From: Marsupella aquatica
Taxonomy: Eukaryota; Plantae; Marchantiophyta
Assembly (NCBI GenBank): GCA_973895155.1
Contig: OZ316891.1
Coordinates: 28,711,145-28,775,144 of the forward strand
Length of the DNA stretch: 64,000 bases
Reading direction: 5' to 3'
Shown: positions 1 to 64,000 of the stretch, piece by piece
How the letters are laid out: the number at the start of each line of letters is the position of its first letter
How positions within the stretch are numbered: the first letter of the stretch is position 1
The notes under the pieces: generated by a model
Seen by the model: only the letters and a program-made list of their open reading frames with translations
Database searches by the model: none
Told to the model about the DNA's origin: nothing
Position numbers and translations under genes: made by a program

Positions 1-2403
1 CTCGGCCTGCAGCGTGGCTATCTCTGTCGCGTCCCGCTGGGCTCGCTCCTCGGCCTCCTCCAGGTCTTTCTGCCAGGTGACAGCTTGTTTCTTCAAACTG
101 TCAATCTGGTTCCGGAGTCGTGTAATCTCGGCCTCGTTCCCAGCTTTGGCCTGTTCGGCTAGGGCGGTAAGAGCGTATGCCTTTGCTAACAACTCATCGG
201 CGGTTGCAACCTTGGGTCGTAGTTGCAGAAGCTCAGCCTCTTGAGCCGCCACTTCGTTCTTTAGGTACACGGACTCCACCCGGTACCGCTCTATCCTCTG
301 AAGGGCCTCCGACTGGGCCCGCCCTGCCTTTACGGCGGCAACCAACTCCTAATTGAAGAAACAGGCTACCTTCCGAGCCATGAACTCCCCGGTATCCCGG
401 GCAATTTGATGAGAGAAATCTCCCAGAAGCCCGTTCAGAAACGTACCCTGTACGAAGAGTTCCGGGTGGTCCAAGTTGTGCCTGTCCGGATTTGGGCACG
501 GGCAGACATCAACACGCGCAGGGGCCGGGGCAGTGACGTCCAGCCCTGGGGACATAACGTTGGAAGGGGCCGGAGTATCCTCCTGCAGCGATGTCCGGTT
601 CTCCGGAATTGCCACCGGCGGGTCCTTGGGAGACCCGGGTTCGGGTAAGACCTCTGCCGTACCAACTTCTGTACTTAGCCCGGCTAGTTGGGTCGCATCA
701 ACGGTTGCGACGACCGACCCCTCCGGCGCCTCCTCGGTTACGATTACAGCTATTTGTGGAGGTGGGGTGGGTGAAGCTGGCGTGTCCACTGGACTTCGGG
801 CCTCGGGCTGGGGCCGTCTCTCCAATGCCGGAAAAACCCACCTAGCTGGGACCAGCTTTGTAACGTTGATGCGGGGAAGGGTTCGTCGATCAAACCGGGC
901 GTACCACTCAAGAATGATTTCGATGTGGCTAGCGAAATACGCCTTCCCGCCAATGTACAGCGTCTTCCTTCGCCGCTCCATCTCTTCATGGAATTTCTTA
1001 GCGAAGTACGACGCCCACTTCCTAGGTCGATAGTTCTCGACCTGGATGACCTGGGCGGCGGAGATCTCCCCCCGGGGTTCCATCATGTGGAGAGCGTACC
1101 TCTGGAACTCCAGCCGCTCAGCTATCTCGGGCATGAGGCAGGTCCTCATCACGAACCCGTTGTCTACTGATCCCTCTGAGGGAAAACTTGAAGATTGGTA
1201 CTTGGCCCCCTTGCCCCCGGGAGCCCGTGAGTCGACTCGATGGTCACCTTCGGGTAACCCGAAGATCATCTTGAGCCGTTCTTCTGTGAGGGACATATTC
1301 CTTCCCCGCAGCCGAGTCTGTTGACGTACGTCGTCATAATTCTTGACAAATTCTGTCATGTCCTCCCCGTAGTACCTGCAAGTGTTCCAGGGGAGAGAGG
1401 CGAGGTGCTCAAATCCCTGAGTCTTCAGGTACACCGCATGCTTGGGATGGAGGATGTTGCTGTGAACGTTTTCCCCCATGCGATGCATCGTTACCTTGGC
1501 TACGGCTACCGTGGCCAACGGTAACCCGGATGCACTGGCGGATTCCTTCCTCTTCTTTCCCCGTGACTGACTCGGGGAAGGTGATACTTCCCCATCCTCC
1601 CGATCGGGCCTGGGGAGTGCCACTGCGGTTGGTAACGGGCCCGGGGCGGCCACGGTCACCATGTTGTCTGCTGGGGCCGCTCCTGGGGTCAGAGCAGGGG
1701 GTGGGGACGATATAGTGTCGGCCCCCTGAGCGCTTGTTCCTCTGGGCCGCCTGGTCAAGGGTGGGGTAGCCTCGTCGTCATCGCTAAGATCCACAGCGTT
1801 GATGACGGAGCGTACCTGTGCTGGCTGGGTGATAGGTGGTGGGGTTTGGCTAGGCTGCGGCTGAGGCTGAAGCTGAAGCTGAGGTTGCATGGGCACGGGT
1901 ACGGGTACGGGTACGGGTCCGGCTGAGTTGGTCATGTTGGTTGATGGCCGAGTTCCCATGAAGCTCTGTAGGTGCTGGTAGAAGTTCTCCGAAGCGAGTG
2001 CGGACGCCCTTGTCGAACGGTTGGTACTGGACTCGCCGTTAATGACTGCCCGAACCTGGGCAGGGATGTGGTTGAAGTGATATCGCTGCAGGTCGATTGT
2101 ACCCGGGATATTGAAGACCTCGTCCGGAAGCCGAAGCAATGCTTCCCAGAACCCGATATATTTGTCTCCGTCAAAGAAGTACCCAGATACCTCAGCTGGT
2201 CGGTAAAGCTCGCTCTGAGACGGTTAGTCAAAGTTAAGGACGTAGTGGTGTCGTCCTGCTAGGCGGATGGCTCTCTCGTATTCGCGTTCGATCTCGTATC
2301 GGCGCGGGTTGGCGTGTTTCAATGAATCGGCCAAGTGCCTTCCGGTAGATAGGAACTGCGTCCAGAATCGAATGGCCGAGCTGGAGAGGATCGCGTGCGA
2401 CAT
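1..2403 (-). pseudogene. LTR-embedded extra ORF, 3'-LTR copy (two nonsense codons; runs off the window)
   Basis: ATG at 2403. Stops at ~2224 (TAC>TAA) and ~349 (CAG>TAG) are sense codons in the other LTR copy. Confidence 0.85.
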
Positions 2404-2869
2404 TCAGAGGAGATAGTAGTGGCGACCTAGAGAGAACGAGAGAGCTGGGGTCAAAGCTGGCGCGTGGACTGATGGACTGGTGCACTACAAAGGGTTGGCT
2501 CCCCTTTTATACTTTGAGGGCTTGTCGATCCCCGACGTCTCCTCGACTCCCATAGGTTGAACCGCTCACGCTTGTGGTGTACCGGCCACTCCGCCGGTCT
2601 GAGTCAGCGTGCGTCAGTGGCCGCTTCCTTAAGTTCGTTATACGGACCCGAGGGAGGGGCCCCTCCATGCTCATAACCCGGGTGTGCGAATAGCGACCCG
2701 CCGCCAGCCCAAACCTGAAGTCCCCCTTATTGCCTAATGATGTCCTACCCCTAATGATTACCTAAATACTGTCGTTATGCTAATAATAGCGGCCTAAGAC
2801 CCACCTAACGCGCGTGCCGAGCGCAGTTAGACTGAATCACTCATTAACCGCCGTACCGGCGGCGTCACA
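1..2869 (-). repeat. 3' LTR (partial) of the Ty3/gypsy element
   Basis: About 99% identical by eye to 10098-12972 (roughly 30 substitutions, one 6-bp indel). Begins TG immediately after the purine tract AAGCAGGGAGCTA on the minus strand. Confidence 0.93.
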
Positions 2870-5800
2870 TAGCTCCCTGCTTAATTGTGAAGCGTCCTCG
2901 CGAACATCGCTATCGGCGTCGTCATCTTGATGGTGGTACTTTTTTACACGATCGTAGCTGATTCGCGTGGGGAGTAAATCGCCGGCATACGTCGCAAGCT
3001 CCAAAGATCCGTTTCGGTAGATCTGATTGACAAGGAAGGGCCCCAACCACCGGGTATGCAGCTTCCCTGGAAACTGCATGTACCTACTATCGTACAGAAG
3101 GACTAGATCGCCTGCCACGACGTCGACCCTCCGTAGTCCTTTGTCGTGCTGCTTCTTCGAAGTTGCCTGTTTCTTCACGGTGTGTCGAGCTGCCAGTAGC
3201 CGTGCTTCTTCCAAGGCTTCAATCTGATAAGCTCGGTCTGACAGACTTTCAGATTCAGGTAAGCGATCCCGAATGCTGACCCGTGGAGTGTGCACTTCAA
3301 ATTCGACGGGCACCAACGAATGTTGGCCGAACACCAGAAAGTACGGGCTATGACTCGTAGTAGTTTTGTAAGCTAGATTATACGAGTACACCGCCGCGTA
3401 CAACTTATCATCCCAATCCGTTTTGTGCGCAGCTACAGTTTTGTTGAGGATCTTCCCAATGATACCATTTGCTCTCTCCGCCATCCCGTTGGCTTTAGGA
3501 TGATATGGGGTAGTCTTGCGGTGCTTGACTAGGTAACGCTCCGTAAGCTGGGCTACGGTGTCATTGAGGAAGTGGGTTCCACGGTCGCTTACCAATTCTA
3601 AGGGCGGTCCGAATCGGGTGAAAATCTGTTCGTATAAGAATCTGGCACTGGTTGCGGCATCGTCCTTTACCGTAGCCCGCGCTTCGACCCATTTGGTGGA
3701 GTAATCAATAGCTAATAGGATGTACCTGCACCTTCACCTTCGGGTAACGGGAGTGAACGGTCCGATATAATCAATTCCCCATTTTTCGAATGGTGCCAAT
3801 GGAAGCACAGATGTGAGCGGGTGATGATGAGCCCGCCTCGGGGCCCCCGCTCGCTGACACAAGTCACAGCCCTTAATGAAGCGCTGTACATCCCGATGCA
3901 ACGTAGGCCACCAATACCCCGAGTCCAGAATCTTTCGGGCTGTCGTAACTGCCGCGAAATGGCCTCCAGCTTCTTCTTCATGCAGGGCCCGTATCACGAT
4001 AAGTGTCTCCTTATACTCTAAGCAGCGTCGTAACTTTCCGTTAATACCTTCCTTATGTAGGTGACCCTGTATCATGACGTAAGGCCCGGCTTTCCGTAAA
4101 AACACAGCGGCGGCCTCCTGATTGATGCCGTCAGGGATGCGGCCCGTTAAAAGGAAGGTGATTATTGAGCCGTACCACGTTGGTGTCCCTTCCCCTACGT
4201 GGAACAACTCCTCATCCGGAAAAATATCATCAATTGGCTGATCGACTGGTACGCCGTCCAGTCGTGAAAAGAAATCGGCATTGAGGTGTACCCTTCCTGG
4301 CCGAACCCGAACTTCGTAATTAAATTCCTGGAGAAGTAGCACCCACCGGGCTATCCGTCCTGTCACATCCGCTTTGTTGACCATGTACTTCAGGCTATCA
4401 TGATCCGTGTGGAAAATGACCTTGTAGCCTAGCAGATAGTGTCGGAACTTTTTACACGAGTAGATTATTCCCAAAGCTTCTCGATCAGTGGGGGAATAAT
4501 TCTTTTCGGCTGCAAATAGTTGACGGCTAGCGAAATAGATGGGGTGATCACGTCCATCCTCCTCTAGCTGACTAAGTACGGATCCGATACAGAACCCTGA
4601 CACATCGACATACACGTGGAACTCCTTATTCCAGTCTGGGGTGACCATGATAGGCGCGGTGGTGAGTCGTTTACGGAGTTCCTCAAAAGCAATCCGTCTC
4701 CGGGGTGTTTCCTTGACCACTGCATCCTTCTTCATCATCTCAGTTAAGGGCAACGCAATTTTAGCAAAGTCTTTAATGAACCGGCGGTAATACCCTACGC
4801 AGCCCAAGAAGGATCGTACTGCTTTTTGATCCAAGGGGAACACCACCGCCATCCAGGCCGCAACTTTCTCTTGGTCCACCTCAATGCCCCGTTTGGACAC
4901 ACGATGCCCGAGTAACACCCCCTCCTCTACCCCGAAGAAGCATTTGGCGGGATGTAGTTTGAGGTTAACATCTCGGCATCGTTGCAACGTTCGTCGTAGG
5001 TGTTCGGGGTGCATGGCAACGGTTCCGAAGATGGCAAAGTCATCGATAAATATCTCCAAAAATTCCCGTAGGAAATCGTGGAAGATATTCATCATAAGGT
5101 GCTGAAACATAGCCGGGGCGTTACACAGACCAAAAGGCATCCTCCGAAATGCGAATGTTCCCCACTCCGTAGTGAACGTTGTTTTGAGCTGATCCGCGAG
5201 ACGAATCCAGATTTGGTTATAACCTGAATACCCGTCAAGAAATGTATAGATTTCATTTCGGGCCACCATATCTAGAACCATATCCGTGAATGGTAATGGG
5301 TAATGGTCTTTTCGGGTTGCGTCATTCAGCTTACGGTAGTCCTGACAGATACGAATCTTAGGTTTTCCATCCGTACCTTCCTTCTTTGGTACAATGACAA
5401 TGGGAGAGACCCAGTCGCTGGCCATTACCGGGTAAATGATATCGGCGGTGAGGAGATGATCAATTTCCTCCTTCACTAAGATGGAGTACCTCGGATTCAT
5501 GCGACGTTGTCGCTGTCGTACCGCATGGGCTCCTAGGTTCAGATCGATTGTGTGTTCTCCCAACTCGGGGGAGACGCCTGTTAAATCATGATGACTCCAT
5601 GCAAACACATCTTCATATTCCTTGAGCAAAGCTTGGATGGCTTTTTCAGCCTTCCCCGTCAAAGCGTGGCCCAGGTTAAAAGATTTGTCCATCCCAATAG
5701 TGTACTTCCGGTAGTGCTCCTTCCTGATGACTTCAACCTGGTTTCGCAGACTCGGGTCCAGGCTCGCGTCAAGCTCAGCTAACCGAACCCCTCCGTACAT

Positions 5801-8800
5801 GGGTGGGACCGGGATTGGTCTCGGGATGGGGTTTACTTCCTCCAATTGCGGAATGGACGGATCCCATGAGACTCGCTTTTTATGTCTCGGTCTTGAGTTT
5901 TCGGCCTCAGGCGGTTGTTGGGCTGGTTCATGGTTACAAGGCTCTGAAATGGAAGGAGTAGCCACGGCTCCCTGCTTGGCTGGAGCCGTGTCCTCCGTCT
6001 CGACGAGTTGTTCGTGCGTTTCCTCATCCCCGACAGTAGATGTACTTGGGGTGGACTCAATGGCAGCCCTCGGGTAATTTAGGAGATGTGTTTCTCGGGT
6101 TGCTTCAACTCCGAAGACATCTTCCTCGGATAGGGACGAGATGAGTTCGATCATATTGAGTTCCTCTTCCTCCGAGGTCTCCGAATCATATTCCTCGGGT
6201 CCTTGTGGGGTTTCTCCCTGATAATCGTCCATTGCCCAGGATACCCGTACGGTGGGTTCCCCGAACCGTAGCTCCTTCTTTCCCCAATCCGTGACTACAC
6301 GGCCACCGTACAGCCACGGCCTGCCCAGAAGAACCGGATAAGAGGAGGGACGAACCGGCCTCATGACTAAGAAGTTGAGATAGAACTCTACCCCTCCCAC
6401 CAGAGTGAGCACTCGTGTGAGCGTGCCTAATGGGAGGACCCTTGCCCCGTTTGCTAATCTGATAGCTCGGGCCGTGGGTTGATACGTGAGGTATCCTAAC
6501 TTGACTGACGTTTCTTCAGTCATGATGTTGACTCCCGCTCCTCCGTCTACAAGGACCATCTTGATGGTACAGTTATTAATTTCGATCGAGATGTCCGGCG
6601 CTCCAAGGTCCTCGCATATCATGTTGCAGTCCGCACTCCCAACTCGGGGTAGTCTTCTCCTTCGGCGACCCATGAGCAACTCCCTTAGTTGTCGTCTGTA
6701 CTGTGGGTTGTTCTGCAGCAGTTGCCCCACCGTCGCTGTAACCGGGCAACTCTTCACGTCCTCCTTAATATCATAGTCCTCCTTTGTTTCTTTCGTTGGC
6801 TGCTGCTTGGCTTCCTCTTGTTTATCTTGCTTTTCTTGCTCCTGACGCCGGGCTGTCTCGGCTGCTTTGATGTCCTTATTGATTGCCTTCTGGTATTCCC
6901 AAGCTTCGTAAGCCTCCAGCTGTTTCTTTACCAATTCTTCGATGCGGGGGAAAAATAGCTTCGGGTCGTCCCGTCGGTAGTCATCGTCCTTTTCCGGGGG
7001 TATATTTATCGCTGGCTGCACCGGAGTAGTATCTTGCTTTTTCCTCCGTTTCTCCTCCGTCTTTTCTTCCTTCCGTTCGGCCCTTGTCGACACTCGGTAG
7101 CACTCGGCCTCATCCAATGGATTAGGGTGTTCCGCCACGTCCACCAGATTCACCCACTCGGTGTTGTCATCTTGCCATTCTACAGCAATCATTTGGACGA
7201 CTGCATCGCTCGTGACTGGTCCAGCCTGGGCCGGTCTAGCCGCACTCGTTCGAGCAGCGATTAGCAACGGACAGTTGGCCGTGGAATGAGCCTCCGTTTT
7301 GCAAACTTGACATAGTGGGGTGCCTCGGCCATCTCCCTGACGTCTTGGTTCGGTGCATTCCCTCGCAAAGTGTCCTGGCTTTTCACAGTTGTAACAAACC
7401 GGGGACCGCCAAATCCCTGGCTTAGGAGGGATGCTCGGGTTACTGATAACCTGGAAACTCCAGCCATTACTTGGGTAGGGGTACGCAGTTCTACCCGCTA
7501 AATTACGCGGACCAACCGTTGAAATCTGGTACACGGAATCAGGAGGGTCCTCAAAGAAATACTCCGTGGACTCCGATTCGGGGCCCGGGTTGTCAACATC
7601 ATCCAGCTCTACTTGGTGAACTCGGTTCTTCCACCTTGGGCATTCCTGCACCACATGGCCGGATTGGAAGCACTTTGAACACCACGCATGGGCTCGAATC
7701 TCAGATGGCTTCTTCTTCTCCACCGGCTTCTCCGCAAGATGTACTGACAGTGCTTTGAGTCGATCCGTGATTTCGTTCAGCTTGTCTGCTTCGGCAGCCT
7801 TTGGATCTGGTATCGTTCTTCGCGCCCGGGGTTTAATCTTCCCCTCCTTCTTCACTCGTCTCTTCTTCTTTTTGCTCCGGCTTTTGCTCTCCAAGTCACT
7901 TCCTGATGAACTGGAGGTAGAGGATCCGATGCTTGAAGCTGAATCCGAACTGGATTCCGTCTCGGAGCTGGACGAGGTCGAACGATGTTTCTTCTTCTTC
8001 TTCCGTTTCTTCTTCCTCTCGTCGTCCGATTCGGAGTCACTGTCACTGAAGGTTTCGTACTTACCCTTCCTGCGGCGTGCTCGTTGGCTCCGCCGGGAGT
8101 TATAGGTGGACTCCCGGTAAGTTTCGGCGCACGCTATGGCTGCCTGCATTGAAATTGGATTATTCTGGCGTACCCAGAATTGCATATTCGTGGGCAAACC
8201 ATGAAGGAACCATGTAAGCTGGAGCGCGTCTCCTGGCCTGGGCCGGATCTTGGCCGCAAGTTTCTGAAACTTCTGAATGAACTTCCGCAGGGACTCTTTT
8301 TTTCCCATGCGAAGCTGGCCAATCTTTAATAGAGAACGTTGTTCTGATCCAATGGCATGAAACTCCTGCAGCAATGCAGCTTGGAATTGTGCCCAGGTAG
8401 TCCCGGGTGGTAACGAGTTGTACCATGGACGAGCTTCTCCCCGCATTACTCCTGGGAGGACGGTTAGCTTAATGGCGTCTTCCCCATTAGCTTTAGCAGT
8501 GGCTTCAAACTCATCCAACCATTCATCCGGATCATCCCCATGACGCCCTTTGAAAGGTCGATAATGAAATCGCGATCGTTGCGATATTTGTGGAGGCGCC
8601 TGAGCAGCGCGGGCCACCGGTGGAGCGGCTGCCATAGGTGGTGGTGGTGGTGGTGGTGGTGGTGGAACCGCAGCAGGGCCGGTCGAACCGGACCCCGAAG
8701 ATCCCGGGGGTATGTTCATACGTTGGGACGATTGCGAGTCCTCCAATCCCGACGAGTCGGAGCTTGTTGTGGTTGCACTTTCTCGTTCGCTGGTCAATCT

Positions 8801-8836
8801 CCTCAAGTAAGCTGCTTGAGAACGAGTGACGGGCAT
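2837..8836 (-). pseudogene. gag-pol polyprotein (~2000 codons, one in-frame TGA at 3734-3736)
   Basis: Retrotrans-gag region, three CCHC knuckles (CSKC..GH..EC, CYNC..GH..EC, CQVC..AH..NC), protease VLVDGGA, RT (CQDYRKLN, LDGYSGYNQI, FIDD), RNase H (YVDVS, TDHDSL, ADFFSR), integrase HHCC + WGID / SDRG / NGMAER and a GPF module. The stop codon lies inside the 3' LTR. Confidence 0.95.
2870..2882 (-). promoter_or_regulatory. Polypurine tract
   Basis: AAGCAGGGAGCTA abutting the TG start of the 3' LTR. Confidence 0.65.
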
Positions 8837-8929
8837 TTACTCATATAAATGCAATGGTTAGTACTACGTCCTGATGTATCCTGCCTAGGTGAATACGCAC
8901 ATGTCTCCCCTCTACGATATGTAGAGTGC

Positions 8930-8947
8930 CCCCTCCATCTAGCGCCA
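8930..8947 (-). promoter_or_regulatory. Primer binding site, probably tRNA-Asn
   Basis: TGGCGCTAGATGGAGGGG is complementary to the plant tRNA-Asn 3' end (CCCCTCCTTCTAGCGCCA, recalled from memory) with one mismatch. It lies ~12 nt downstream of the LTR end. Confidence 0.75.
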
Positions 8948-8959
8948 AAACAAAGGCTA

Positions 8960-11900
8960 TGTCACGTCGTAGGCTTCGGCCTTAACTCAGACTTCAGCTT
9001 AGACGGGCACATCCCTCGTAAATCTGAGGGTTCGGGCAGGAAGGGAAGCACGTAATGCACCTTATTCTCGTAAACTAGCGCTAAGTGCGCATACTGCTAA
9101 ATACGGACACCTCCTAGGTATGGTTTGTGTTCCGCTGCCGGAACGTACCCTAGTCGATAGCAGGATCGACCCCGGCTTAAGGGCTTCTAAGCCTTCGTGC
9201 TGTCCGCCTTCGATCCGGATTCGATGATACAGGTCCTCAACCCGTGCTTGCAACCACTTACCCGCAGGCTGCACCCTGTGCACGTCTCGGGTAGTGCGTT
9301 CGGCCCGGCGCTGCCACCCATATACGAGAAACCCACACACATATGCGCACACATGCATACAATCTCGATTTACACGAAGGAAAAATGATGGGAAAGGATT
9401 TTTACTACAAAGGGAACATATGCGTACACTTAGTTGACACGACAGCCCTGGAATGCACAGGTTCAAGGCCAAGGGTGCACACTACAACGGAGCCCGGCTC
9501 CGCACTCGCCCGGCAAGCTTAGTCCTACCCCCTCCCCTTGGTACTCTGTCATTCCCAGAGGTCGGGACTCCCCGCATGTCCCGCGGATATCCGACTCTGA
9601 AACTAAAAACCCCCCTGCCTCTACCGAGGGGTGCACTAAATACTAAGAGCCGAGGAACGGGGTGTCCTCCCGCCGAAGATTCGCTGACCAAGGTCCTAAC
9701 TAAGCTGACAGTCAGGCCGGAAAATGGCTGTGTCTTATTAGAAGATCCTAATCTATGCAGGCTGGACAGCAGGGCAGCGCTGCCGTACCTAAGGCAGGTG
9801 CCTGTCCCAAGAGCCTGACTAAGCCAATCCTAATCCTAATCTATTCCTACTCCGCCGCTAATGCCTGGCACGCTTGCCAGAGCCGCCCGAATGGGAACGG
9901 CCATCCCGCTGCCTTCGAAGCCTGTCATTGTCCGCTTTGAGGAGCTGGACCTGGTCCAGCAGAGATTCGTTCTCTCGCCTCGCCGCGTCCGTCTCCTCTG
10001 CTGCCTCCTGACATGCCTCCTCCAGCTGCTGGGCGTCGCTCGCCAGTTTACTCGCCAGCTGGTCCTGCTTCTCGGCCTCGGTTTGGAGCCGCGCCATCTC
10101 GGCCTGCAGCGTGGCTATCTCCGTCGCGTCCCGCTGGGCTCGCTCCTCGGCCTCCTCCAGGTCTTTCTGCCAGGTGACAGCTTGTTTCTTCAAACTGTCA
10201 ATCTGGTTCCGGAGTCGTGTAATCTCGGCCTCGTTCCCAGCTTTGGCCTGTTCGGCTAGGGCGGTAAGAGCGTATGCCTTTGCTAACAACTCATCGGCGG
10301 CTACAACCTTGGGTCGTAGTTGCAGAAGCTCAGCCTCTTGAGCCGCCACTTCGTTCTTTAGGTACACGGACTCCACCCGGTACCGCTCTATCCTCTGAAG
10401 GGCCTCCGACCTGGCCCGCCCTGCCTTTACGGCGGCAACCAACTCCTGATTGAAGAAATAGGCTACCTTTCGAGCCATGAACTCCCCGGTATCCCGGGCA
10501 ATTTGATGAGAGAAATCTCCCAGAAGCCCGTTCAGAAACGTACCCTGTACGAAGAGTTCCGGGTGGTCCAAGTTGTGCCTGTCCGGATTTGGGTACGGGC
10601 AGACATCAACACGCGCAGGGGCCGGGGTAGTGACGTCCAGCCCTGGGGACATAACGTTGGAAGGGGCCGGAGTATCCTCCTGCAGCGATGTCCGGTTCTC
10701 CGGAATTGCCACCGGCGGGTCCTTGGGAGACCCGGGTTCGGGTAAGACCTCTGCCGTACCAACTTCTGTACTTAGCCCGGCTAGTTGGGTCGCATCAATG
10801 GTTGCGACGACCGACCCCTCCGGCGCCTCCTCGGTTACGATTACAGCTATTTGTGGAGGTGGGGTGGGTGAAGCTGGCGTGTCCACTGGACTTCGGGCCT
10901 CGGGTTGGGGCCGTCTCTCCAATGCCGGAAAAACCCACCTAGCTGGGACCAGCTTTGTAACGTTGATGCGGGGAAGGGTTCGTCGATCAAACCGGGCGTA
11001 CCACTCAAGAATGATTTCGATGTGGCTAGCGAAATACGCCTTCCCGCCAATGTACAGCGTCTTCCTTCGCCGCTCCATCTCTTCATGGAATTTCTTAGCG
11101 AAGTACGACGCCCACTTCCTAGGTCAATAGTTCTCGACCTGGATGACCTGGGCGGCGGAGATCTCCCCCCGGGGTTCCATCATGTGGAGAGCGTACCTCT
11201 GGAACTCCAGCCGCTCAGCTATCTCGGGCATGAGGCAGGTCCTCATCACGAACCCGTTGTCTACTGATCCCTCTGAGGGAAAACTTGAAGATTGGTACTT
11301 GGCCCCCTTGCCCCCGGGAGCCCGTGATTCGACCCGATGGTCACCTTCGGGTAACCCGAAGATCATCTTGAGCCGTTCCTCTGTGAGGGACATATTCCTT
11401 CCCCGCAGCCGAGTCTGTTGACGTACGTCGTCATAATTCTTGACGAATTCTGTCATGTCCTCCCCGTAGTACCTGCAAGTGTTCCAGGGGAGAGAGGCGA
11501 GGTGCTCAAATCCCTGAGTCTTCAGGTACACCGCATGCTTGGGATGGAGGATGTTGCTGTGAACGTTTTCCCCCATGCGATGCATCGTTACCTTGGCTAC
11601 GGCTACCGTGGCCAACGGTAACCCGGATGCACTGGCGGATTCCTTCCTCTTCTTTCCCCGTGATTGACTCGGGGAAGGTGATACTTCCCCATCCTCCCGA
11701 TCGGGCCTGGGGAGTGCCACTGCGGTTGGTAACGGGCCCGGGGCGGCCACGGTCACCATGTTGTCTGCTGGGGCCGCTCCTGGGGTCAGAGCAGGGGGTG
11801 GGGACGATATAGTGTCGGCCCCCCGAGCGCTTGTTCCTCTGGGCCGCCTGGTCAAGGGTGGGGTAGCCTCGTCGTCATCGCTAAGATCCACAGCGTTGAT

Positions 11901-12972
11901 GATGGAGCGTACCTGTGCTGGCTGGGTGATAGGTGGTGGGGTTTGGCTAGGCTGCGGCTGAGGCTGAAGCTGAAGCTGAGGTTGCATGGGCACGGGTACG
12001 GGTACGGGTACGGGTCCGGGTCCGGCTGAGTTGGTCATGTTGGTTGATGGCCGAGTTCCCATGAAGCTCTGTAGGTGCTGGTAGAAGTTCTCCGAAGCGA
12101 GTGCGGACGCCCTTGTCGAACGGTTGGTACTGGACTCGCCGTTAATGACTGCCCGAACCTGGGCAGGGATGTGGTCGAAGTGATGTCGCTGCAGGTCGAT
12201 TGTACCCGGGATATTGAAGACCTCGTCCGGAAGCCGAAGCAATGCTTCCCAGAACCCGATATATTTGTCTCCGTCAAAGAAGTACCCAGATACCTCAGCT
12301 GGTCGGTAAAGCTCGCTCTGAGACGGGTAGTCAAAGTTAAGGACATAGTGGTGTCGTCCTGCTAGGCGGATGGCTCTCTCGTATTCGCGTTTGATCTCGT
12401 ATTGGCGCGGGTTGGCGTGTTTCAATGAATCGGCCAAGTGCCTTCCGGTAGATAGGAACTGCGTCCAGAATCGAATGGCCGAGCTGGAGAGGATCGCGTG
12501 CGACATTCAGAGGAGATAGTAGTGGCGACCTAGAGAGAACGAGAGAGCTGGGGTCAAAGCTGGCGCGCGGACTGATGGACTGGTGCACTACAAAGGGTTG
12601 GCTCCCCTTTTATACTTTGAGGGCTTGTCGATCCCCGACGTCTCCTCGACGCCCATAGGTTGAACCGCTCACGCTTGTGGTGTACCGGCCACTCCGCCGG
12701 TCTGAGTCAGCGTGCGTCAGTGGCCGCTTCCTTAAGTTCGTTATACGGACCCGAGGGAGGGGCCCCTCCATGCTCATAACCCGGGTGTGCGAATAGCGAC
12801 CCGCCGCCAGCCCGAACCTGAAGTCCCCCTTATTGCCTAATGATGTCCTACCCCTAATGATTATCTAAATACTGTCGTTATGCTAATAATAGCGGCCTAA
12901 GACCCACCTAACGCGCGTGCCGAGCGCAGTTAGACTGAATCACTCATTAACCGCCGTACCGGCGGCGTCACA
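8960..12972 (-). repeat. 5' LTR, 4013 bp
   Basis: TG...CA termini with 8/10 inverted match (TGTGACGCCG / TGTCACGTCG), followed by the PBS and duplicated at 1-2869. Confidence 0.9.
9858..12506 (-). pseudogene. LTR-embedded extra ORF, 882 aa (one premature TGA at 11124-11126): Pro-rich disordered region, globular plant-transposon domain, C-terminal coiled coil and basic tail
   Basis: ORFs 11124..12506 and 9858..11078 are in frame; the stop is CGA in the other LTR. Same strand as gag-pol. Confidence 0.88.
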
Positions 12973-14220
12973 TTTAGGATTAGGATCAGGACCAGGAGCG
13001 GCCCTGAGACTTAGCTTAGTGGGATTGCGGTTCCACTGGTAGGAGCAACACTTGTGCTCCTGCCTTGCTGTACATAGGTAGTTTCGGGCAGGTAGATTAC
13101 TGTTAGGTAGATTAGGCTTACGCTGCAAAGAATTAGGCGGATCCACTACCAAGATAAGTACCTGGGCAGCGGGGAGCTCAGGGCCTCTTCCTTAGCAAGT
13201 TTTTAGTTTGCACCAGCCGGGCTGGGATCAAGTAGTAAGAGAAGCTCTCGGTTAGTCATACCGTGACCTTGTGTATATTCATGTTTCCTCATGCCTAAGA
13301 GCTAAATAGAGTTGGCCTCACGGCTTAGTTCGCAAAGCTTGTGTATGAGATGTACTGTTTGTATGGCAAGTGCATGGTATGACTCAGTCAGAAGGAGTCA
13401 TTTTGCTATTTGTGTGTCGCATTAACTTGTGTGAAGAGTGCCCACATCTACCAGAAGGAAGGAAAGTAAACAAGGGAGTGAGAGTTGGATGTGTCGAGCT
13501 GAGAGAAGTCTTAGCGGCTTAACCAAGCCTATTGGGGATCATTCCAGCGGCGGAATCCAAACATACCTAACCAGAAGGAGAGGAAGACAAGGGAAGGCCT
13601 AGATTAGGCCGGCTACGTATCTCATGACCCGATGAAGGATCTGTCCAGTATATGTGGGTAAAAGGCTAATAGTAATAGTAGGAGGAGGTTAGCAGCGTCC
13701 CATGCCGCTAAGCCGTGGAAACGGCCTCGCCAAGCGCGAAACCTGCGGGAATCGGCTTGAGCTGGGGGGTTTCTTGGGTTTAGGGAGCCATGGGACGCAC
13801 CACAGGAATCAGTGTCATATAGACCTGATTGGCAGTCAAGAGATGCTTGATTGAGCAAATTTCTAGTGAGATTTAGTGGACCTGTGGGAGGCCCTAATTC
13901 AGCATATAGGCAGCATTCAGTGGTGTAATTACTAGACCTGATGATTTTATTGAGGGTAATGCGCATGCAGTAGATGTTCCACCATTGGAGGAGTCTCATG
14001 AGGAGCACATCATGCGGGGATTATCTATTGGCAGTGTTGTGCCACCAGTGTGGGGCACTGCACAGGCCTTGCCACAGGCATCAGCACGATTGGTACATGA
14101 TGCATGGCATCATGCTTTTACACCACAGTCAGGAGTAGAGCAATCTATTGTAGATGGACCGGTGACTCTTTCACCATTGGATACCATTCTTTCACCAGTG
14201 TGTTGGCAGTATCCACCGGA

Positions 14221-15085
14221 GGGTATTTGTTTGTTGGATCTTTTTGGTGGGATTAGCACTGAATTGGCTGTTGTTCTTCAGGCAAGAATTCCTGTGCGTC
14301 GTTATTTGTATGTGGAGACAGATGAGACAGCACGGAGACTCTCATTGCAACATGTGGCTATGTTGGTGGATAGATATCCACAGTTGCTGCCAGTGGATGT
14401 TGTTCATGGTTATCAGCATACCTGCTGATATTTCATTGCTGGGGGCAGATCATCTGCATCGTGTTGGCCCCATTGATTTGGTGATTGCTGGTTGGCCATG
14501 TCAGGGCCAATCTAGAGCTGGCGTTGGATATGGACTTCATAATCCATGCTCTGCATTGTTTTGGGAGATGTTACGGGTGTTGCGTCATCTCCAGCTACAT
14601 CAAACACAGTCTCCAACATACATTTTGGAGAATGTGTCATTGTTAGGTGATGATCGTAGTCGGATTGTTGCTAGTGTTCACCAGGTGAGGTCTTGGATTG
14701 GACCTGTTGTGTTATTGGATGCTGCATGTGTGGGTTCTCGTGCACATTGTCCACGCTTGTGGTGGACTAATTTGATCCCATGTGAGGTGCTGAAGTGCGC
14801 ATTTGACAGCATTCCACGCTCACCAGCCTTAGTGGTGGATGATATTTTGGATCCAGGGCGTCGTGCACAAGGTGTAATCCAACCTGATAGACCTCCATTG
14901 GCAGTGGTCAATGCAGTTGGGCGCCCACTTTGTGCATTACCCACTCTTGTAAGCCACTCTGCTTCATATGCATTCAGAGCAGGTGGTCCTGGACTTATGT
15001 GGGACACAACTCTCCAGCAATTAGTGGAACCTACTGTTGATGAGAGAGAGCATGCTATGGGATTTTTTACTAGCACCACTGCACT
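14221..15085 (+). pseudogene. DNMT3-like DNA (cytosine-5)-methyltransferase, motifs I-IX (frameshift near 14420)
   Basis: LLDLFGGI (motif I), YLYVE (II), IDLVIAGWPCQG (IV, catalytic PC), YILENV (VI), RAHCPRLWWTN (VIII, DNMT3-type RxRxxWxN), EREHAMGF (IX). Confidence 0.9.
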
Positions 15086-15628
15086 GAGGTGTTTACAAAA
15101 GGCAGTAAACAGCAAACAGAAAACTATAACAGGAACTGGTAACAGCAAAATTTCCTGTTTTGGGAGCACATTTCTCCTGGTATTGTGGCAAAATTTAAAA
15201 AACCCGTTCCTAAAATACTGATAATTATGCGATGCCGAATACTAGCGCCGGGAGTCTACAGGCAAAACAATCACAAACGCATCATAACGAATACTAGCGC
15301 CGGGTGTTCGAACCCAAAATAATGAAACATTAATCGCCCAAACATGCCGAATACTAGAGCCGGCCGCTTCTAATGCTTTGTGGAGAAAATCACGAGAACG
15401 TAGGATTGATGTTCAGGCTGAGATCCAAGTAGAAACCAAAGATTACTAATAGTCTAAGTTCAATATCAAAGCACAGAAGTAGGACTTAACCAAGGTATCT
15501 GAGTCATAACTTCTAACGGTAAATTGAAAGAAAAGAAACCCGAGATTTTTTATTTAAGTGAAACATATTGTCCTTGATGTCCAAATATTGCTACATAGGA
15601 ACACTAAAGTTTCTATTGCAATTGTAAC

Positions 15629-18600
15629 TAGCGCCAGGCGCTAATACTCCCGGTGGGTGCTTCCTCGTACAATGCCCTAGCTCGAAGTGTGACAGTCATC
15701 ATCAATCCCAGTGTCCTGACGATTTGGATCATGGCGGAAACAATCTAATCGGAAGTTGACATATGCTCTCGTGGGCCGTCGATACACTGGCCTTCCATGG
15801 AATCAAGAAGGAGAAGAACGAGAGCAATGGACTTTGAAAGAAACAATAGTATGTTTACGATCAATATTCAAACCCTAAAATTTCCCTAAGTTAGGCCAAC
15901 ATTGACCCTGAAGTATAAAATAAAAAACAAAATGAATACAATTTTTGAATATTTTTCCTTAAATGAATGTCATGATTACCGTTTCAGATTAGCGCCCGGC
16001 GCTAATATTAAATGGGAACATTTTGGTATAGTTTTAGATAATATTTGGAAAATAGATACAAACATTAGGATTTATTCTGAAACCCCGGATAAAATATTCC
16101 AATTTTATACCACAATTTAGGGTGTGGGTTTGAGTAGCGCCTGGCGCTAAACATATATTGAACCATTTTGGGTCCATGTTGGAGTGAGGATGTTTGAGTA
16201 GCGCCCGACGCTACTCAATTAAGATGATTTAATAAACATGATTATGGTCTTCGTAAATGGACATCTTATGCTCATTAGTGTAAATGTCGTTGACATAATG
16301 ACAAAAAACATTTATTGTGTCAGATGTGGTTTCGACCGGTAGTGATTATGTCGTATTCCAACGGCTCTGACAAACGGATTATTCACTATGAATACCATTA
16401 TGTGCATTCAAAGACGTCATTCATTATTGTGAATTGAGTGTTTTTGGGTTGGATGATCTTACAATGTCAAGGTCAATCGTTCTGACGCGTCCGTCTACGG
16501 GTGACCTTGTATCCATTCCATTGTCGGCCAATGACGTATACAAGCAAGTTAGTGAGAATTATCTCTGTGGGCGCTTTGGTTTGGATTTGAATGACATTGA
16601 GGACATTTTGGACGAGGGAAACGGCGATGAAACCTCTAATTTCACTGCTTCTTTTGATGTTGATGACGGGATTCGTTTTTGGCACCTGAATGCAGGAATT
16701 CGGTATTCTATTGTCATTCAAAAACTAGTCGCATCCGATCTCCCATCTTCATCCAAACCCTTTGTTGATATTGTCTTGCTTTCAGATAGCGACGATGATG
16801 GACCTTCTGGTTTGCCTGAGTCTAGTGATAAACCCCCTCACACAGTTGTTAAACAGGAGGTTACCCCTGTTAAACAGGAGGTTCGAGCAGTTTTTACCAA
16901 AAATTCCATTGTGTATCGGAGAAGTGCAATGGATACCATTCTCAAGTCAACTGGTTCCAGTGAAATCTCGAGGTTCATCGCGGCTGGGGACTTCTGCCAT
17001 GAACAAGTCGGCTGTTTGCCAAAGAAATACAATGGAAATATTGTATTCGAGTTGCCTCCTGCGGGAGCTCTTTCAAAGGGGTCACGTCTACGCGACATGG
17101 ACCGGTCGAAGGATTGCTACATCTGGACCAGAATATTTCCTACATCAGCTAATGTTCATCCCAAGAAATATTTGGAATTTGGTAAAGTAACGTGCACTGG
17201 TTCCATTGAGTGTAGGAATAATACTTGCGACTATTTTCGACGGAAGAAAAGGAGGAACCAGAAGGCCTGGGGTGGAACCCCTAAACTTGGTGGGCAACAT
17301 CGTGTTGGCTCCTTCATTGACGAAGGTGGAGTTGTTTGCCAATTTTGTGATCAAGTTCCGTTTTGTGTCCAATCTTGTCCAGCAAGGTTATTTTACATGT
17401 ACCCCCAGGTTCTAGTTGACTCAGAAACCTGTACTCACATGTCCCGCTTGGCAATTCATATGGGGATCCACAACCATCCTTCAAGAAAGGTGTTTTCTCG
17501 GAGCGCAGAGAAGATTGTTGAGGAGGTTATCAAAAAGAAATTGGAAGGAAATCCAATTTTCACTCCTGCTGGTGTAAAAAATGTGGCGACAGGGTCTTTT
17601 GTAAAGTCCTTGTGTGAAAGTGTGGAAGATATTCAAGATATTGAAGAAACCAAGATATTTGAGTCGCTCATGGTAGTTTCCACACCCCAGAAGTTTGTGT
17701 CCCTCTTTCGTAGTGTTAGACAGGACCAGAAAGGTCGAGGTGAACTAGATTTCCTTGTTCGGTATCAAAGAAATATCAACATGCCTTTCCTCCAAAGGTA
17801 CCTCCTACCAGGTCAAGGGTCTCAAGAAGACCGTCCTCACATTTTCAAGATGACTTCGATCGGCCATGGATCAGGCGTCGATCTTTTGAGACAAATGCAA
17901 CCTGGTGGAAGTCTTGAAGGTTCTTGGGTAAGTTTTGATGTGATGAAACGACTCACAAAAGACTGGGTTACTTTTAGTGCGCATATTTACGATCATAACT
18001 ATCGCGCTCTGTGTACCTTATTTACCTGCGAACTAAAAGCGGAGGATACAGAGTCGTTCGAGAAGGCTTGGAGACTAATGATTGAGGTGTCCAAGGAGAA
18101 TGGATTAGAAAATCCGATTATTCATGGATTCATGGCGGACAATGCTCAAGCTGGTTGGCTGGCAGTCCGAAATGTCTTTTTTGGAGGGCATCCAAACCTT
18201 GAGCGTGAGCGAACTGACGCATTCCATTTCTACCAAGACTTCCATCGCCATTCAGTTGAAGGAGTGATTGAAGAGAGTCAAGGAGAGCATCGCAGGCTTT
18301 GGGATAAGATGCGAAATGCCCCGACGTTTGTAGAGGCTTACAGAATTTCAAGGGAGATTGATTTGTGGTGGCAGTCGGGTAACTGTGTCCCGGGGAAGCT
18401 TCGGATGCTCCAGAGTTAGATTTCATGGTGGGTCGTCAGGTGGAGGCAATGGGGAAATTTTATTCGTTTGGTAAGTTAGTTTACTTTGCTTTCCGCTCTT
18501 TAGGTATTACTGTGCTATATTCTCATCACAAAATGTTTGTATCCATATTCAAATATTACAATACCATAGCATCCTTTAATACTAGCGCCTGGCGCTATCA

Positions 18601-20506
18601 TTTATTCAAACTGTCATATGACACAATACGACGCAATAAGTCATCCCTTAATGGACAGTGCCAGTTTTTACTTTTAGGTACAGACTGTACTTCACTAGCG
18701 CCCGACGCTAGTGTTTTCTTGTTGCATAACAGACAATTTATTCTATGTAATTGTAGAACAAGAGTGTCGAAGAAGGGGCTAAGATTCCTAATTGTACAGG
18801 ATCAGAGTCCTTGCACGCAGGTATGAAAGCATGGGTAATGAAGAAAAAGGTTGGCCTCTTTGAGGCATGTGAAATGGACCAAAATCGAGCTATTTCTCAG
18901 GTTGCTGCTTACACTGCGTATCGGAAAGGGTTGCATAGAGGAAAAGGTCCAACAATTTGGGAACTCGCTTTCCGATCAGCGGACCAGGCAGGCTCCCCCA
19001 AGTTGTATGAAGATGCAATGAATATGCTACTGTCCAATGCTGCCGAGTTTGAGTTGGAGAGACGTGCACCTCTCAATGGAGACGTTGTCACCAAATCTTT
19101 GAAGAGGAAAGGACATGCTTCTGGGAATATCTCGCCACAAGACTCCCATAGGCATGATAAAATCCTTGTCACCTCGCCCAATACTAGATCGATGAAGAAG
19201 AATCTTAATTGCACGACGTTTGATGCTATCCCTGGCCCCACGCCTCAAGTTAATCTTGTTGTTAATCTGTCTGGAAGTGACATTTCGGGCGGTGGAGAAG
19301 ATGTTGATTTCAATACCCCTCCTGCTCGAGACCAAACGCGTTCAACGAGGCTTCCCCAGACTGCTCCCTCCGTGCTTCAGCAACCGTTACAAGAGTGTCT
19401 TGTCCGTGAGACCGAGGTTGCCCCAGCTGCATGGCAATTACATCAAACTTCAAAATTTGGCGCTAGTCCTCAGTGCAACGGATCATTTTCCCATAATTCT
19501 GAAAGAGATGAGTGTCGCAATCGCGTGAAAAAAGTTGGATTTCCCTCACCACATGGTGTTATCGGCGTTGTTGTCAAAGGACAACGTATTTTCAGGGGGG
19601 AACCCATAACCGAAATGATTTGGTTTTGCCCAAACAATACATGTTACAGAAGCCGCCCTCGTCGAGGTGTATTGAACCTGCCCCCTTTCCCAGATGTTCT
19701 TCCCGTTTTGAAAGGGACAAATGTTTCGGAAGACGAGCTGCAATATCTTCTTGACAACGGAATCTCCCTAGTGCGCGGAAATGAACGTACAACTACACCC
19801 CCGTCAGATTTTGATCTTCGAATCAATGTCAATATCTTTCCAGAACATGTGAATCTTGTCGAACCCAATGTTTGTCTCCGAAGCCGGAACGGGAGGAATA
19901 CGGTTCCTCGGTCAAATCTTACCCAGGGTCACATGAACAGAATTGCGTCTGCAAAAAAAGAGACGATGTCCATTCATGGAGAGTGGGATGTTGCGATTGG
20001 GAATGCATGGGGAAAGCAGTTTAAGGTGCAAACGCACGAAAATATGTGGACGCCAAATTGTTACTTTGTTCAAATTTGCATTTTCCCCACTTGCTCGTGT
20101 GAGGATTTCTACCGGCGACATTCTCGGAAACATCCATATATGCCTTGCAAACATTTGTATTGGATTTTCCTTACCGTTTTCAAACTAGACGTTGAGGAAT
20201 CTACATTGACCAGCCAACCAATTGTCACTGTTGGAGAGGTTTGGCTCATATTAGAGAGGCAAAATGCTCATGGTTTATAGCATGAATCATGATGATATAG
20301 GTTGTATTATTGGTCCAAACGGTTATATTGATTTTGTCGTTTGTCAACGGAAAAGTGTTATTTATGTCGCGTCATGTTTTGTTAGCGCCAGGCGCTGATA
20401 ATTTTGTCGTTTAGGCTACACCATTAAATATCATCGTGTTGTGCTTGATGTTCTCAACGCCAACTATTTGTTTCCTGAAATACCGATAAGATAGCGTCGG
20501 GCGCTA
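15629..20506. repeat. Dispersed 15-bp palindromes TAGCGCCNGGCGCTA in copy A
   Basis: 15629, 15990, 16135, 16199 (upstream); 18583, 18696 (intron); 20383, 20492 (downstream); degenerate copies at 15243, 15295, 15355. Confidence 0.92.
16464..20280 (+). pseudogene. Two-exon Mutator-like DDE transposase with N-terminal GCM/WRKY-like Zn domain and C-terminal SWIM finger (premature TAG at 18417)
   Basis: Exon 1 16464-18470, GT-AG intron 18471-18756, exon 2 18757-20280. Motifs: CTGSIECxNxxC...CxxC...C...HxGxHNHP; WVSFD; GFMAD; DAFH ((C/D)xxH); NCTGSESLH (catalytic E); SWIM CSC..CKH. Confidence 0.88.
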
Positions 20507-21205
20507 GTCAAGACGTTGTTCGCTTTTATTTTGGACCATATAATACCATAAAGTTTTGGGATGCATTCATTTTGTATTATTTTTATATATTTTGTTGCCA
20601 ATTGTGGTGGGACCTACCATTTTGTGCGCATTCCTTGACATTTTTATGTATGCTCCCCCTTGTTTGTGTTGGGATATGAGGTTCAATTATTATGTGGTTC
20701 AGCGATTCATGACATGGTATCCTCCCTCACCGCAATTGACTAACTCCAACTTAAACAATTCTAAACTCCTGATTGTGTGTTCTTTCCCCTGGTACAAGAT
20801 GTTTTTTCCTGGTAACAGCATAAGATCACCCTATTCATTAAAAGTGTATTTCATTTTGTTCACTTTTTGGTCTCTAAATGTACACTTTTTAACCCCAAAA
20901 GGGACATTATAGTACAATACTCTTCACCCAAATGGTCAATTGTAAACTTAAGGGGACAAAAATGATCTTTACTAGAAGGAGTCTCATCCTAGTTCATTTA
21001 CAAAGGATGAACATGGTGGTACATCTGATGGCCATCACCTTTATTTCTTGCTCAAATATACACTTTTTGAAAGCCAAATGTACACTTTTTATTGCCCAAA
21101 TGTTCATAAATTGAATAATAATACACTTTTAATTAATAGATTGATTAAGGCAAACAGGAAAAGTATTTGTTGTTTGCCTGTTTGTTGTCTCGGTCGCTAT
21201 ACCCC

Positions 21206-21300
21206 ACTGCACTTGCCTCTTTGTCAGAGGGTTTGCGGCGCTAGGTTCTTGGTCAAGCAATGGATCTGAATTGTTTGACTTGGATTATTAGCTTGGGAGT
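21206..21300 (+). pseudogene. C-terminal end (motif X) of the DNMT3-like methyltransferase
   Basis: Reads TAL-ASLSEGLRR*VLGQAMDLNCLTWII, in frame with the 15085 break after removing transposon A. Confidence 0.85.
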
Positions 21301-21494
21301 AGTTGAACAGTTGCAGATGCGCTTTGCTAGAATTACTGATTGTCCCTTGGTGAGCTTGCATGCGGTCCACTGAGACAATACTGACCACAGTTAGGGGTGA
21401 GCAGACAGTCCATGGACCTATGGCAGGATTGGCCAAGGCTGGACAGATTGTTGAGCAAGAAGGGACTGCTCAATCTACTGCTAAATAGCAATCA

Positions 21495-23062
21495 TTGGCT
21501 ATCTCTTCTACCCTAAAAAGAGATATTAGGGATTTGGTGGAGAGTTGGGAACCACAGCTTGGCCCTAAGTTGACAGGGGAGGAGAGACGTAGCATGCATC
21601 GATTCCTGAAGAGTTACTGGAATTGTTTTGCATTTAGCATGAAGGATTTGGGGACATTAAAGGGCCCTGGTATTCAGATTGAATTGGCTCTGATTCAAAG
21701 CAGAACTCAAGATTTGTTGGAGGCTGGATTGGTGGAGATTTCATATGGGGAACTGTATGCATCTGCCATAGTGATGCCAGCCAAGAAAGATGTGCATGGC
21801 AATTACATAGATAGGCGCATGTGTGGTGATTACAGACCTATTAATCGCCTGACAAAATCTGATCGATATGCCATGCCCACACCTGAGGAGATCTTTGATG
21901 TTGTGGGGCATGCAAAGGTTTTCAGTTCATTGGATGGGTACCATCAGCTTCCAATTAGGCATGCTGACAGGTCCAAGATAGCATTATGGGGGATTGATTC
22001 TTATGGCAAAGATCATTTGTATTAGTGATTATTCTTACCATTTGGGTTGAAGAATGCACCAGCTGAGTTTTTAGAGAGTCATGGATTGAATCCTTGCAGG
22101 TTTGGATTTCAAATGTCAGATGTTATATTGATGATATTTTGGTCTATTCTTCTACTGTGGAAGAACATCAGCAGCACTTGCAGATTGTGTTGGAGAGATT
22201 GAGAGCACATGGGTTGAAGCTCCATCTTGGCAAGTGCAAGTTCTTCCAAGACCAGATTGAGTATTTGGGCCACACTATATACCCAGGGGGATTGGGTGTA
22301 CAGTAGACTAAAGTGGAGGCCATTACACAGATTTCTCGTCCTACTGATGTGAGCAGAGTTCATGCATTCTTGGGATTGGTGAGCTACTACAGGAGGTATG
22401 TTAAAGGATTTAGCCAGCTTGCTAAACCTTTAACCATACTCACTAAGTTGGATCAGGAATGGACTTGGGGTGATGACCAAGAGCATGCCTTTCAAGAGTT
22501 GAAGCAAAGGTTGGCATCGTCCCCTATTTTGAGAAGACCCATTTCAGGCAAACCATTTTAGCTACACACTGATTGGAGTGGAGTAGGACTTGGAGCATTG
22601 CTAACTCAAAAAGATGATGAAGGGCATGAGTTTGTTGTGGCATATGCCAGTAGATCAAACAATTCAGCAGAGGCTAAGTATAGCTCTTATGAGGGAGAGT
22701 GTTTGGCAGCAGTGTGGGCTATGGCACACTTCCGCTGTTAGTTTTTTGGTAATCCTTTCACTTTGATCACTGATCATCAGCCTCTCAAGTGGTTAATGGA
22801 GTCTGACAAACTTACTAGGAAGCTTGCAAGATGGGCATTGTTGTTGCAAGAATATGATTTCCAGGTTGTACATAGACCTGGAAAGGTGAACTTGGATGCA
22901 GATGGGTTGAGCCGCAACCCATGTACCACTCAGCAGGATGAGACTGGAGCCAGATGGCATGATGAGTCAGATAAGGAGATGGTGCCAGGATGGCATGCAT
23001 CTGCATTTCTTTGTTGGGTGCCAGCATACAGTGGATCTGTGGACTCTACCTCATTGGATGGA
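21495..23062 (+). pseudogene. Ty3/gypsy reverse transcriptase + RNase H (multiple stops and frameshifts)
   Basis: [69 protein letters not shown]. Confidence 0.92.
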
Positions 23063-23240
23063 GGGGTATACTAACAATGTTAGGAAAAAGGAGAAATTTT
23101 ACTGTTATTAGGAAAAAAACTCCTGATATAAGGAAAATTTGTGCAATTTTTGGGATAAATTGTCCTCATATGTTCCCTTTGCAGCAATGTAATTAAGCCA
23201 GGATAACAAGAATATATCCTCGCTAGCAATATTAACATAT

Positions 23241-23399
23241 TAATATGGATTAATCATGGACATTCAATACACCAGCAAGCTCACTTCCTTCATTGCATTG
23301 TGGGAGTGGAAATCTCTCCCTATGTAGTACATGGTATGGCGGTTATGTAACCTCCTATGTTCTAGGGTAAGTAGGGTTAGGGTTTTGTCCCTTATAACA
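23241..23399 (-). repeat. Copia 3' LTR (159 bp, TG...TA termini)
   Basis: Identical to 29275-29433; preceded on the minus strand by the PPT at 23400-23409. Confidence 0.95.
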
Positions 23400-24248
23400 C
23401 TCCCCCTTGGTTGAATGAAAAATATTTCAAACAACCATAAAAGTATGGGGAAAAACTAACCCTTGTAATGATATGTCTATTATTTGGCCAAAGTGTAGTA
23501 TGGTCTCATTAAAACCATGCTTCAATCATGGGAAGAGTGCCACTACTATTACATGGTCTAAGGCCAAAAATGAAATATATCAAAGAATTATAACGATAAG
23601 TAGTTTGTATCTGTAAAAGTAAATCTAAGTTCTATTGACTATTGAGTGTAAGGCTAAGTGTAAAAAGAAGTTTACAGACTAGGTATGCATTCGATAGTCT
23701 CCTTCGTGAGTTGAAGCTTGAACTTCGAGGTAATTGATGGGAACGGGAAATCGGAGATTGCTCTGTGATCAGATGTTGCTGCGCGGCAGTGCTGAGGTAG
23801 AATGTGGATGGCTATTGAGTCAAGAAGTTGAGTCGAGAAGTGGCGATTGAGTCGTTGTTGGGGTCGACTGCTGCTACTTCCGTTGTTCGCGGTTGTGCGC
23901 CCAGGGTCCTGGAGTTTGGCGTCGTCCTGCGCTTGGTTTGTTCGGTGCAATAACTCGGTCATAATCAATAAAGCTTGGACGGTAAGAAGATGTTGCGCTT
24001 ATGTGTGATTAAGTGCGAAAATGAGTTGGTTGCTAGTTGACGTCTATCTCTCTCGATTCTTGATTTGTAGATATATCCTGAGCTCGGCTCTGTTATTCAG
24101 CTTGCGGATGAGCATAAGTCAAATGTCGAGTGACAGAATGGTAGTAGAGTATATCGCTGGTTATCTATAGATATTCGAAACTGTAGCCTGTGTGTAAGAA
24201 ATATTGAGATATTCATGAATGCGCTGCATCAATAATGTCAGTTCCGAT

Positions 24249-27200
24249 TTATCTATCGATGCCCTGCAGCAGTGAGGTCATGCTTCTCATGCATATACCA
24301 TATGTATGTTCTCTATGGAGAGATGATGGTAGTGGTTTCGTAAATAAATCTGCTCGATTTTCCTTGCTAGGAATCCACTATACATTGATCTGTCCGCCGT
24401 GCTGCTCATGTGTATAAAAGAATTTAGGTGCTATATGTTTAATACGATCGCCTTTGATAAAACCCTGCACTATCTGATTGACACAGGGTCGATTATCTTC
24501 ATAGATAATCGTAGGTTTATCCAAACGAGAGTTCCCTGTGTGTGTATGAATATGATCCATCAAGTTTCTTAACCAAATGCATTCCCTAGTGGCTTCGTAG
24601 AGGGCAATGATTTCCGCGTGGTTGGACGAAGTAGCTGTCAATGTTTGTTTGCAGCTTCTCCAGGAGATAGCAGTACCTCCTTGAAGAAAAACATATCCCG
24701 TCTGGGATTTTGCATCGTCAGGGTCTGAAAGGTATCCTGCGTCTGCATATCCCACCAATAGATTTTCTGACTGCTTGGGAAAGAATAGTCCCAGGTCTGT
24801 GGTTCCTCGTAGGTAACGGAATACTTGCTTTACGCCATTCCAGTGACGAATAGTGGGTTTGGCACTATGGCGTGCAAGAAGATTGACTGCAAAAGAGATA
24901 TCAGGACGGGACTGTGTAGCCAGGTACATGAGAGCCCCGATTGCTGAGAGGTAAGGCTTTTCTGGGCCAAGAATGGCTTCTGGTGCAGTCCATTTCCTGA
25001 ATGTATCCTTTGCAGGATCTGAGGATCTCAAATCCATAGGAGTGCTAATAGGGTAAGCAGTCTCCATGTTAAACTGTTTTAATACTTTCTCAGTATAGGT
25101 AGATTGAGTAATGAGTATGCCATGATGCAAGTGATTAAACTGTAAGCCCAAGCAATAGGTGGGTTTACCTATGTCCCGCATCTCGAATATCTTCTTCAGG
25201 ATGTCTATTGTATCAGCTGTAATTTTTGCTGTGCCAAAAATATTGATGTCGTCAACATAAATTGCTATAATGACGAATTCATTTCCGTCCTGTTTGAGAA
25301 ATAGGCAAGGGGCAATATCGTCAGTAATAAAATTCAGTGCAATCATTTCAGCTTTGAAGCGTTTATACCAGGTCCGCCCACTCTGTTTTAAACCATATAG
25401 AGAGCGAAGTACTTGAACTGCAAGTTCTCTTTTAACTTTCTTTGTTTGTGTAACAGGGGTAACCTGTGAGGAAGACATTCGTTTCCTCTGAGCGGATGTG
25501 TGTAGCACATCTTGTGTGGTTGGGACTAAAGGTCCAGTCTCAGTCGTCACTGAAGTCAAATTGCCTGTAGGACAAGTTTGCTGTACTCCAGGTTGTAGAC
25601 CTGGGCTTAGTTTACCGGTTTTCTCCCCCTCAATGTGAAACGTCAATCGCTTGATGAGTTCGGGGGGTGCCTTCATATAAATTTTGGTATCAAGGATACC
25701 ATATAGATAGGCAGTAATCACATCTAAAATATGCATTACTAGTTTGTGGATAAGAGCATATGCAATAAGATATCTATATGTGATGGAATCCATGACAGGA
25801 GAGTATGTTTGATCAAAGTCCCGCCCGGGGATCTGGGTATAGCCCTTCGCGACTAGGCGCGCTTTATGTCTGATAACTTCTCCTTTCGCATTTTGTTTTC
25901 TAACAAAAATAAATCTGTATCCTGTAAGATGAAGTCCGGCAAGTGCAGGAATGATGGGCCCAAAAACTTTTCGTCTGATTAGGGAGTCCAGTTATGAATT
26001 GATAGCTAGCTCCCATTGTGGCCAATCCGGGCGAGTTCGGGCCTCAGCAATGGTTAGGGGATCAGGAGTTGTATTGATAATGTCCTCGGAAATCTGGAAT
26101 GCAAAGATATCATCAATTCGGATTGTATCACGCTGCATTATCTTCCCGTATGTACGTAATTAATTGTGATCTCCTCATTATCGGCTGGTCCTTGTGAAGA
26201 TGGTTCTATGGTTGGTGTAATGGTGGGAGATGGACGAGCTACACTCGTGCGGGACTGTCTTGGATGAGAGTCCTTGGATCCCAGTGGGCGTCCTCTTTTG
26301 GCCTTGGGTGCAGCGTGAGTGGCTGGTGTAGGCTGCCGAGAAATTCGAGCTGGTATGTTGGCTGCTTCGATGTGTGAGCGAGTGATAGTGGCTGCATCGT
26401 TGAATGCATCAGGAAGTTTCATAAGCATCTGTTGTAAGTGGAGAACACATTGTACTTCCAGATCTATTTCTTTAGTTCGGTGGTCCTCTGTAAGCAGGCG
26501 AGGAGACAACCATTGTAAGTCTTTCACTGGTACATCGCCATTTCTCTTGGGATCTTCTGTAAGGGTTGGAAAATTGTCTTCAAAGAAATGGCAGTCTTGG
26601 AACCGTGCTTTAAAAACATCTGCTGTGGAAGGTTCCAAATATCTTATAATAGAGCGTGAGTCAAAGCCCACATAGATACCGCGCTGTCTCTGAGGTCCCA
26701 TTTTAGTTCTCTTGGGACCTAAAATTGGGACAAGTACCAGGCAGCCAAAAATTCGTAGATGTGTGATGTCTGGTGGTAATCCATATGCTAGAAAATGTGG
26801 GGTCTGTGTATTAAATGAGGACGGTCTCAATCGAATAAGGGCAGCTACATGCAGGACCGCATGGCCCCAAGCTGATGCTGGTAAATTTGACTGCATCAGG
26901 AGAGGTCTGGCCACCATCTATATTCGTTTGATTATGGATTCTGCAAGATCATTCTGAAAGTGAACATGTGGAACCGGATATTCTGTATTGATACCTGCAG
27001 TTTCACAGAAGGTATCGAAAGTTTTGGAGGTAAATTCCCCCGCGTTATCAACTCTAATGGTTTTGATGGGATTCTTTGGGAATTGGTATTTTAATTTCAA
27101 TATGTGCGATAATATTCGTGGGAAGACCAGGTTACGGGTAGAGAGCAGGGAGACCTGTGACCACTTAGTAGAGGCATCAATGATAACTAGGAAATATCGG

Positions 27201-28927
27201 AATGGGCCAGAAGGAGGGTCAATGGGGCCACAGGCATCAGTGTGTATTCTCTCCAAAAATTGTGGTATCTGATGTATTGTCTTGGATGGTGAGGGACGGG
27301 TAACCATTTTTCCTTGTGAGCATGCGAGGCAGGGTTTGCTGGTAGCAGATGGGTGAACGCCTTTAGGTATGCCCACGGTAGCCTTAAGTATATTGTGGTA
27401 CATACTTGTACCAGGATGTCCAAGGCGATTATGCCATATTTGTGTTAAAGTCAGTGAAGTACTTGTAGCATGATATGAATAGATTCGGGTGATGTAGAGT
27501 CCTGGGGGATATATGGGGAGTATCTCTCGCACTAATCTCCCTGATGTGGTATTTTCCAGGATATGTAGGACCTCACGGTTGCCACATGTCTCTGTATGAA
27601 TGTGGAATTTATTGGCGCGTATATCACTAAAACTTATCAGGTTTTGAGTAGCCCACGGAGCATAAATGGCGGAGTCTATGTGGAGAATTGTACCCTTGGG
27701 GAATCTGACTTGTGCTGGACCATAACCTTCCTCTATATGATTAGGTCCAGTTATGGTTGTCATGGATCTGTGGGATGGAGTGATACGTAGGAAATAATCT
27801 TTATGGCGTAGGATGGAATGAGATGTGTTGCTATCGACAATACAGTTGTGATGATCGTCGAGCATAGAGGGATTAGCTCCTAATTGGGCAGTATGTACTT
27901 CTGGTGCATATCCCTCAATATCATCTGTAGTTTCCATATAGTTTCCATGGGCTTCATTACTAGGTAATTCCATGCTTTGTTTATAAAGTTGGACCAGGTG
28001 GGCAGGAGATCGGCAATTTTTCTGTAGGTGACCCTTTGTGCCGCACTTGAAACATTCAGTCAGATTTTCGTTCTCTCTGGTCCAACTATTAGGTCCTTGG
28101 CCACGGCCTCCACTACGGCCTCTGCCTCTGTATCCATTACCTCGTCCACGTTGTCCTCTTCCTCGATAAAAATGTCCAGAAGATTGATATTCCAAATTAT
28201 GGAATTGTCCATAGCCTCTGCCCCTTTGTTGGTTTCTGCCTCTGATAAATGGTCGTTGTCCTCTCCCCCTGAATGTGCCACGTCCTCTGCCTCGGATCTT
28301 ATCATTTTGTCTATTGAAATTGATTTCAGGTTTGGGTGGTGGAGCGGCTGTACCTGGTGGGCGAGATTTTGCATTTTCCAGTAGGAGTATTTGGTGCTTC
28401 TCAGCAAGAAGCATATGAGCAATTAGCTCAGAATATTTTGTAAAACCCATGTTTTGGTATTGGGATGCAAGGATGAGATTTCCGGCACTGAACGTTGATA
28501 GGGTTCTTTCAATCTGCTCGGCGTCATTAATTGGGTGGTCACAGATTGCGAGTTGAGAGGTGATGCAAAAAAGTTCTCCGTTGTAGTTTGATATAGAAGT
28601 GTGGTCCTGTACACGCAAAGTTATCCAGTCGTGGCGTGCAGCCGGCAGGGAGACTAGGCTCATGTGATCAAACCGTGATTTGAGATCTTCCCAAAGAATT
28701 TGGGGGTTGTATTGATTGAGATATTGAATCTTGAGTGGCTCTGCAAGGTGGTGGCGTATGAAGATTAATGCTCTCGCCTTTTGCTGTAATGTTAGGTCTG
28801 CATCGGTTAAAATAGTGTCCTGTAGGTCTTTTGAGTAAAGATATGCTTCGACATCAAGTGACCAGGATAAATAATTGGCACCATCAATAGTTAGAGCCTT
28901 CAATTGAAGCTTCTCTATCGAATTCAT
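24249..28927 (-). pseudogene. Copia gag-PR-INT-RT-RH polyprotein, disrupted
   Basis: CFKCGTKGH..C knuckle, CIVDS protease, WHNRLGH / CLAC, IHTD / RVDNAGEF integrase, SLYGLKQSGR / YVDD RT, YADA / AEII / YEDN RNase H. Stops at 26918, ~25995 and 24378, and a frameshift near 26140. Confidence 0.93.
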
Positions 28928-29260
28928 GGTGATGGAAGTTATGATGATAGGATCTCAAATCGAGTTATATCAAGCGATTTGTGAGTTATGCTCTGCCTGA
29001 ATTCTTTAAATCAGTTGTGGCATTGAGGTCTAAGAAATTCAAATGGAAAGAAAACGGTGAAGAAGAAACTTCCTCGTATTGATCAAAGAGCAAATTTCAA
29101 TGTGGGTATTCGGTGTTCAGATGTCAGCGCTCCTGATCCTTCAAGGTGTCGTTTGAGAAAAAAAATTTGATCCTTGGTTCAATCAATAATTCGAAATGTG
29201 CATATCGGTTCACTGAATCGATTGCTTAAGGAAAAATCAAGAATTGTGCTCCAAGGATAG

Positions 29261-29274
29261 TCGTGCTGATAACG
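29261..29274 (-). promoter_or_regulatory. PBS complementary to the anticodon arm of tRNA-Ile (half-tRNA primer type)
   Basis: CGTTATCAGCACGA directly after the 5' LTR, with no TGG/CCA end; this PBS type is known for Bianca elements. Confidence 0.75.
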
Positions 29275-29433
29275 TAATATGGATTAATCATGGACATTCA
29301 ATACACCAGCAAGCTCACTTCCTTCATTGCATTGTGGGAGTGGAAATCTCTCCCTATGTAGTACATGGTATGGCGGTTATGTAACCTCCTATGTTCTAGG
29401 GTAAGTAGGGTTAGGGTTTTGTCCCTTATAACA
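29275..29433 (-). repeat. Copia 5' LTR (159 bp)
   Basis: Identical to 23241-23399. Confidence 0.95.
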
Positions 29434-29689
29434 CATATACGATTGTCGAATGATTTAGTGTATCAATTACCGAGCACACTCTCATACTTGGTATGTTTTG
29501 TAGGGAGACTTATTGTTAGCAAAGATCGCCAACAATATTAGACCCCAACATTGATCACTCCAAAAACTTTACACATTAACCACTCATGGACAATAAAATA
29601 GATTCAAAGATCAAAAAAACTTTCATAATAAGCCGGATATAATTCTCGGCTAGGCATGAAAATCAAATTTTCATGCAATACAACTTTTC

Positions 29690-32600
29690 CCTACATCTTC
29701 AAAATATACCTCACCTCAGACAAGCTAAGGACTAGTTGGCTGACATAAATTTATTCTTGAACACTAACATTAAAGCGATAACAAAAAACCCAATATAAAT
29801 GTTTGCAGGGAACATATGAAAGCCCTCGTGTATGGCGATTGAAGAAATCGTCACAGGAGCATGATGGAAAATAGCAAACTTGGACCCAATATCTTTTTGG
29901 TATCCTTCCATCTGTCTCGTGTGTTGCAACAAACAATTGTTTTCCCCAACCATTTCCCAACTTGATGATGTTCTCTGTCAATACTCGCATCTGCTCCTCC
30001 TCTGATGATTTGATGCGTTTCAAATGCTCTAACGAAAGAGTGACCTAAACTTCAAAATCGATGCAACGGGTCATTCAAGTTTACCATCTCACAAAATGTA
30101 CTGACATTAATTTGTAACTCCAAAGGTGAAGGGGCACTCACCGATGGGGAGACATTTGTCACATGTTCTCTTTTGGAGGGATTAGTTTGCATTCCTAAAT
30201 CCAAGGAAAGCCCTTTCTCAATGAGGAACATAATTTCCTCACTAGCAAGACTGGTCCCTAGCATAACAGGCAAAACATCAGGAATTGGTGGTAAGGAAAC
30301 AATGGAACATCGTGGCTTTCCTCGAAAACAAACATTATTTGGACAAAACCAAGTAAGTCGAGGTACGTTTGATCCAAAAATCCTGTGTGCAACAAAAACC
30401 GCAATAGCCACGCGGCCCCTTGGGTCCAGAAATGATACTTTTTTCACAAAATTTTGACATTCCTCTCGAGTTGCAGACCTACCAAGAAACCCACAGCACT
30501 TTGGGCCGACCCCTTTGGAAGACATTCTACCTATATACCAACTCCCTTGGGGAACTCTTACTTCATGGCATGTCAACGGAGCACTTGACTCGGCAACGGG
30601 CGATGGGACTACAGGTGTAGGGGAAGGAGTAGGAGTTGAATGAGTAGCGATGCGTCTGGGCGGAGTCTGAAGGACCTCAAACAATTCACTCTTAGACAAA
30701 TTGACAACCTCTGGTATCGAAGCTCCCTCGGGCCGATCCATTGATGTTGGCGGCCCTCTTGTATAATTAGGACTAAACTCAGTAGAGTTTAGATTTCGTC
30801 TCCTTGACGCAGTCTTAGCAGGGGATGTAAGAAGAACCGTGTCATTTCGATGAGAGTCCTGGTCAGAGATTTTGTCACTCGCAATTCCCTTCCTCTTTGT
30901 TGATTTTGTTTGCAAATCACCATTTAATGGCCTAGTCCGTATAAGATCAAACTTCCCATTAGCTTCCATCAAATAATTGGTCGCTTTCTCATGAGCGGAA
31001 GCAGAACCAACCATATTTGCATGGCAAAATGCAAGCTCAAAAATTGTAGGCCCTGTACCTCTACTCACACCGGACTCAAATCCGATGTAGCAAGCAACTT
31101 GGAAGGCAACACGATTGGAGTCAACTTTGCAAGCCTCCACTAGAGTCACTTTCTTTTTGGGTTGGGAAGCACGCATGGAAGCATGGACAGATTCCAAACC
31201 AGTGCAATTTGGCATTCTTGTAGACTCCAGAGCGTCCGCCGACTGAAACAAAACACATCAGCAAAATCAACGTAAGTAACGGATTCCACCAATGTTAACG
31301 AAGGTCGCTTGCAATATTTTGATGAGTAGACCATAAAAAATTTAGTAATGATGAAGACCATACTAGCCTGATATAGTTCCCCCACTGTCTCCATCGAACG
31401 ACCCACCAGGAAATCCATCCTTGCAGATAGCGAAGTTTCCCTGGAATACAATTCCCGGATTGCCACCACTCCTTGATCTCCGAAGAAATTATGTAAGCTT
31501 CGACGTACGTGGAGGCATTCCTCAAATGGTCCCATAAAACATAATGCTGGTCGTGATTTTTTTCCAAAATACCTTCATGGGTATGCCTCCGGAGTGATTG
31601 GAAGAAATGAAAAGCATCAGACCTTTCTTTTTCTGGATTAGGGAGACCCTGCCAGAATACATTCCGAACCTCATTCCACCCTGCAGTGGCATTATCTGCC
31701 ATGAAACCATGGATGGTAATGTCGTGCAAACCATTTTTGGATGCGACACTTACCATCAACCTCCAAGCCGTAGACAATGATTCACAACATTCAGACTTCA
31801 GCTCACAAGTAAATATTGTGCAGAGGGCACGGATATTATGATCATAAACGTGTGCACTAAATGTCAGCCAACCAGTAGTAATCCGATGCATAACATCAAA
31901 ACTAACCCATGATCCTTCAAGAGAACCCCCTTTTCTCATTCTTTGAAGAATATCCAATCCAAAACCTGGACCTTTTACGCTCATCTTGAAAACATGAGCT
32001 CGATCAATAATTGTGCCTTGACCGGGGAATAGAAATCTCTGGATGTAAGGAAAATGAATGTTCCTTTGCATGTCCCGAATTGAATCAAACTCCCTTTTCA
32101 AGGGATTCTCCATTTTCACGTTCCTCAAGATGGCTTGGAATTTCTCTTTGGACGCTAGAGCACTCAATGAGCTCCAAATATCCTGAATGTCCTGGGCAGA
32201 AATCCCAGTGGCACTCTCCGGAGCCAAGTGTGACATCAATGACTCCGTTGCATCAATTTTTAGTTGAGCTGGTGTGGCCAAGGGGTTCACTAAATGATGG
32301 TCTCTGATGACCGACTTTGCAGCAATCATGGCCTCCCTCGAAACAAAACTATTCGGTGGGTGGACATAGTATCCGACATGCATGGCAAGCCTGGACATGA
32401 ATCTCACATTTTCCTTATCCACCGAGGAAAGTGGGTACATGTAAAACATTAAGGCAGGACACGTCTCCACACATATAGGCGGTTGGTCATAATGAAAACA
32501 TACTATTCCTCCGGGAGAAACTGCTTCACCAGTCTTGTGGACTCGGTCTCCTTTTGCCCTTCCAGCCCAGGACACTCGATTCCTTCCTTTGCCCTTATCT

Positions 32601-33277
32601 AAGAATGCACACTTCCCATTTTGACATTCAATCGACCCAGAGCACCGTACTTTTGCGAACTGATACAAATCTTTTGGAAAGACATTCGCAGAAGTTGGAA
32701 TAATTCTAGTCCAACGATAGCAATCATTCTCTCGATCCATGTATCTGAGCCCAGATCCTCTTTTAGTGGATGAATCGACTGGGGGAAGCTCAAAAATCGA
32801 GTCCCCATTATAATCTTTGGGAAGACATTGAACATGTTTGACATCCTCTCCCGACTCCAAGAACTTAAGGACAAAGCGAGATATCTCACTAGAGCCTTTA
32901 ACCCTCAATATCATGTCACACGCACTCACTTGATAAACCGAAGAAAATTTATCTGGAGACTCAGTTTTGATTTCACAAACATCAATGTCTGCTTCTACTC
33001 TCTCGGGGGATGTGTCAATTTTTGTAACCAGAGAGTACACAAAACCAGTTTTCAGTCTCCAATGTCGAACGCTATGGACACTCGAAGGCTCAATCCGGGC
33101 AGGACTCAAAATGGAATCCTCTCTCCTCCCGAGTACATCTTGGATGAATGGCCCCTCACATCCAAGTCGTTGACCTAGATAAGTTTCACTCACGATTTTC
33201 TCTCCAATCAATGAAAAAACAGGAAGAAAAATCACATCTCCAGTAGACTCCCGCACAATTCTGATTTGGGATGCCAT
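29690..33277 (-). pseudogene. Two-exon GCM-like/DDE/SWIM transposase, copy B
   Basis: Exon 1 33277-31364 is open (WVSFD, GFMAD, DAFH); intron 31363-31243; exon 2 MPNCTGLESVH...; stop at 30052; SWIM CSCDDF..PCKHLYW near 29790-29870. Confidence 0.88.
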
Positions 33278-33567
33278 TTAGAAAACGTAGATAGAGTGGA
33301 ATGGAAATCTTGGACAATGTCACAGAATCAAAACAAAGGTGTTTCTCAACCCTAAATTGGTAATTGTTGTCCGTTGAAATTTTGAACGACTCTAAGATTT
33401 TGAAATGGTAACAACCTCGGCATTAAATATTTTGTCGTTTGTTTTGTATCCGTTAGGATGTCCAATTACTACACGAAGATAAGTAAATTTAAAACTCTTT
33501 ATATATTTGGTAGAAAAAACATACACTGGATGCTAGCAAAGATCGCTACCAAAATTGTCACAGCATC

Positions 33568-34101
33568 TTAACCTAAATTATGCCTCACTAGAGATGAAGA
33601 ATCTGCCAGTATTGATCCTACTCCTTCTGATCTGGATCGGGAGGGGACTTTGCCAAACAAGAAGACATTTCTTCGTCCGGGACACCAGTTGCTCGACGGT
33701 ATGTCTTGTGTGAAACCATGCTCCCTCCTCTGACTAAATGCTCTACTTGGGGCTCGGTAGACAGGCCTTCGGCTGCTCCCGCTCGCAAAGTTTGAATCCT
33801 AGAAATTAGGAGATCCCAAGACCTCGTGCTTTCAAAGTTCTAGATGACGGGGCCAAAATGTGGCAGGATCGGACGGAACATGGAAGAAGAACCGATCTGC
33901 AAACTGAAGAGCGGGCTCATCCCTGAGCCATGGAATGTTCCGCTCCCCTGGACTCATTCCCTCATTCGGTGGGAGGCTATTCCTATTTTGGATGTCCGAA
34001 GTGGCAGAAACATACGTCTCAGACTCCTGCTCCGTGGTCTCCTCTTCCTCTACAATGGGGCGCTTTCCATTATTGGGCTGCATCCTCTGCATACCGTCCA
34101 T
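33568..34101 (-). pseudogene. Small frameshifted accessory ORF upstream of transposase B, unknown function
   Basis: MDGMQRMQPNNGKRPIVEEEE...WPRHLEL continues in another frame as ESTRSWDLLISRIQ...RHNLG*. GC-richer coding-like island in AT-rich flanks. Confidence 0.45.
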
Positions 34102-35124
34102 GACCAAAGACGATAGTGACACAAGTAAGAGATATCACAGAGCCCCTGGAGAATCACGGATACAATCACCAACAGCAGGCGCCTATATCAATGAGCGAGA
34201 GATTGGAATTACCGTGAGCGAGAGATTGGAATCCCCTAGAGCGAGAGATTGGAATCACCGAGGGTGAGCTAGCGCCTAGAATAGACCGAGAGAGAGTCAA
34301 TCCCCAAATGAATCAGTGAGCGTCTAGAATATACATCTGATAGTTTGCTACTCAATATATGGACCGAAAACATAACAAAGACGAAAACTCTCGGAACCTT
34401 CAAAGATGGCCGACCAACGAACCCTATCCCGACCGACGACCCCAAATACCATCCGACCAAACATACATATCCATCGGATTCCCTGGCATCATTTGACACG
34501 TACAGTAACGGATAGATTCGTCCAACGGGTATACAATGGTAATAAAGAATGATAACTTTTGCTAGCGATCATCGCTACCATTAACCATTCTTAAAACGAC
34601 TCGTATTGAGCCTCATATCACTGAAATATCCTATAAATTCAGAAAAAGTGAGAACGTCTTTTGATAGCGACCTTCGCTATCAAAAATTAGAGTTTTCAAC
34701 ATCCAATATTGGAGGTCAATTGGCCTAAATTTAACCATGTTGTTGGCTTCATTTCATTGATATAAATATGGAATAGTTTGATAGTGAGGGTCGCTACCAA
34801 AAGTTAGCATTAAACGGTAACTTGAATTGTCTTATGTTCGCCTTATGTGTTCTAAAAGTTTTTGGATTTGCCGTTAAACATCCATGAATTTAGGTTAGGT
34901 TCCGTTAAACCATCCGTAATTAAGTAGACATTGTCATTAATTAATCTGTTGGTATGACTAATTACCATTGTATATTGTTCCTATTACCGTATGACACGTT
35001 CCAAAATCCGGCTGCTTTCGATGTGAGTATTGGGTAATACCGAAAACCTGAAATTACTGAAAAATTTAAACTTTTTACAGTATTTAAGCCTACTGTTGCT
35101 GTTAAAATGCCAAGTGTAAATTAT

Positions 35125-35235
35125 GGGTTTACGCTGTTACGGGTTTACGGGTTTACGCTGTTACTAGTTTACGCCAATACGGGATTACGGCTTACGCCTT
35201 ACGCGTTTAAGGAAAGTTCACGTTACGGCGCTACG
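35125..35235 (+). repeat. TTACG-rich cluster upstream of the LTR ORF
   Basis: About 10 TTACG / TACG words in ~110 bp. Confidence 0.85.
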
Positions 35236-35397
35236 GCTAACTTCGCAACGGGACTTAGAAACGGATTGGGGACTTCATACCTTGATAGGAATCAAGCACA
35301 GAGTTCAGGCGCTCACTCCTGTATTTTCACCACCCCTATTCACTTGCTCTTTCTCTTCGAAAGCAACCTTCGCAGCAAGCAAATCACCGTTGCAGCT

Positions 35398-37827
35398 ATG
35401 GCGAACCTGGGTGCTGAGGAACAGTATCAAACTAAAGCTCTAGCAGTCTCAAAAGTAGTGGCAGCTCGCATACCACGAGCGCCTGATAGTCTTTCTAATT
35501 TACAAGACTCTTTACAACACTTAGGATTGGAGCGCTTGCTCAGGATCCCCTGGAATGTCGAGCTTGACTCCTACTTGCAGGATTTTGTGAAGGGGACTAT
35601 CATCCCGATTGAATTCAGGCAAACGATTCGAGCTCACCCCAGCCTGTGGACTGTTGAGCAAATTGCTTACGCCTTTGGATGCCCGTCAGAAGGAGAGGCG
35701 TTATATTCCAAGAAGCAGGACTTATTTGCTCCATACTTCTCAGGAACTCGAAATGCCAAGAATGGTTGGAACTTGTCCCAGTGTACTTATCCTGAATTGA
35801 GAGTGCTCATGGAATTTCTGGTACCCATTCTTCATCCGAAAAAGCCAACTCTCTGTCCTGTGGCCTTGGCTAACACCATTGTAGCTGCTCATAGTGGAGC
35901 TATAAAAGTAAATTGGGCCCTACTTCTGTTTAATGTAATGAAGGATCAAGTAAGGAGCTTGGAAGCAGGGAGGACCACTTGCTTACAGAATTATCTCTCT
36001 CAGCTCTATTATACTCATGACTGTTTATATCTGGAGGAAGAGACAGAGAGGGGGTTACTCCTGATTGACTTGGGTATTGAAGAAGAAATTCCTATGGAGG
36101 ACATTGTACATGTCACCCCATTGAATTCGAATGATCAGAACGTTGAGGAGAATGCTGATGTTCCTATGGAGGATACTTCATTAGAAATCCCTACACATTC
36201 TCCTATGCATAGCAGGGAAGTTGTTTGCCAATCAATAAGTAATGAGAATTTCCCTAGCCGGACTATGGATGCAGATCCACTAGAAGCTGAAGAAGTAAGG
36301 AGCATTCATCAACAAGACGATGATGCTACACCAACTGATGCTGCTCCTCATGAGACCACCAGGTCCACTCCTTCGAAGGCAGAGTCGAATCAGCAGCTTA
36401 TTGATAAGTTGATATCTCTCCTCAGTTGTAGTGATGATGGACTATATGATGCTGTTAATAATTTGAGAATGGAGGCTATTAGTTTGGGATCACCATTTCA
36501 TGATCAGCTAAGCCCTGTCAGAATAACCTCTCCCCCAAGAGAACCAGCACCAATGGAGTTTGTGATCTGTACTCCTGTCACTGTACACCCCCCTCCCCTA
36601 GAAACAAGTGAGCCCATTCTAGTAACAGATAGTATCAGCTGTGTGGCTATTGTGGATGACTTGTTAGAACTACTACAGTGTGAACCTCGACAGATAGCAT
36701 CTGTGGTCCGCAACTTGGTCCAACAATGTCCAACTGCTAGTCCTACTTCTAGCCCAGGTTCACAACCTTACAACCCTGATTCCAACTACGAACCCACAGA
36801 AGGACCCACCTACAATCGGTCACAATATGAGCACCCTTTTGACAGAGAAGATCTACCTGAAGACTCTGATCCACCCTCAGATGGTGAAACTTATAGATCT
36901 TATGATAATTCTCTTGAGTCATCCCCAAGGCAGGGATTTGAAGATGTTGATACTGCCTTAAGAACCAATCCAAACTTAGTAGCAGTTGTCACTTCATCTA
37001 CTCAAACACCTCAGAATGCCACCATCGAGAGTAGATACCCGAGACATCCCGAGTCCCAAGTGCACAGGTATGTGGAGACCTGTAAGATTATGCAGGCCAA
37101 CAGACCACCGGTTGGAGAATTTTGGAAATACTACTATCTCAAGAAGACAAAGGCCAGTTATATCTTCGACCTCAAGTGTTTTGGAACTTCCAGACTAGAG
37201 ATGGCACAATTCGATGAGTTTTGGACTGACTCTCTCTATTTCCGACCCATTCTTGCTGTGATGCTACTTCAAGGAGATGTGGAGGTGGAGGATTCAGATT
37301 TAGTTCTGGCATATTTTGGAAATTTGGCAGCTTATGCCCTAGATTTTGTGGTTTCTTTTCTCATGCAGAGTAAGAAATCTACTTCTCCCCAGAACGCTTA
37401 CCTTCCTCGAGAGCCCAAGGTTACCCTTGTTTCAACCAGTTCATTAGCTGAGAAATAGAGAATCTGGAACAATGTCACCTCTCAAACTCTGGCCAACTTC
37501 AATCGGTATTTCAGAGATGTCAAATGGAGGCTTCACCCTTTCTATTCCAGGATGCTGAACTCTGATGAATTTCTATACCATTATCCCCAAGTATATGCTG
37601 CTACTTGCAATAATTATGACGTGATTGGGATATATAGAGAAGCTCTTCGAATAGACATATGTTATCTAAGGAGAAGAATGCCCCTGATGTATCCTGAAAG
37701 GCAATTGAGATGCCTATCCTACTCTCGAGGATCCCCACGCCAGGCTGAGCTGATGGAAGTTACTCAAGCTCGGACTGTTACCCTCGTGGAGCTACTCGAA
37801 CCAGAAGACATCCGACAACAAGCTTAA
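35398..37827 (+). pseudogene. LTR-embedded ORF, 809 aa (one premature TAG at 37456-37458): N-terminal plant-transposon domain, acidic/disordered middle, C-terminal globular region
   Basis: Likely start MANLGAEEQ at 35398; ORF 37552..37827 is in frame beyond the stop; the domain aligns with the 9858-12506 ORF. Confidence 0.85.
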
Positions 37828-38045
37828 GGCAGAATCTAAGTCTTTTTAGTTAAGTTTTAAGAATAGTGCATCTTTCCCTATTTTTCAAAATGTGTTATAG
37901 AGCTTTAAAAGCTATGAAACTTATTTAGTGAGTAGTCTGTACCTAGGACAACCTACTGGCAAAATTTCAGAATTTTCCGAGCCAGGAGTAGAAAGTTAAA
38001 AATAGTTGAATTCGGTAAGTCTTTAAGTCTACCGCATTCACCAGA

Positions 38046-38122
38046 TTACGCCTTTACGTTTTTACCCTTTTACGCGATTACGTCTTTACGATTACGTCTT
38101 TACGCTTTTACGCTTTTACGGG
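38046..38122 (+). repeat. TTACG-rich cluster downstream of the LTR ORF
   Basis: About 8 TTACG words spaced 6-9 bp apart. Confidence 0.85.
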
Positions 38123-39394
38123 TTCTTACTTAGCCATTTCCAGGCTTTTCACTTATTGAATCGTTGTTTTGACTTTTTGAGGAGTATGAAGAGGCATGTC
38201 TCTTCGACCCTATGACCTCTTACCCTGTAGGATTTTACTATAAGACCCCTCCACCACTAGTGTAGAAGTATGGTAAAGTCTAGCAATTTTTGCCTTTCCT
38301 TGGTGTTCTGCCAGTTGATCATGAATGTTAAGAGTTCAAGATCAAGCTTGACACCAGGAGAAGACTTTCCTCCTTCTTGTGGTTTAATTCTTTGAATAAA
38401 TCATAGGAAGTAAAATTCCTTTTGTACAAATCTTTTGAGTTGTGATGACAGATTCCTTGTTGGTGACTCATTGCAATCTCTTGAGTTCTTGAAGTTAACT
38501 CACTGAGTTTAAGTCTTATTTGAAATTGATGGATTTTCTTTCATGTTGCTTAGTACCATCTAAATGTTGAAGTAGCTACCTTTTAGATTTTATCTGAGTA
38601 CCACTTAGAAAGAAAGGATAAGACATGTTTACGGCATTTTAATAGGTACTCTAGTAAGCATTTTAGATCTGAAAAGCAAACGTGGATTTGAAACCTTAAG
38701 TCTTTTCATTTTGACTTATGTCTAAGGAGTAACCTTGGTCTATTCCAGACTCCCTTAGCGTACTTTGAGATTATTTTCTCTTGTGTCTTGTTAATCATTC
38801 CTTTTTCATTAATTTATTGTTACCCAATGCTGAGTTACCATTGAAAACTACTCACCGCTGTGGAGCGATCTTCAAAATACCTTATTAAAGTAATCAATTC
38901 TGATTACTATGTGTTAAAGAGAGTTCTTAAACTCTCATTTGTGTTTTTATGTATCAAACCAACCCCATCTTGTTCTTAACGGGAACGAATACCGAGTTTA
39001 GAGACGTAAAAGAGTTCTTTTGGTTCTCTATAGCAAACTACATTCGATATGGAGGATAGTATTATATCCCGTTTAGAAACGGATCACGGTATTACAAACG
39101 TTCCATTGTACTTCGCACGGCTTGGTCAGTCGAGGAGCGGATGCTGGTACGGTGTCTTTGTACGTGGAGTGTCATCCGTACCCAATGGCGGTCACTCTTT
39201 GGAATAGTCATGCAAATGTTTTTAGGGGTATCAAGCCCAGTGGTGAACCAATGGATCATTCTTCTTTGCCGCGCTCTCAAACTTCTTTCTCCGCCTCCTC
39301 TCTACAGACTACAAACTCAAGCAGAAGAGTGACTCGGTCGACAGTAGAGTGGCAAATTCTTTTCATAGGCTTGAAAACACGAAGAAGATCAGTC

Positions 39395-39850
39395 ATGTCT
39401 CAAGACACACACAATGTTCCGATGGGAGGCAGCAAAATTCTGGACGCGTTCTCCAAGGTGCTTGCTCATCACTCTCTTTTGTTTGGGCTGAACGAAAGGG
39501 GGGACATGCAAGAACCTCCTAGGATTCCACTTTGTCGACTCATGAATATGGACTTGGTGAGGTTGCTCCAGGTGCAATCGGGAGCTATCGACAATCTTGT
39601 CTCCAAGTTCAAGACGAATGGATACGTTGACAAGTTGGCCAAGTTTTATGTTTCTGTCTGTGATGCGGAAGGTGTTGAGATTCTGGTCACCGAAGATATT
39701 CGAGCAACTTGGGATGATGTTTGGGTTCAGCAAAATGCCGCGTTTGAAGCAGAATGTGACGAGAATCCAGAATTTTCGTGCCTTAAGGACAAGATGTTTT
39801 TGGTTTTTGATGGGAACCATCGTCTATATTTGTGGATGATAGTGCACTCA
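39395..39850 (+). pseudogene. Truncated ParB/Sulfiredoxin-like N-terminal domain protein
   Basis: IPLCRL..VR...V..L...F...GY layout followed by FLVFDGNHR (ParB/Srx DGxHR motif). The sequence changes character shortly after the motif. Confidence 0.55.
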
Positions 39851-40606
39851 TCAGTGGATGAAGAAGATACGGAGACTCCCATGCAGATAGTGTCGGCGAC
39901 GGCCGACTGAAGCATGGGTGATATCCCTAGCGGGAACAGAAGTCGGGCCGCTCGCATTTGGCCGACTGGATCCTTCGTTGCGTCCCACAGTTGGGGCATT
40001 CTTCGTCTTTGAGATGAGTTTCCCCTTCTTCAAGATTGGAACCGTCGTCCTCTTGTCCCGAGGTGGTAAGCTATTTGATGCGGGGGTCTCCCGGTCGGTG
40101 TCACTTGGGACAAGTGCCTCCTCCTTTGCCTTCCCCCATGGAGGTGCCATTGAAAGTGAACTAGGACGAGAACAAGAAGCGCGAACAAGAACGTGAAGGA
40201 GGACAACAGCGTGAACTAGGACGAGAAAGAGAAACGAGGACGAGAAGGAGAACAAGAACGTGCACGAAAGCCAAAAAGAACAACTGGGCCCAAATGCGAG
40301 AACGGGAACCACGCACCCGAAAGATGAGCCACAACTGCGACTCAATAAAGAATGGCTTGACAATGAGGACATCGGAGGAGAACGACTAGATATAAGGAGA
40401 TTTTGCACTTGGTCCTGGCTGCCCACTTCAAAGAGGACCCTCTGATATAACTTTTGTGGACGCTTCCTCTCTGACACATTTGGACCCGAACGGATCGGAT
40501 TCGCGAAGATCCAGTGGAGATCTTAAAGCGTGCCAACTTAATGACTCGTACTGTATCGCGTTATCGTACTTATCCTTCCATTGAATGTTTTCAAGTCCAT
40601 TGAAAT

Positions 40607-43115
40607 AGGTAGCGCTAGGCGCTATTATTTATTGCCTTCGTACTCCTCACCCAAGAATGTTTTCACCCAGAGGTAGCGCCAGGCGCTATTATTATTGGCA
40701 TTCGTAGTCCTCACCCAAGGGTGTTTTACACATAGAGGTAGCGCCAGGCGCTAGTAACTATGAACCCGAATCCTGCCGTTGGTAAGACGACAAAACGTCA
40801 TTGATGGAGTGCGTCCAAATCTATAACGACTCTATAATGAGAATGGAACGTTTACTTCTCGTACTCGAATCTCATGATAAACATATTTCATTTCACGTGG
40901 GGCAAATGCATATCCCTCTTTTGAAGCCATGGCTCAAAATATCGTTGTCACGAGGAAGGACACTCTGGATGTAATCACAATTCCCGTCCTCGAATCATCT
41001 GAATCAAAGCGTGTTTCAGAGGAATATTTGGGAGTGAGATTTGATGTCACCAAGGAGTCTATTTTAGCGATCTCGTTAGTGTCGGTTTGTTTGGGGGAGA
41101 CTCCAGTTTTCTATGATGTTGTTCATGGTCTAAGATATTGGACTCTAGAGGCTCAGAAAGAATATGAGGTTTTTGTTTTGAGAGATTCTGGGGCCTCCTA
41201 TACTTGTCCTCCCACAATGGCTGAACTCGATGTCATCGAACTCTCGGAAAGTTCTGGAGATGATAAGCAAGCGACAACTACTCTCGGAGAGAAGATTCTA
41301 GTTTACCCATCCGAGGTTAAAAAGGAGTCTAATGCGGATTGAGAAATGATTGTGCCTTTGACTGTGTACCGGCAGAGTGCAATGGATACAATCTTGAAAT
41401 CCAAAGGTCATAGTGAATTGTCTCGGTTTATAAGGGGGAGTGATTTTGTTCATCACGTAGTGCCTAGTCTTCCCACATCTTACAATGGGAATGTGGTTTT
41501 TGAGTTACCCCCGGTAGACTGTGTGAACGCAACAGGTGAACGTTTGAAAGATATGGATCGTGGTAAGGATTGTTATTATTGGACTCGGATTGTGAAAGCG
41601 TCTTCAAATGTTCTTCCGAAGAAAATGTGGGATTTTGGGAAAGTCCAGTGTACGGGATCGCTGCAATGTCGAAATAATGCTTGTCCGTGGTGGAAAGACA
41701 ACAAGTTTCGAAATAATGAGATGTGGGCAAGAACCCCAAAACTTTTGGGCCCATTCCGAGTTGGGGAATTGATCTCCGAAGGTGGAGTTGTTTGTCACCA
41801 TTGCTCCAAACCTCCGATGTGCGTTGAGGCCTGCCCTGCTCTAATGTTCTACATGTATCCATCTGCAAAAGTTGACGTTAAGTCTTTGGCCCACATATCG
41901 CGACTAGCTGTTCATATGGGATCTCACAATCATCCCAGTTGACGGGTCTTTTCGAGGGAGGCAGAAAAGGTTGCAAAGTCTCATCTGGAGAAGGGATTCA
42001 CTGCAAACCCGATGGCGACTGAGACACTGACAAATACATTTTGCGAGGCCTCTATTGAAGAAATCTCTCTTGAAGAAGAGAAGGAAATCTGGGAGTCCCT
42101 GATGGTCGTCGCATCTCCTCAGAAGTTTGCATCCGTGTTAAGGGTGTTCGTCAAGATCAGAAGGGGAAAGGGGAAATGGAATTTCTTGTGAGGATGCAAA
42201 AGTGTATCCGACTACCTTTTCTTCATAGGTTCTTGCTCCCTGGTCAAGGCTGTCGGGATGAGAGTGCTCATATCTTTAAAATGACCGTAAAAGGTGACGG
42301 TAGTGGTCTGGACCTGCTCCAAAGAATGAAACCTGGTGGGTCGTTAGAGGGTTCATGGGTAAGTTTTGACGTGATGCATCGAAGCACGGCAGATTGGCTT
42401 ACTTTCAGTGCCCATGTATATGATCATCATTACCGGGCACTTTGCACCATATTCACTAGTGAGCTAAAGGCCAAAGATGCAACATCTCTGGAGAGAGCCT
42501 GGCGTTTGATGTTAGAGGTTGCCGATGAAAATGGTTTACAGGATGTTACAATTCGGGGATTCATGGCGGACAATGCTCAGGCTGGTTGGAATGCTGTTCA
42601 AAACGTGTTCTTTGACGGTGTACCCGACCCAGAGCAAGAAAGATCAGATGCCATTCATTTTTGCCAATCTTTTCATCGTCATTCCCGAGAAGGTGTAAAA
42701 TATGGAAAGCACGTAGAGCACAAGGAGATGTGGGATCGTCTTCGGAACACGCCAACTTTCTTGAAAGCATATCAAATCTCTAGGGAAATCGATGACTGGT
42801 GGAGGTCTGGCAATTGTCACTCAGGCAAACTTCGGATGCTGCAAGGGTGGCTGTCTTGGTGGGTTGTCCGATGGAGACAATGGGGGAACTTCATAAGACT
42901 GGTGAGTTATACACTTCTCTAGGATGCATGTTCCCATTAATAGCGCTCGGCGCTAGTGAAGCATGTGTGAGATAGAAGGGTTCCTTATCTGCAATAGTAG
43001 CGTCGAGCGCTAATAATCCATTTGGACTATGAATGATGTAAGGACTACCTTTATTCTATGTTAAACGGTTCTTTACATGGAAATATCATCATCAGTTTAT
43101 TAGCATCTGGCGCTA
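40607..43115. repeat. TAGCGCCAGGCGCTA-type palindromes in copy C
   Basis: 40610, 40674, 40739 (inside a ~64-bp tandem repeat) and 42941, 42998, 43101 (intron). Confidence 0.9.
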
Positions 43116-44718
43116 CTGTTATTTTCATTGTGTTGCCACTTTTGTGTGCAATTTCTTACATGTACTAAACCCTTGCGTGCAACGTTTCAGAGCAAGAGTG
43201 CCGAAGAGGCTGGGATGATTCCTAATTGTACTGGTTCGGAATCTAGGCATGCTGGAATGAAAGCATGGCAACAGAAAAAAAAAGGTTGGTCTATTTGAAG
43301 GATGTAAAACGGACCAAAATAGAGCGGTTGCTCAAATTGCTGCTTATACTGCATACAAAAGGGGATTGAGCAGAGGAACTGGCCCAACTATTTTTGAGCT
43401 TGCCTTCAGATCGGCGGACCTGGCGGGGTCACCGCGTCTCTTTGAGGAAGCCACCAATCTCCTCCTGTCGAACGCTGCTGAGTTTTATTTGGAAAGAAGC
43501 GTTCCATTGAATGGTGATGTTGTAACTCGATCGGTGAAATGAAAAGGACATGCAACTGGGAACGTCTCGGCAGAAGACTCGCACAGGCATGATACCATCC
43601 TTGTTACTTCACCAAATACAAAAGGTTTGAAAAGGAGAAACCTGCATTCCACTGATTTCAAGAAAATGCCTGCTACGCCTTCAGCCGGTGGAATTGATGC
43701 GGTCCATAATTTGTCAGAAAGCGATGCTTCTGAGGAAGTTGTGGTCATTGACACACCTACGCGTCGAGCAACGAGATCCTCTGTCCCACCAGTGACGCCT
43801 GCAAGACCTGTCCCGACTGCATATTGTCATTCAGTTTCCCCAATGGAAAGTGAAGTACCTCCCGGTGCCTGGCAGTTGCGTCGGACCTCAAAATGGGGTG
43901 CGGGTCCAGTGTGTAACAGAACCCTTGGACGGGGAGGTAGTCGTGATGAATGTCGAAATCGAGTAAAGAAGGTTGGTCTTCCGAATCCAGATGGTGTTGT
44001 TGCAATTTTCGTGAGAGGATGCAGAATGTTCAGGGGGCAACCTTATAACGATCAGATATGGTTTTGCCCCAACAACCACTGTCACCGAAGCACAACAAGG
44101 AGAGGAGTCTCGAACATTCCCAATGTTCCTTCACATCTCCCAATTGCCAGAGGGACCAATCTTTCTGGAGCAGAGATTCAATTTTTGAAAGAACAAGGAC
44201 TTATTCTCTCCGAAGGCCGTGGAGATGAAATCGAAGCACCGTTGCCTTCTGCGTTACGGATTGATGTCAATCTTTTCCCGGAGAGGATCAACCTAACTGA
44301 CCCATCTGTGAGGTGCGCTTCAAGGAACGGGAAGAAATGCTTGCAAAGAGTGCATCTTACTCAAACACATTTGAAGAGAATTGAAGCCTCTGAAAAAGAA
44401 GTGATGAGCGTCATTGGAGAGAGAGAGATCACGAGTGGAAATGCGTCGGGGAAACAATTTTGTATCCGGACCCATGAACATGAGAGATCAGTCGCCTCTT
44501 ATTGGGTTCAGATATGTTGTTTCCCATGTTGCTCCTGCGAGGATTTCTACCGTCGGCATACTTATCGGAAGCCTTACATGCCTTGCAAACATGTGTATTG
44601 GGTGTTCAACAATGTGTTCAAACTGGATGTGCTCGATTCGACATTATGTAGCCAGCCAATTCTAACATTGGGAGAAGTCCGTTACATACTTGATAGGCAG
44701 TTGGGAACGAGAACGTAG
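40929..44718 (+). pseudogene. Two-exon GCM-like/DDE/SWIM transposase, copy C (several stops and frameshifts)
   Basis: Exon 1 to 42901, intron 42902-43190, exon 2 SKSAEEAGMIPNCTGSES...; same motifs as copies A and B. Confidence 0.88.
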
Positions 44719-45173
44719 ACTGTTGCTTTATCGTTGAACAACTACAATTGTAGTTTGTCTTTTCTAACGGGCAGAAGTGTGAGTTCTTAAAGTGTTGTTT
44801 TTTTAGGGTTGTATGACTTTGTTTCGACTTCATATTTCGTGGCAATATATTGGAGTCCTTGTGTGAAATTATCAAGAAATTTCCTCTGATGTTGTACAAT
44901 GGTGGGACCCACCATAATATTGTCCGCACAATTATTGCATATATGGATGCTACATACCGTGAAGAGAAGAAACTAAAATGCATACAAGAAAAAAAAATAC
45001 TCATACAAGAAAACAGAAACTCATACAAGAAAACAGAAACTCGTACGAGTAAATAGATATGCTCATACGAGGAACTTGTTTACTCGTACGAGACAAAATT
45101 TTGCTTGTACGAGGCAAAATTGGCTCGTATGAGAATATCTATTTACTATTTGCTAGCACGGTGGTTATACCCC

Positions 45174-46593
45174 TTACCGTTTCACGAAAAGCTGAAATCT
45201 CTATATCAGTCATTAGTCCATCATCACCTATTCTCAACTTGCTTAATGATTCCTTTGTGAAAACATGGCCAATACCTTTAGCTGGTCTCAAACAAGGCTC
45301 TTGACTTGCCTTCTCAATCATCTCTCTTGCCTCGGGTGGCAATGGTATAGCAGCAGGACGAACCTTTTGCTCCACAATTTTGTAGTTAGTGTGGACAGCC
45401 ACATCAGGCCTTAACAAACGTGTTAGCTCCAAATAGAACTCTCGACCAACCTCTATCTCACTCTCACCCTTAACAATCTCACCCAAAATCTGTACAAAAG
45501 AAGGGTTATGGCCCTTCTCATAAAAAATGCCAAAAACTTGCTCATCATTTGGTAAGTCACCTAAGTAGTGCATTCGCTTCTCCCACTTACCCATCTTTTG
45601 GTTTTCCATAGTTGAGCATCCTTCCCTACTTAAAAACAAAACCTGGCTACACTTAGAAAACCCACAAAAAGAATTAGCAAACAACTCATCAGTATTTACA
45701 TCACAAGACGGAGAAATGAAACTGACACCTTAACTTGCTCCTCCAACACATCAAACAAGGCACCTAATTGAAATTCATTTCAGACTCAGTCTCCCTCAAC
45801 TCTCTCCTATGTCTCTTGTGGTTAGGGGAACAAGTAGGAAATTGCACAACCCTAAGGCCATCTCTACTTCGAATCTTAGCAAAGTGAGTCCCATCATCCA
45901 AAACCTTGGTCTCCATCCTCATCTCAGTGATGAATGGCTGCCCTAAAATAACGCAATAAGGAAGGTTAATATGAACAAAAATATTCATGGGCTCAACAAT
46001 GTTGCCAATCCTAGTTGTTACCCTAGGGCAAGCACCCCACAAGGCATTATGATCCCTGTTAATGCCATTCACACCCCACTCAATATCTTGATCAACAAAG
46101 AATTTTCCTTCCTCATAAACCCTCATAGACATCAAGTTAACCTCAGACCTTGAGTCAATCAAAGCTCTCAAGGTTCCTTCAACTCCTCTCACCTCAATCT
46201 CTAGCTCAGTACAAGCTCTTGCCCAAAAGGATTCCATGAAGGACTTCCCTCCCCACCCTAAGGACTTGTTGACAATACTGAGGGTAGCATCATACACCCT
46301 AGTCCAATTGTAAGCACTATCACTCATAGGTTCAAAGTTCCTACTAATTGTAGGAAGCTCCTCATACTCATCTTTTACTGGACAACTGTTTTTTTTACAT
46401 TTTCTGGCAGAAACTATCCAAGCTTTTTTAGAACTTGAGAGGGGAGGCTCAATATTAGGAAAACAATCCTGAGTGGTTTCGACTTTGGTCTCTCTACCTT
46501 CAACTTGCAACTCATCCTTCTCACTCTCCCTCACCCTTTTAAGCCAATCTTTCTCTGCACAAGACAGGTTAGGAGCAAGCTCACAAGGATCCA
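45174..46593 (-). pseudogene. Ty3/gypsy gag-pol remnant (protease and pre-RT linker)
   Basis: ALIDSRSEVNLM...ILGQPF aspartic protease and YKIVEQKVRP linker; cut by transposon C. Confidence 0.8.
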
Positions 46594-46742
46594 TGTAGTT
46601 TGCTATGAAGAACCAAAAACACATTTATAGGTCTTCAAACTCGGTATTCGTTCCCGTAAAGAACAAGATGGGGTTGATTTAAGAACTCTCTTTAACACAT
46701 AGTAATCAGAATTGATTACTTTACTAAGGTATTTTGAAGATC
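46594..46742 (-). repeat. 3' terminal fragment of the 35022-39042 LTR family, inverted
   Basis: Reverse complement of ~38867-39042 with an internal deletion; ends ...GCAAACTACA. Confidence 0.85.
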
Positions 46743-48596
46743 TTTGGACACATTTCAAAGTTTATATGGAGAGCTTTGATCTTGAACTCAAATCAAAGGC
46801 TTGTGAGGACACGACACCGTTTGAGGAGGGAGTTATGTAATATAGTACATTAGTTAGAAATGATAGAAAAATTATAAATTTTGAACTTTTTCTAAGTCAA
46901 AGGTGCAGTATAGCTACATTTTGTAACCATTTAGATCGACTGGACACTTTACCTAATACCATGCTACACCGAAGGCTTCTTCATGTACTTGATCTTGAAC
47001 GACAACGGAAGTCCTTACCTTTCTATCGGCATCACACTCAGGATATGGATGCAATTCGAGAAGCTATTCAGACCAACACCTACACCAGAGCTCAGCAACC
47101 AAATTCCACGACGCTACTCCAACAAGATTAGCTCTACTATGACCATAGTTAAGTCATATAGATCTACGCAATTTTAGTTAAATAGTTAAAGTAGTCAGAA
47201 AAGTCTCATACTTTTCCAGGAGATAGTCCTTACGTAGTAGAACCTACCCTGAAAATCTCAACTCAAACCGACCTGTGGCTTGAAAGTTAAAAATATTTTA
47301 GTTTTGTTGTTTTCTGCATAGACGCGAAAGCGCTTGTGCGCCTATGAGCTTATGCGCGCATACGCCCAGCACTTAGAAAATTTTCCGGTTTTTTTGTTTT
47401 CTGCAACATTTTTAACACTTTTACCTATTTTATTGAGATACTTAGGCACCTCAGAAAAGTCTCATATTTTGCTAGCATGAAGAATATACATCAGAGACCA
47501 CTTCAACGAAGTCTCACCTTTTTATGACGTTTATTTTAGAAATTAAAATTTGGATAAAACCCCTATTCATTAGTTTTACCAAAAATTCCCTTTTACAATA
47601 GTTAACACCTGAAATGTCTTTTAGTTAACTTTTCATTCCAGGAACATTCCACTGAACCTTAGGTACTTTTGTAGTACGATTTTATTATTTTACTTTTACC
47701 CATGACCCTTAAGATAAGAAAGGGCATGTCCTTTCATTATCTTATTTCCCTTTGGTTCCTCCTACCCTATAAGTAGTTGAATTTCTGTTACTTTTAGTGT
47801 GAAGAAATTTCATGAGCGCTCAGTTGCAAGATTGCAACTTTGTTACCTCCATTTGTAACAAGCACTCCATTGTATATGAGTACTTAATACAAATGAATTC
47901 TTCTCCCTTCAAGTCTAAATGAATGAGAAGTTTGGACCCTTGAAGTAAAATTATTGTGATTGTTAAATCTTTTGAGTATGTGTAAATAGATTCCTTGTTG
48001 GTGATGTTTCACATATTCCTTAGTTCTTGATGCATAGTTTTTGACGTGACATTGTTTGTGCACGGGATGCAAAGATTGTTACTTACCAATTACTTATGGC
48101 TTCAAATTTGATTATGATGGTGTCTCTTATTTGTGACATAAAGTACCGATTGGATGCTGAAGTGATTGGTTGTTAATCTTAACTTAGTACCTCGAAAAGA
48201 AAGGTTGGGATCTGTAGACGACACCCTAACAACCATCCCAGTAAAGTATTCCATTCCAGAAATGTTCTTACAAGTTCAATACTTTAAATCATCTCAAATG
48301 AAGTTATGTTGAGGAGTCACCTTGGTTGTTTCCTAACTCCCTCACCATACCTCAAGATTTTCATTGTGTTTTGTTAATTGTTTCCATTTGTTAATTTTAT
48401 TTACAATGTTAAGTAGACATTCAAATCTATGCCTTGCTGAGCAATCATAGTAAAAGGCTCACCTTTGTGTTTTTGTTACTTAAGTCATTCAAAAGTGCTA
48501 AATCATAGAAAATCATTCCTTACATGTTCTTCCATGGGAACGAATACCGAGTTTTGGATCTTAAATGTTTATTTATGTCCCTAGTATGATACTACA
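46743..48596 (+). mobile_element. 3' end of a Ty3/gypsy element (probably chromovirus-type): pol tail, PPT and 1761-bp LTR (46836-48596)
   Basis: ...FDLE...EDTTPFEEG tail, PPT GAGGAGGGAGTTA, termini TGTAATA...TACTACA. Shares GGGAACGAATACCGAGTTT, AGATTCCTTGTTGGTGA and AGGAGTNACCTTGGT blocks with the solo LTR. Confidence 0.75.
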
Positions 48597-50066
48597 GGAC
48601 ACCTTTTGAAGGGAAAGGAATTCAAGGTAATCCCTAAACCCTAAACCCTAAGATCAGTAGAAAGCAATTGTCCAAGTTTTCTCTTGAATTCCAAGAGAAG
48701 CTCCTCTGGCCCCAACCCCTTGTTCCTCTCACGAATCCAGTCCAAAAAGGTACCCTCAGTCATCCTATCAGAATCAGACATCACACCTTGCGTGTGAAGG
48801 AGAAGATGTCAAGAAGATCCCTTGTCCAAGATTAATAGTTATAGTTTAGATTGGGATATTTCAGGATAATCATTGGATTCTGGCTAGTGGGGTCCTGTGG
48901 CTATGTGAGAAACGGGCAAGTTGAAGACATAAGGCCGGTCAAATTTCCACCAAAAGTGGACGAGACCTTTTTGGCGAGTTGTAGGAGACCTCTTTGGCTA
49001 GTTGTAGCCACTAAAAAAACTGGGCCGGTCAAATTTCGACCAAAAGTGGAGGAGACCATTTTGGGGACTTTTAGCCACTAAAAATATTGTTGGTCGGTGC
49101 CGTAGGTTCTGAGAAGCCATACGTATTAAATTACTATTTTGCATATTTAATGAAAAAGTCATTAACTGTATCACGGTATCCGTTATTAGATCAAAATTAT
49201 TTTACTAATTTATTTACAAGAGTGGACCCAGGGTTCGAACTTTGAGATTGACCCTGTAGCACTCTTGTCTTTATCCACACCAGATGGGAAACAACTTGTT
49301 AACAATGACCTGGCAACAACGTGTGTAATTATGAGTGGCGAGGCAGCTTTGTGTAGAGGTTTCATGGAAAACCCATTTGTTTCATCCCTTACTGACCATA
49401 CTCTCGTGGCTTTCCAAAATGACCCTAAACCCCTAATGTAATATTCTTTTTTGTATTTATATGGATGACTATGAGCCATAATCTGCTGAAAACCTGGCTT
49501 GAGGGTTATGAAATGTTGATCCCCACTGCTCGCTCACCTCCAGGGTTATCCAATTTGCAGGTCAGAATAGAGCAAAAGTGCACTTGGGGGTTAGGAGCAT
49601 TAACCCCTGGCCACTCAGGGGCCACAGCTCTAACCCCCCTCAGGCTCATTGCTCTCATGGATTACATCCCATAACCCCCTTGGGCCCACGAGTTACCCTA
49701 TGTGTAATTTTTAAGGGATTTTCTTGTCCATCAAGGTGGCCTATGTCACTTTGTCCAGAGTTAAAGATATTAAGAATACTCTTAATAAAATTTTCCTAGT
49801 TTAATTTTTGGCCAGTAGATGTCCCCACATTCAAGGATGCCCGTTAGGTCTTTTTACATTAAAGGATAGCCATCAGATTTGGGCTAATGGAGTCTGTGGC
49901 TAGGCAGGATCTACTGTAGCTAATTTTAGCCAAAAATGACAGACAGTTTTCACTGGGGTGGAATCTAGCAGATTTTAGCCACTTAAAAGAAAGATGCTCC
50001 CAGTGATTTTATTTCTATTCACTTTTGTTGTGGAAAAGGAGGAAGGCAGCCGTAAAAAAAATTTAG

Positions 50067-50207
50067 AAACTAGCTGAATTTACTAATATGGCCCCAAAAC
50101 TACTTGAATTTGCTAACATGGCCCCAAAACTACTTGAATGTACTAACATGGCCCCCAGACTATCTGAATTTTACTAACATGGCCACTAAACTACTTGAGT
50201 TTAGTAA
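50067..50207 (+). repeat. 30-bp tandem array (~4.5 units, AACTA(C/G)(C/T)TGAATTTACTAACATGGCCCCAA)
   Basis: Visible periodicity; reverse complement of the array at 50987-51313. Confidence 0.9.
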
Positions 50208-50986
50208 AAGAGTGCAACACAAACTTTCTTCAATCTTCAAACACTACAGATTTGCAAAATAGACTTTCAGCAGTTTGGTGGATGGGATACTTATGCCTGA
50301 TTCCATGTGGCAAAGAAACATGGGATTAAAACCACTGAGTGTCATCTCCTCTTATTCCTATGTGTGGGTTGCCTTTCTTTATTGAGTTTTTGTTTTCAAT
50401 TGACCAAAAACTCCTTGCAAGGCCATTAAATTAAAAGGTGAAGTTTTGCCCCAAAATATTGAATGGACGGTGAAAATTTATGAAACCAGGAGAAAACTCA
50501 AAAACCAATTGGCAAAACTCTCATAAAACTCTCTAAAGCCCCAGTTATTTAATGAGAAAGTAGGTGATAGTGTTCATTTCCATTCCCCCTTTGACCCTGT
50601 TCTTGTAAAGGAGGTGGCACAAACGAGGTGTACCGCTTCAGGCACCATCACTTCGACGAGGCTAACCCATGACCTGGTGGGGCTCACATCCACAGCTCCC
50701 TCCAGGCCATGGGTTGGCAAGCGTAACCCCCACATATTTTTCACACAAACTTTGAAACCTTGACTCGGGGAGGCCAGCTGGCTGGCGATTATGAAACTTG
50801 GAACCCACTCTCCAGCTTGGCAAGGGGGTTACTGCTAGGGAAGATAAGGAAAAGAGAGAGGGATTTATTAACATTTTAAGAAGAAATCTGTGAAACCCCA
50901 CAGAAAAGAAATAATCATTAACAACATTTGAACTCTCGACTTATGAATCTCAACTCTAATGAACTATCTTATAATCATTCAAGGCT

Positions 50987-51313
50987 AAATTCAGCTAGTT
51001 TTGGAACCAAGTCAGTAAATTGAACTAGTTTTGGGGTCATGTTACAAAAATTCAAGTAGTTTTAGGGACATGTTAGCAAATTCAAGAAGTTTCCAGGCCA
51101 TAAATTCAGCTAGTTTTGGGGCCATGTTAGTAGATTCAGCTAGTTTTAGGGCCATGGTAGTAAATCCAAGTAGTTTTGGGGCCATGTTAGCAAATTCAAG
51201 AAGTTTCTGGGCCATGTTAGTAAATCCAGCTAGTTTTGGGGCCATGGTAGTAAGTTCGAGTAGTTTTGGGGTCAAGTCAGTAAATTGAACTAGTTTTGGG
51301 GTCATGTTAGTAA
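50987..51313 (-). repeat. 30-bp tandem array (~11 units), inverted relative to 50067-50207
   Basis: Repeated AAATTCAGCTAGTTTTGGGGCCATGTTAGT. Confidence 0.9.
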
Positions 51314-52017
51314 AACGCGGTTTCAAGGTTTAGGGTTTCTCTTCCTTCGAGAAAAGGAATCGAAAGGAAACGAAAGGAAACGAAAGGAAATGAGGGAAGT
51401 GGAATTAAGTGATGGATCACAGAGCGAAGGATATATACTCCCCAGGAGAGAGCGCGGAAGAGTGGCGACACAAATCTCTGTTGCCTTGGGAGGAGGATCA
51501 GGCATGGCGCCCTCTGTTCCTTTCGCGAGAATGAATTCGATTCCAGCACATCCTGCAGGTACTGCTTGATTGTATCGCCCTTCGTGATTTCTTGGAGATT
51601 TGTTATTGCGTGATTGTATCACCCTTTGTGATTTCTCTGAGATTTGTTATCCGTCGTTCTGTTTATTGGCGGAAGTGAAGTTGGGATGCATTGGCTGTAC
51701 GCAATTTGGGACTGCAATGCAATGCAATGCACTGCGGTCAGTTCATTCAATGGCAATGTAATGTTTGAGCAGTTTTGCAATTGCTCTGCGTTGTGTGAAG
51801 GGATATGGTTGCCTTTCTGGATAAAGCTTAGCGTAGCTTGGATTGCGTTGGATATGGAAGGTTTGGGAGTAGTAGGAGTAGTCTCGTCTCCGGGGGCAGG
51901 GCGGCCTTTTGCACGCAGTTCTACGGGACTCGAATTTCTGTAGTTTACGATACTGCTTTTGGCCCCCGAGTTTATCGTTGCATTCATGGTACTCAGAAGT
52001 CTGCAAGGTCATTTGTT

Positions 52018-55000
52018 ATGGTTATTGCAGAAGGAGCTATAGCCGGTTGTGCAATTCGGCCGTTGACTTGTTCCAGCGTCTCGTCTGATTCGACGAGACG
52101 GAGAGCAATTCAAAATCTCAGCTGGACAATGAAGACTGCGACTTCGCTTTGCCTCGTATCGCAGAATTCCAGGAGTTTTCCAACATCTGCGCCATATAGG
52201 TACTTCTTTTTCCTGATTCGTCGGATTCCCTTTTATGTGTTGCTACATCCGACTCTCCACAGGGATGCGAGAATCGCAAGCTGCAGTGTTCTCTGTCGGA
52301 TTCAAGAGACGGTATGTGCGTGGTGGAGAGAATTAGGTTTCTGAAAAGGTCTAGCTAAGGCTTGGAAATTTAGAAGCATGAATAAGGAAAGCTGGCTGCG
52401 CAAGAACCTCCTGATATCAAAGACAAGAAATTGTTAGTCCGCAATTCTAACGTTGCTTACAAAATGTGGCTTTAATCGGAGTATAGGCGTTGTTTCCCCT
52501 TCCTCTCTCTTCGGAATTAAAACGTTCGATCCTCTCCCGAAGATCGCAGTGAACCCTTTATCGCCTGGTGATTTTTCTCGCATCCGTCACATCGTCTCAT
52601 TTCGCCGGTTGACAAAATTGGCTCAATGGAAGAGTTGTGCCTGGAGCATTCTTTGCCCCTACTAACTAATTGCACAGCATGAGGGCTTACTATCGCTTCA
52701 GGTTCCTTATCCTACTAGCAGTACAATCAGTGATTTTCAACTCGTTCTTTTAAATCTGGGAACCGTACCTGTCCCCGATTGGCTTCATCAGGCGAGTTGC
52801 TTGTTATTAGTTAAGAGCGAACCTCCTATTGTTGTTCAGAATGATAAGGATACGACTCAATGTTCCACAGCGATATGCTAACAAAACAATGGATCTATCT
52901 ACCAGTGATGCCTCTACCAAGTTAAGTCAGCTCGAAAAGAAGTGGGAATTATCTGATTTTTATGTCGCTTTCAAATGCAGTTCCGGGTGTGGGGTATTCA
53001 GAGCAGGCGCCTCGGAGACGTCAGGAGCAAGAGAATGCCACGTTTCTCCTTCGACTTGTGGTGGGGGATTCATTGGTTGGAAATTAGGTCATTTTCACTT
53101 GGGAATAAGCGGAAGAGATTATGATCCGAGGGTTCGCCCCGGTTGTAGAAAACACTCCAGGTTTGCTGCTAGAGATGGAACAACACCCTACTCATCGGAC
53201 CTGGAATCACCTCAGCCCGCGGAGAAAGAGGACGGGTTGGACTTGGAGGAATCAGAGAGGAACTCAGTCTCGGCACAGCAAGACCCGAATGTGAAGTACA
53301 TTGGCACAAACGCTAGTTCCCCGGAACAAGCTACTTTGTCGTCTTCTCCTTCCTCCTCTTCGTCATCGAAGCCGTTCCCTGGTAACAGTAGAAGAGCCAA
53401 TGGGTCTCATCGATTCTCTGAACAACAACAAGCCCCGAAGGAGTTCCGTTCTAAACCCTATAGAAATCGCCTCTTGGGCCTTTCAAAGATCGGGACGATC
53501 GTGAACGATGCAGCCGAGTCGTTTTTCAAGAGTGAGATCCGCCGGCGTATCTTTGTAACCGTTGTTTTAGTCATGGCGAGTCGTTTGGGATACTTTATGC
53601 CCATACCGGGCTTTGACCGTCGTTTCATGCCGGGAGACTATCTTGCTCTCGTTTCAGGAGCCGTAGGTAAGAACGCAAACGGGTTTTACTGAATCTGTAC
53701 TGGAAGTAACTCGAATTCTGCAAATTTCAAGTGATTCAATGTTTATGGCTAGTGCTAATTGCTGGGAGGTGAGGTTAACTACGAAGTGCTTCATCTCCAT
53801 GTCTCAATCTCTCTGATTGATGGCCTTATTAGGTCTAGGGTTTAAGCTGCCAGGCTTTAGAGCATCAGTTCAGGAAATTTAAGCTGTGTTATTCTTTGGA
53901 TTGATCATACTTGTTCCGGGTTTGTCCTCAGAGGAATTAGGAGACCTGGTGTCTGAGCTGAAACTGGCAGTTTTTCAACTCGGCATCAGCCCCTACATTT
54001 TCTCGTCCATCATCATGCAGGTGCACCTATTCGTTTTACATCCAGTAGTTTTTCAGCTTCATTTAACGAGGCACGGTACAGTAATGGTATGGACAACCCC
54101 ATGGACATTATAGTCGATGTCAACCTGATCTGAATCTGTTTGTGCAGGTTGCCACTCATGTTATTCCTAAATTGACTAAGTTGCGTAAGGAAGGCCTTGA
54201 TGGGAACGAGAAGATTAAAAAATACACGTGAGATAAACCTCTCAAAGTCCATTCAGCAACTATCCGTATCGTAAAACGCTTGAAAATTTAGATACTTTCG
54301 TTGTTGCAAATCTTGCCCAAATCCCTCTAGATCAGCTAGTACTCCCCCGTATCTCAGGGTACTCTCTATTCATGCTTTCCCTAGTTGTTGGTGCTTTCCA
54401 CGGAAATGCCTTGACGAGGAATGGGACTGCCTGTCATTCCTCATTCATGCAGGTGGTGGTTAGCATTGGCAATCGCGATTGCAGAGTCATTGGTAGTATC
54501 TTTCCATTCGAGTCAATACTCTGTCTACGGTGCTCAGAACAGGTATCCCGAATCACTTTCATCGATGTTGGATCTAGGTCATTTGAACAGTGGTCGTCAG
54601 GCCAATTTTTAATAACCCCAAAATACTAGCAATTAGAATGAAGTAGCTCCGACACCTGACTACAGAGTTGCAAGTGTGCCAACTAAAAACGCAGTATTAG
54701 CCGGAAGGAAATTTGATTGTCGAACCTGGGTTAGGTTTCATGTACTAAAGGTTTCTATGCCAATACATTGGCACATTGAGATCTGCCCAGGACTAGTGTG
54801 AGACTGAGAACCCTCTGGATTGGAATGGTGTAGTCTTGGCTATGTTATGGTTACAACTGGGCTTTTGACGACTGGAGCCATGACAATTAACTGGATCTGC
54901 GAGAAGATCACGACGGCTGGCTTTGGTAAAATAAATTCCCTTAGATACAACCTCTTTTCAAGCATAATACTCCATTGGTATCTAGATTACTTCAATTCCT

Positions 55001-57330
55001 AAGCAACTAGGCCAAAGAAATTGCTTGCAGTGACCGTATGCGAATTGTGTTGCAGGACAAGGATCCTCGTTGATTATCTGCATCAGTATCTTGACTGGCT
55101 ACTCGGAGAATCTGTACAAGATGATTTCAAATTTATTAAGTAAATAAGTTTCACCTCGGACAACTTCCTGGTTCCTTTTGGTTCATGTTGCTACTTTTAC
55201 TGTTACTTCCACATGGGTGAGCTGGTAACGGCTGCTGGTCTTTTCTCTGAAGAGGACCAGCTTAGCCATAGCATTTGGTTCTCGCTGAGTGTCTAAATTT
55301 AGACAAATCAGTAAATAAATCTAAATTGTCAAATTTTTGAGCTATCTTCTGCGCTCCATACTGATCCCCTAGTTTTCTATGTTAATTTCAGATGGCACCT
55401 GCACCTGGGTTCCATTGGGTTTGTTTCTTGGGTGCTTTTTCCTCATCACAATGTGGGCAGTTATAGTTACTGAGGGTCGGCGAAAGGTCAAGCTGCAATA
55501 CTATGATTTTGAACTTACTTCAAGTGCGGGGTAAATCTCTTTCGTTCATTGCAACGAGCCTGAATGCCCGTTCTTTGAATGTTGATAGAAATGATGACAA
55601 AAATCATCATTCATGATCATGATTTTGACATACATAAAATCTCGTCCTTTCCATCCACATCAATTTTGGTGGGGCCCTAGAGTCATGGTCTAAAGGCTTC
55701 ACTCTAGAAACCTAGACCGCAACTCTAGCTTCTCATCGCGGTTAGTTCTATAGATATTTCTTATACAATTATGAAAGGGAAGCATTCAATCCTAAATATG
55801 AACAACCCTGCCATGCAAATAGTGTTCTCTCTGTTTCTGTGTTCTCCACAGTGGTTTCCTTGTATGAGGACCTTAGTAGTTTTGAACTGAGGAAATCTGC
55901 TAGATCTACTTCAACTAACATGCTTACGTCTCCAACATTCCAGAGGAAGCTCCGTCCTCCCTGAAGTTGAACCATACATCCCATTTAACATCAACCCTAC
56001 TGGCATGCAACCTGTTCTCACTACGACATATTTGATGGCAGTGCCATCTCTTATTGCGGGGTAAGTCTTGCTTAATGTCTTTGGACTCCACATTTATCAC
56101 CTGAGTTTTTCTGCGAGAGGTGCGATTTTTATCTTGGGAAGTGCAGATTTTATTGGTGACAGGTATATGACCGTGAATCATCACTTCCTTAATTTTCATT
56201 TTCGGGTTTTGCAGGCTCACAAACAATAGAACGGCGGTGATTATCAGGGACACTCTCAATCCATCTTATCCAACAGCACCAGGGGCGCAGCCATGGCTGT
56301 ATTATTTACTGAATGCCATGTTCATATTTATCTTCAACGTGCTGGACATTGTAAGTCTGTCTATCAGGGACGTGCATTTCTGGGTTACTCCTTACTTGTG
56401 GATGAGTTTTATTGTTGTAGAGTGACTGAATCCTTCTTTTCAGAAAGGCGAGGTTTCACGAGACTGATCCGTGGCCGTTTGATAGATGGATACTCCCAAG
56501 GAGGTAGCTGACTACATGATGAAAATTGGGGCTCGGATACCTTCTATAAAACCTGGGCGCCGCACAATTGAATATCTAACCAAAGTGCAGGCATCTACTC
56601 GATTCTGGGGTAGGTGACTAATCTCTATGTTCCTTATTTAATTTTATTGTTCTATGTTGGATATGGCGCACGTGGGCTTTAGGGTTTTGATCAACAGTGT
56701 CGAAGGCTTCAACATCTCTCTATCTCATAAACTGTTCGAAGCATTAATTTTGTCATTCATTGTCCAAACCAGGTAGAGGCTGTCTCCTCACTTCAGCTTC
56801 TCGTAGGAACCAATTGATTCAGTAGGCCAATCTTTGTGCACAAGTTCTCCGTGTTCGACTTGCTATTGATGACAATTGTGTTTGAATGTTTTCTTTCCTC
56901 TTGGGCTCGCTATTGATGACGATTGTGTTTTACGAATGTTTTCTTTTCCTCTTGCTAATTAAGCTATGCCCAGCTCTCTATTTGGTAGTTATGCCTCAAT
57001 CGCAATATGTCGTGCAGGTGGGTTACTCTTGGCTCTTCTGGCCACTGTCTCAACTCTGGTGGACTACAGGTTTAGGTCTCTTCACCAAGGGGGAACAATT
57101 GGATTCACTTCAATGCTAATCATTGTAAGTTTATTGTTGAAACAATTCTTGTTGTCGTTTCTATACTTAGTCAATCGTTGTTTTCTCTTGCTCTCATTGG
57201 TTCAGTTTCCTCATGACAGATCCTCTTGCTTCCTATCCAGGTTGGTTCAATTGTAGAGCTACGAAGATCGTTTTTAGCCTATAATGTGATGCCATCTCTA
57301 AGCAAGGTGCTCAGACGATATGGAGTTTAA
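52018..57330 (+). CDS. SCY2: Plastid preprotein translocase subunit SecY2 (SCY2), 13 coding exons
   Basis: Exons approx. 52018-52199, 52981-53666, 53932-54020, 54148-54227, 54453-54542, 54834-54925, 55056-55139, 55392-55531, 55945-56060, 56215-56350, 56486-56609, 57018-57124, 57241-57330, all GT-AG. Motifs SRLGYFMPIPG, FQLGISPYIFSSIIMQ, GQGSSLII, YIPFNINPTGMQP, IKPGRRTIEYL and C-terminus VMPSLSKVLRRYGV. Ser/Arg-rich transit peptide. Confidence 0.95.
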
Positions 57331-60300
57331 AACTTGGTGTCTAATCTGAAACGCCTTCAGCAATTCAGCACGACGCTCCTCTCAGTCATACTCGACTGAT
57401 TATTTCACACGGTGTGTCTCAATTCATCATGCAGTTCCCAATGTAAATGGATTTGTCAATCACTTGTTAAATGATCTGGATCGTGTTTGAGGAAGAATTG
57501 TCTGACTCGGTTCTTTGGTTTGCTCATCTGAAGGTGGAGTGGATAGAGCAATGGCTTTCGATTAAGAATTCTGATCCTCAAACTCTGGCATACTCTTAAG
57601 CTGTAAGCTAGGCCTGCCCTCTCAACAGTCCATTTGTTCCAATATGCTGTGTAATCAACCTTAGAAGCTGGGTCCCCGCGCTTCACATGAACTTTCACGC
57701 CAATAGCCCGAACTCCACGAAGATGCTTTAGAAGTACTAGGGTACAGGAGGTTTAGAGGAAGCTTAGGGAGTTCTGTACATTACTTGGTATCAAGAATAT
57801 AGCTGTAGCTCCGATGAAATCCTCACTTGGTGGCGGGAAACCTTTTTGTTCTCAGCTCGATTTCCTGGCCTTGAACTACGAGTTCGACGGTGGTTGGACA
57901 AAATAGGGTTTCCCAGAGAGGTTTAGATTAAGTGCCATAATGTTAGATCTGAGCGGTATTTGACAAAAAATTGGTTCAAACTCGGTTCCGTCTTGACATT
58001 TGTTAGAGCTGGCGATGATGTCAGTTTGTAGAGGCTTTTCCATTGTCATAACCCAGACCATCTGTGTCAGACATGACCTTTCATTGCAGTATACAACTGT
58101 TAGGAAAGTCCAGTCTGAGATTCTTAGAACTTGCTATCAAAGGTTTATGGTGCATCGTTTGAGACAAGGGAGGGCTGAGCAAAGTCATGGCGTTTGAAGA
58201 GGATATCAAAACAATTTGGTGTTCCTGTTGGGGCAATCCCTTACCCAAGCTGCCTAAGGGCAAGGTTCCAAGGGGCTGGGAGTGAGGAGTGCACATGTGT
58301 CAGCATGTTTGAGCCAATAAGATCACAGCCACTAAGATCACAGCTTTTCCAGGGAGTTGAGTGTACAAATACAGTAGTAGCGAGTATAATCTTCCTTCAC
58401 AACCCCCTGCCCCTGTACAGTGAGTACAGTGCATTCTCATTGGCTCTAAAGTCAAAACTCATTCACATACATGTATTTGGGGCCCAGGGGGTGTTTGAGG
58501 GGGTGATTGTACTCCCTGCCCCTGGGCCCATGGAACCTTACCACATCATGCATGTCTGGACAAGGAGAGTATATGACTAACTCTTTTAGGACAAAAGGAA
58601 GCCCTGATGGACCAGAACGTTTGACTAACAACTTGACAGGCTGTTGCAATCCGGATGGACTTGTTTTAAAAAAATGGAATTCTAATAGTAGCTTTCCTTC
58701 GTGTAATGGTCACACTTTTGGGTCTAAATCTGCTAGCTCCATCTCAGCTGTGTGAGCAGGTGTTCATTCAAGCATCCATTCAAGCATCCATTCAAGCATC
58801 CATTTCCCTTCAAGATGATTACCCTTTCCAGAAATACCTTCAGGCACACCCCCTGGCTGCCACCCAGGTACAACACTGACCAACATTGCACCACCAGTCA
58901 AGAGTAATCTTGGTTTACCCTAATCCGCAGGTCAACTTTCCTTCCCACCACTGGCGATATGTAAAAGGAAGTGTCCAAATATTCCCCCTTTTCCACTTTT
59001 CAGTAAATTGCTCATTTCTATTATGCTAGTCTCACTATATTAAAGTGTCCAATATTTCCCTCTTTTCCACACTTCAGTGAATTGCTCCTTTCTACTATGT
59101 TAGTCTCACCTGATTTCACAGTAAATCTCTTGTAAATGGTGGGACTTCATCCAGGTCACCCTTTTGGGGCATGCTAAATGATATTTTTGATGAAAGTGCA
59201 TGGGAGGGCGGCACAAATTTTGTGCCAGTGTGTAAACAATGGGAGTGAGAAACTCTATCCTGTAAGAAACTCATCCATTCCATCTGCCCCTTGATAGAAA
59301 TTGTCACAACATAAAACGGTTTGAGAGTTTGACACAAACTATGGGTGATATGCCAGACCTACCCATGTTCTAGTCATACCCAACACAAACTAAATTGGTG
59401 ACAATTGCTTCAATTAGAGAAGTGAATAACATTGGTTTCCATTGGTCTACTTAATCATCAAAACACAACATTATGTGCAATCTTGCTCTTTCTTTATATT
59501 GATGTTTTTTTAAATGTCTTTCCTGCAAACCTCCTTGGCCGTTGGATTATGGTGACATCTTTTCTAAAGCATGAGATGGACCTGGAGGTGCCACTGTGAG
59601 CCTCTTCCACTCCCAACCTGTCACACTCCTCCAACTCACATACCCCTTGAAATCAAGTTGCCAGACCAACTTGCCTACTCCAAGCAACATCCAACTGCCT
59701 TGCCATCTAACTTAAGAACACTTTTGCCCAATATTTCTGCTCAACATCACTGGTTATGGACAATACTATACTATACAACGCAGAGCATTCAGTTACTGCT
59801 ATTATAGTGCACATAACCAAATCCACCTTACGTCCATTGTTTCCCAATAATTGTTTGCAAGGTTACCTCAACTGCTTGGTCATGGATGCAATCTCAATGT
59901 TTTTTGCTTCCATGCCAACCTCTATCTAATATCTTAACCAGTTATTGTTCTACAAGTCATGCTTGGTCATTGACACAAATCTCAAAGACCATTGCTTCCA
60001 TGTTGGCCTCTTTTAAATTTCATAAGTAGACATTCTCTTGATTAATAGCCCAATGCCTCTGCGTTGAATGATGTGAGTGATGTTGAGCTGAAGCGTTCTT
60101 GGGTATGTGTGACATGGTCAAGTTGGACAATGCGGGGAGCAGACAAGTCGGCCCGACGACTGAAGTCCATGGAGTGTGCGAGCTGCCAGGAGGGTGATGG
60201 GGTGGACACAGAAAAGAGTGGCAGACACCTGGGCCATCTTATATTTAGGAATATTGTCACCATAATAAGATTACTCAAGAATCTTTTCATCTTAATGACA

Positions 60301-60392
60301 TTTTATAAAAATACATAAGGGTTTGCATGTTATAGATATCACTATAAGTGTTTACATTGATACTTGAGACTATCTATATTTGATCCCATTTT

Positions 60393-60642
60393 TGGACGGC
60401 CAGATCATAATTTCACAGATTGTTCTGACTCTCATCCCACTAATGGACGGCCAGATCATAGTTTAACAGATTGTTCAGCCAGATAAACGGGAGAGCGGCG
60501 CTAAAATAGCCGGATAAAACGGGAGGCTCATGAATTCAGCCAATCTCTCCATTACTATTTACTAATACCGGAGTGATTCGCTCCTGGCTCTGGCCCCCTC
60601 CCTATTAATGGACGGCCAGGATCATACTTTCAGAGATTGTCT
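60393..60642 (+). repeat. Three dispersed copies of TGGACGGCCAG(G)ATCATA...AGATTGT in a probable promoter region
   Basis: Copies at ~60393, ~60444 and ~60609, upstream of a GA-rich 5'-UTR-like stretch. Confidence 0.6.
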
Positions 60643-62636
60643 GGCCCAATAAATGAGGAGATGAGATCGAAGTAATCGAACGGTAGATCGACGGAAGGCG
60701 GCTGATTAAACGGCGCTTCAGGATCATGACGATAATGAGGTGTTAGCGCGCGAAAACTGGTTCTAATCCCATCATCAAGGCTGGCCCACTTAGGCACTTA
60801 GCGAATCGCTTCTTCACCGGAATTAGTGTAATTAGTCGAGATCCCGGAAAGACCGAAAGAGGGACGAAGAAGAAGAGTTGACGAGCAGAAGGAAGACACG
60901 AGAGACAGTTCTCTCGAAGAATCGAGTGATCTTTGGTTCATTCGTTCATTCGCTCCTTCGCTCGGGCCGTGCGAGCGAGCGTGTAGAATGCGGGCCCTGG
61001 TGCTCATGATTGCACTTCTGCTTCGACCCTGCCAACTGTGACCTCTCCTACATGCCGCGCTTCGTTGAAGATGGGACACCACGCATGATTGTGGTTGTGT
61101 AGATAGTAACGAGAGTGTCCAGGGCGGACGGAGCGAGGAGGGGGAAAGAAAGGAGGACGGAAGAAGGCGAGGGCGGGAGTCGACGGCCGGGTGTCATGGT
61201 TCGTTGAACGCTTCGCAATCGCGGACAGGATTTTTGGAAGGTATGATTCCGGGAGTGGGTGTGTGCAAGAGGTACTGTCGGATTCTTGTTTACAGACGCG
61301 TTGTGGTTGATTGATGAATGGCGTGAAGGAAATTGGAATGGAGGTGATTTGATTTCGGGTTGCTTTGATTTTGGTCGACGGGTCGAAGGTCGGTCGTTAG
61401 TTCGGTCGATTGGAAATGTGGGAATTGTTGTTCCCGCGGATTTGTCATTTGAGAGATCGAGGTGCCTGTTTCGTTCCATGTCTTCAGATAGTCCGATTTC
61501 GATTTGTCAATGCTGGTTTGTGTCGGCTCGGTTCTAGCGGTCTTTCGGGATGATTGAAATTTTGACTATCCAGGAGGGAGTGGAGGCAAATTGTGTGGGA
61601 CGGAGAGTACATCAGTAGTCCTGGTCGATGAGGAGGGAGTTTAAGTGTTGTAAATTGGTCAAGTGTCGTCATGGTGCTGGGTTGTATAGATTTTCAGTCT
61701 CCAAGTCGTTGTCGGTGCATTGTCATAGTGCTAGCTGGCTAGTCTTGCTGGATGTTATCTTCGTTGCCGATCCAGGAGGAAGCGGAGCTTTGCCACTTAG
61801 GTCTTCGTTTCGTCCTAATTCTATGCAGGGTTTTCCTCCCGCTCTTTTTGCTGGCTGTTACTGTGATTCTCCCTTCCGCCGTGCTCCGTAGGAGTAGTCG
61901 TTGTCTGTACTTGAGCTGATGCTCGTACTGAGTGCATCGCGTCCTCGTTGCGTTGACAGCTTGTCTGGTTGTGTTTTTGGTTCTTAGTGCTGGTACAGCG
62001 GAATGTGCGCAATGAATAATTTCTACGTCACTTTGAGCAATGACTTTCCACCTGTCCCATTCTATTTTCCTGTTGCGTTCCATTTCACCCTTATTTTGCT
62101 ACCGGAAATGGCCTAAGAGCCTGTTTCCTTTCACCCCCCTGGCGGCCCAGAATCCCGTTGCGCAAAGGAGGGTTGTGCGAAGGAAATGTCCTGCAACTCC
62201 CACGGTCCACTATGTGCAATTCGCACGGTAGACTTTGCGCAGGTATTTCATGGGCCACCCTCGAAAGTTTCGTTCGTTGTGATCGGATGGGGTTTCTGCC
62301 ATGTAGCCGGGGTGAAAGGAGATGAACTCTAATACTGGGGCGCCCGGTACACTTTGCGCAGGCATTTTACTCGCCACCTCCGAAAGTTTCAATTGTTGTG
62401 ATCGGCTCCACACATCTGGGGGATTTTACAACTGGGGTTCGATCGTGTAGCTGGGGTGAATGGAAATGAACTATAATGCTGGCGATGAACGGAGACGAAT
62501 CCCTCTCTCTCTCTGAAGTTATAGAATTTTCAGTCAGCTCTCTCCTTGAAGTTTTAGAATTTGCACTCTTGTCAGACGCCTTTGGCAACACAGTGGACTT
62601 AAAGCTGGCGAAGAGAATTAAGAGTTCATGTGAAAT

Positions 62637-64000
62637 ATGGGTCCAGGACCGGAAGTAGAACCTGGGACATCCATCGCGGTATACTGGGATCTGGACAGGA
62701 AATGGTACAACGCGGAAGTGCTCAATTACGACCCTGTGACCGGGATTTATAAATTGCTGTACACTGATGGAGAGAGAGAGGAGCTCGACCTGACAGCGGT
62801 GAAGTATAGACCTCTCTGGGGTGGAAAACTAAGAGAGAGGATGGTCAAGGCGGGAGGAGATATTTCCAGAAGACAATCTATTGAATACATTGTGAAGACG
62901 CTGTTAGATGTGGGTATGTTATCTCAGTCGTCTGTTGGGTATATCCGGTGTTCAGCAACGATGGGAAGGAAAATCTTATTTTCATATCTGAACCTCTTGT
63001 CATCTAGTTTTGCCTTGCTTGCCCTACGACCGTAATTAGCCCACGACCGTAATTAGCCCACGGCCGTTCTACCTCAGAAGAACTGTTCTCTGGCCACCGT
63101 TTACTGCGGTTTTCATTTTCTTTGGTGGGCTCGACGACGGCTGTAGCTGAGGACGTTACTGAGCGTTTGGTGAATTGAATCTTCTCAAGCATCAATCCTT
63201 TTCCATCTGTGGTCTTGCAGAGGATAGGCTCCCGCCGAGAGGTGTGTACAACAATAAGAAGAAATGGTGGTCCCTGTGGCATTCCCGAGTCACGAATGCC
63301 GGAAAGTATGGCAACATTGCAGAGCTGGCGAAAGCTTCTGTGGAGATCGCCTTCCAGATGAACGATAATATCAGTACTTCGTGGTGGAAGTCGCAGGTTC
63401 TCTCTTGGTCCCTGACTTACAGTTCTGTACATCTGCTGAACAAAATTAGTCAGCATTTGAAATGCCTCTCTGTTAATTTTATGTTTCTCAACTCAAGTAG
63501 TACGGGAGGAGATCATGGCACCGGTACAGTTGGACTGAAAGATGAACGATCTTTACCTTCCAGTGACGTGATAACATGCATATGAAAGTTCTTTGCGGAT
63601 GTATTTGGATTGACTTTTTGCGTTCGATATTAAATTTGGTGGCAGAGGTTAAATTGGCAAAAACAACTGGAGTCCTCCACAACCATTGTTGCATTGTCGT
63701 CTTGCTTGACTGACTTGCTCACTAAGGCCGTAGACTGGAATGCCGCACGGAAGTTGTTCTCCTCAGAATTCTCGGAGAGCGGTGAGAATTCTATCTTGGT
63801 CTCTTCGTTCTAAGATTTTCGACTACATGCGCTCTGCTGCACAGTGCTCTTTGAGTGAGGGAACTTTTCTGCTCGATGCAATGATTTCCGTATTCCGACA
63901 GTGCGGGCAAACAACCAAATCTCTGTGAATGTTGCAGACCGGAAGAAGAGTTCTGGCGTCGACAAGAAGGGCACTACCGGTAGTAAGCTAAGTGCGCGGG
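62637..64000 (+). CDS. Multi-exon Tudor-domain (chromatin-reader-like) protein gene, partial
   Basis: GTSIAVYWDLDRKWYNAEVLNYDPVTGIYKLLYTDGEREELDL is a plant Tudor-like domain. Probable donor at ~62914; next exon 63221-63396 (WWSLWHSRV...ELAK...SWW); further small exons are uncertain. Confidence 0.65.

Follow-up and report, generated by a model that had tools for sequence, protein, structure and literature searches.

Three Mutator-like elements in the window

Three Mutator-like elements (copies A, B and C) lie in the window, by which we mean the whole 64-kb stretch of DNA analysed here (Table 1). Copy A is inserted in a gypsy element, within its DNA-methylase ORF. The limits of A are marked by a target-site duplication (TSD) and by an empty-site joint (15080 to 21213, 4 letters intervening), and there are other contigs that begin precisely at 15086. 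Its 9-bp TSD falls within the 8-11-bp range of Mutator-like elements (MULEs) (PMC6446971), and the long terminal inverted repeats (TIRs) typical of MULEs are absent from it (6 of the 20 first bases match, and a 100-base inverted alignment of the ends is not significant, P = 0.10). Since no clear TIR is seen and non-TIR MULEs are known, its sequence places copy A with the latter. Copy B is interrupted by a copia element (23241-29434) and probably by a second insertion at ~33560-34500; neither 5' ends nor TSDs were found for B and C. What A, B and C have in common at their very ends is GGG(G)TATA, not the palindrome that is described below, so that the ends are recognised through other sequences.

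Table 1. Positions of the three elements, their transposase genes and their palindromes in the window
Feature	Position	Strand	Remarks
Left 9-bp TSD, CACTGCACT	15077..15085	+	Right copy 21205-21213
Copy A, complete Mutator-like element	15086..21204	+	6119 bp, no clear TIR; TSD, empty-site joint
A, three subterminal half or decayed sites	15243..15369	+	15243, 15295, 15355; in 52-60-bp repeat
A, four upstream palindromes	15629..16213	.	15629, 15990, 16135, 16199; 265-835 bp 5' of ATG
A, transposase exon 1	16464..18470	+	
A, intron	18471..18756	+	GT-AG, predicted from sequence; palindromes 18583, 18696
A, transposase exon 2	18757..20280	+	
A, two downstream palindromes	20383..20506	.	20383 (one mismatch), 20492
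Copy B	23063..35000	-	3' end 23063; ATG 33277; intron ~31243-31363
B, orphan B-type half-site	23221..23225	-	~150 bp from 3' end of B
B, six B-type palindromes	29517..34796	.	29517 downstream; 31296 intron; 33534, 34563, 34665, 34782 upstream
Copy C	40530..45173	+	Broken transposase gene 40929-44718; intron 42902-43190; 3' end 45173
C, three upstream palindromes	40610..40753	.	In 64-bp tandem repeat
C, three intronic palindromes	42941..43115	.	42941, 42998, 43101

On its ORF content, copy A is an element that encodes a transposase only, an ORF survey having found no other long ORF in this complete copy, in which exon 1 carries an in-frame stop (18417-18419). The transposase is predicted to comprise, in this order, a ubiquitin-like domain (residues ~1-90), a disordered linker, a GCM-like region (~150-340) and an RNase H core (structure model with a pLDDT of 84). 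The GCM structure 1odh was matched with a Foldseek probability of 0.97 (Z 5.9, rmsd 5.0, 139/157 aligned), the Z scores of the GCM and ubiquitin-like fold matches being middling (5.9-7.0), and Atlas neighbours of the transposase carry GCM, FAR1 and FLYWCH at 0.77-0.87 (GCM 0.87), which is a lead only. With moderate confidence, the model thus has the N-terminal DNA-binding domain of WRKY-GCM1 fold by which MULEs are recognised.

The RNase H core of MULEs is of the DDE type with a C/D-xx-H motif. Here, D492 is D in 43 of the 47 alignment rows with a residue at that position and D559 in 37 of 51, and there is C or D at 585 together with H588 (DxxH at 585-588 in A); the best fold match of the core is ISCth4 (E 3e-4, Z 8.1, rmsd 11.8, 198 aligned). 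The catalytic E is likely to be E686 in exon 2, from which the intron separates the second D. Exon 2 also encodes a Cys-rich domain, which had no Atlas or Pfam match, and a SWIM-like CxC...CxH motif (a Riccia relative is labelled SWIM-type). The clade is divergent: Pfam returned no hit for A or B and no MULE hit among 133 alignment members, a sequence search against solved structures gave nothing significant, and a homologue search found none longer.

Relatives with DNA bring the number of lineages to four, i.e. A, B, C and one metagenome locus, L001, which was the informative one of four in the metagenome scan (L002 consists of 47 codons at a contig end, L003 and L004 of weak short matches). 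Two viral scans found no locus, and a prokaryote scan one weak hit only (L005). Coding identity between lineages is 59-65%, reaching 65% for A and C, which are sisters in the transposase tree (94/90, on a branch just below the threshold for strong support).

A spaced palindrome with lineage-specific flanks

The preliminary description of this DNA reported more than 20 copies of a 15-bp palindrome, TAGCG-N5-CGCTA, of family-specific form. Exact copies number 14 in the 64-kb window, against 0.01 expected from 100 dinucleotide shuffles, and none of the other spacers from 0 to 14 yields a single exact TAGCG/CGCTA site; the higher figure holds only if decayed copies are included, since 22 sites score at least 8 with a 25-bp profile derived from the 14 exact ones (0.8 in Markov nulls). 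When all gapped 5- and 6-mer palindromes were scanned without bias, again inside these 64 kb, the TAGCG palindrome ranked first (14) and the best unrelated one reached 3. The motif string appeared in no paper, and no title or abstract dealt with this element or site, in a literature search that mostly excluded subscription papers.

The exact core is real, but the site extends to ~25 bp, each half-site consisting of outer bases, one free base, TAGCG and inner bases. While TAGCG is common to all four lineages with DNA, the outer and inner bases are lineage-specific. B half-sites (n = 12) invariably have T at -3, G at -2 and A as the inner base (12/12 each), with a fully degenerate position -1 (3/3/3/3 across the four bases), i.e. 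TTGN-TAGCG-A; the base just inside the arm is C in 13/16 A half-sites and 8/10 C half-sites, and A and C share an inner CC. Of the 38 arms of A, B and C taken together, 37 have a pyrimidine at the second base outward from the arm. These base counts leave out 40674 as a tandem duplicate, and the B set leaves out a two-mismatch site at 34805 (profile score 2.1, unfit flanks). The spacer is 5 in 14/14 exact window sites and 4 in 3/3 sites of L001, which lie in the same intron as those of A, B and C. By inspection, spacings between sites (57-145 bp) show no consistent helical phasing. The reported difference between A/C and B motifs is thus borne out, and it agrees with the sisterhood of A and C, but with a coding identity of no more than 65% between A and C, the variants characterise clades and not a family.

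All 22 sites are non-coding (10 in A, 6 in B and 6 in C), in elements whose non-coding fraction is 36%. As the preliminary description had it, they are upstream, downstream or intronic when site and exon coordinates are compared, and exons, gypsy, copia and other neighbours have none, the ~47 kb of remaining window sequence included. Half-sites are found in exons, namely a stray A-type one at 19465 (exon 2 of A) and two looser ones at 16787 and 31428 (exon 1), and half-sites of matching type also occur 150-270 bp from element ends. The site at 15243, with which the span given in the preliminary description opens, is like its two neighbours a half or decayed site; all three belong to a subterminal repeat and lie 157-269 bp inside the left terminus of A.

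This distribution bears on the idea that a host DNA-binding protein occupies the sites and is exploited by the element for expression or protection. A slowly evolving host protein would require a constant core, and TAGCG is indeed found in all four lineages; yet within one genome the A/C sites and the B sites are strictly distinct at their inner and outer positions, L001 has another spacer, and a host factor would have to go with 0 sites in the ~47 kb of other window sequence, which together make such a protein improbable.

The motif-bearing units are gained and lost by duplication and deletion. Apart from the tandem repeat of ~64 bp that multiplies the sites of C, which is present as described (40607-40753), joints in the family (16168 to 16116, 20380 to 20492, 15252 to 15374) include a deletion between the downstream palindromes of A and the loss of its subterminal repeat unit in other family copies. 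Such turnover, and the array in C, are what one would expect of a functionless relic, spread and homogenised by tandem duplication and gene conversion. However, the motif alone survives in introns that no longer align, in lineages at 59-65% coding identity: with sites masked, 5 of the 6 intron pairs among A, B, C and L001 are no better than shuffles (P 0.065-0.80), the A-B pair being marginal (P 0.02). The CpG-rich arms also vary less than their neighbours, with 0/30 variable arm bases against 32/226 neighbouring bases (Fisher P = 0.014; family contigs from 4 runs, public assemblies) in a comparison of three sites (15990, 16135 and 16199, whose arms are invariant) on collapsed contigs, onto which reads of other motif copies may map. 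In the same contigs 1/45 core bases is variable, against 32/226 others, and the difference holds for G/C bases only (1/31 versus 18/69, P = 0.004). A relic is therefore scarcely credible, the least probable of the explanations considered here.

Palindromes could also work as hairpins in DNA or RNA (splicing, RNA stability, cruciform). There are 5-6 extra pairs at 16199, 29517 and 34665, and 6, 8 and 23 in the L001 sites; A/C sites have C-G as their innermost pair where B sites have A-T, and an arm shuffle pooled across lineages leaves a slight excess of flank pairing (P 0.013-0.03). However, shuffling arms within lineages removes this excess (P 0.16-0.28), which makes a hairpin unlikely. Moreover, the arm-adjacent base pairs in only 6 of 19 sites, the next base out is conserved by identity, most 25-mers fold into a stem of 5-6 bp only (-4 to -6 kcal/mol), and Rfam gave 0 matches, so that we regard hairpins as very improbable.

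A candidate binder and its possible role

The fixed spacer, degenerate base, conserved arms, persistence in unalignable introns and sisterhood of A and C all fit one part of the preliminary description, in which the sites are operator-like and serve a protein of the element, diverging along with its lineage; the analogy with VANC on which it leaned has to be modified. Copy A is complete and lacks any accessory ORF, which leaves the transposase as the only candidate binder encoded there, and it is probably the binder, whatever the sites do. We put at roughly 0.5 the probability of our main reading, in which the palindromes are docking sites for the element's own transposase that control its transcription. 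An ORF beside C (39077-39910), whose DGNHR motif we take to be ParB-like, was considered as binder and rejected: it is absent from A, has no relatives, structures or Pfam hits, and no evidence ties it to the transposon family.

The preliminary description had instead proposed a VANC-like accessory protein, which would come from other family members and act in trans. The resemblance is real. VANDAL21/VANC21 and VANDAL6/VANC6 are anti-silencing systems of Arabidopsis (PMC5735166, PMC10398659). Their elements are non-TIR or degenerate-TIR MULEs with lineage variants of short non-coding motifs, which lie upstream and in introns (VANC21 sites, PMC5735166) and are gained and lost via tandem repeats, as here. 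In addition, the missing 5' ends of B and C leave room for accessory genes, and some Riccia gene models are DNA-binding parts without a DDE core (P0049). There are differences, however. VANDALs have a separate VANC gene, whereas copy A contains a single gene (B and C having no defined 5' ends); VANC21 motifs form dense arrays with all units facing the same way, palindromes not being mentioned in PMC5735166, whereas the sites here are few, dispersed palindromes, 2-4 per cluster; and VANC21 and VANC6 have different targets, whereas four lineages here share the TAGCG core. Lack of an accessory gene and palindromic sites argue that this is not a VANDAL/VANC system. Since the ORFs of A, B and C have no Pfam match of such a kind and the ORF beside C lacks relatives or a link to the family, an accessory protein appears highly unlikely.

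A transposase that does bind might act in a purely mechanical way, the sites being an internal transposition enhancer that loads and oligomerises transposase and assists in pairing two ends that have no clear TIRs. The model is the E element (IAS) of phage Mu with its operators O1-O3, in which internal sites bound by an element-encoded protein serve both transposition and promoter control; Mu differs in being prokaryotic and IHF-dependent, with one cluster ~1 kb from the left end and a separate repressor (PMC3145075). That the ends of A show no significant inverted similarity and that half-sites lie near element ends would suit an enhancer, and so would Muta1, a MULE of Aedes aegypti, in which repeated short motifs strengthen transposase binding, a palindromic motif matters for it, and both binding and excision rise with the number of subterminal repeats (PMC5499845). 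However, the repeats of Muta1 make up the TIR itself and none is reported there as intronic, enhancer precedents being terminal or ~1 kb inside, whereas here intronic sites 2.2-3.6 kb from either element end are retained in four lineages and upstream sites bunch nearer the ATG than the element end. An enhancer is therefore unlikely.

In the mechanism that we propose for transposase docking, two GCM-like domains would each read one half-site, while the flexibility of the linker, together with oligomerisation through the N-terminal domain, would leave spacer and flank preferences free to drift among lineages. Transposase bound at promoter, intron and 3' region would mark the entire element, no base of A being more than 1.2 kb from a site, and an element so marked would be held unmethylated and transcribed. 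Such anti-silencing is a tentative proposal, somewhat likelier than repression of the element by bound transposase, which we doubt. As precedents, VANC-induced hypomethylation spreads past its sites (PMC10398659), and the transposase of AtMu1c is sufficient to bind cognate copies, hypomethylate them and activate them (bioRxiv 10.64898/2026.08.24.746577). The latter source covers AtMu1c transposase and the Spm protein TnpA as self-activators; AtMu1c is a MULE with a transposase gene only, like copy A, and Spm motifs co-diversify with lineage, as do the sites here. Both nevertheless act at TIRs or termini, whereas the sites described here, which are candidates for such activity, lie inside the element, as much as 3.6 kb away from an end, and also in the intron. 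The binding of AtMu1c transposase at TIRs counts against the reading of internal sites. No usable precedent among dimeric NAC proteins turned up in the literature searched.

Half of the eight arm mismatches (four) are CpG transitions, which indicates that sites of B and C have probably carried methylation in the past and counts against the proposal. CpG retention was also tried as a sign of anti-silencing and set aside: observed/expected ratios of ~0.6-1.2 in the elements against 0.15-0.41 in the gypsy hosts are confounded by family age, and there is no clear peak at sites, since near them the ratio (0.86, sites masked) does not clearly exceed the 0.76 of non-coding DNA farther away.

More speculatively, and with more doubt than hope of being right in every part, these copies may represent an undescribed, widespread clade of single-gene non-TIR Mutator-like elements, with named relatives in liverworts, that would run a one-protein anti-silencing circuit. 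The transposase would read spaced palindromes at the promoter, in the intron and in the 3' region, and the flanks and spacer of these would evolve together with the transposase lineage. If the intron that bears palindromes, and that precedes the catalytic E, were retained, the same gene would also give rise to a regulator devoid of catalytic activity.

In flowering plants, VANDAL, Spm and AtMu1 elements are known examples of sequence-specific anti-silencing, and the protein-site pair predicted here would lie outside those groups. The finding would bear on (i) transposase-operator co-evolution, which is directly testable on the A/C-type, B-type and 4-base-spacer sites that occur in nature, (ii) the recruitment of transposase by elements that lack TIRs and (iii) the origin of GCM/WRKY-fold transcription factors from transposases.

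A palindrome of fixed spacing in three Mutator-like elements

The palindrome TAGCG-N5-CGCTA, carried by three related Mutator-like elements (copies A, B and C), is genuine and well constrained. Exact sites number 14 across the window where 0.01 would be expected by chance, spacers of 0 to 14 other than 5 give zero exact TAGCG/CGCTA sites, and in an unbiased scan of its gapped palindromes this one ranks first (14 versus 3 for the next unrelated). A 25-bp profile trained on the 14 exact sites finds 22 at the cut-off score of 8 or above (null, 0.8), so that the "more than 20" copies of the preliminary description stand if decayed copies are included, exact sites being only 14. All 22 lie in the non-coding parts of copies A, B and C (36% of the three elements), and the ~47 kb around them in the window, made up of gypsy, copia and other sequence, has none, which upholds the confinement to the elements' non-coding DNA proposed earlier.

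The gene of copy A spans two exons and 1176 codons, codon 652 being a premature stop; copy A has no other long ORF. Inverted similarity between its ends is not significant (P=0.10); the MULE TSD range and the existence of non-TIR MULEs are covered in PMC6446971. In contigs from public runs the host gypsy family is seen with the site unoccupied, and further insertions start at 15086. Copies A, B and C share GGG(G)TATA at their 3' ends, and coding DNA identity among them and L001, a metagenome contig with a relative of copy A, is 59-65%. A profile search returned 707 relatives of the transposase at E up to 0.001; six of the 20 looked up carry an organism name (four Riccia sorocarpa, two Calypogeia fissa), which makes a liverwort the probable source of the window.

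Features of the window
Feature	Position	Description
Gypsy, GC-rich	1-12973	Repeats 1-2870 and 10098-12973 98.7% identical; their long ORF without Pfam match
Gypsy with C-5 DNA methylase domain (PF00145)	13910-15076, 21214-23060	Methylase ORF split by copy A; strongly CpG-depleted (O/E 0.15-0.41)
Copy A	15086-21204	9-bp duplication at ends
Copy A intron	18471-18756	Preceded by one and the same exon-end motif in A, B, C and L001; distant relatives' ORFs stop there too
MITE-like insertion	20821-21145	Inside copy A 3' end; 325 bp, 26-nt inverted ends (88%), no CpG; skipped in other copies; contig depth several-fold higher
Copy B		Minus strand; broken, copia-interrupted; 5' end not found
Copia	23241-29434	In copy B 3' region; 160-bp identical LTR stretches, TSD CATAT; left LTR short of ~8 terminal bases
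Probably another insertion	33560-34500	~940 bp, GC-richer, 23-bp tandem repeats; splits copy B upstream region; TG...CA/TSD search gave no boundary
ORF with DGNHR motif (presumably ParB/sulfiredoxin-like)	39077-39910	Flanked by truncated gypsy leader and copy C; Pfam, PDB and longer-protein search without match
Copy C		Broken; 5' end not found
Repeats in copy C 3' subterminal region	44981-45147	Short repeats around CTCGTACGAG palindrome; this second motif does not resemble the TAGCG site
Inverted arrays	50067-51314	30-bp repeat in two inverted arrays; suggests foldback or CACTA-like element
Exon	52811-53692	Resembles a plastid SecY-type host gene; no Pfam match

Half-sites, lineages and conservation

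Conserved sequence reaches past the 15-bp core. The copy B half-site reads TTGN-TAGCG-A (T and G each 12/12, free base 3/3/3/3, inner A 12/12), and those of A and C favour A two bases outside the arm and CC inside. Over 19 sites (40674 dropped as a tandem duplicate, 34805 excluded), 37 of 38 arms have a pyrimidine two bases outside. L001, whose transposase is 57% identical to that of A, carries three sites in the corresponding intron; their spacer is 4 bases, and their outer bases are B-like, their inner ones A-like. With sites masked, introns align no better than shuffles in five of six pairs, A-B being marginal (P 0.02). The transposase tree agrees with the motif variants, over four lineages only: A pairs with C (94/90), B falls beside the protein relative P0002, and L001 has no firm placement.

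Between 15965 and 16235, contigs of four runs differ at 33 positions (the complete list), which fall on 0/30 arm bases, 1/45 core bases and 32/226 others (Fisher P=0.014), in a test of three sites on collapsed contigs, the fourth run giving one contig and reads from other sites possibly landing on the motif. Free flanking bases vary at 16150 and 16198; at 16151, the sole non-consensus flank base, some other copies match the consensus. In a larger contig comparison, none of the 40 differences listed out of 930 falls in a site. Turnover in the family is visible in public-run contigs: sequence has been deleted between two sites, subterminal units have been lost, and a duplication takes in part of one site; a loose contig end has an extra site near 16090.

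A hairpin reading is unlikely, since the slight excess of flank pairing seen with lineages pooled (P 0.013-0.03) is gone when arms are shuffled within lineage (P 0.16-0.28). The sites preserve identity of sequence rather than pairing. In L001 the arms are extended by 6, 8 and 23 pairs, and positions 1172-1231 form a near-perfect ~60-bp palindrome with the intronic site at its centre; this long arm may be due to template switching or an assembly effect.

The transposase as candidate binder

Fixed spacing, base-specific conservation around a free position and symmetric half-site change between lineages together suggest a two-headed DNA-binding protein. The A/C and B variants coexist in one genome, and copy A, the complete one, encodes nothing but a transposase; this protein is therefore the best candidate for the binder (probability about 0.7).

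The transposase has no Pfam family match. Its predicted structure (from 133 sequences; pLDDT 84, residues 90-147 disordered) has a core best matched by the ISCth4 transposase (E 3e-4; Z 8.1, rmsd 11.8, 198 aligned). In this model, a GCM domain is matched from residue ~157 on (probability 0.97; Z 5.9, rmsd 5.0, 139 aligned), and residues 1-90 resemble three ubiquitin-like folds, those of DWNN (Z 7.0, rmsd 3.4, 78 aligned), of the TDP-43 N-terminal domain (Z 6.3, rmsd 3.2, 75 aligned) and of PB1 (Z 5.8, rmsd 3.2, 73 aligned); the middling Z values of the GCM and ubiquitin-like matches speak to fold, not function. MULE DNA-binding domains have been assigned to the WRKY-GCM1 fold and proposed to serve both site recognition and self-regulation (PMC1702500). 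The intron of copy A precedes the likely catalytic E, and its retention would give a DNA-binding, catalytically incomplete protein. P0049, another protein relative, and related Riccia gene models have apparent N-terminal, GCM-like and C-terminal zinc domains without the DDE core; P0049 may be a derivative with a regulatory role only, or else a pseudogene annotated in error.

Every base of copy A lies within 1192 bp of a site, and the sites of A occupy the promoter, the intron and the stretch just past the stop. Because such a layout fits regulation of the transcription unit as a whole better than it fits pairing of the ends, a bound transposase might regulate its own gene, to which we give even odds, and a mechanical role of the sites as a transposition enhancer is unlikely; precedents for that mechanical role are the Mu enhancer (PMC3145075) and Muta1 repeats (PMC5499845). 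CpG content gives no local signal at the sites (0.86 near versus 0.76 far), and four of the eight arm mismatches are CpG transitions, which we count against the self-regulatory mechanism.

Relation to known self-binding systems

The parallel with the Arabidopsis VANDAL/VANC anti-silencing system, drawn in the preliminary description, holds for motif layout and turnover (PMC5735166, PMC10398659). It fails elsewhere: copy A has no VANC gene, the sites are palindromic whereas the motifs described there share one orientation, and lineages here have a common core, unlike those described there. The family is therefore not a member of that system. Closer is the transposase-intrinsic activation of AtMu1c, an Arabidopsis self-activator encoding only a transposase, which, however, binds at TIRs (bioRxiv 10.64898/2026.08.24.746577). 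The motif strings are absent from papers in the literature searched. With a function that we infer, the palindrome system would be a variant among transposon self-binding systems.

Follow-up and report, generated by a model that had tools for sequence, protein, structure and literature searches.

A Solo LTR with an Accessory Gene

The window, that is, the whole stretch of 64,000 nucleotides from Marsupella aquatica analyzed here, holds at positions 35022..39042 (+ strand) a solo LTR with an accessory gene inside, which belongs to a family of plant LTR retrotransposons present in multiple copies. On inspection of the sequence the unit measures 4021 bp, begins with TG (35022-23) and ends with CA (39041-42), and it lies between two copies of a perfect 5-bp target-site duplication, TTCGA (35017..35021 and 39043..39047, + strand), exactly as the initial annotation had claimed. 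The empty-site joint found in the reads skips 4026 bp (4021 + 5) in 4/4 runs, which rules out a 4-bp NCGN (Phygy-type) duplication, and read depth rises stepwise at 35022, also in 4/4 runs. In other copies either a polypurine tract (PPT) or unrelated flanks adjoin 35022. A purine tract precedes 35021 in runs X3 (2 contigs) and X4 (5-contig consensus), X2 has a different purine-rich end, and X1 shows no PPT among the loose ends listed. The duplication, the empty site and the upstream PPT of other copies together support the solo LTR that had been proposed, and the tract, being upstream of the ORF-bearing unit, places the ORF in the LTR and not in an internal region. Inside the unit no terminal direct repeats were found, and the claimed absence of gag/pol is borne out by Pfam, where the two pieces of the ORF match 0 families. 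The whole LTR is inserted into a multi-copy host repeat.

The accessory ORF (35398..37827, + strand) runs from an ATG at 35398 to a stop at 37825-27. Its previously given length of 809 codons is correct, but the frame is not open: codon 687 (37456-37458) is an in-frame stop, so that this copy is a pseudogene. An upstream ATG at 35107, although in frame, was rejected as the start, since translation from it would cross a repeat array and the related protein P0003 begins at the equivalent of 35398. Three relatives (P0003, P0182 and P0183) are open over 808 aa with 66% identity. Both folded regions are conserved in them and the linker is variable. The N-terminal domain (35455..36087; aa 20-230), near Transposase_32/ATHILA ORF1, has a predicted VANC21-like fold. 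It is followed by an acidic, Pro/Ser-rich and faster-evolving linker (36088..37020; about aa 231-541), which is 26-68% identical to P0003, depending on the stretch of 50 columns compared, and has net charges of -22 and -14 per 100 aa; a relative with 365 bp skipped in the linker region occurs in 2/4 runs. The conserved C-terminal region (37021..37824) is 75% identical to P0003 and has no Pfam match, and a word-based search of shorter proteins found no further homologues of it (0/113 candidates). In the wider set of relatives, 802 clusters retain the N-terminal domain. Most relatives carry coiled-coil tails after it, and disordered tails also occur. Searches for the genomic context of relatives gave 437 and 401 pattern matches in metagenome contigs (alignments A1 and A2, respectively), with 0 confirmed in either, and 0 in viral contigs. 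The earlier suggestion is supported that the accessory gene is conserved and would be labelled hypothetical in an annotation.

The gene is flanked by two tandem arrays, each upstream of a promoter-like stretch. The first (35121..35227, + strand) consists of 7-8-bp repeats with a TTACG core, which are candidate binding sites; the 376 bp ahead of the ORF contain 9 TTACG (shuffle mean 1.1, maximum 5 in 1000). The second (38046..38120, + strand) lies between the ORF end and a TATA-like site, an interval that also contains 9 TTACG (shuffle mean 0.85, maximum 4 in 1000). The TATA-like site itself, CTATAAGA (38238..38245, + strand), is a candidate for the main LTR promoter, and as such would put the accessory ORF in U3. 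Related copies depart at 38230, as seen in loose ends, into another TATA-like sequence. The 5' end of the LTR was also considered as a duplicated LTR start, a possibility ruled out by the confinement of the match to the TTACG arrays.

Related and Neighboring Elements

A related LTR of 1.76 kb without the gene is found at 46836..48596 (+ strand), preceded by an internal remnant of ~90 bp and a polypurine tract (about 46820-46835). Its similarity to the 4-kb LTR is confined to the 3' part of the latter (score 69, where the best of 100 shuffles reached 35), and in a lenient alignment its TATA-like site falls near the one at 38238..38245; the 5' head of the 4-kb LTR matches it at chance level (24/100 shuffles reach the score), and a six-frame profile search found no gene copy within it. 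The relative formerly delimited at 46743-48596 is therefore a related LTR in its 3' part only, the LTR proper being 46836-48596 and without a gene, and the label "chromovirus-like" is unsupported, the 31-aa (31 codons) remnant in front of it having no Pfam match. On the opposite strand, a fragment at 46594..46742 resembles the 3'-terminal ~176 bp of the solo LTR (77%) and adjoins a degenerate protease/RT-like region.

The neighboring Ty3/Gypsy element (1-12972), on the - strand, displays the Gypsy domain order and RT motifs that we take to be Athila-like. Its ORF-bearing 5' LTR (8960..12972; ~4.0 kb) has a candidate end at 8960, 12 nt before a PBS-like TGGCGC, and is 98.7% identical to the 3' LTR (1..2869), which starts with TG directly after the PPT and runs off the window. 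Inside the 5' LTR lies a homologous ORF of 882 codons (12506-9858) with a stop at 461, and the copy in the 3' LTR is broken by two stops, at codons 60 and 685. In this family as in that of the solo LTR, the repeat that bears the ORF follows a PPT.

The two LTRs proved, as previously proposed, to be unrelated at the DNA level: blastn yields only 13-mers, and the best local score of 30 compares with a top score of 29 among 20 shuffles. The proteins, in contrast to the DNA, align significantly, both by BLASTP (27% identity over 120 aa, E 3e-5) and by hhalign (143 columns, NWA/KWA among them; E 4e-6, prob 87), which confirms the colinear motif pairs of the initial annotation; the shared domain is indeed N-terminal (aa ~20-230) in the solo LTR and central in the neighboring protein. 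In a quick tree of 88/111 rows (23 near-identical JGI rows were excluded), the domain of the neighboring element falls outside the 87 other rows, from which a branch of 3.6-4.0 changes per site separates it. This is a long branch, and its placement is unsure. A word-based homologue search with the same domain returned 0/392 candidates. As judged from these comparisons, the homology of the two ORFs is at the superfamily level only. Since extra ORFs of plant Gypsy elements are known to encode a superfamily of Transposase_32/ATHILA ORF1-type domains, independent relocation into the LTRs is as plausible as a single inherited LTR-resident family. The idea of one domain kept in the LTRs of distinct families consequently holds for the homology and for the location of the gene, at that level. 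Likewise, the gene of the proposed undescribed accessory system is conserved, but its domain resembles the known Transposase_32/ATHILA ORF1 in language-model features and VANC21 in predicted fold.

Affinities of the N-Terminal Domain

In the Atlas, which compares language-model features, the named clusters that come closest are those of Transposase_32 (0.91-0.92) and of ATHILA (17% of members), an assignment on which 8 of the 10 best named matches agree; the top similarity of 0.92 comes with 167 shared features, below the 170 typical of the same family. At the Pfam gathering score neither Transposase_32 (PF20167) nor ATHILA (PF03078) is matched by the window's proteins, and among 114 relatives one reaches E 0.005 (17.2 bits vs a cut-off of 45). 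PMD (PF10536) and Transposase_28 (PF04195), which with Transposase_32 had been put forward for comparison, also have no Pfam match in these proteins and are not among 25 of the 29 families listed for 114 members. PMD and DUF1985 appear as weak Atlas leads (0.84 each) for the neighboring element's domain only, and DUF1985 has no Pfam match. The N-terminal domain is predicted to adopt the fold of VANC21, the closest solved structure (PDB 9LNJ, 9LNK; 8-9% identity); PDB sequence searches and a viral fold search gave no significant match.

These affinities invite comparison with several known systems. VANC, described as dicot-specific (PMC13547354), acts in VANDAL elements at tandem motifs as an anti-silencing factor (Hosaka 2017; PMC5735166). 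The 4-kb LTR similarly has tandem short-motif arrays in its non-coding DNA, absent from the LTR of the neighboring element. VANDALs, however, are MuDR DNA transposons, whereas the carrier here is an LTR retrotransposon, with the gene as one long ORF inside the terminal repeat and without a DUF1985 match. The extra ORFs of Athila ORF1/Transposase_32 type (PF03078, PF20167; Neumann 2019, PMC6317226; PMC11728184) share the sense orientation, and a location in U3 would put the accessory ORF, like them, downstream of pol on the genomic RNA; in relatives, coiled-coil or disordered tails follow the domain. Yet the described ORFs are internal, between pol and the 3' LTR, while the gene examined here lies downstream of the PPT. 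The plant mobile domain (PMD), known as PMD-A from Gypsy/Ogre elements and also present in the host proteins MAIN, MAIL1 and MAIL2, is another retrotransposon-borne accessory domain proposed to bind DNA, and PMD-C is reported to be structurally similar to VANC and to oppose Polycomb silencing at motifs (PMC5418596; bioRxiv 2024.09.27.615353). The Retand TRP28 domain (PMC11963269) is also proposed to bind DNA, but its ORFs are antisense and internal.

Coding sequence within an LTR is familiar from retroviruses (MMTV sag in U3, the overlap of HIV nef), as are transactivators of the own LTR (foamy virus Tas and HTLV Tax, the latter with LTR repeats). This is an analogy of layout only; no sequence or fold relation to the accessory ORF was found.

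A Putative Anti-Silencing Module and Its Alternatives

We put forward, at roughly even odds, that this solo LTR carries a conserved accessory gene whose N-terminal domain, with its predicted VANC21 fold, binds specific DNA sequences and serves the element that encodes it as an anti-silencer or activator. The gene would descend from the sense extra ORF of Athila-type elements, between pol and the 3' LTR, and would have entered the LTR when plus-strand priming switched to a PPT upstream of it. Its own transcription may start at a promoter that follows the first TTACG array, with genomic RNA driven by the TATA-like site behind the second; the protein would bind the CG-containing arrays and keep host silencing away from both promoters, as VANC does in VANDAL. 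Because of its location in the LTR, the gene would be copied twice per insertion and survive in solo LTRs, which would keep gene, candidate promoter and target sites and could supply the protein in trans.

A less favored, somewhat improbable scenario keeps the same anatomy and fold for another nuclear job, the protein tethering the integration complex to chromatin, centromeric or repeat DNA, or handling element RNA, with the arrays as unrelated promoter repeats. Function is not fixed by fold, the neighboring element lacks the arrays, the solo LTR sits in a multi-copy host repeat, the coiled-coil tails of most relatives are typical of scaffolds, and PMC7264820 describes the roles of plant extra ORFs as an unsolved matter. 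Nevertheless, the nearest match among solved structures is an anti-silencer bound to DNA, PMD relatives counter silencing at specific DNA motifs, and arrays stand on both sides of the gene, each ahead of a promoter-like stretch.

An env-like or particle-associated protein, acting at virus-like particles or membranes as proposed for Athila sense extra ORFs, is unlikely. The nearest Atlas clusters and the sense orientation fit such a role, as does one borderline hydrophobic segment in the C-terminal region (aa 635-653; Kyte-Doolittle 1.57, vs 1.73 in P0003), but the neighboring element's ORF and 3/3 other relatives checked lack such a segment (maximum 0.8-1.1) and have basic NLS-like patches, and the viral fold search is without a match. 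In a sunflower Athila, moreover, the Transposase_32 protein is predicted to be nuclear, with the transmembrane helix in a separate ORF (PMC11728184).

We give similarly little credence to inert cargo or a decaying relic, copied merely via its LTR location. The premature stops in 3/3 ORF copies of the window and the gene-less LTR at 46836..48596 would agree with decay; against it speak the three open relatives, the concentration of conservation in the two folded regions, the domain's retention in 802 clusters, and near-identical copies with stops at different positions. Finally, a non-autonomous element whose internal region holds the ORF, flanked by a degenerate 5' LTR and a 3' LTR of ~1.1 kb, to which a lenient alignment of the first 250 bp with 37930-38200, greater read depth over the 3' end and the lack of any full-length carrier seen might point, is very improbable, as the resemblance lies in the TTACG arrays (31/300 shuffles reach the score without them), terminal direct repeats are absent, no PPT precedes 37928 while one precedes 35022 in other copies, and the neighboring element has two ~4-kb ORF-bearing LTRs.

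Implications

What the extra ORFs of plant LTR retrotransposons do is treated as a standing question in PMC7264820 and PMC6317226. The anti-silencing reading makes this locus a concrete candidate answer: a domain modelled on VANC21, set between two CG-containing motif arrays, with EMSA probe and methylation target readable straight from the LTR sequence. A new VANC-like protein-motif pair would also be of interest for targeted epigenome editing. Solo LTRs, commonly seen as dead ends, can retain a complete gene because it is located in the LTR. More tentatively, and with the balance against it, plant LTR retrotransposons might hold a VANC-type sequence-specific anti-silencing module (gene, promoter and tandem targets) wholly in the LTR, so that insertions carry two and solo LTRs stay trans-acting cassettes. 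If so, anti-silencing would be the role of the "env-like" extra ORFs that have long gone unexplained in plant Gypsy elements, and VANC, PMD and Athila-ORF1/Transposase_32 would belong to a single ancient superfamily of counter-defence proteins of transposons, which probably predates its flowering-plant examples.

A Gene within a Solo LTR

The 4-kb unit, a plus-strand solo LTR, is 4021 bp long, begins with TG at 35022 and ends with CA at 39042; TTCGA abuts both ends, as described in the initial annotation. No terminal direct repeats were found within it, and Pfam returned 0 matches in either piece of its ORF, in agreement with the claimed lack of gag and pol. The stretch is present in five public runs, of which the four containing 44–54% of its words (X1–X4; organisms A and B, two studies) were used for contig comparison. 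In all four, a joint from 35017 to 39044 skips 4026 bp, equal to the unit together with a single target copy. This joint represents the empty site, which can be seen because the flanking sequence is also repetitive. The LTR inserted just upstream of an ORF at 39185–39910 with 0 Pfam matches, its target being a multi-copy host repeat (34600–35021, 39048–39910); a further version of the empty site, with 18 other letters, occurs in 4/4 runs. All 30 bins are covered by contigs 80% to over 99% alike, and the family must therefore have many copies.

Depth rises at 35022 in each of the four runs, and many contigs begin exactly there (101-bp stretch across the left end). The loose ends before 35022 are unrelated flanks, apart from purine tracts ending GAGGAGAGGGCT in two X3 contigs, one at depth 439, and GAGAGGGCT in an X4 consensus of five contigs. 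A similar tract precedes both the LTR at 46836 and the 3′ LTR of the neighboring element. Thus, in these other copies 35022 is the start of the 3′ LTR, and the gene lies inside it; the alternative of an ORF in the internal region is contradicted by this polypurine tract (PPT) upstream of the ORF-bearing unit. Neither a primer binding site (PBS) behind the right end nor a full carrier was seen among the run contigs.

The accessory ORF has its ATG at 35398 and an 809-codon frame to 37827; the proposed length holds, but the frame is interrupted by a stop at codon 687 that the initial annotation overlooked. Three relatives (P0003, P0182, and P0183) are open over 808 aa, with 66% identity. By region, identity to P0003 is 80–84% (aa 51–200), 70–80% (aa 551–809), and 26–60% in the acidic middle, which is the pattern of a constrained gene. 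In X2 and X4, contigs of a related subfamily lack 365 bp of linker (36455–36821) and depart from the sequence after 37379, thus indicating gene length variants in the family. The N-terminal domain, predicted to adopt a VANC21-like fold (that of the VANDAL anti-silencing protein), is common to 27 JGI proteins at 27–31%, and a profile search with it gave 802 clusters at E ≤ 0.001 (430 at 1e-10). Among 13 long relatives inspected, the domain is N-terminal in most, followed by coiled-coil-like and low-complexity tails. The taxa assigned to related clusters are Streptophyta, which marks the host as a plant, and the style of the genes would suggest a non-seed plant. No homologues of the C-terminal region were found outside the P0003 cluster, and scans for the genomic setting of domain relatives returned nothing.

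A Homologous Gene in the Neighboring Gypsy Element

The neighboring Ty3/Gypsy element (1–12972, minus strand) is a cleaner case of a gene inside an LTR. Its 2837–8836 region matches Pfam gag, protease, RT, RNase H, and integrase, and gag-pol is flanked by two repeats that share 98.7% identity across 2876 bp. Both begin with TG (at 12972 and 2869), which in the 3′ repeat immediately follows a PPT. A PBS-like TGGCGC follows the candidate LTR end at 8960 at a distance of 12 nt. Each repeat contains the ORF, which is 882 codons long in the 5′ LTR; one copy is broken by a stop at codon 461, the other by stops at 60 and 685. AATCCT-type hexamer repeats occur just after the ORF of this LTR (9826–9853) and in the insertion-site flank (12973–12990), possibly reflecting target preference. 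Adjoining the element, a C-5 cytosine DNA methylase fragment (14310–15221, plus strand; PF00145, E 5e-8) may be part of a mobile element.

The two LTRs share no real DNA similarity that we could find, as initially noted, and the proposed homology of their genes is borne out by profiles. BLASTP aligns the ORFs at 27% over 120 aa (E 3e-5), and hhalign their domains over 143 columns (probability 87, E 4e-6). A 29-domain profile built without the neighboring ORF scores it at 16.0 bits (best of 2000 shuffles 2.3); a 146-domain profile, likewise built without it, gives 20.7 bits (E 1.1e-8; best of 2000 shuffles 2.1), with a slight bias, absent from the 29-domain test, in that the neighboring ORF was one of six rows in the query of the search that supplied the 146 domains. 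A quick tree of 88 rows places the neighboring domain on a branch of 3.6–4.0 changes per site outside the rest, and the relationship, judged from these comparisons, is one of deep, distant homology. A gene within the LTR is a property of both these DNA-unrelated families.

Other Elements in the Window

The LTR at 46836–48596 has only its 3′ part in common with the 4-kb LTR (score 69, where 100 shuffles reach 35 at most), and profile searches detected no copy of the accessory gene in it; nothing supports the chromovirus-like label given to 46743–48596. A degenerate Gypsy-type protease/RT-start region (45139–46592, minus strand), which we take to resemble fungal-like elements, abuts a related-LTR fragment that is itself back to back with the PPT and LTR at 46820–48596, in a nested, rearranged cluster. 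Telomere-like TAAACCC repeats lie just beyond the 46836 LTR, and a 30-bp satellite forms two inverted arrays that may be the ends of a DNA transposon (48628–48651, 50067–50207, 50986–51314).

A two-ORF element occurs in three copies with 65–74% DNA identity (16464–20280, plus; 30052–33277, minus; 41346–44718, plus), the first with 0 Pfam matches. Its Cys/His clusters are reminiscent of fingers of the GCM and SWIM types and of a MuDR-like transposase, and it is possibly an undescribed DNA transposon family. A Ty1/Copia element (23241–29434, minus) has 160-bp LTRs 100% identical, and thus inserted very recently; its pol is split into three ORFs, and its gag start, we assume, recalls the Bianca lineage. 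The plus-strand ORF at 52841–53692 (Pfam 0 matches) probably belongs to a host gene as its first exon, and its end is reminiscent of the plastid SecY2 translocase.

Putative Function

Plant LTR retrotransposons are described as carrying extra ORFs of unknown function either before gag or in the interval from pol to the 3′ LTR (PMC7264820, PMC6317226, PMC11728184, PMC12786077); Gypsy elements are stated to encode PMD-A (PMC5418596), and VANC to resemble MAIN/PMD structurally (bioRxiv 2024.09.27.615353, PMC13547354). We found no paper on a gene, or a VANC-fold protein, inside a plant retrotransposon LTR, in a search that mostly covered literature outside subscription; LTR-located eORFs could be listed in the supplements of Neumann 2019. 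The feature is real, an accessory gene of VANC/PMD/Athila-ORF1 type inside an LTR. By the defining tests the protein belongs to neither VANC nor Transposase_32, and a likeness to VANC in function is hypothetical.

Flanking the ORF are two arrays of 7–8 bp repeats with a TTACG core (35121–35227 and 38046–38120, nine copies each). The first precedes the ORF, and the second precedes a TATA-like site at 38238. These counts exceed shuffle maxima of 5 and 4 (1000 shuffles), and together comprise 18 of the 41 plus-strand TTACG copies of the window. VANC targets are short motifs that tandem repetition has amplified within the element's non-coding parts (PMC5735166). Against this parallel count the absence of a TTACG array from the neighboring LTR, the clear TATA upstream of its ORF, so that the gene there might lie in R/U5 rather than U3, and the commonness of tandem arrays in plant Gypsy elements (PMC11963269). 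That the protein binds these particular arrays is less likely than not, and the odds that it is an anti-silencer or self-activator are about even.

In this context, we put forward that the gene could derive from an Athila-type sense extra ORF that came to lie in the LTR through priming at a PPT upstream of it, and that the 4-kb LTR may comprise two promoter modules. The protein would bind the TTACG arrays and relieve silencing, with solo LTRs supplying it in trans. The anti-silencing hypothesis for the LTR-resident gene is directly testable.
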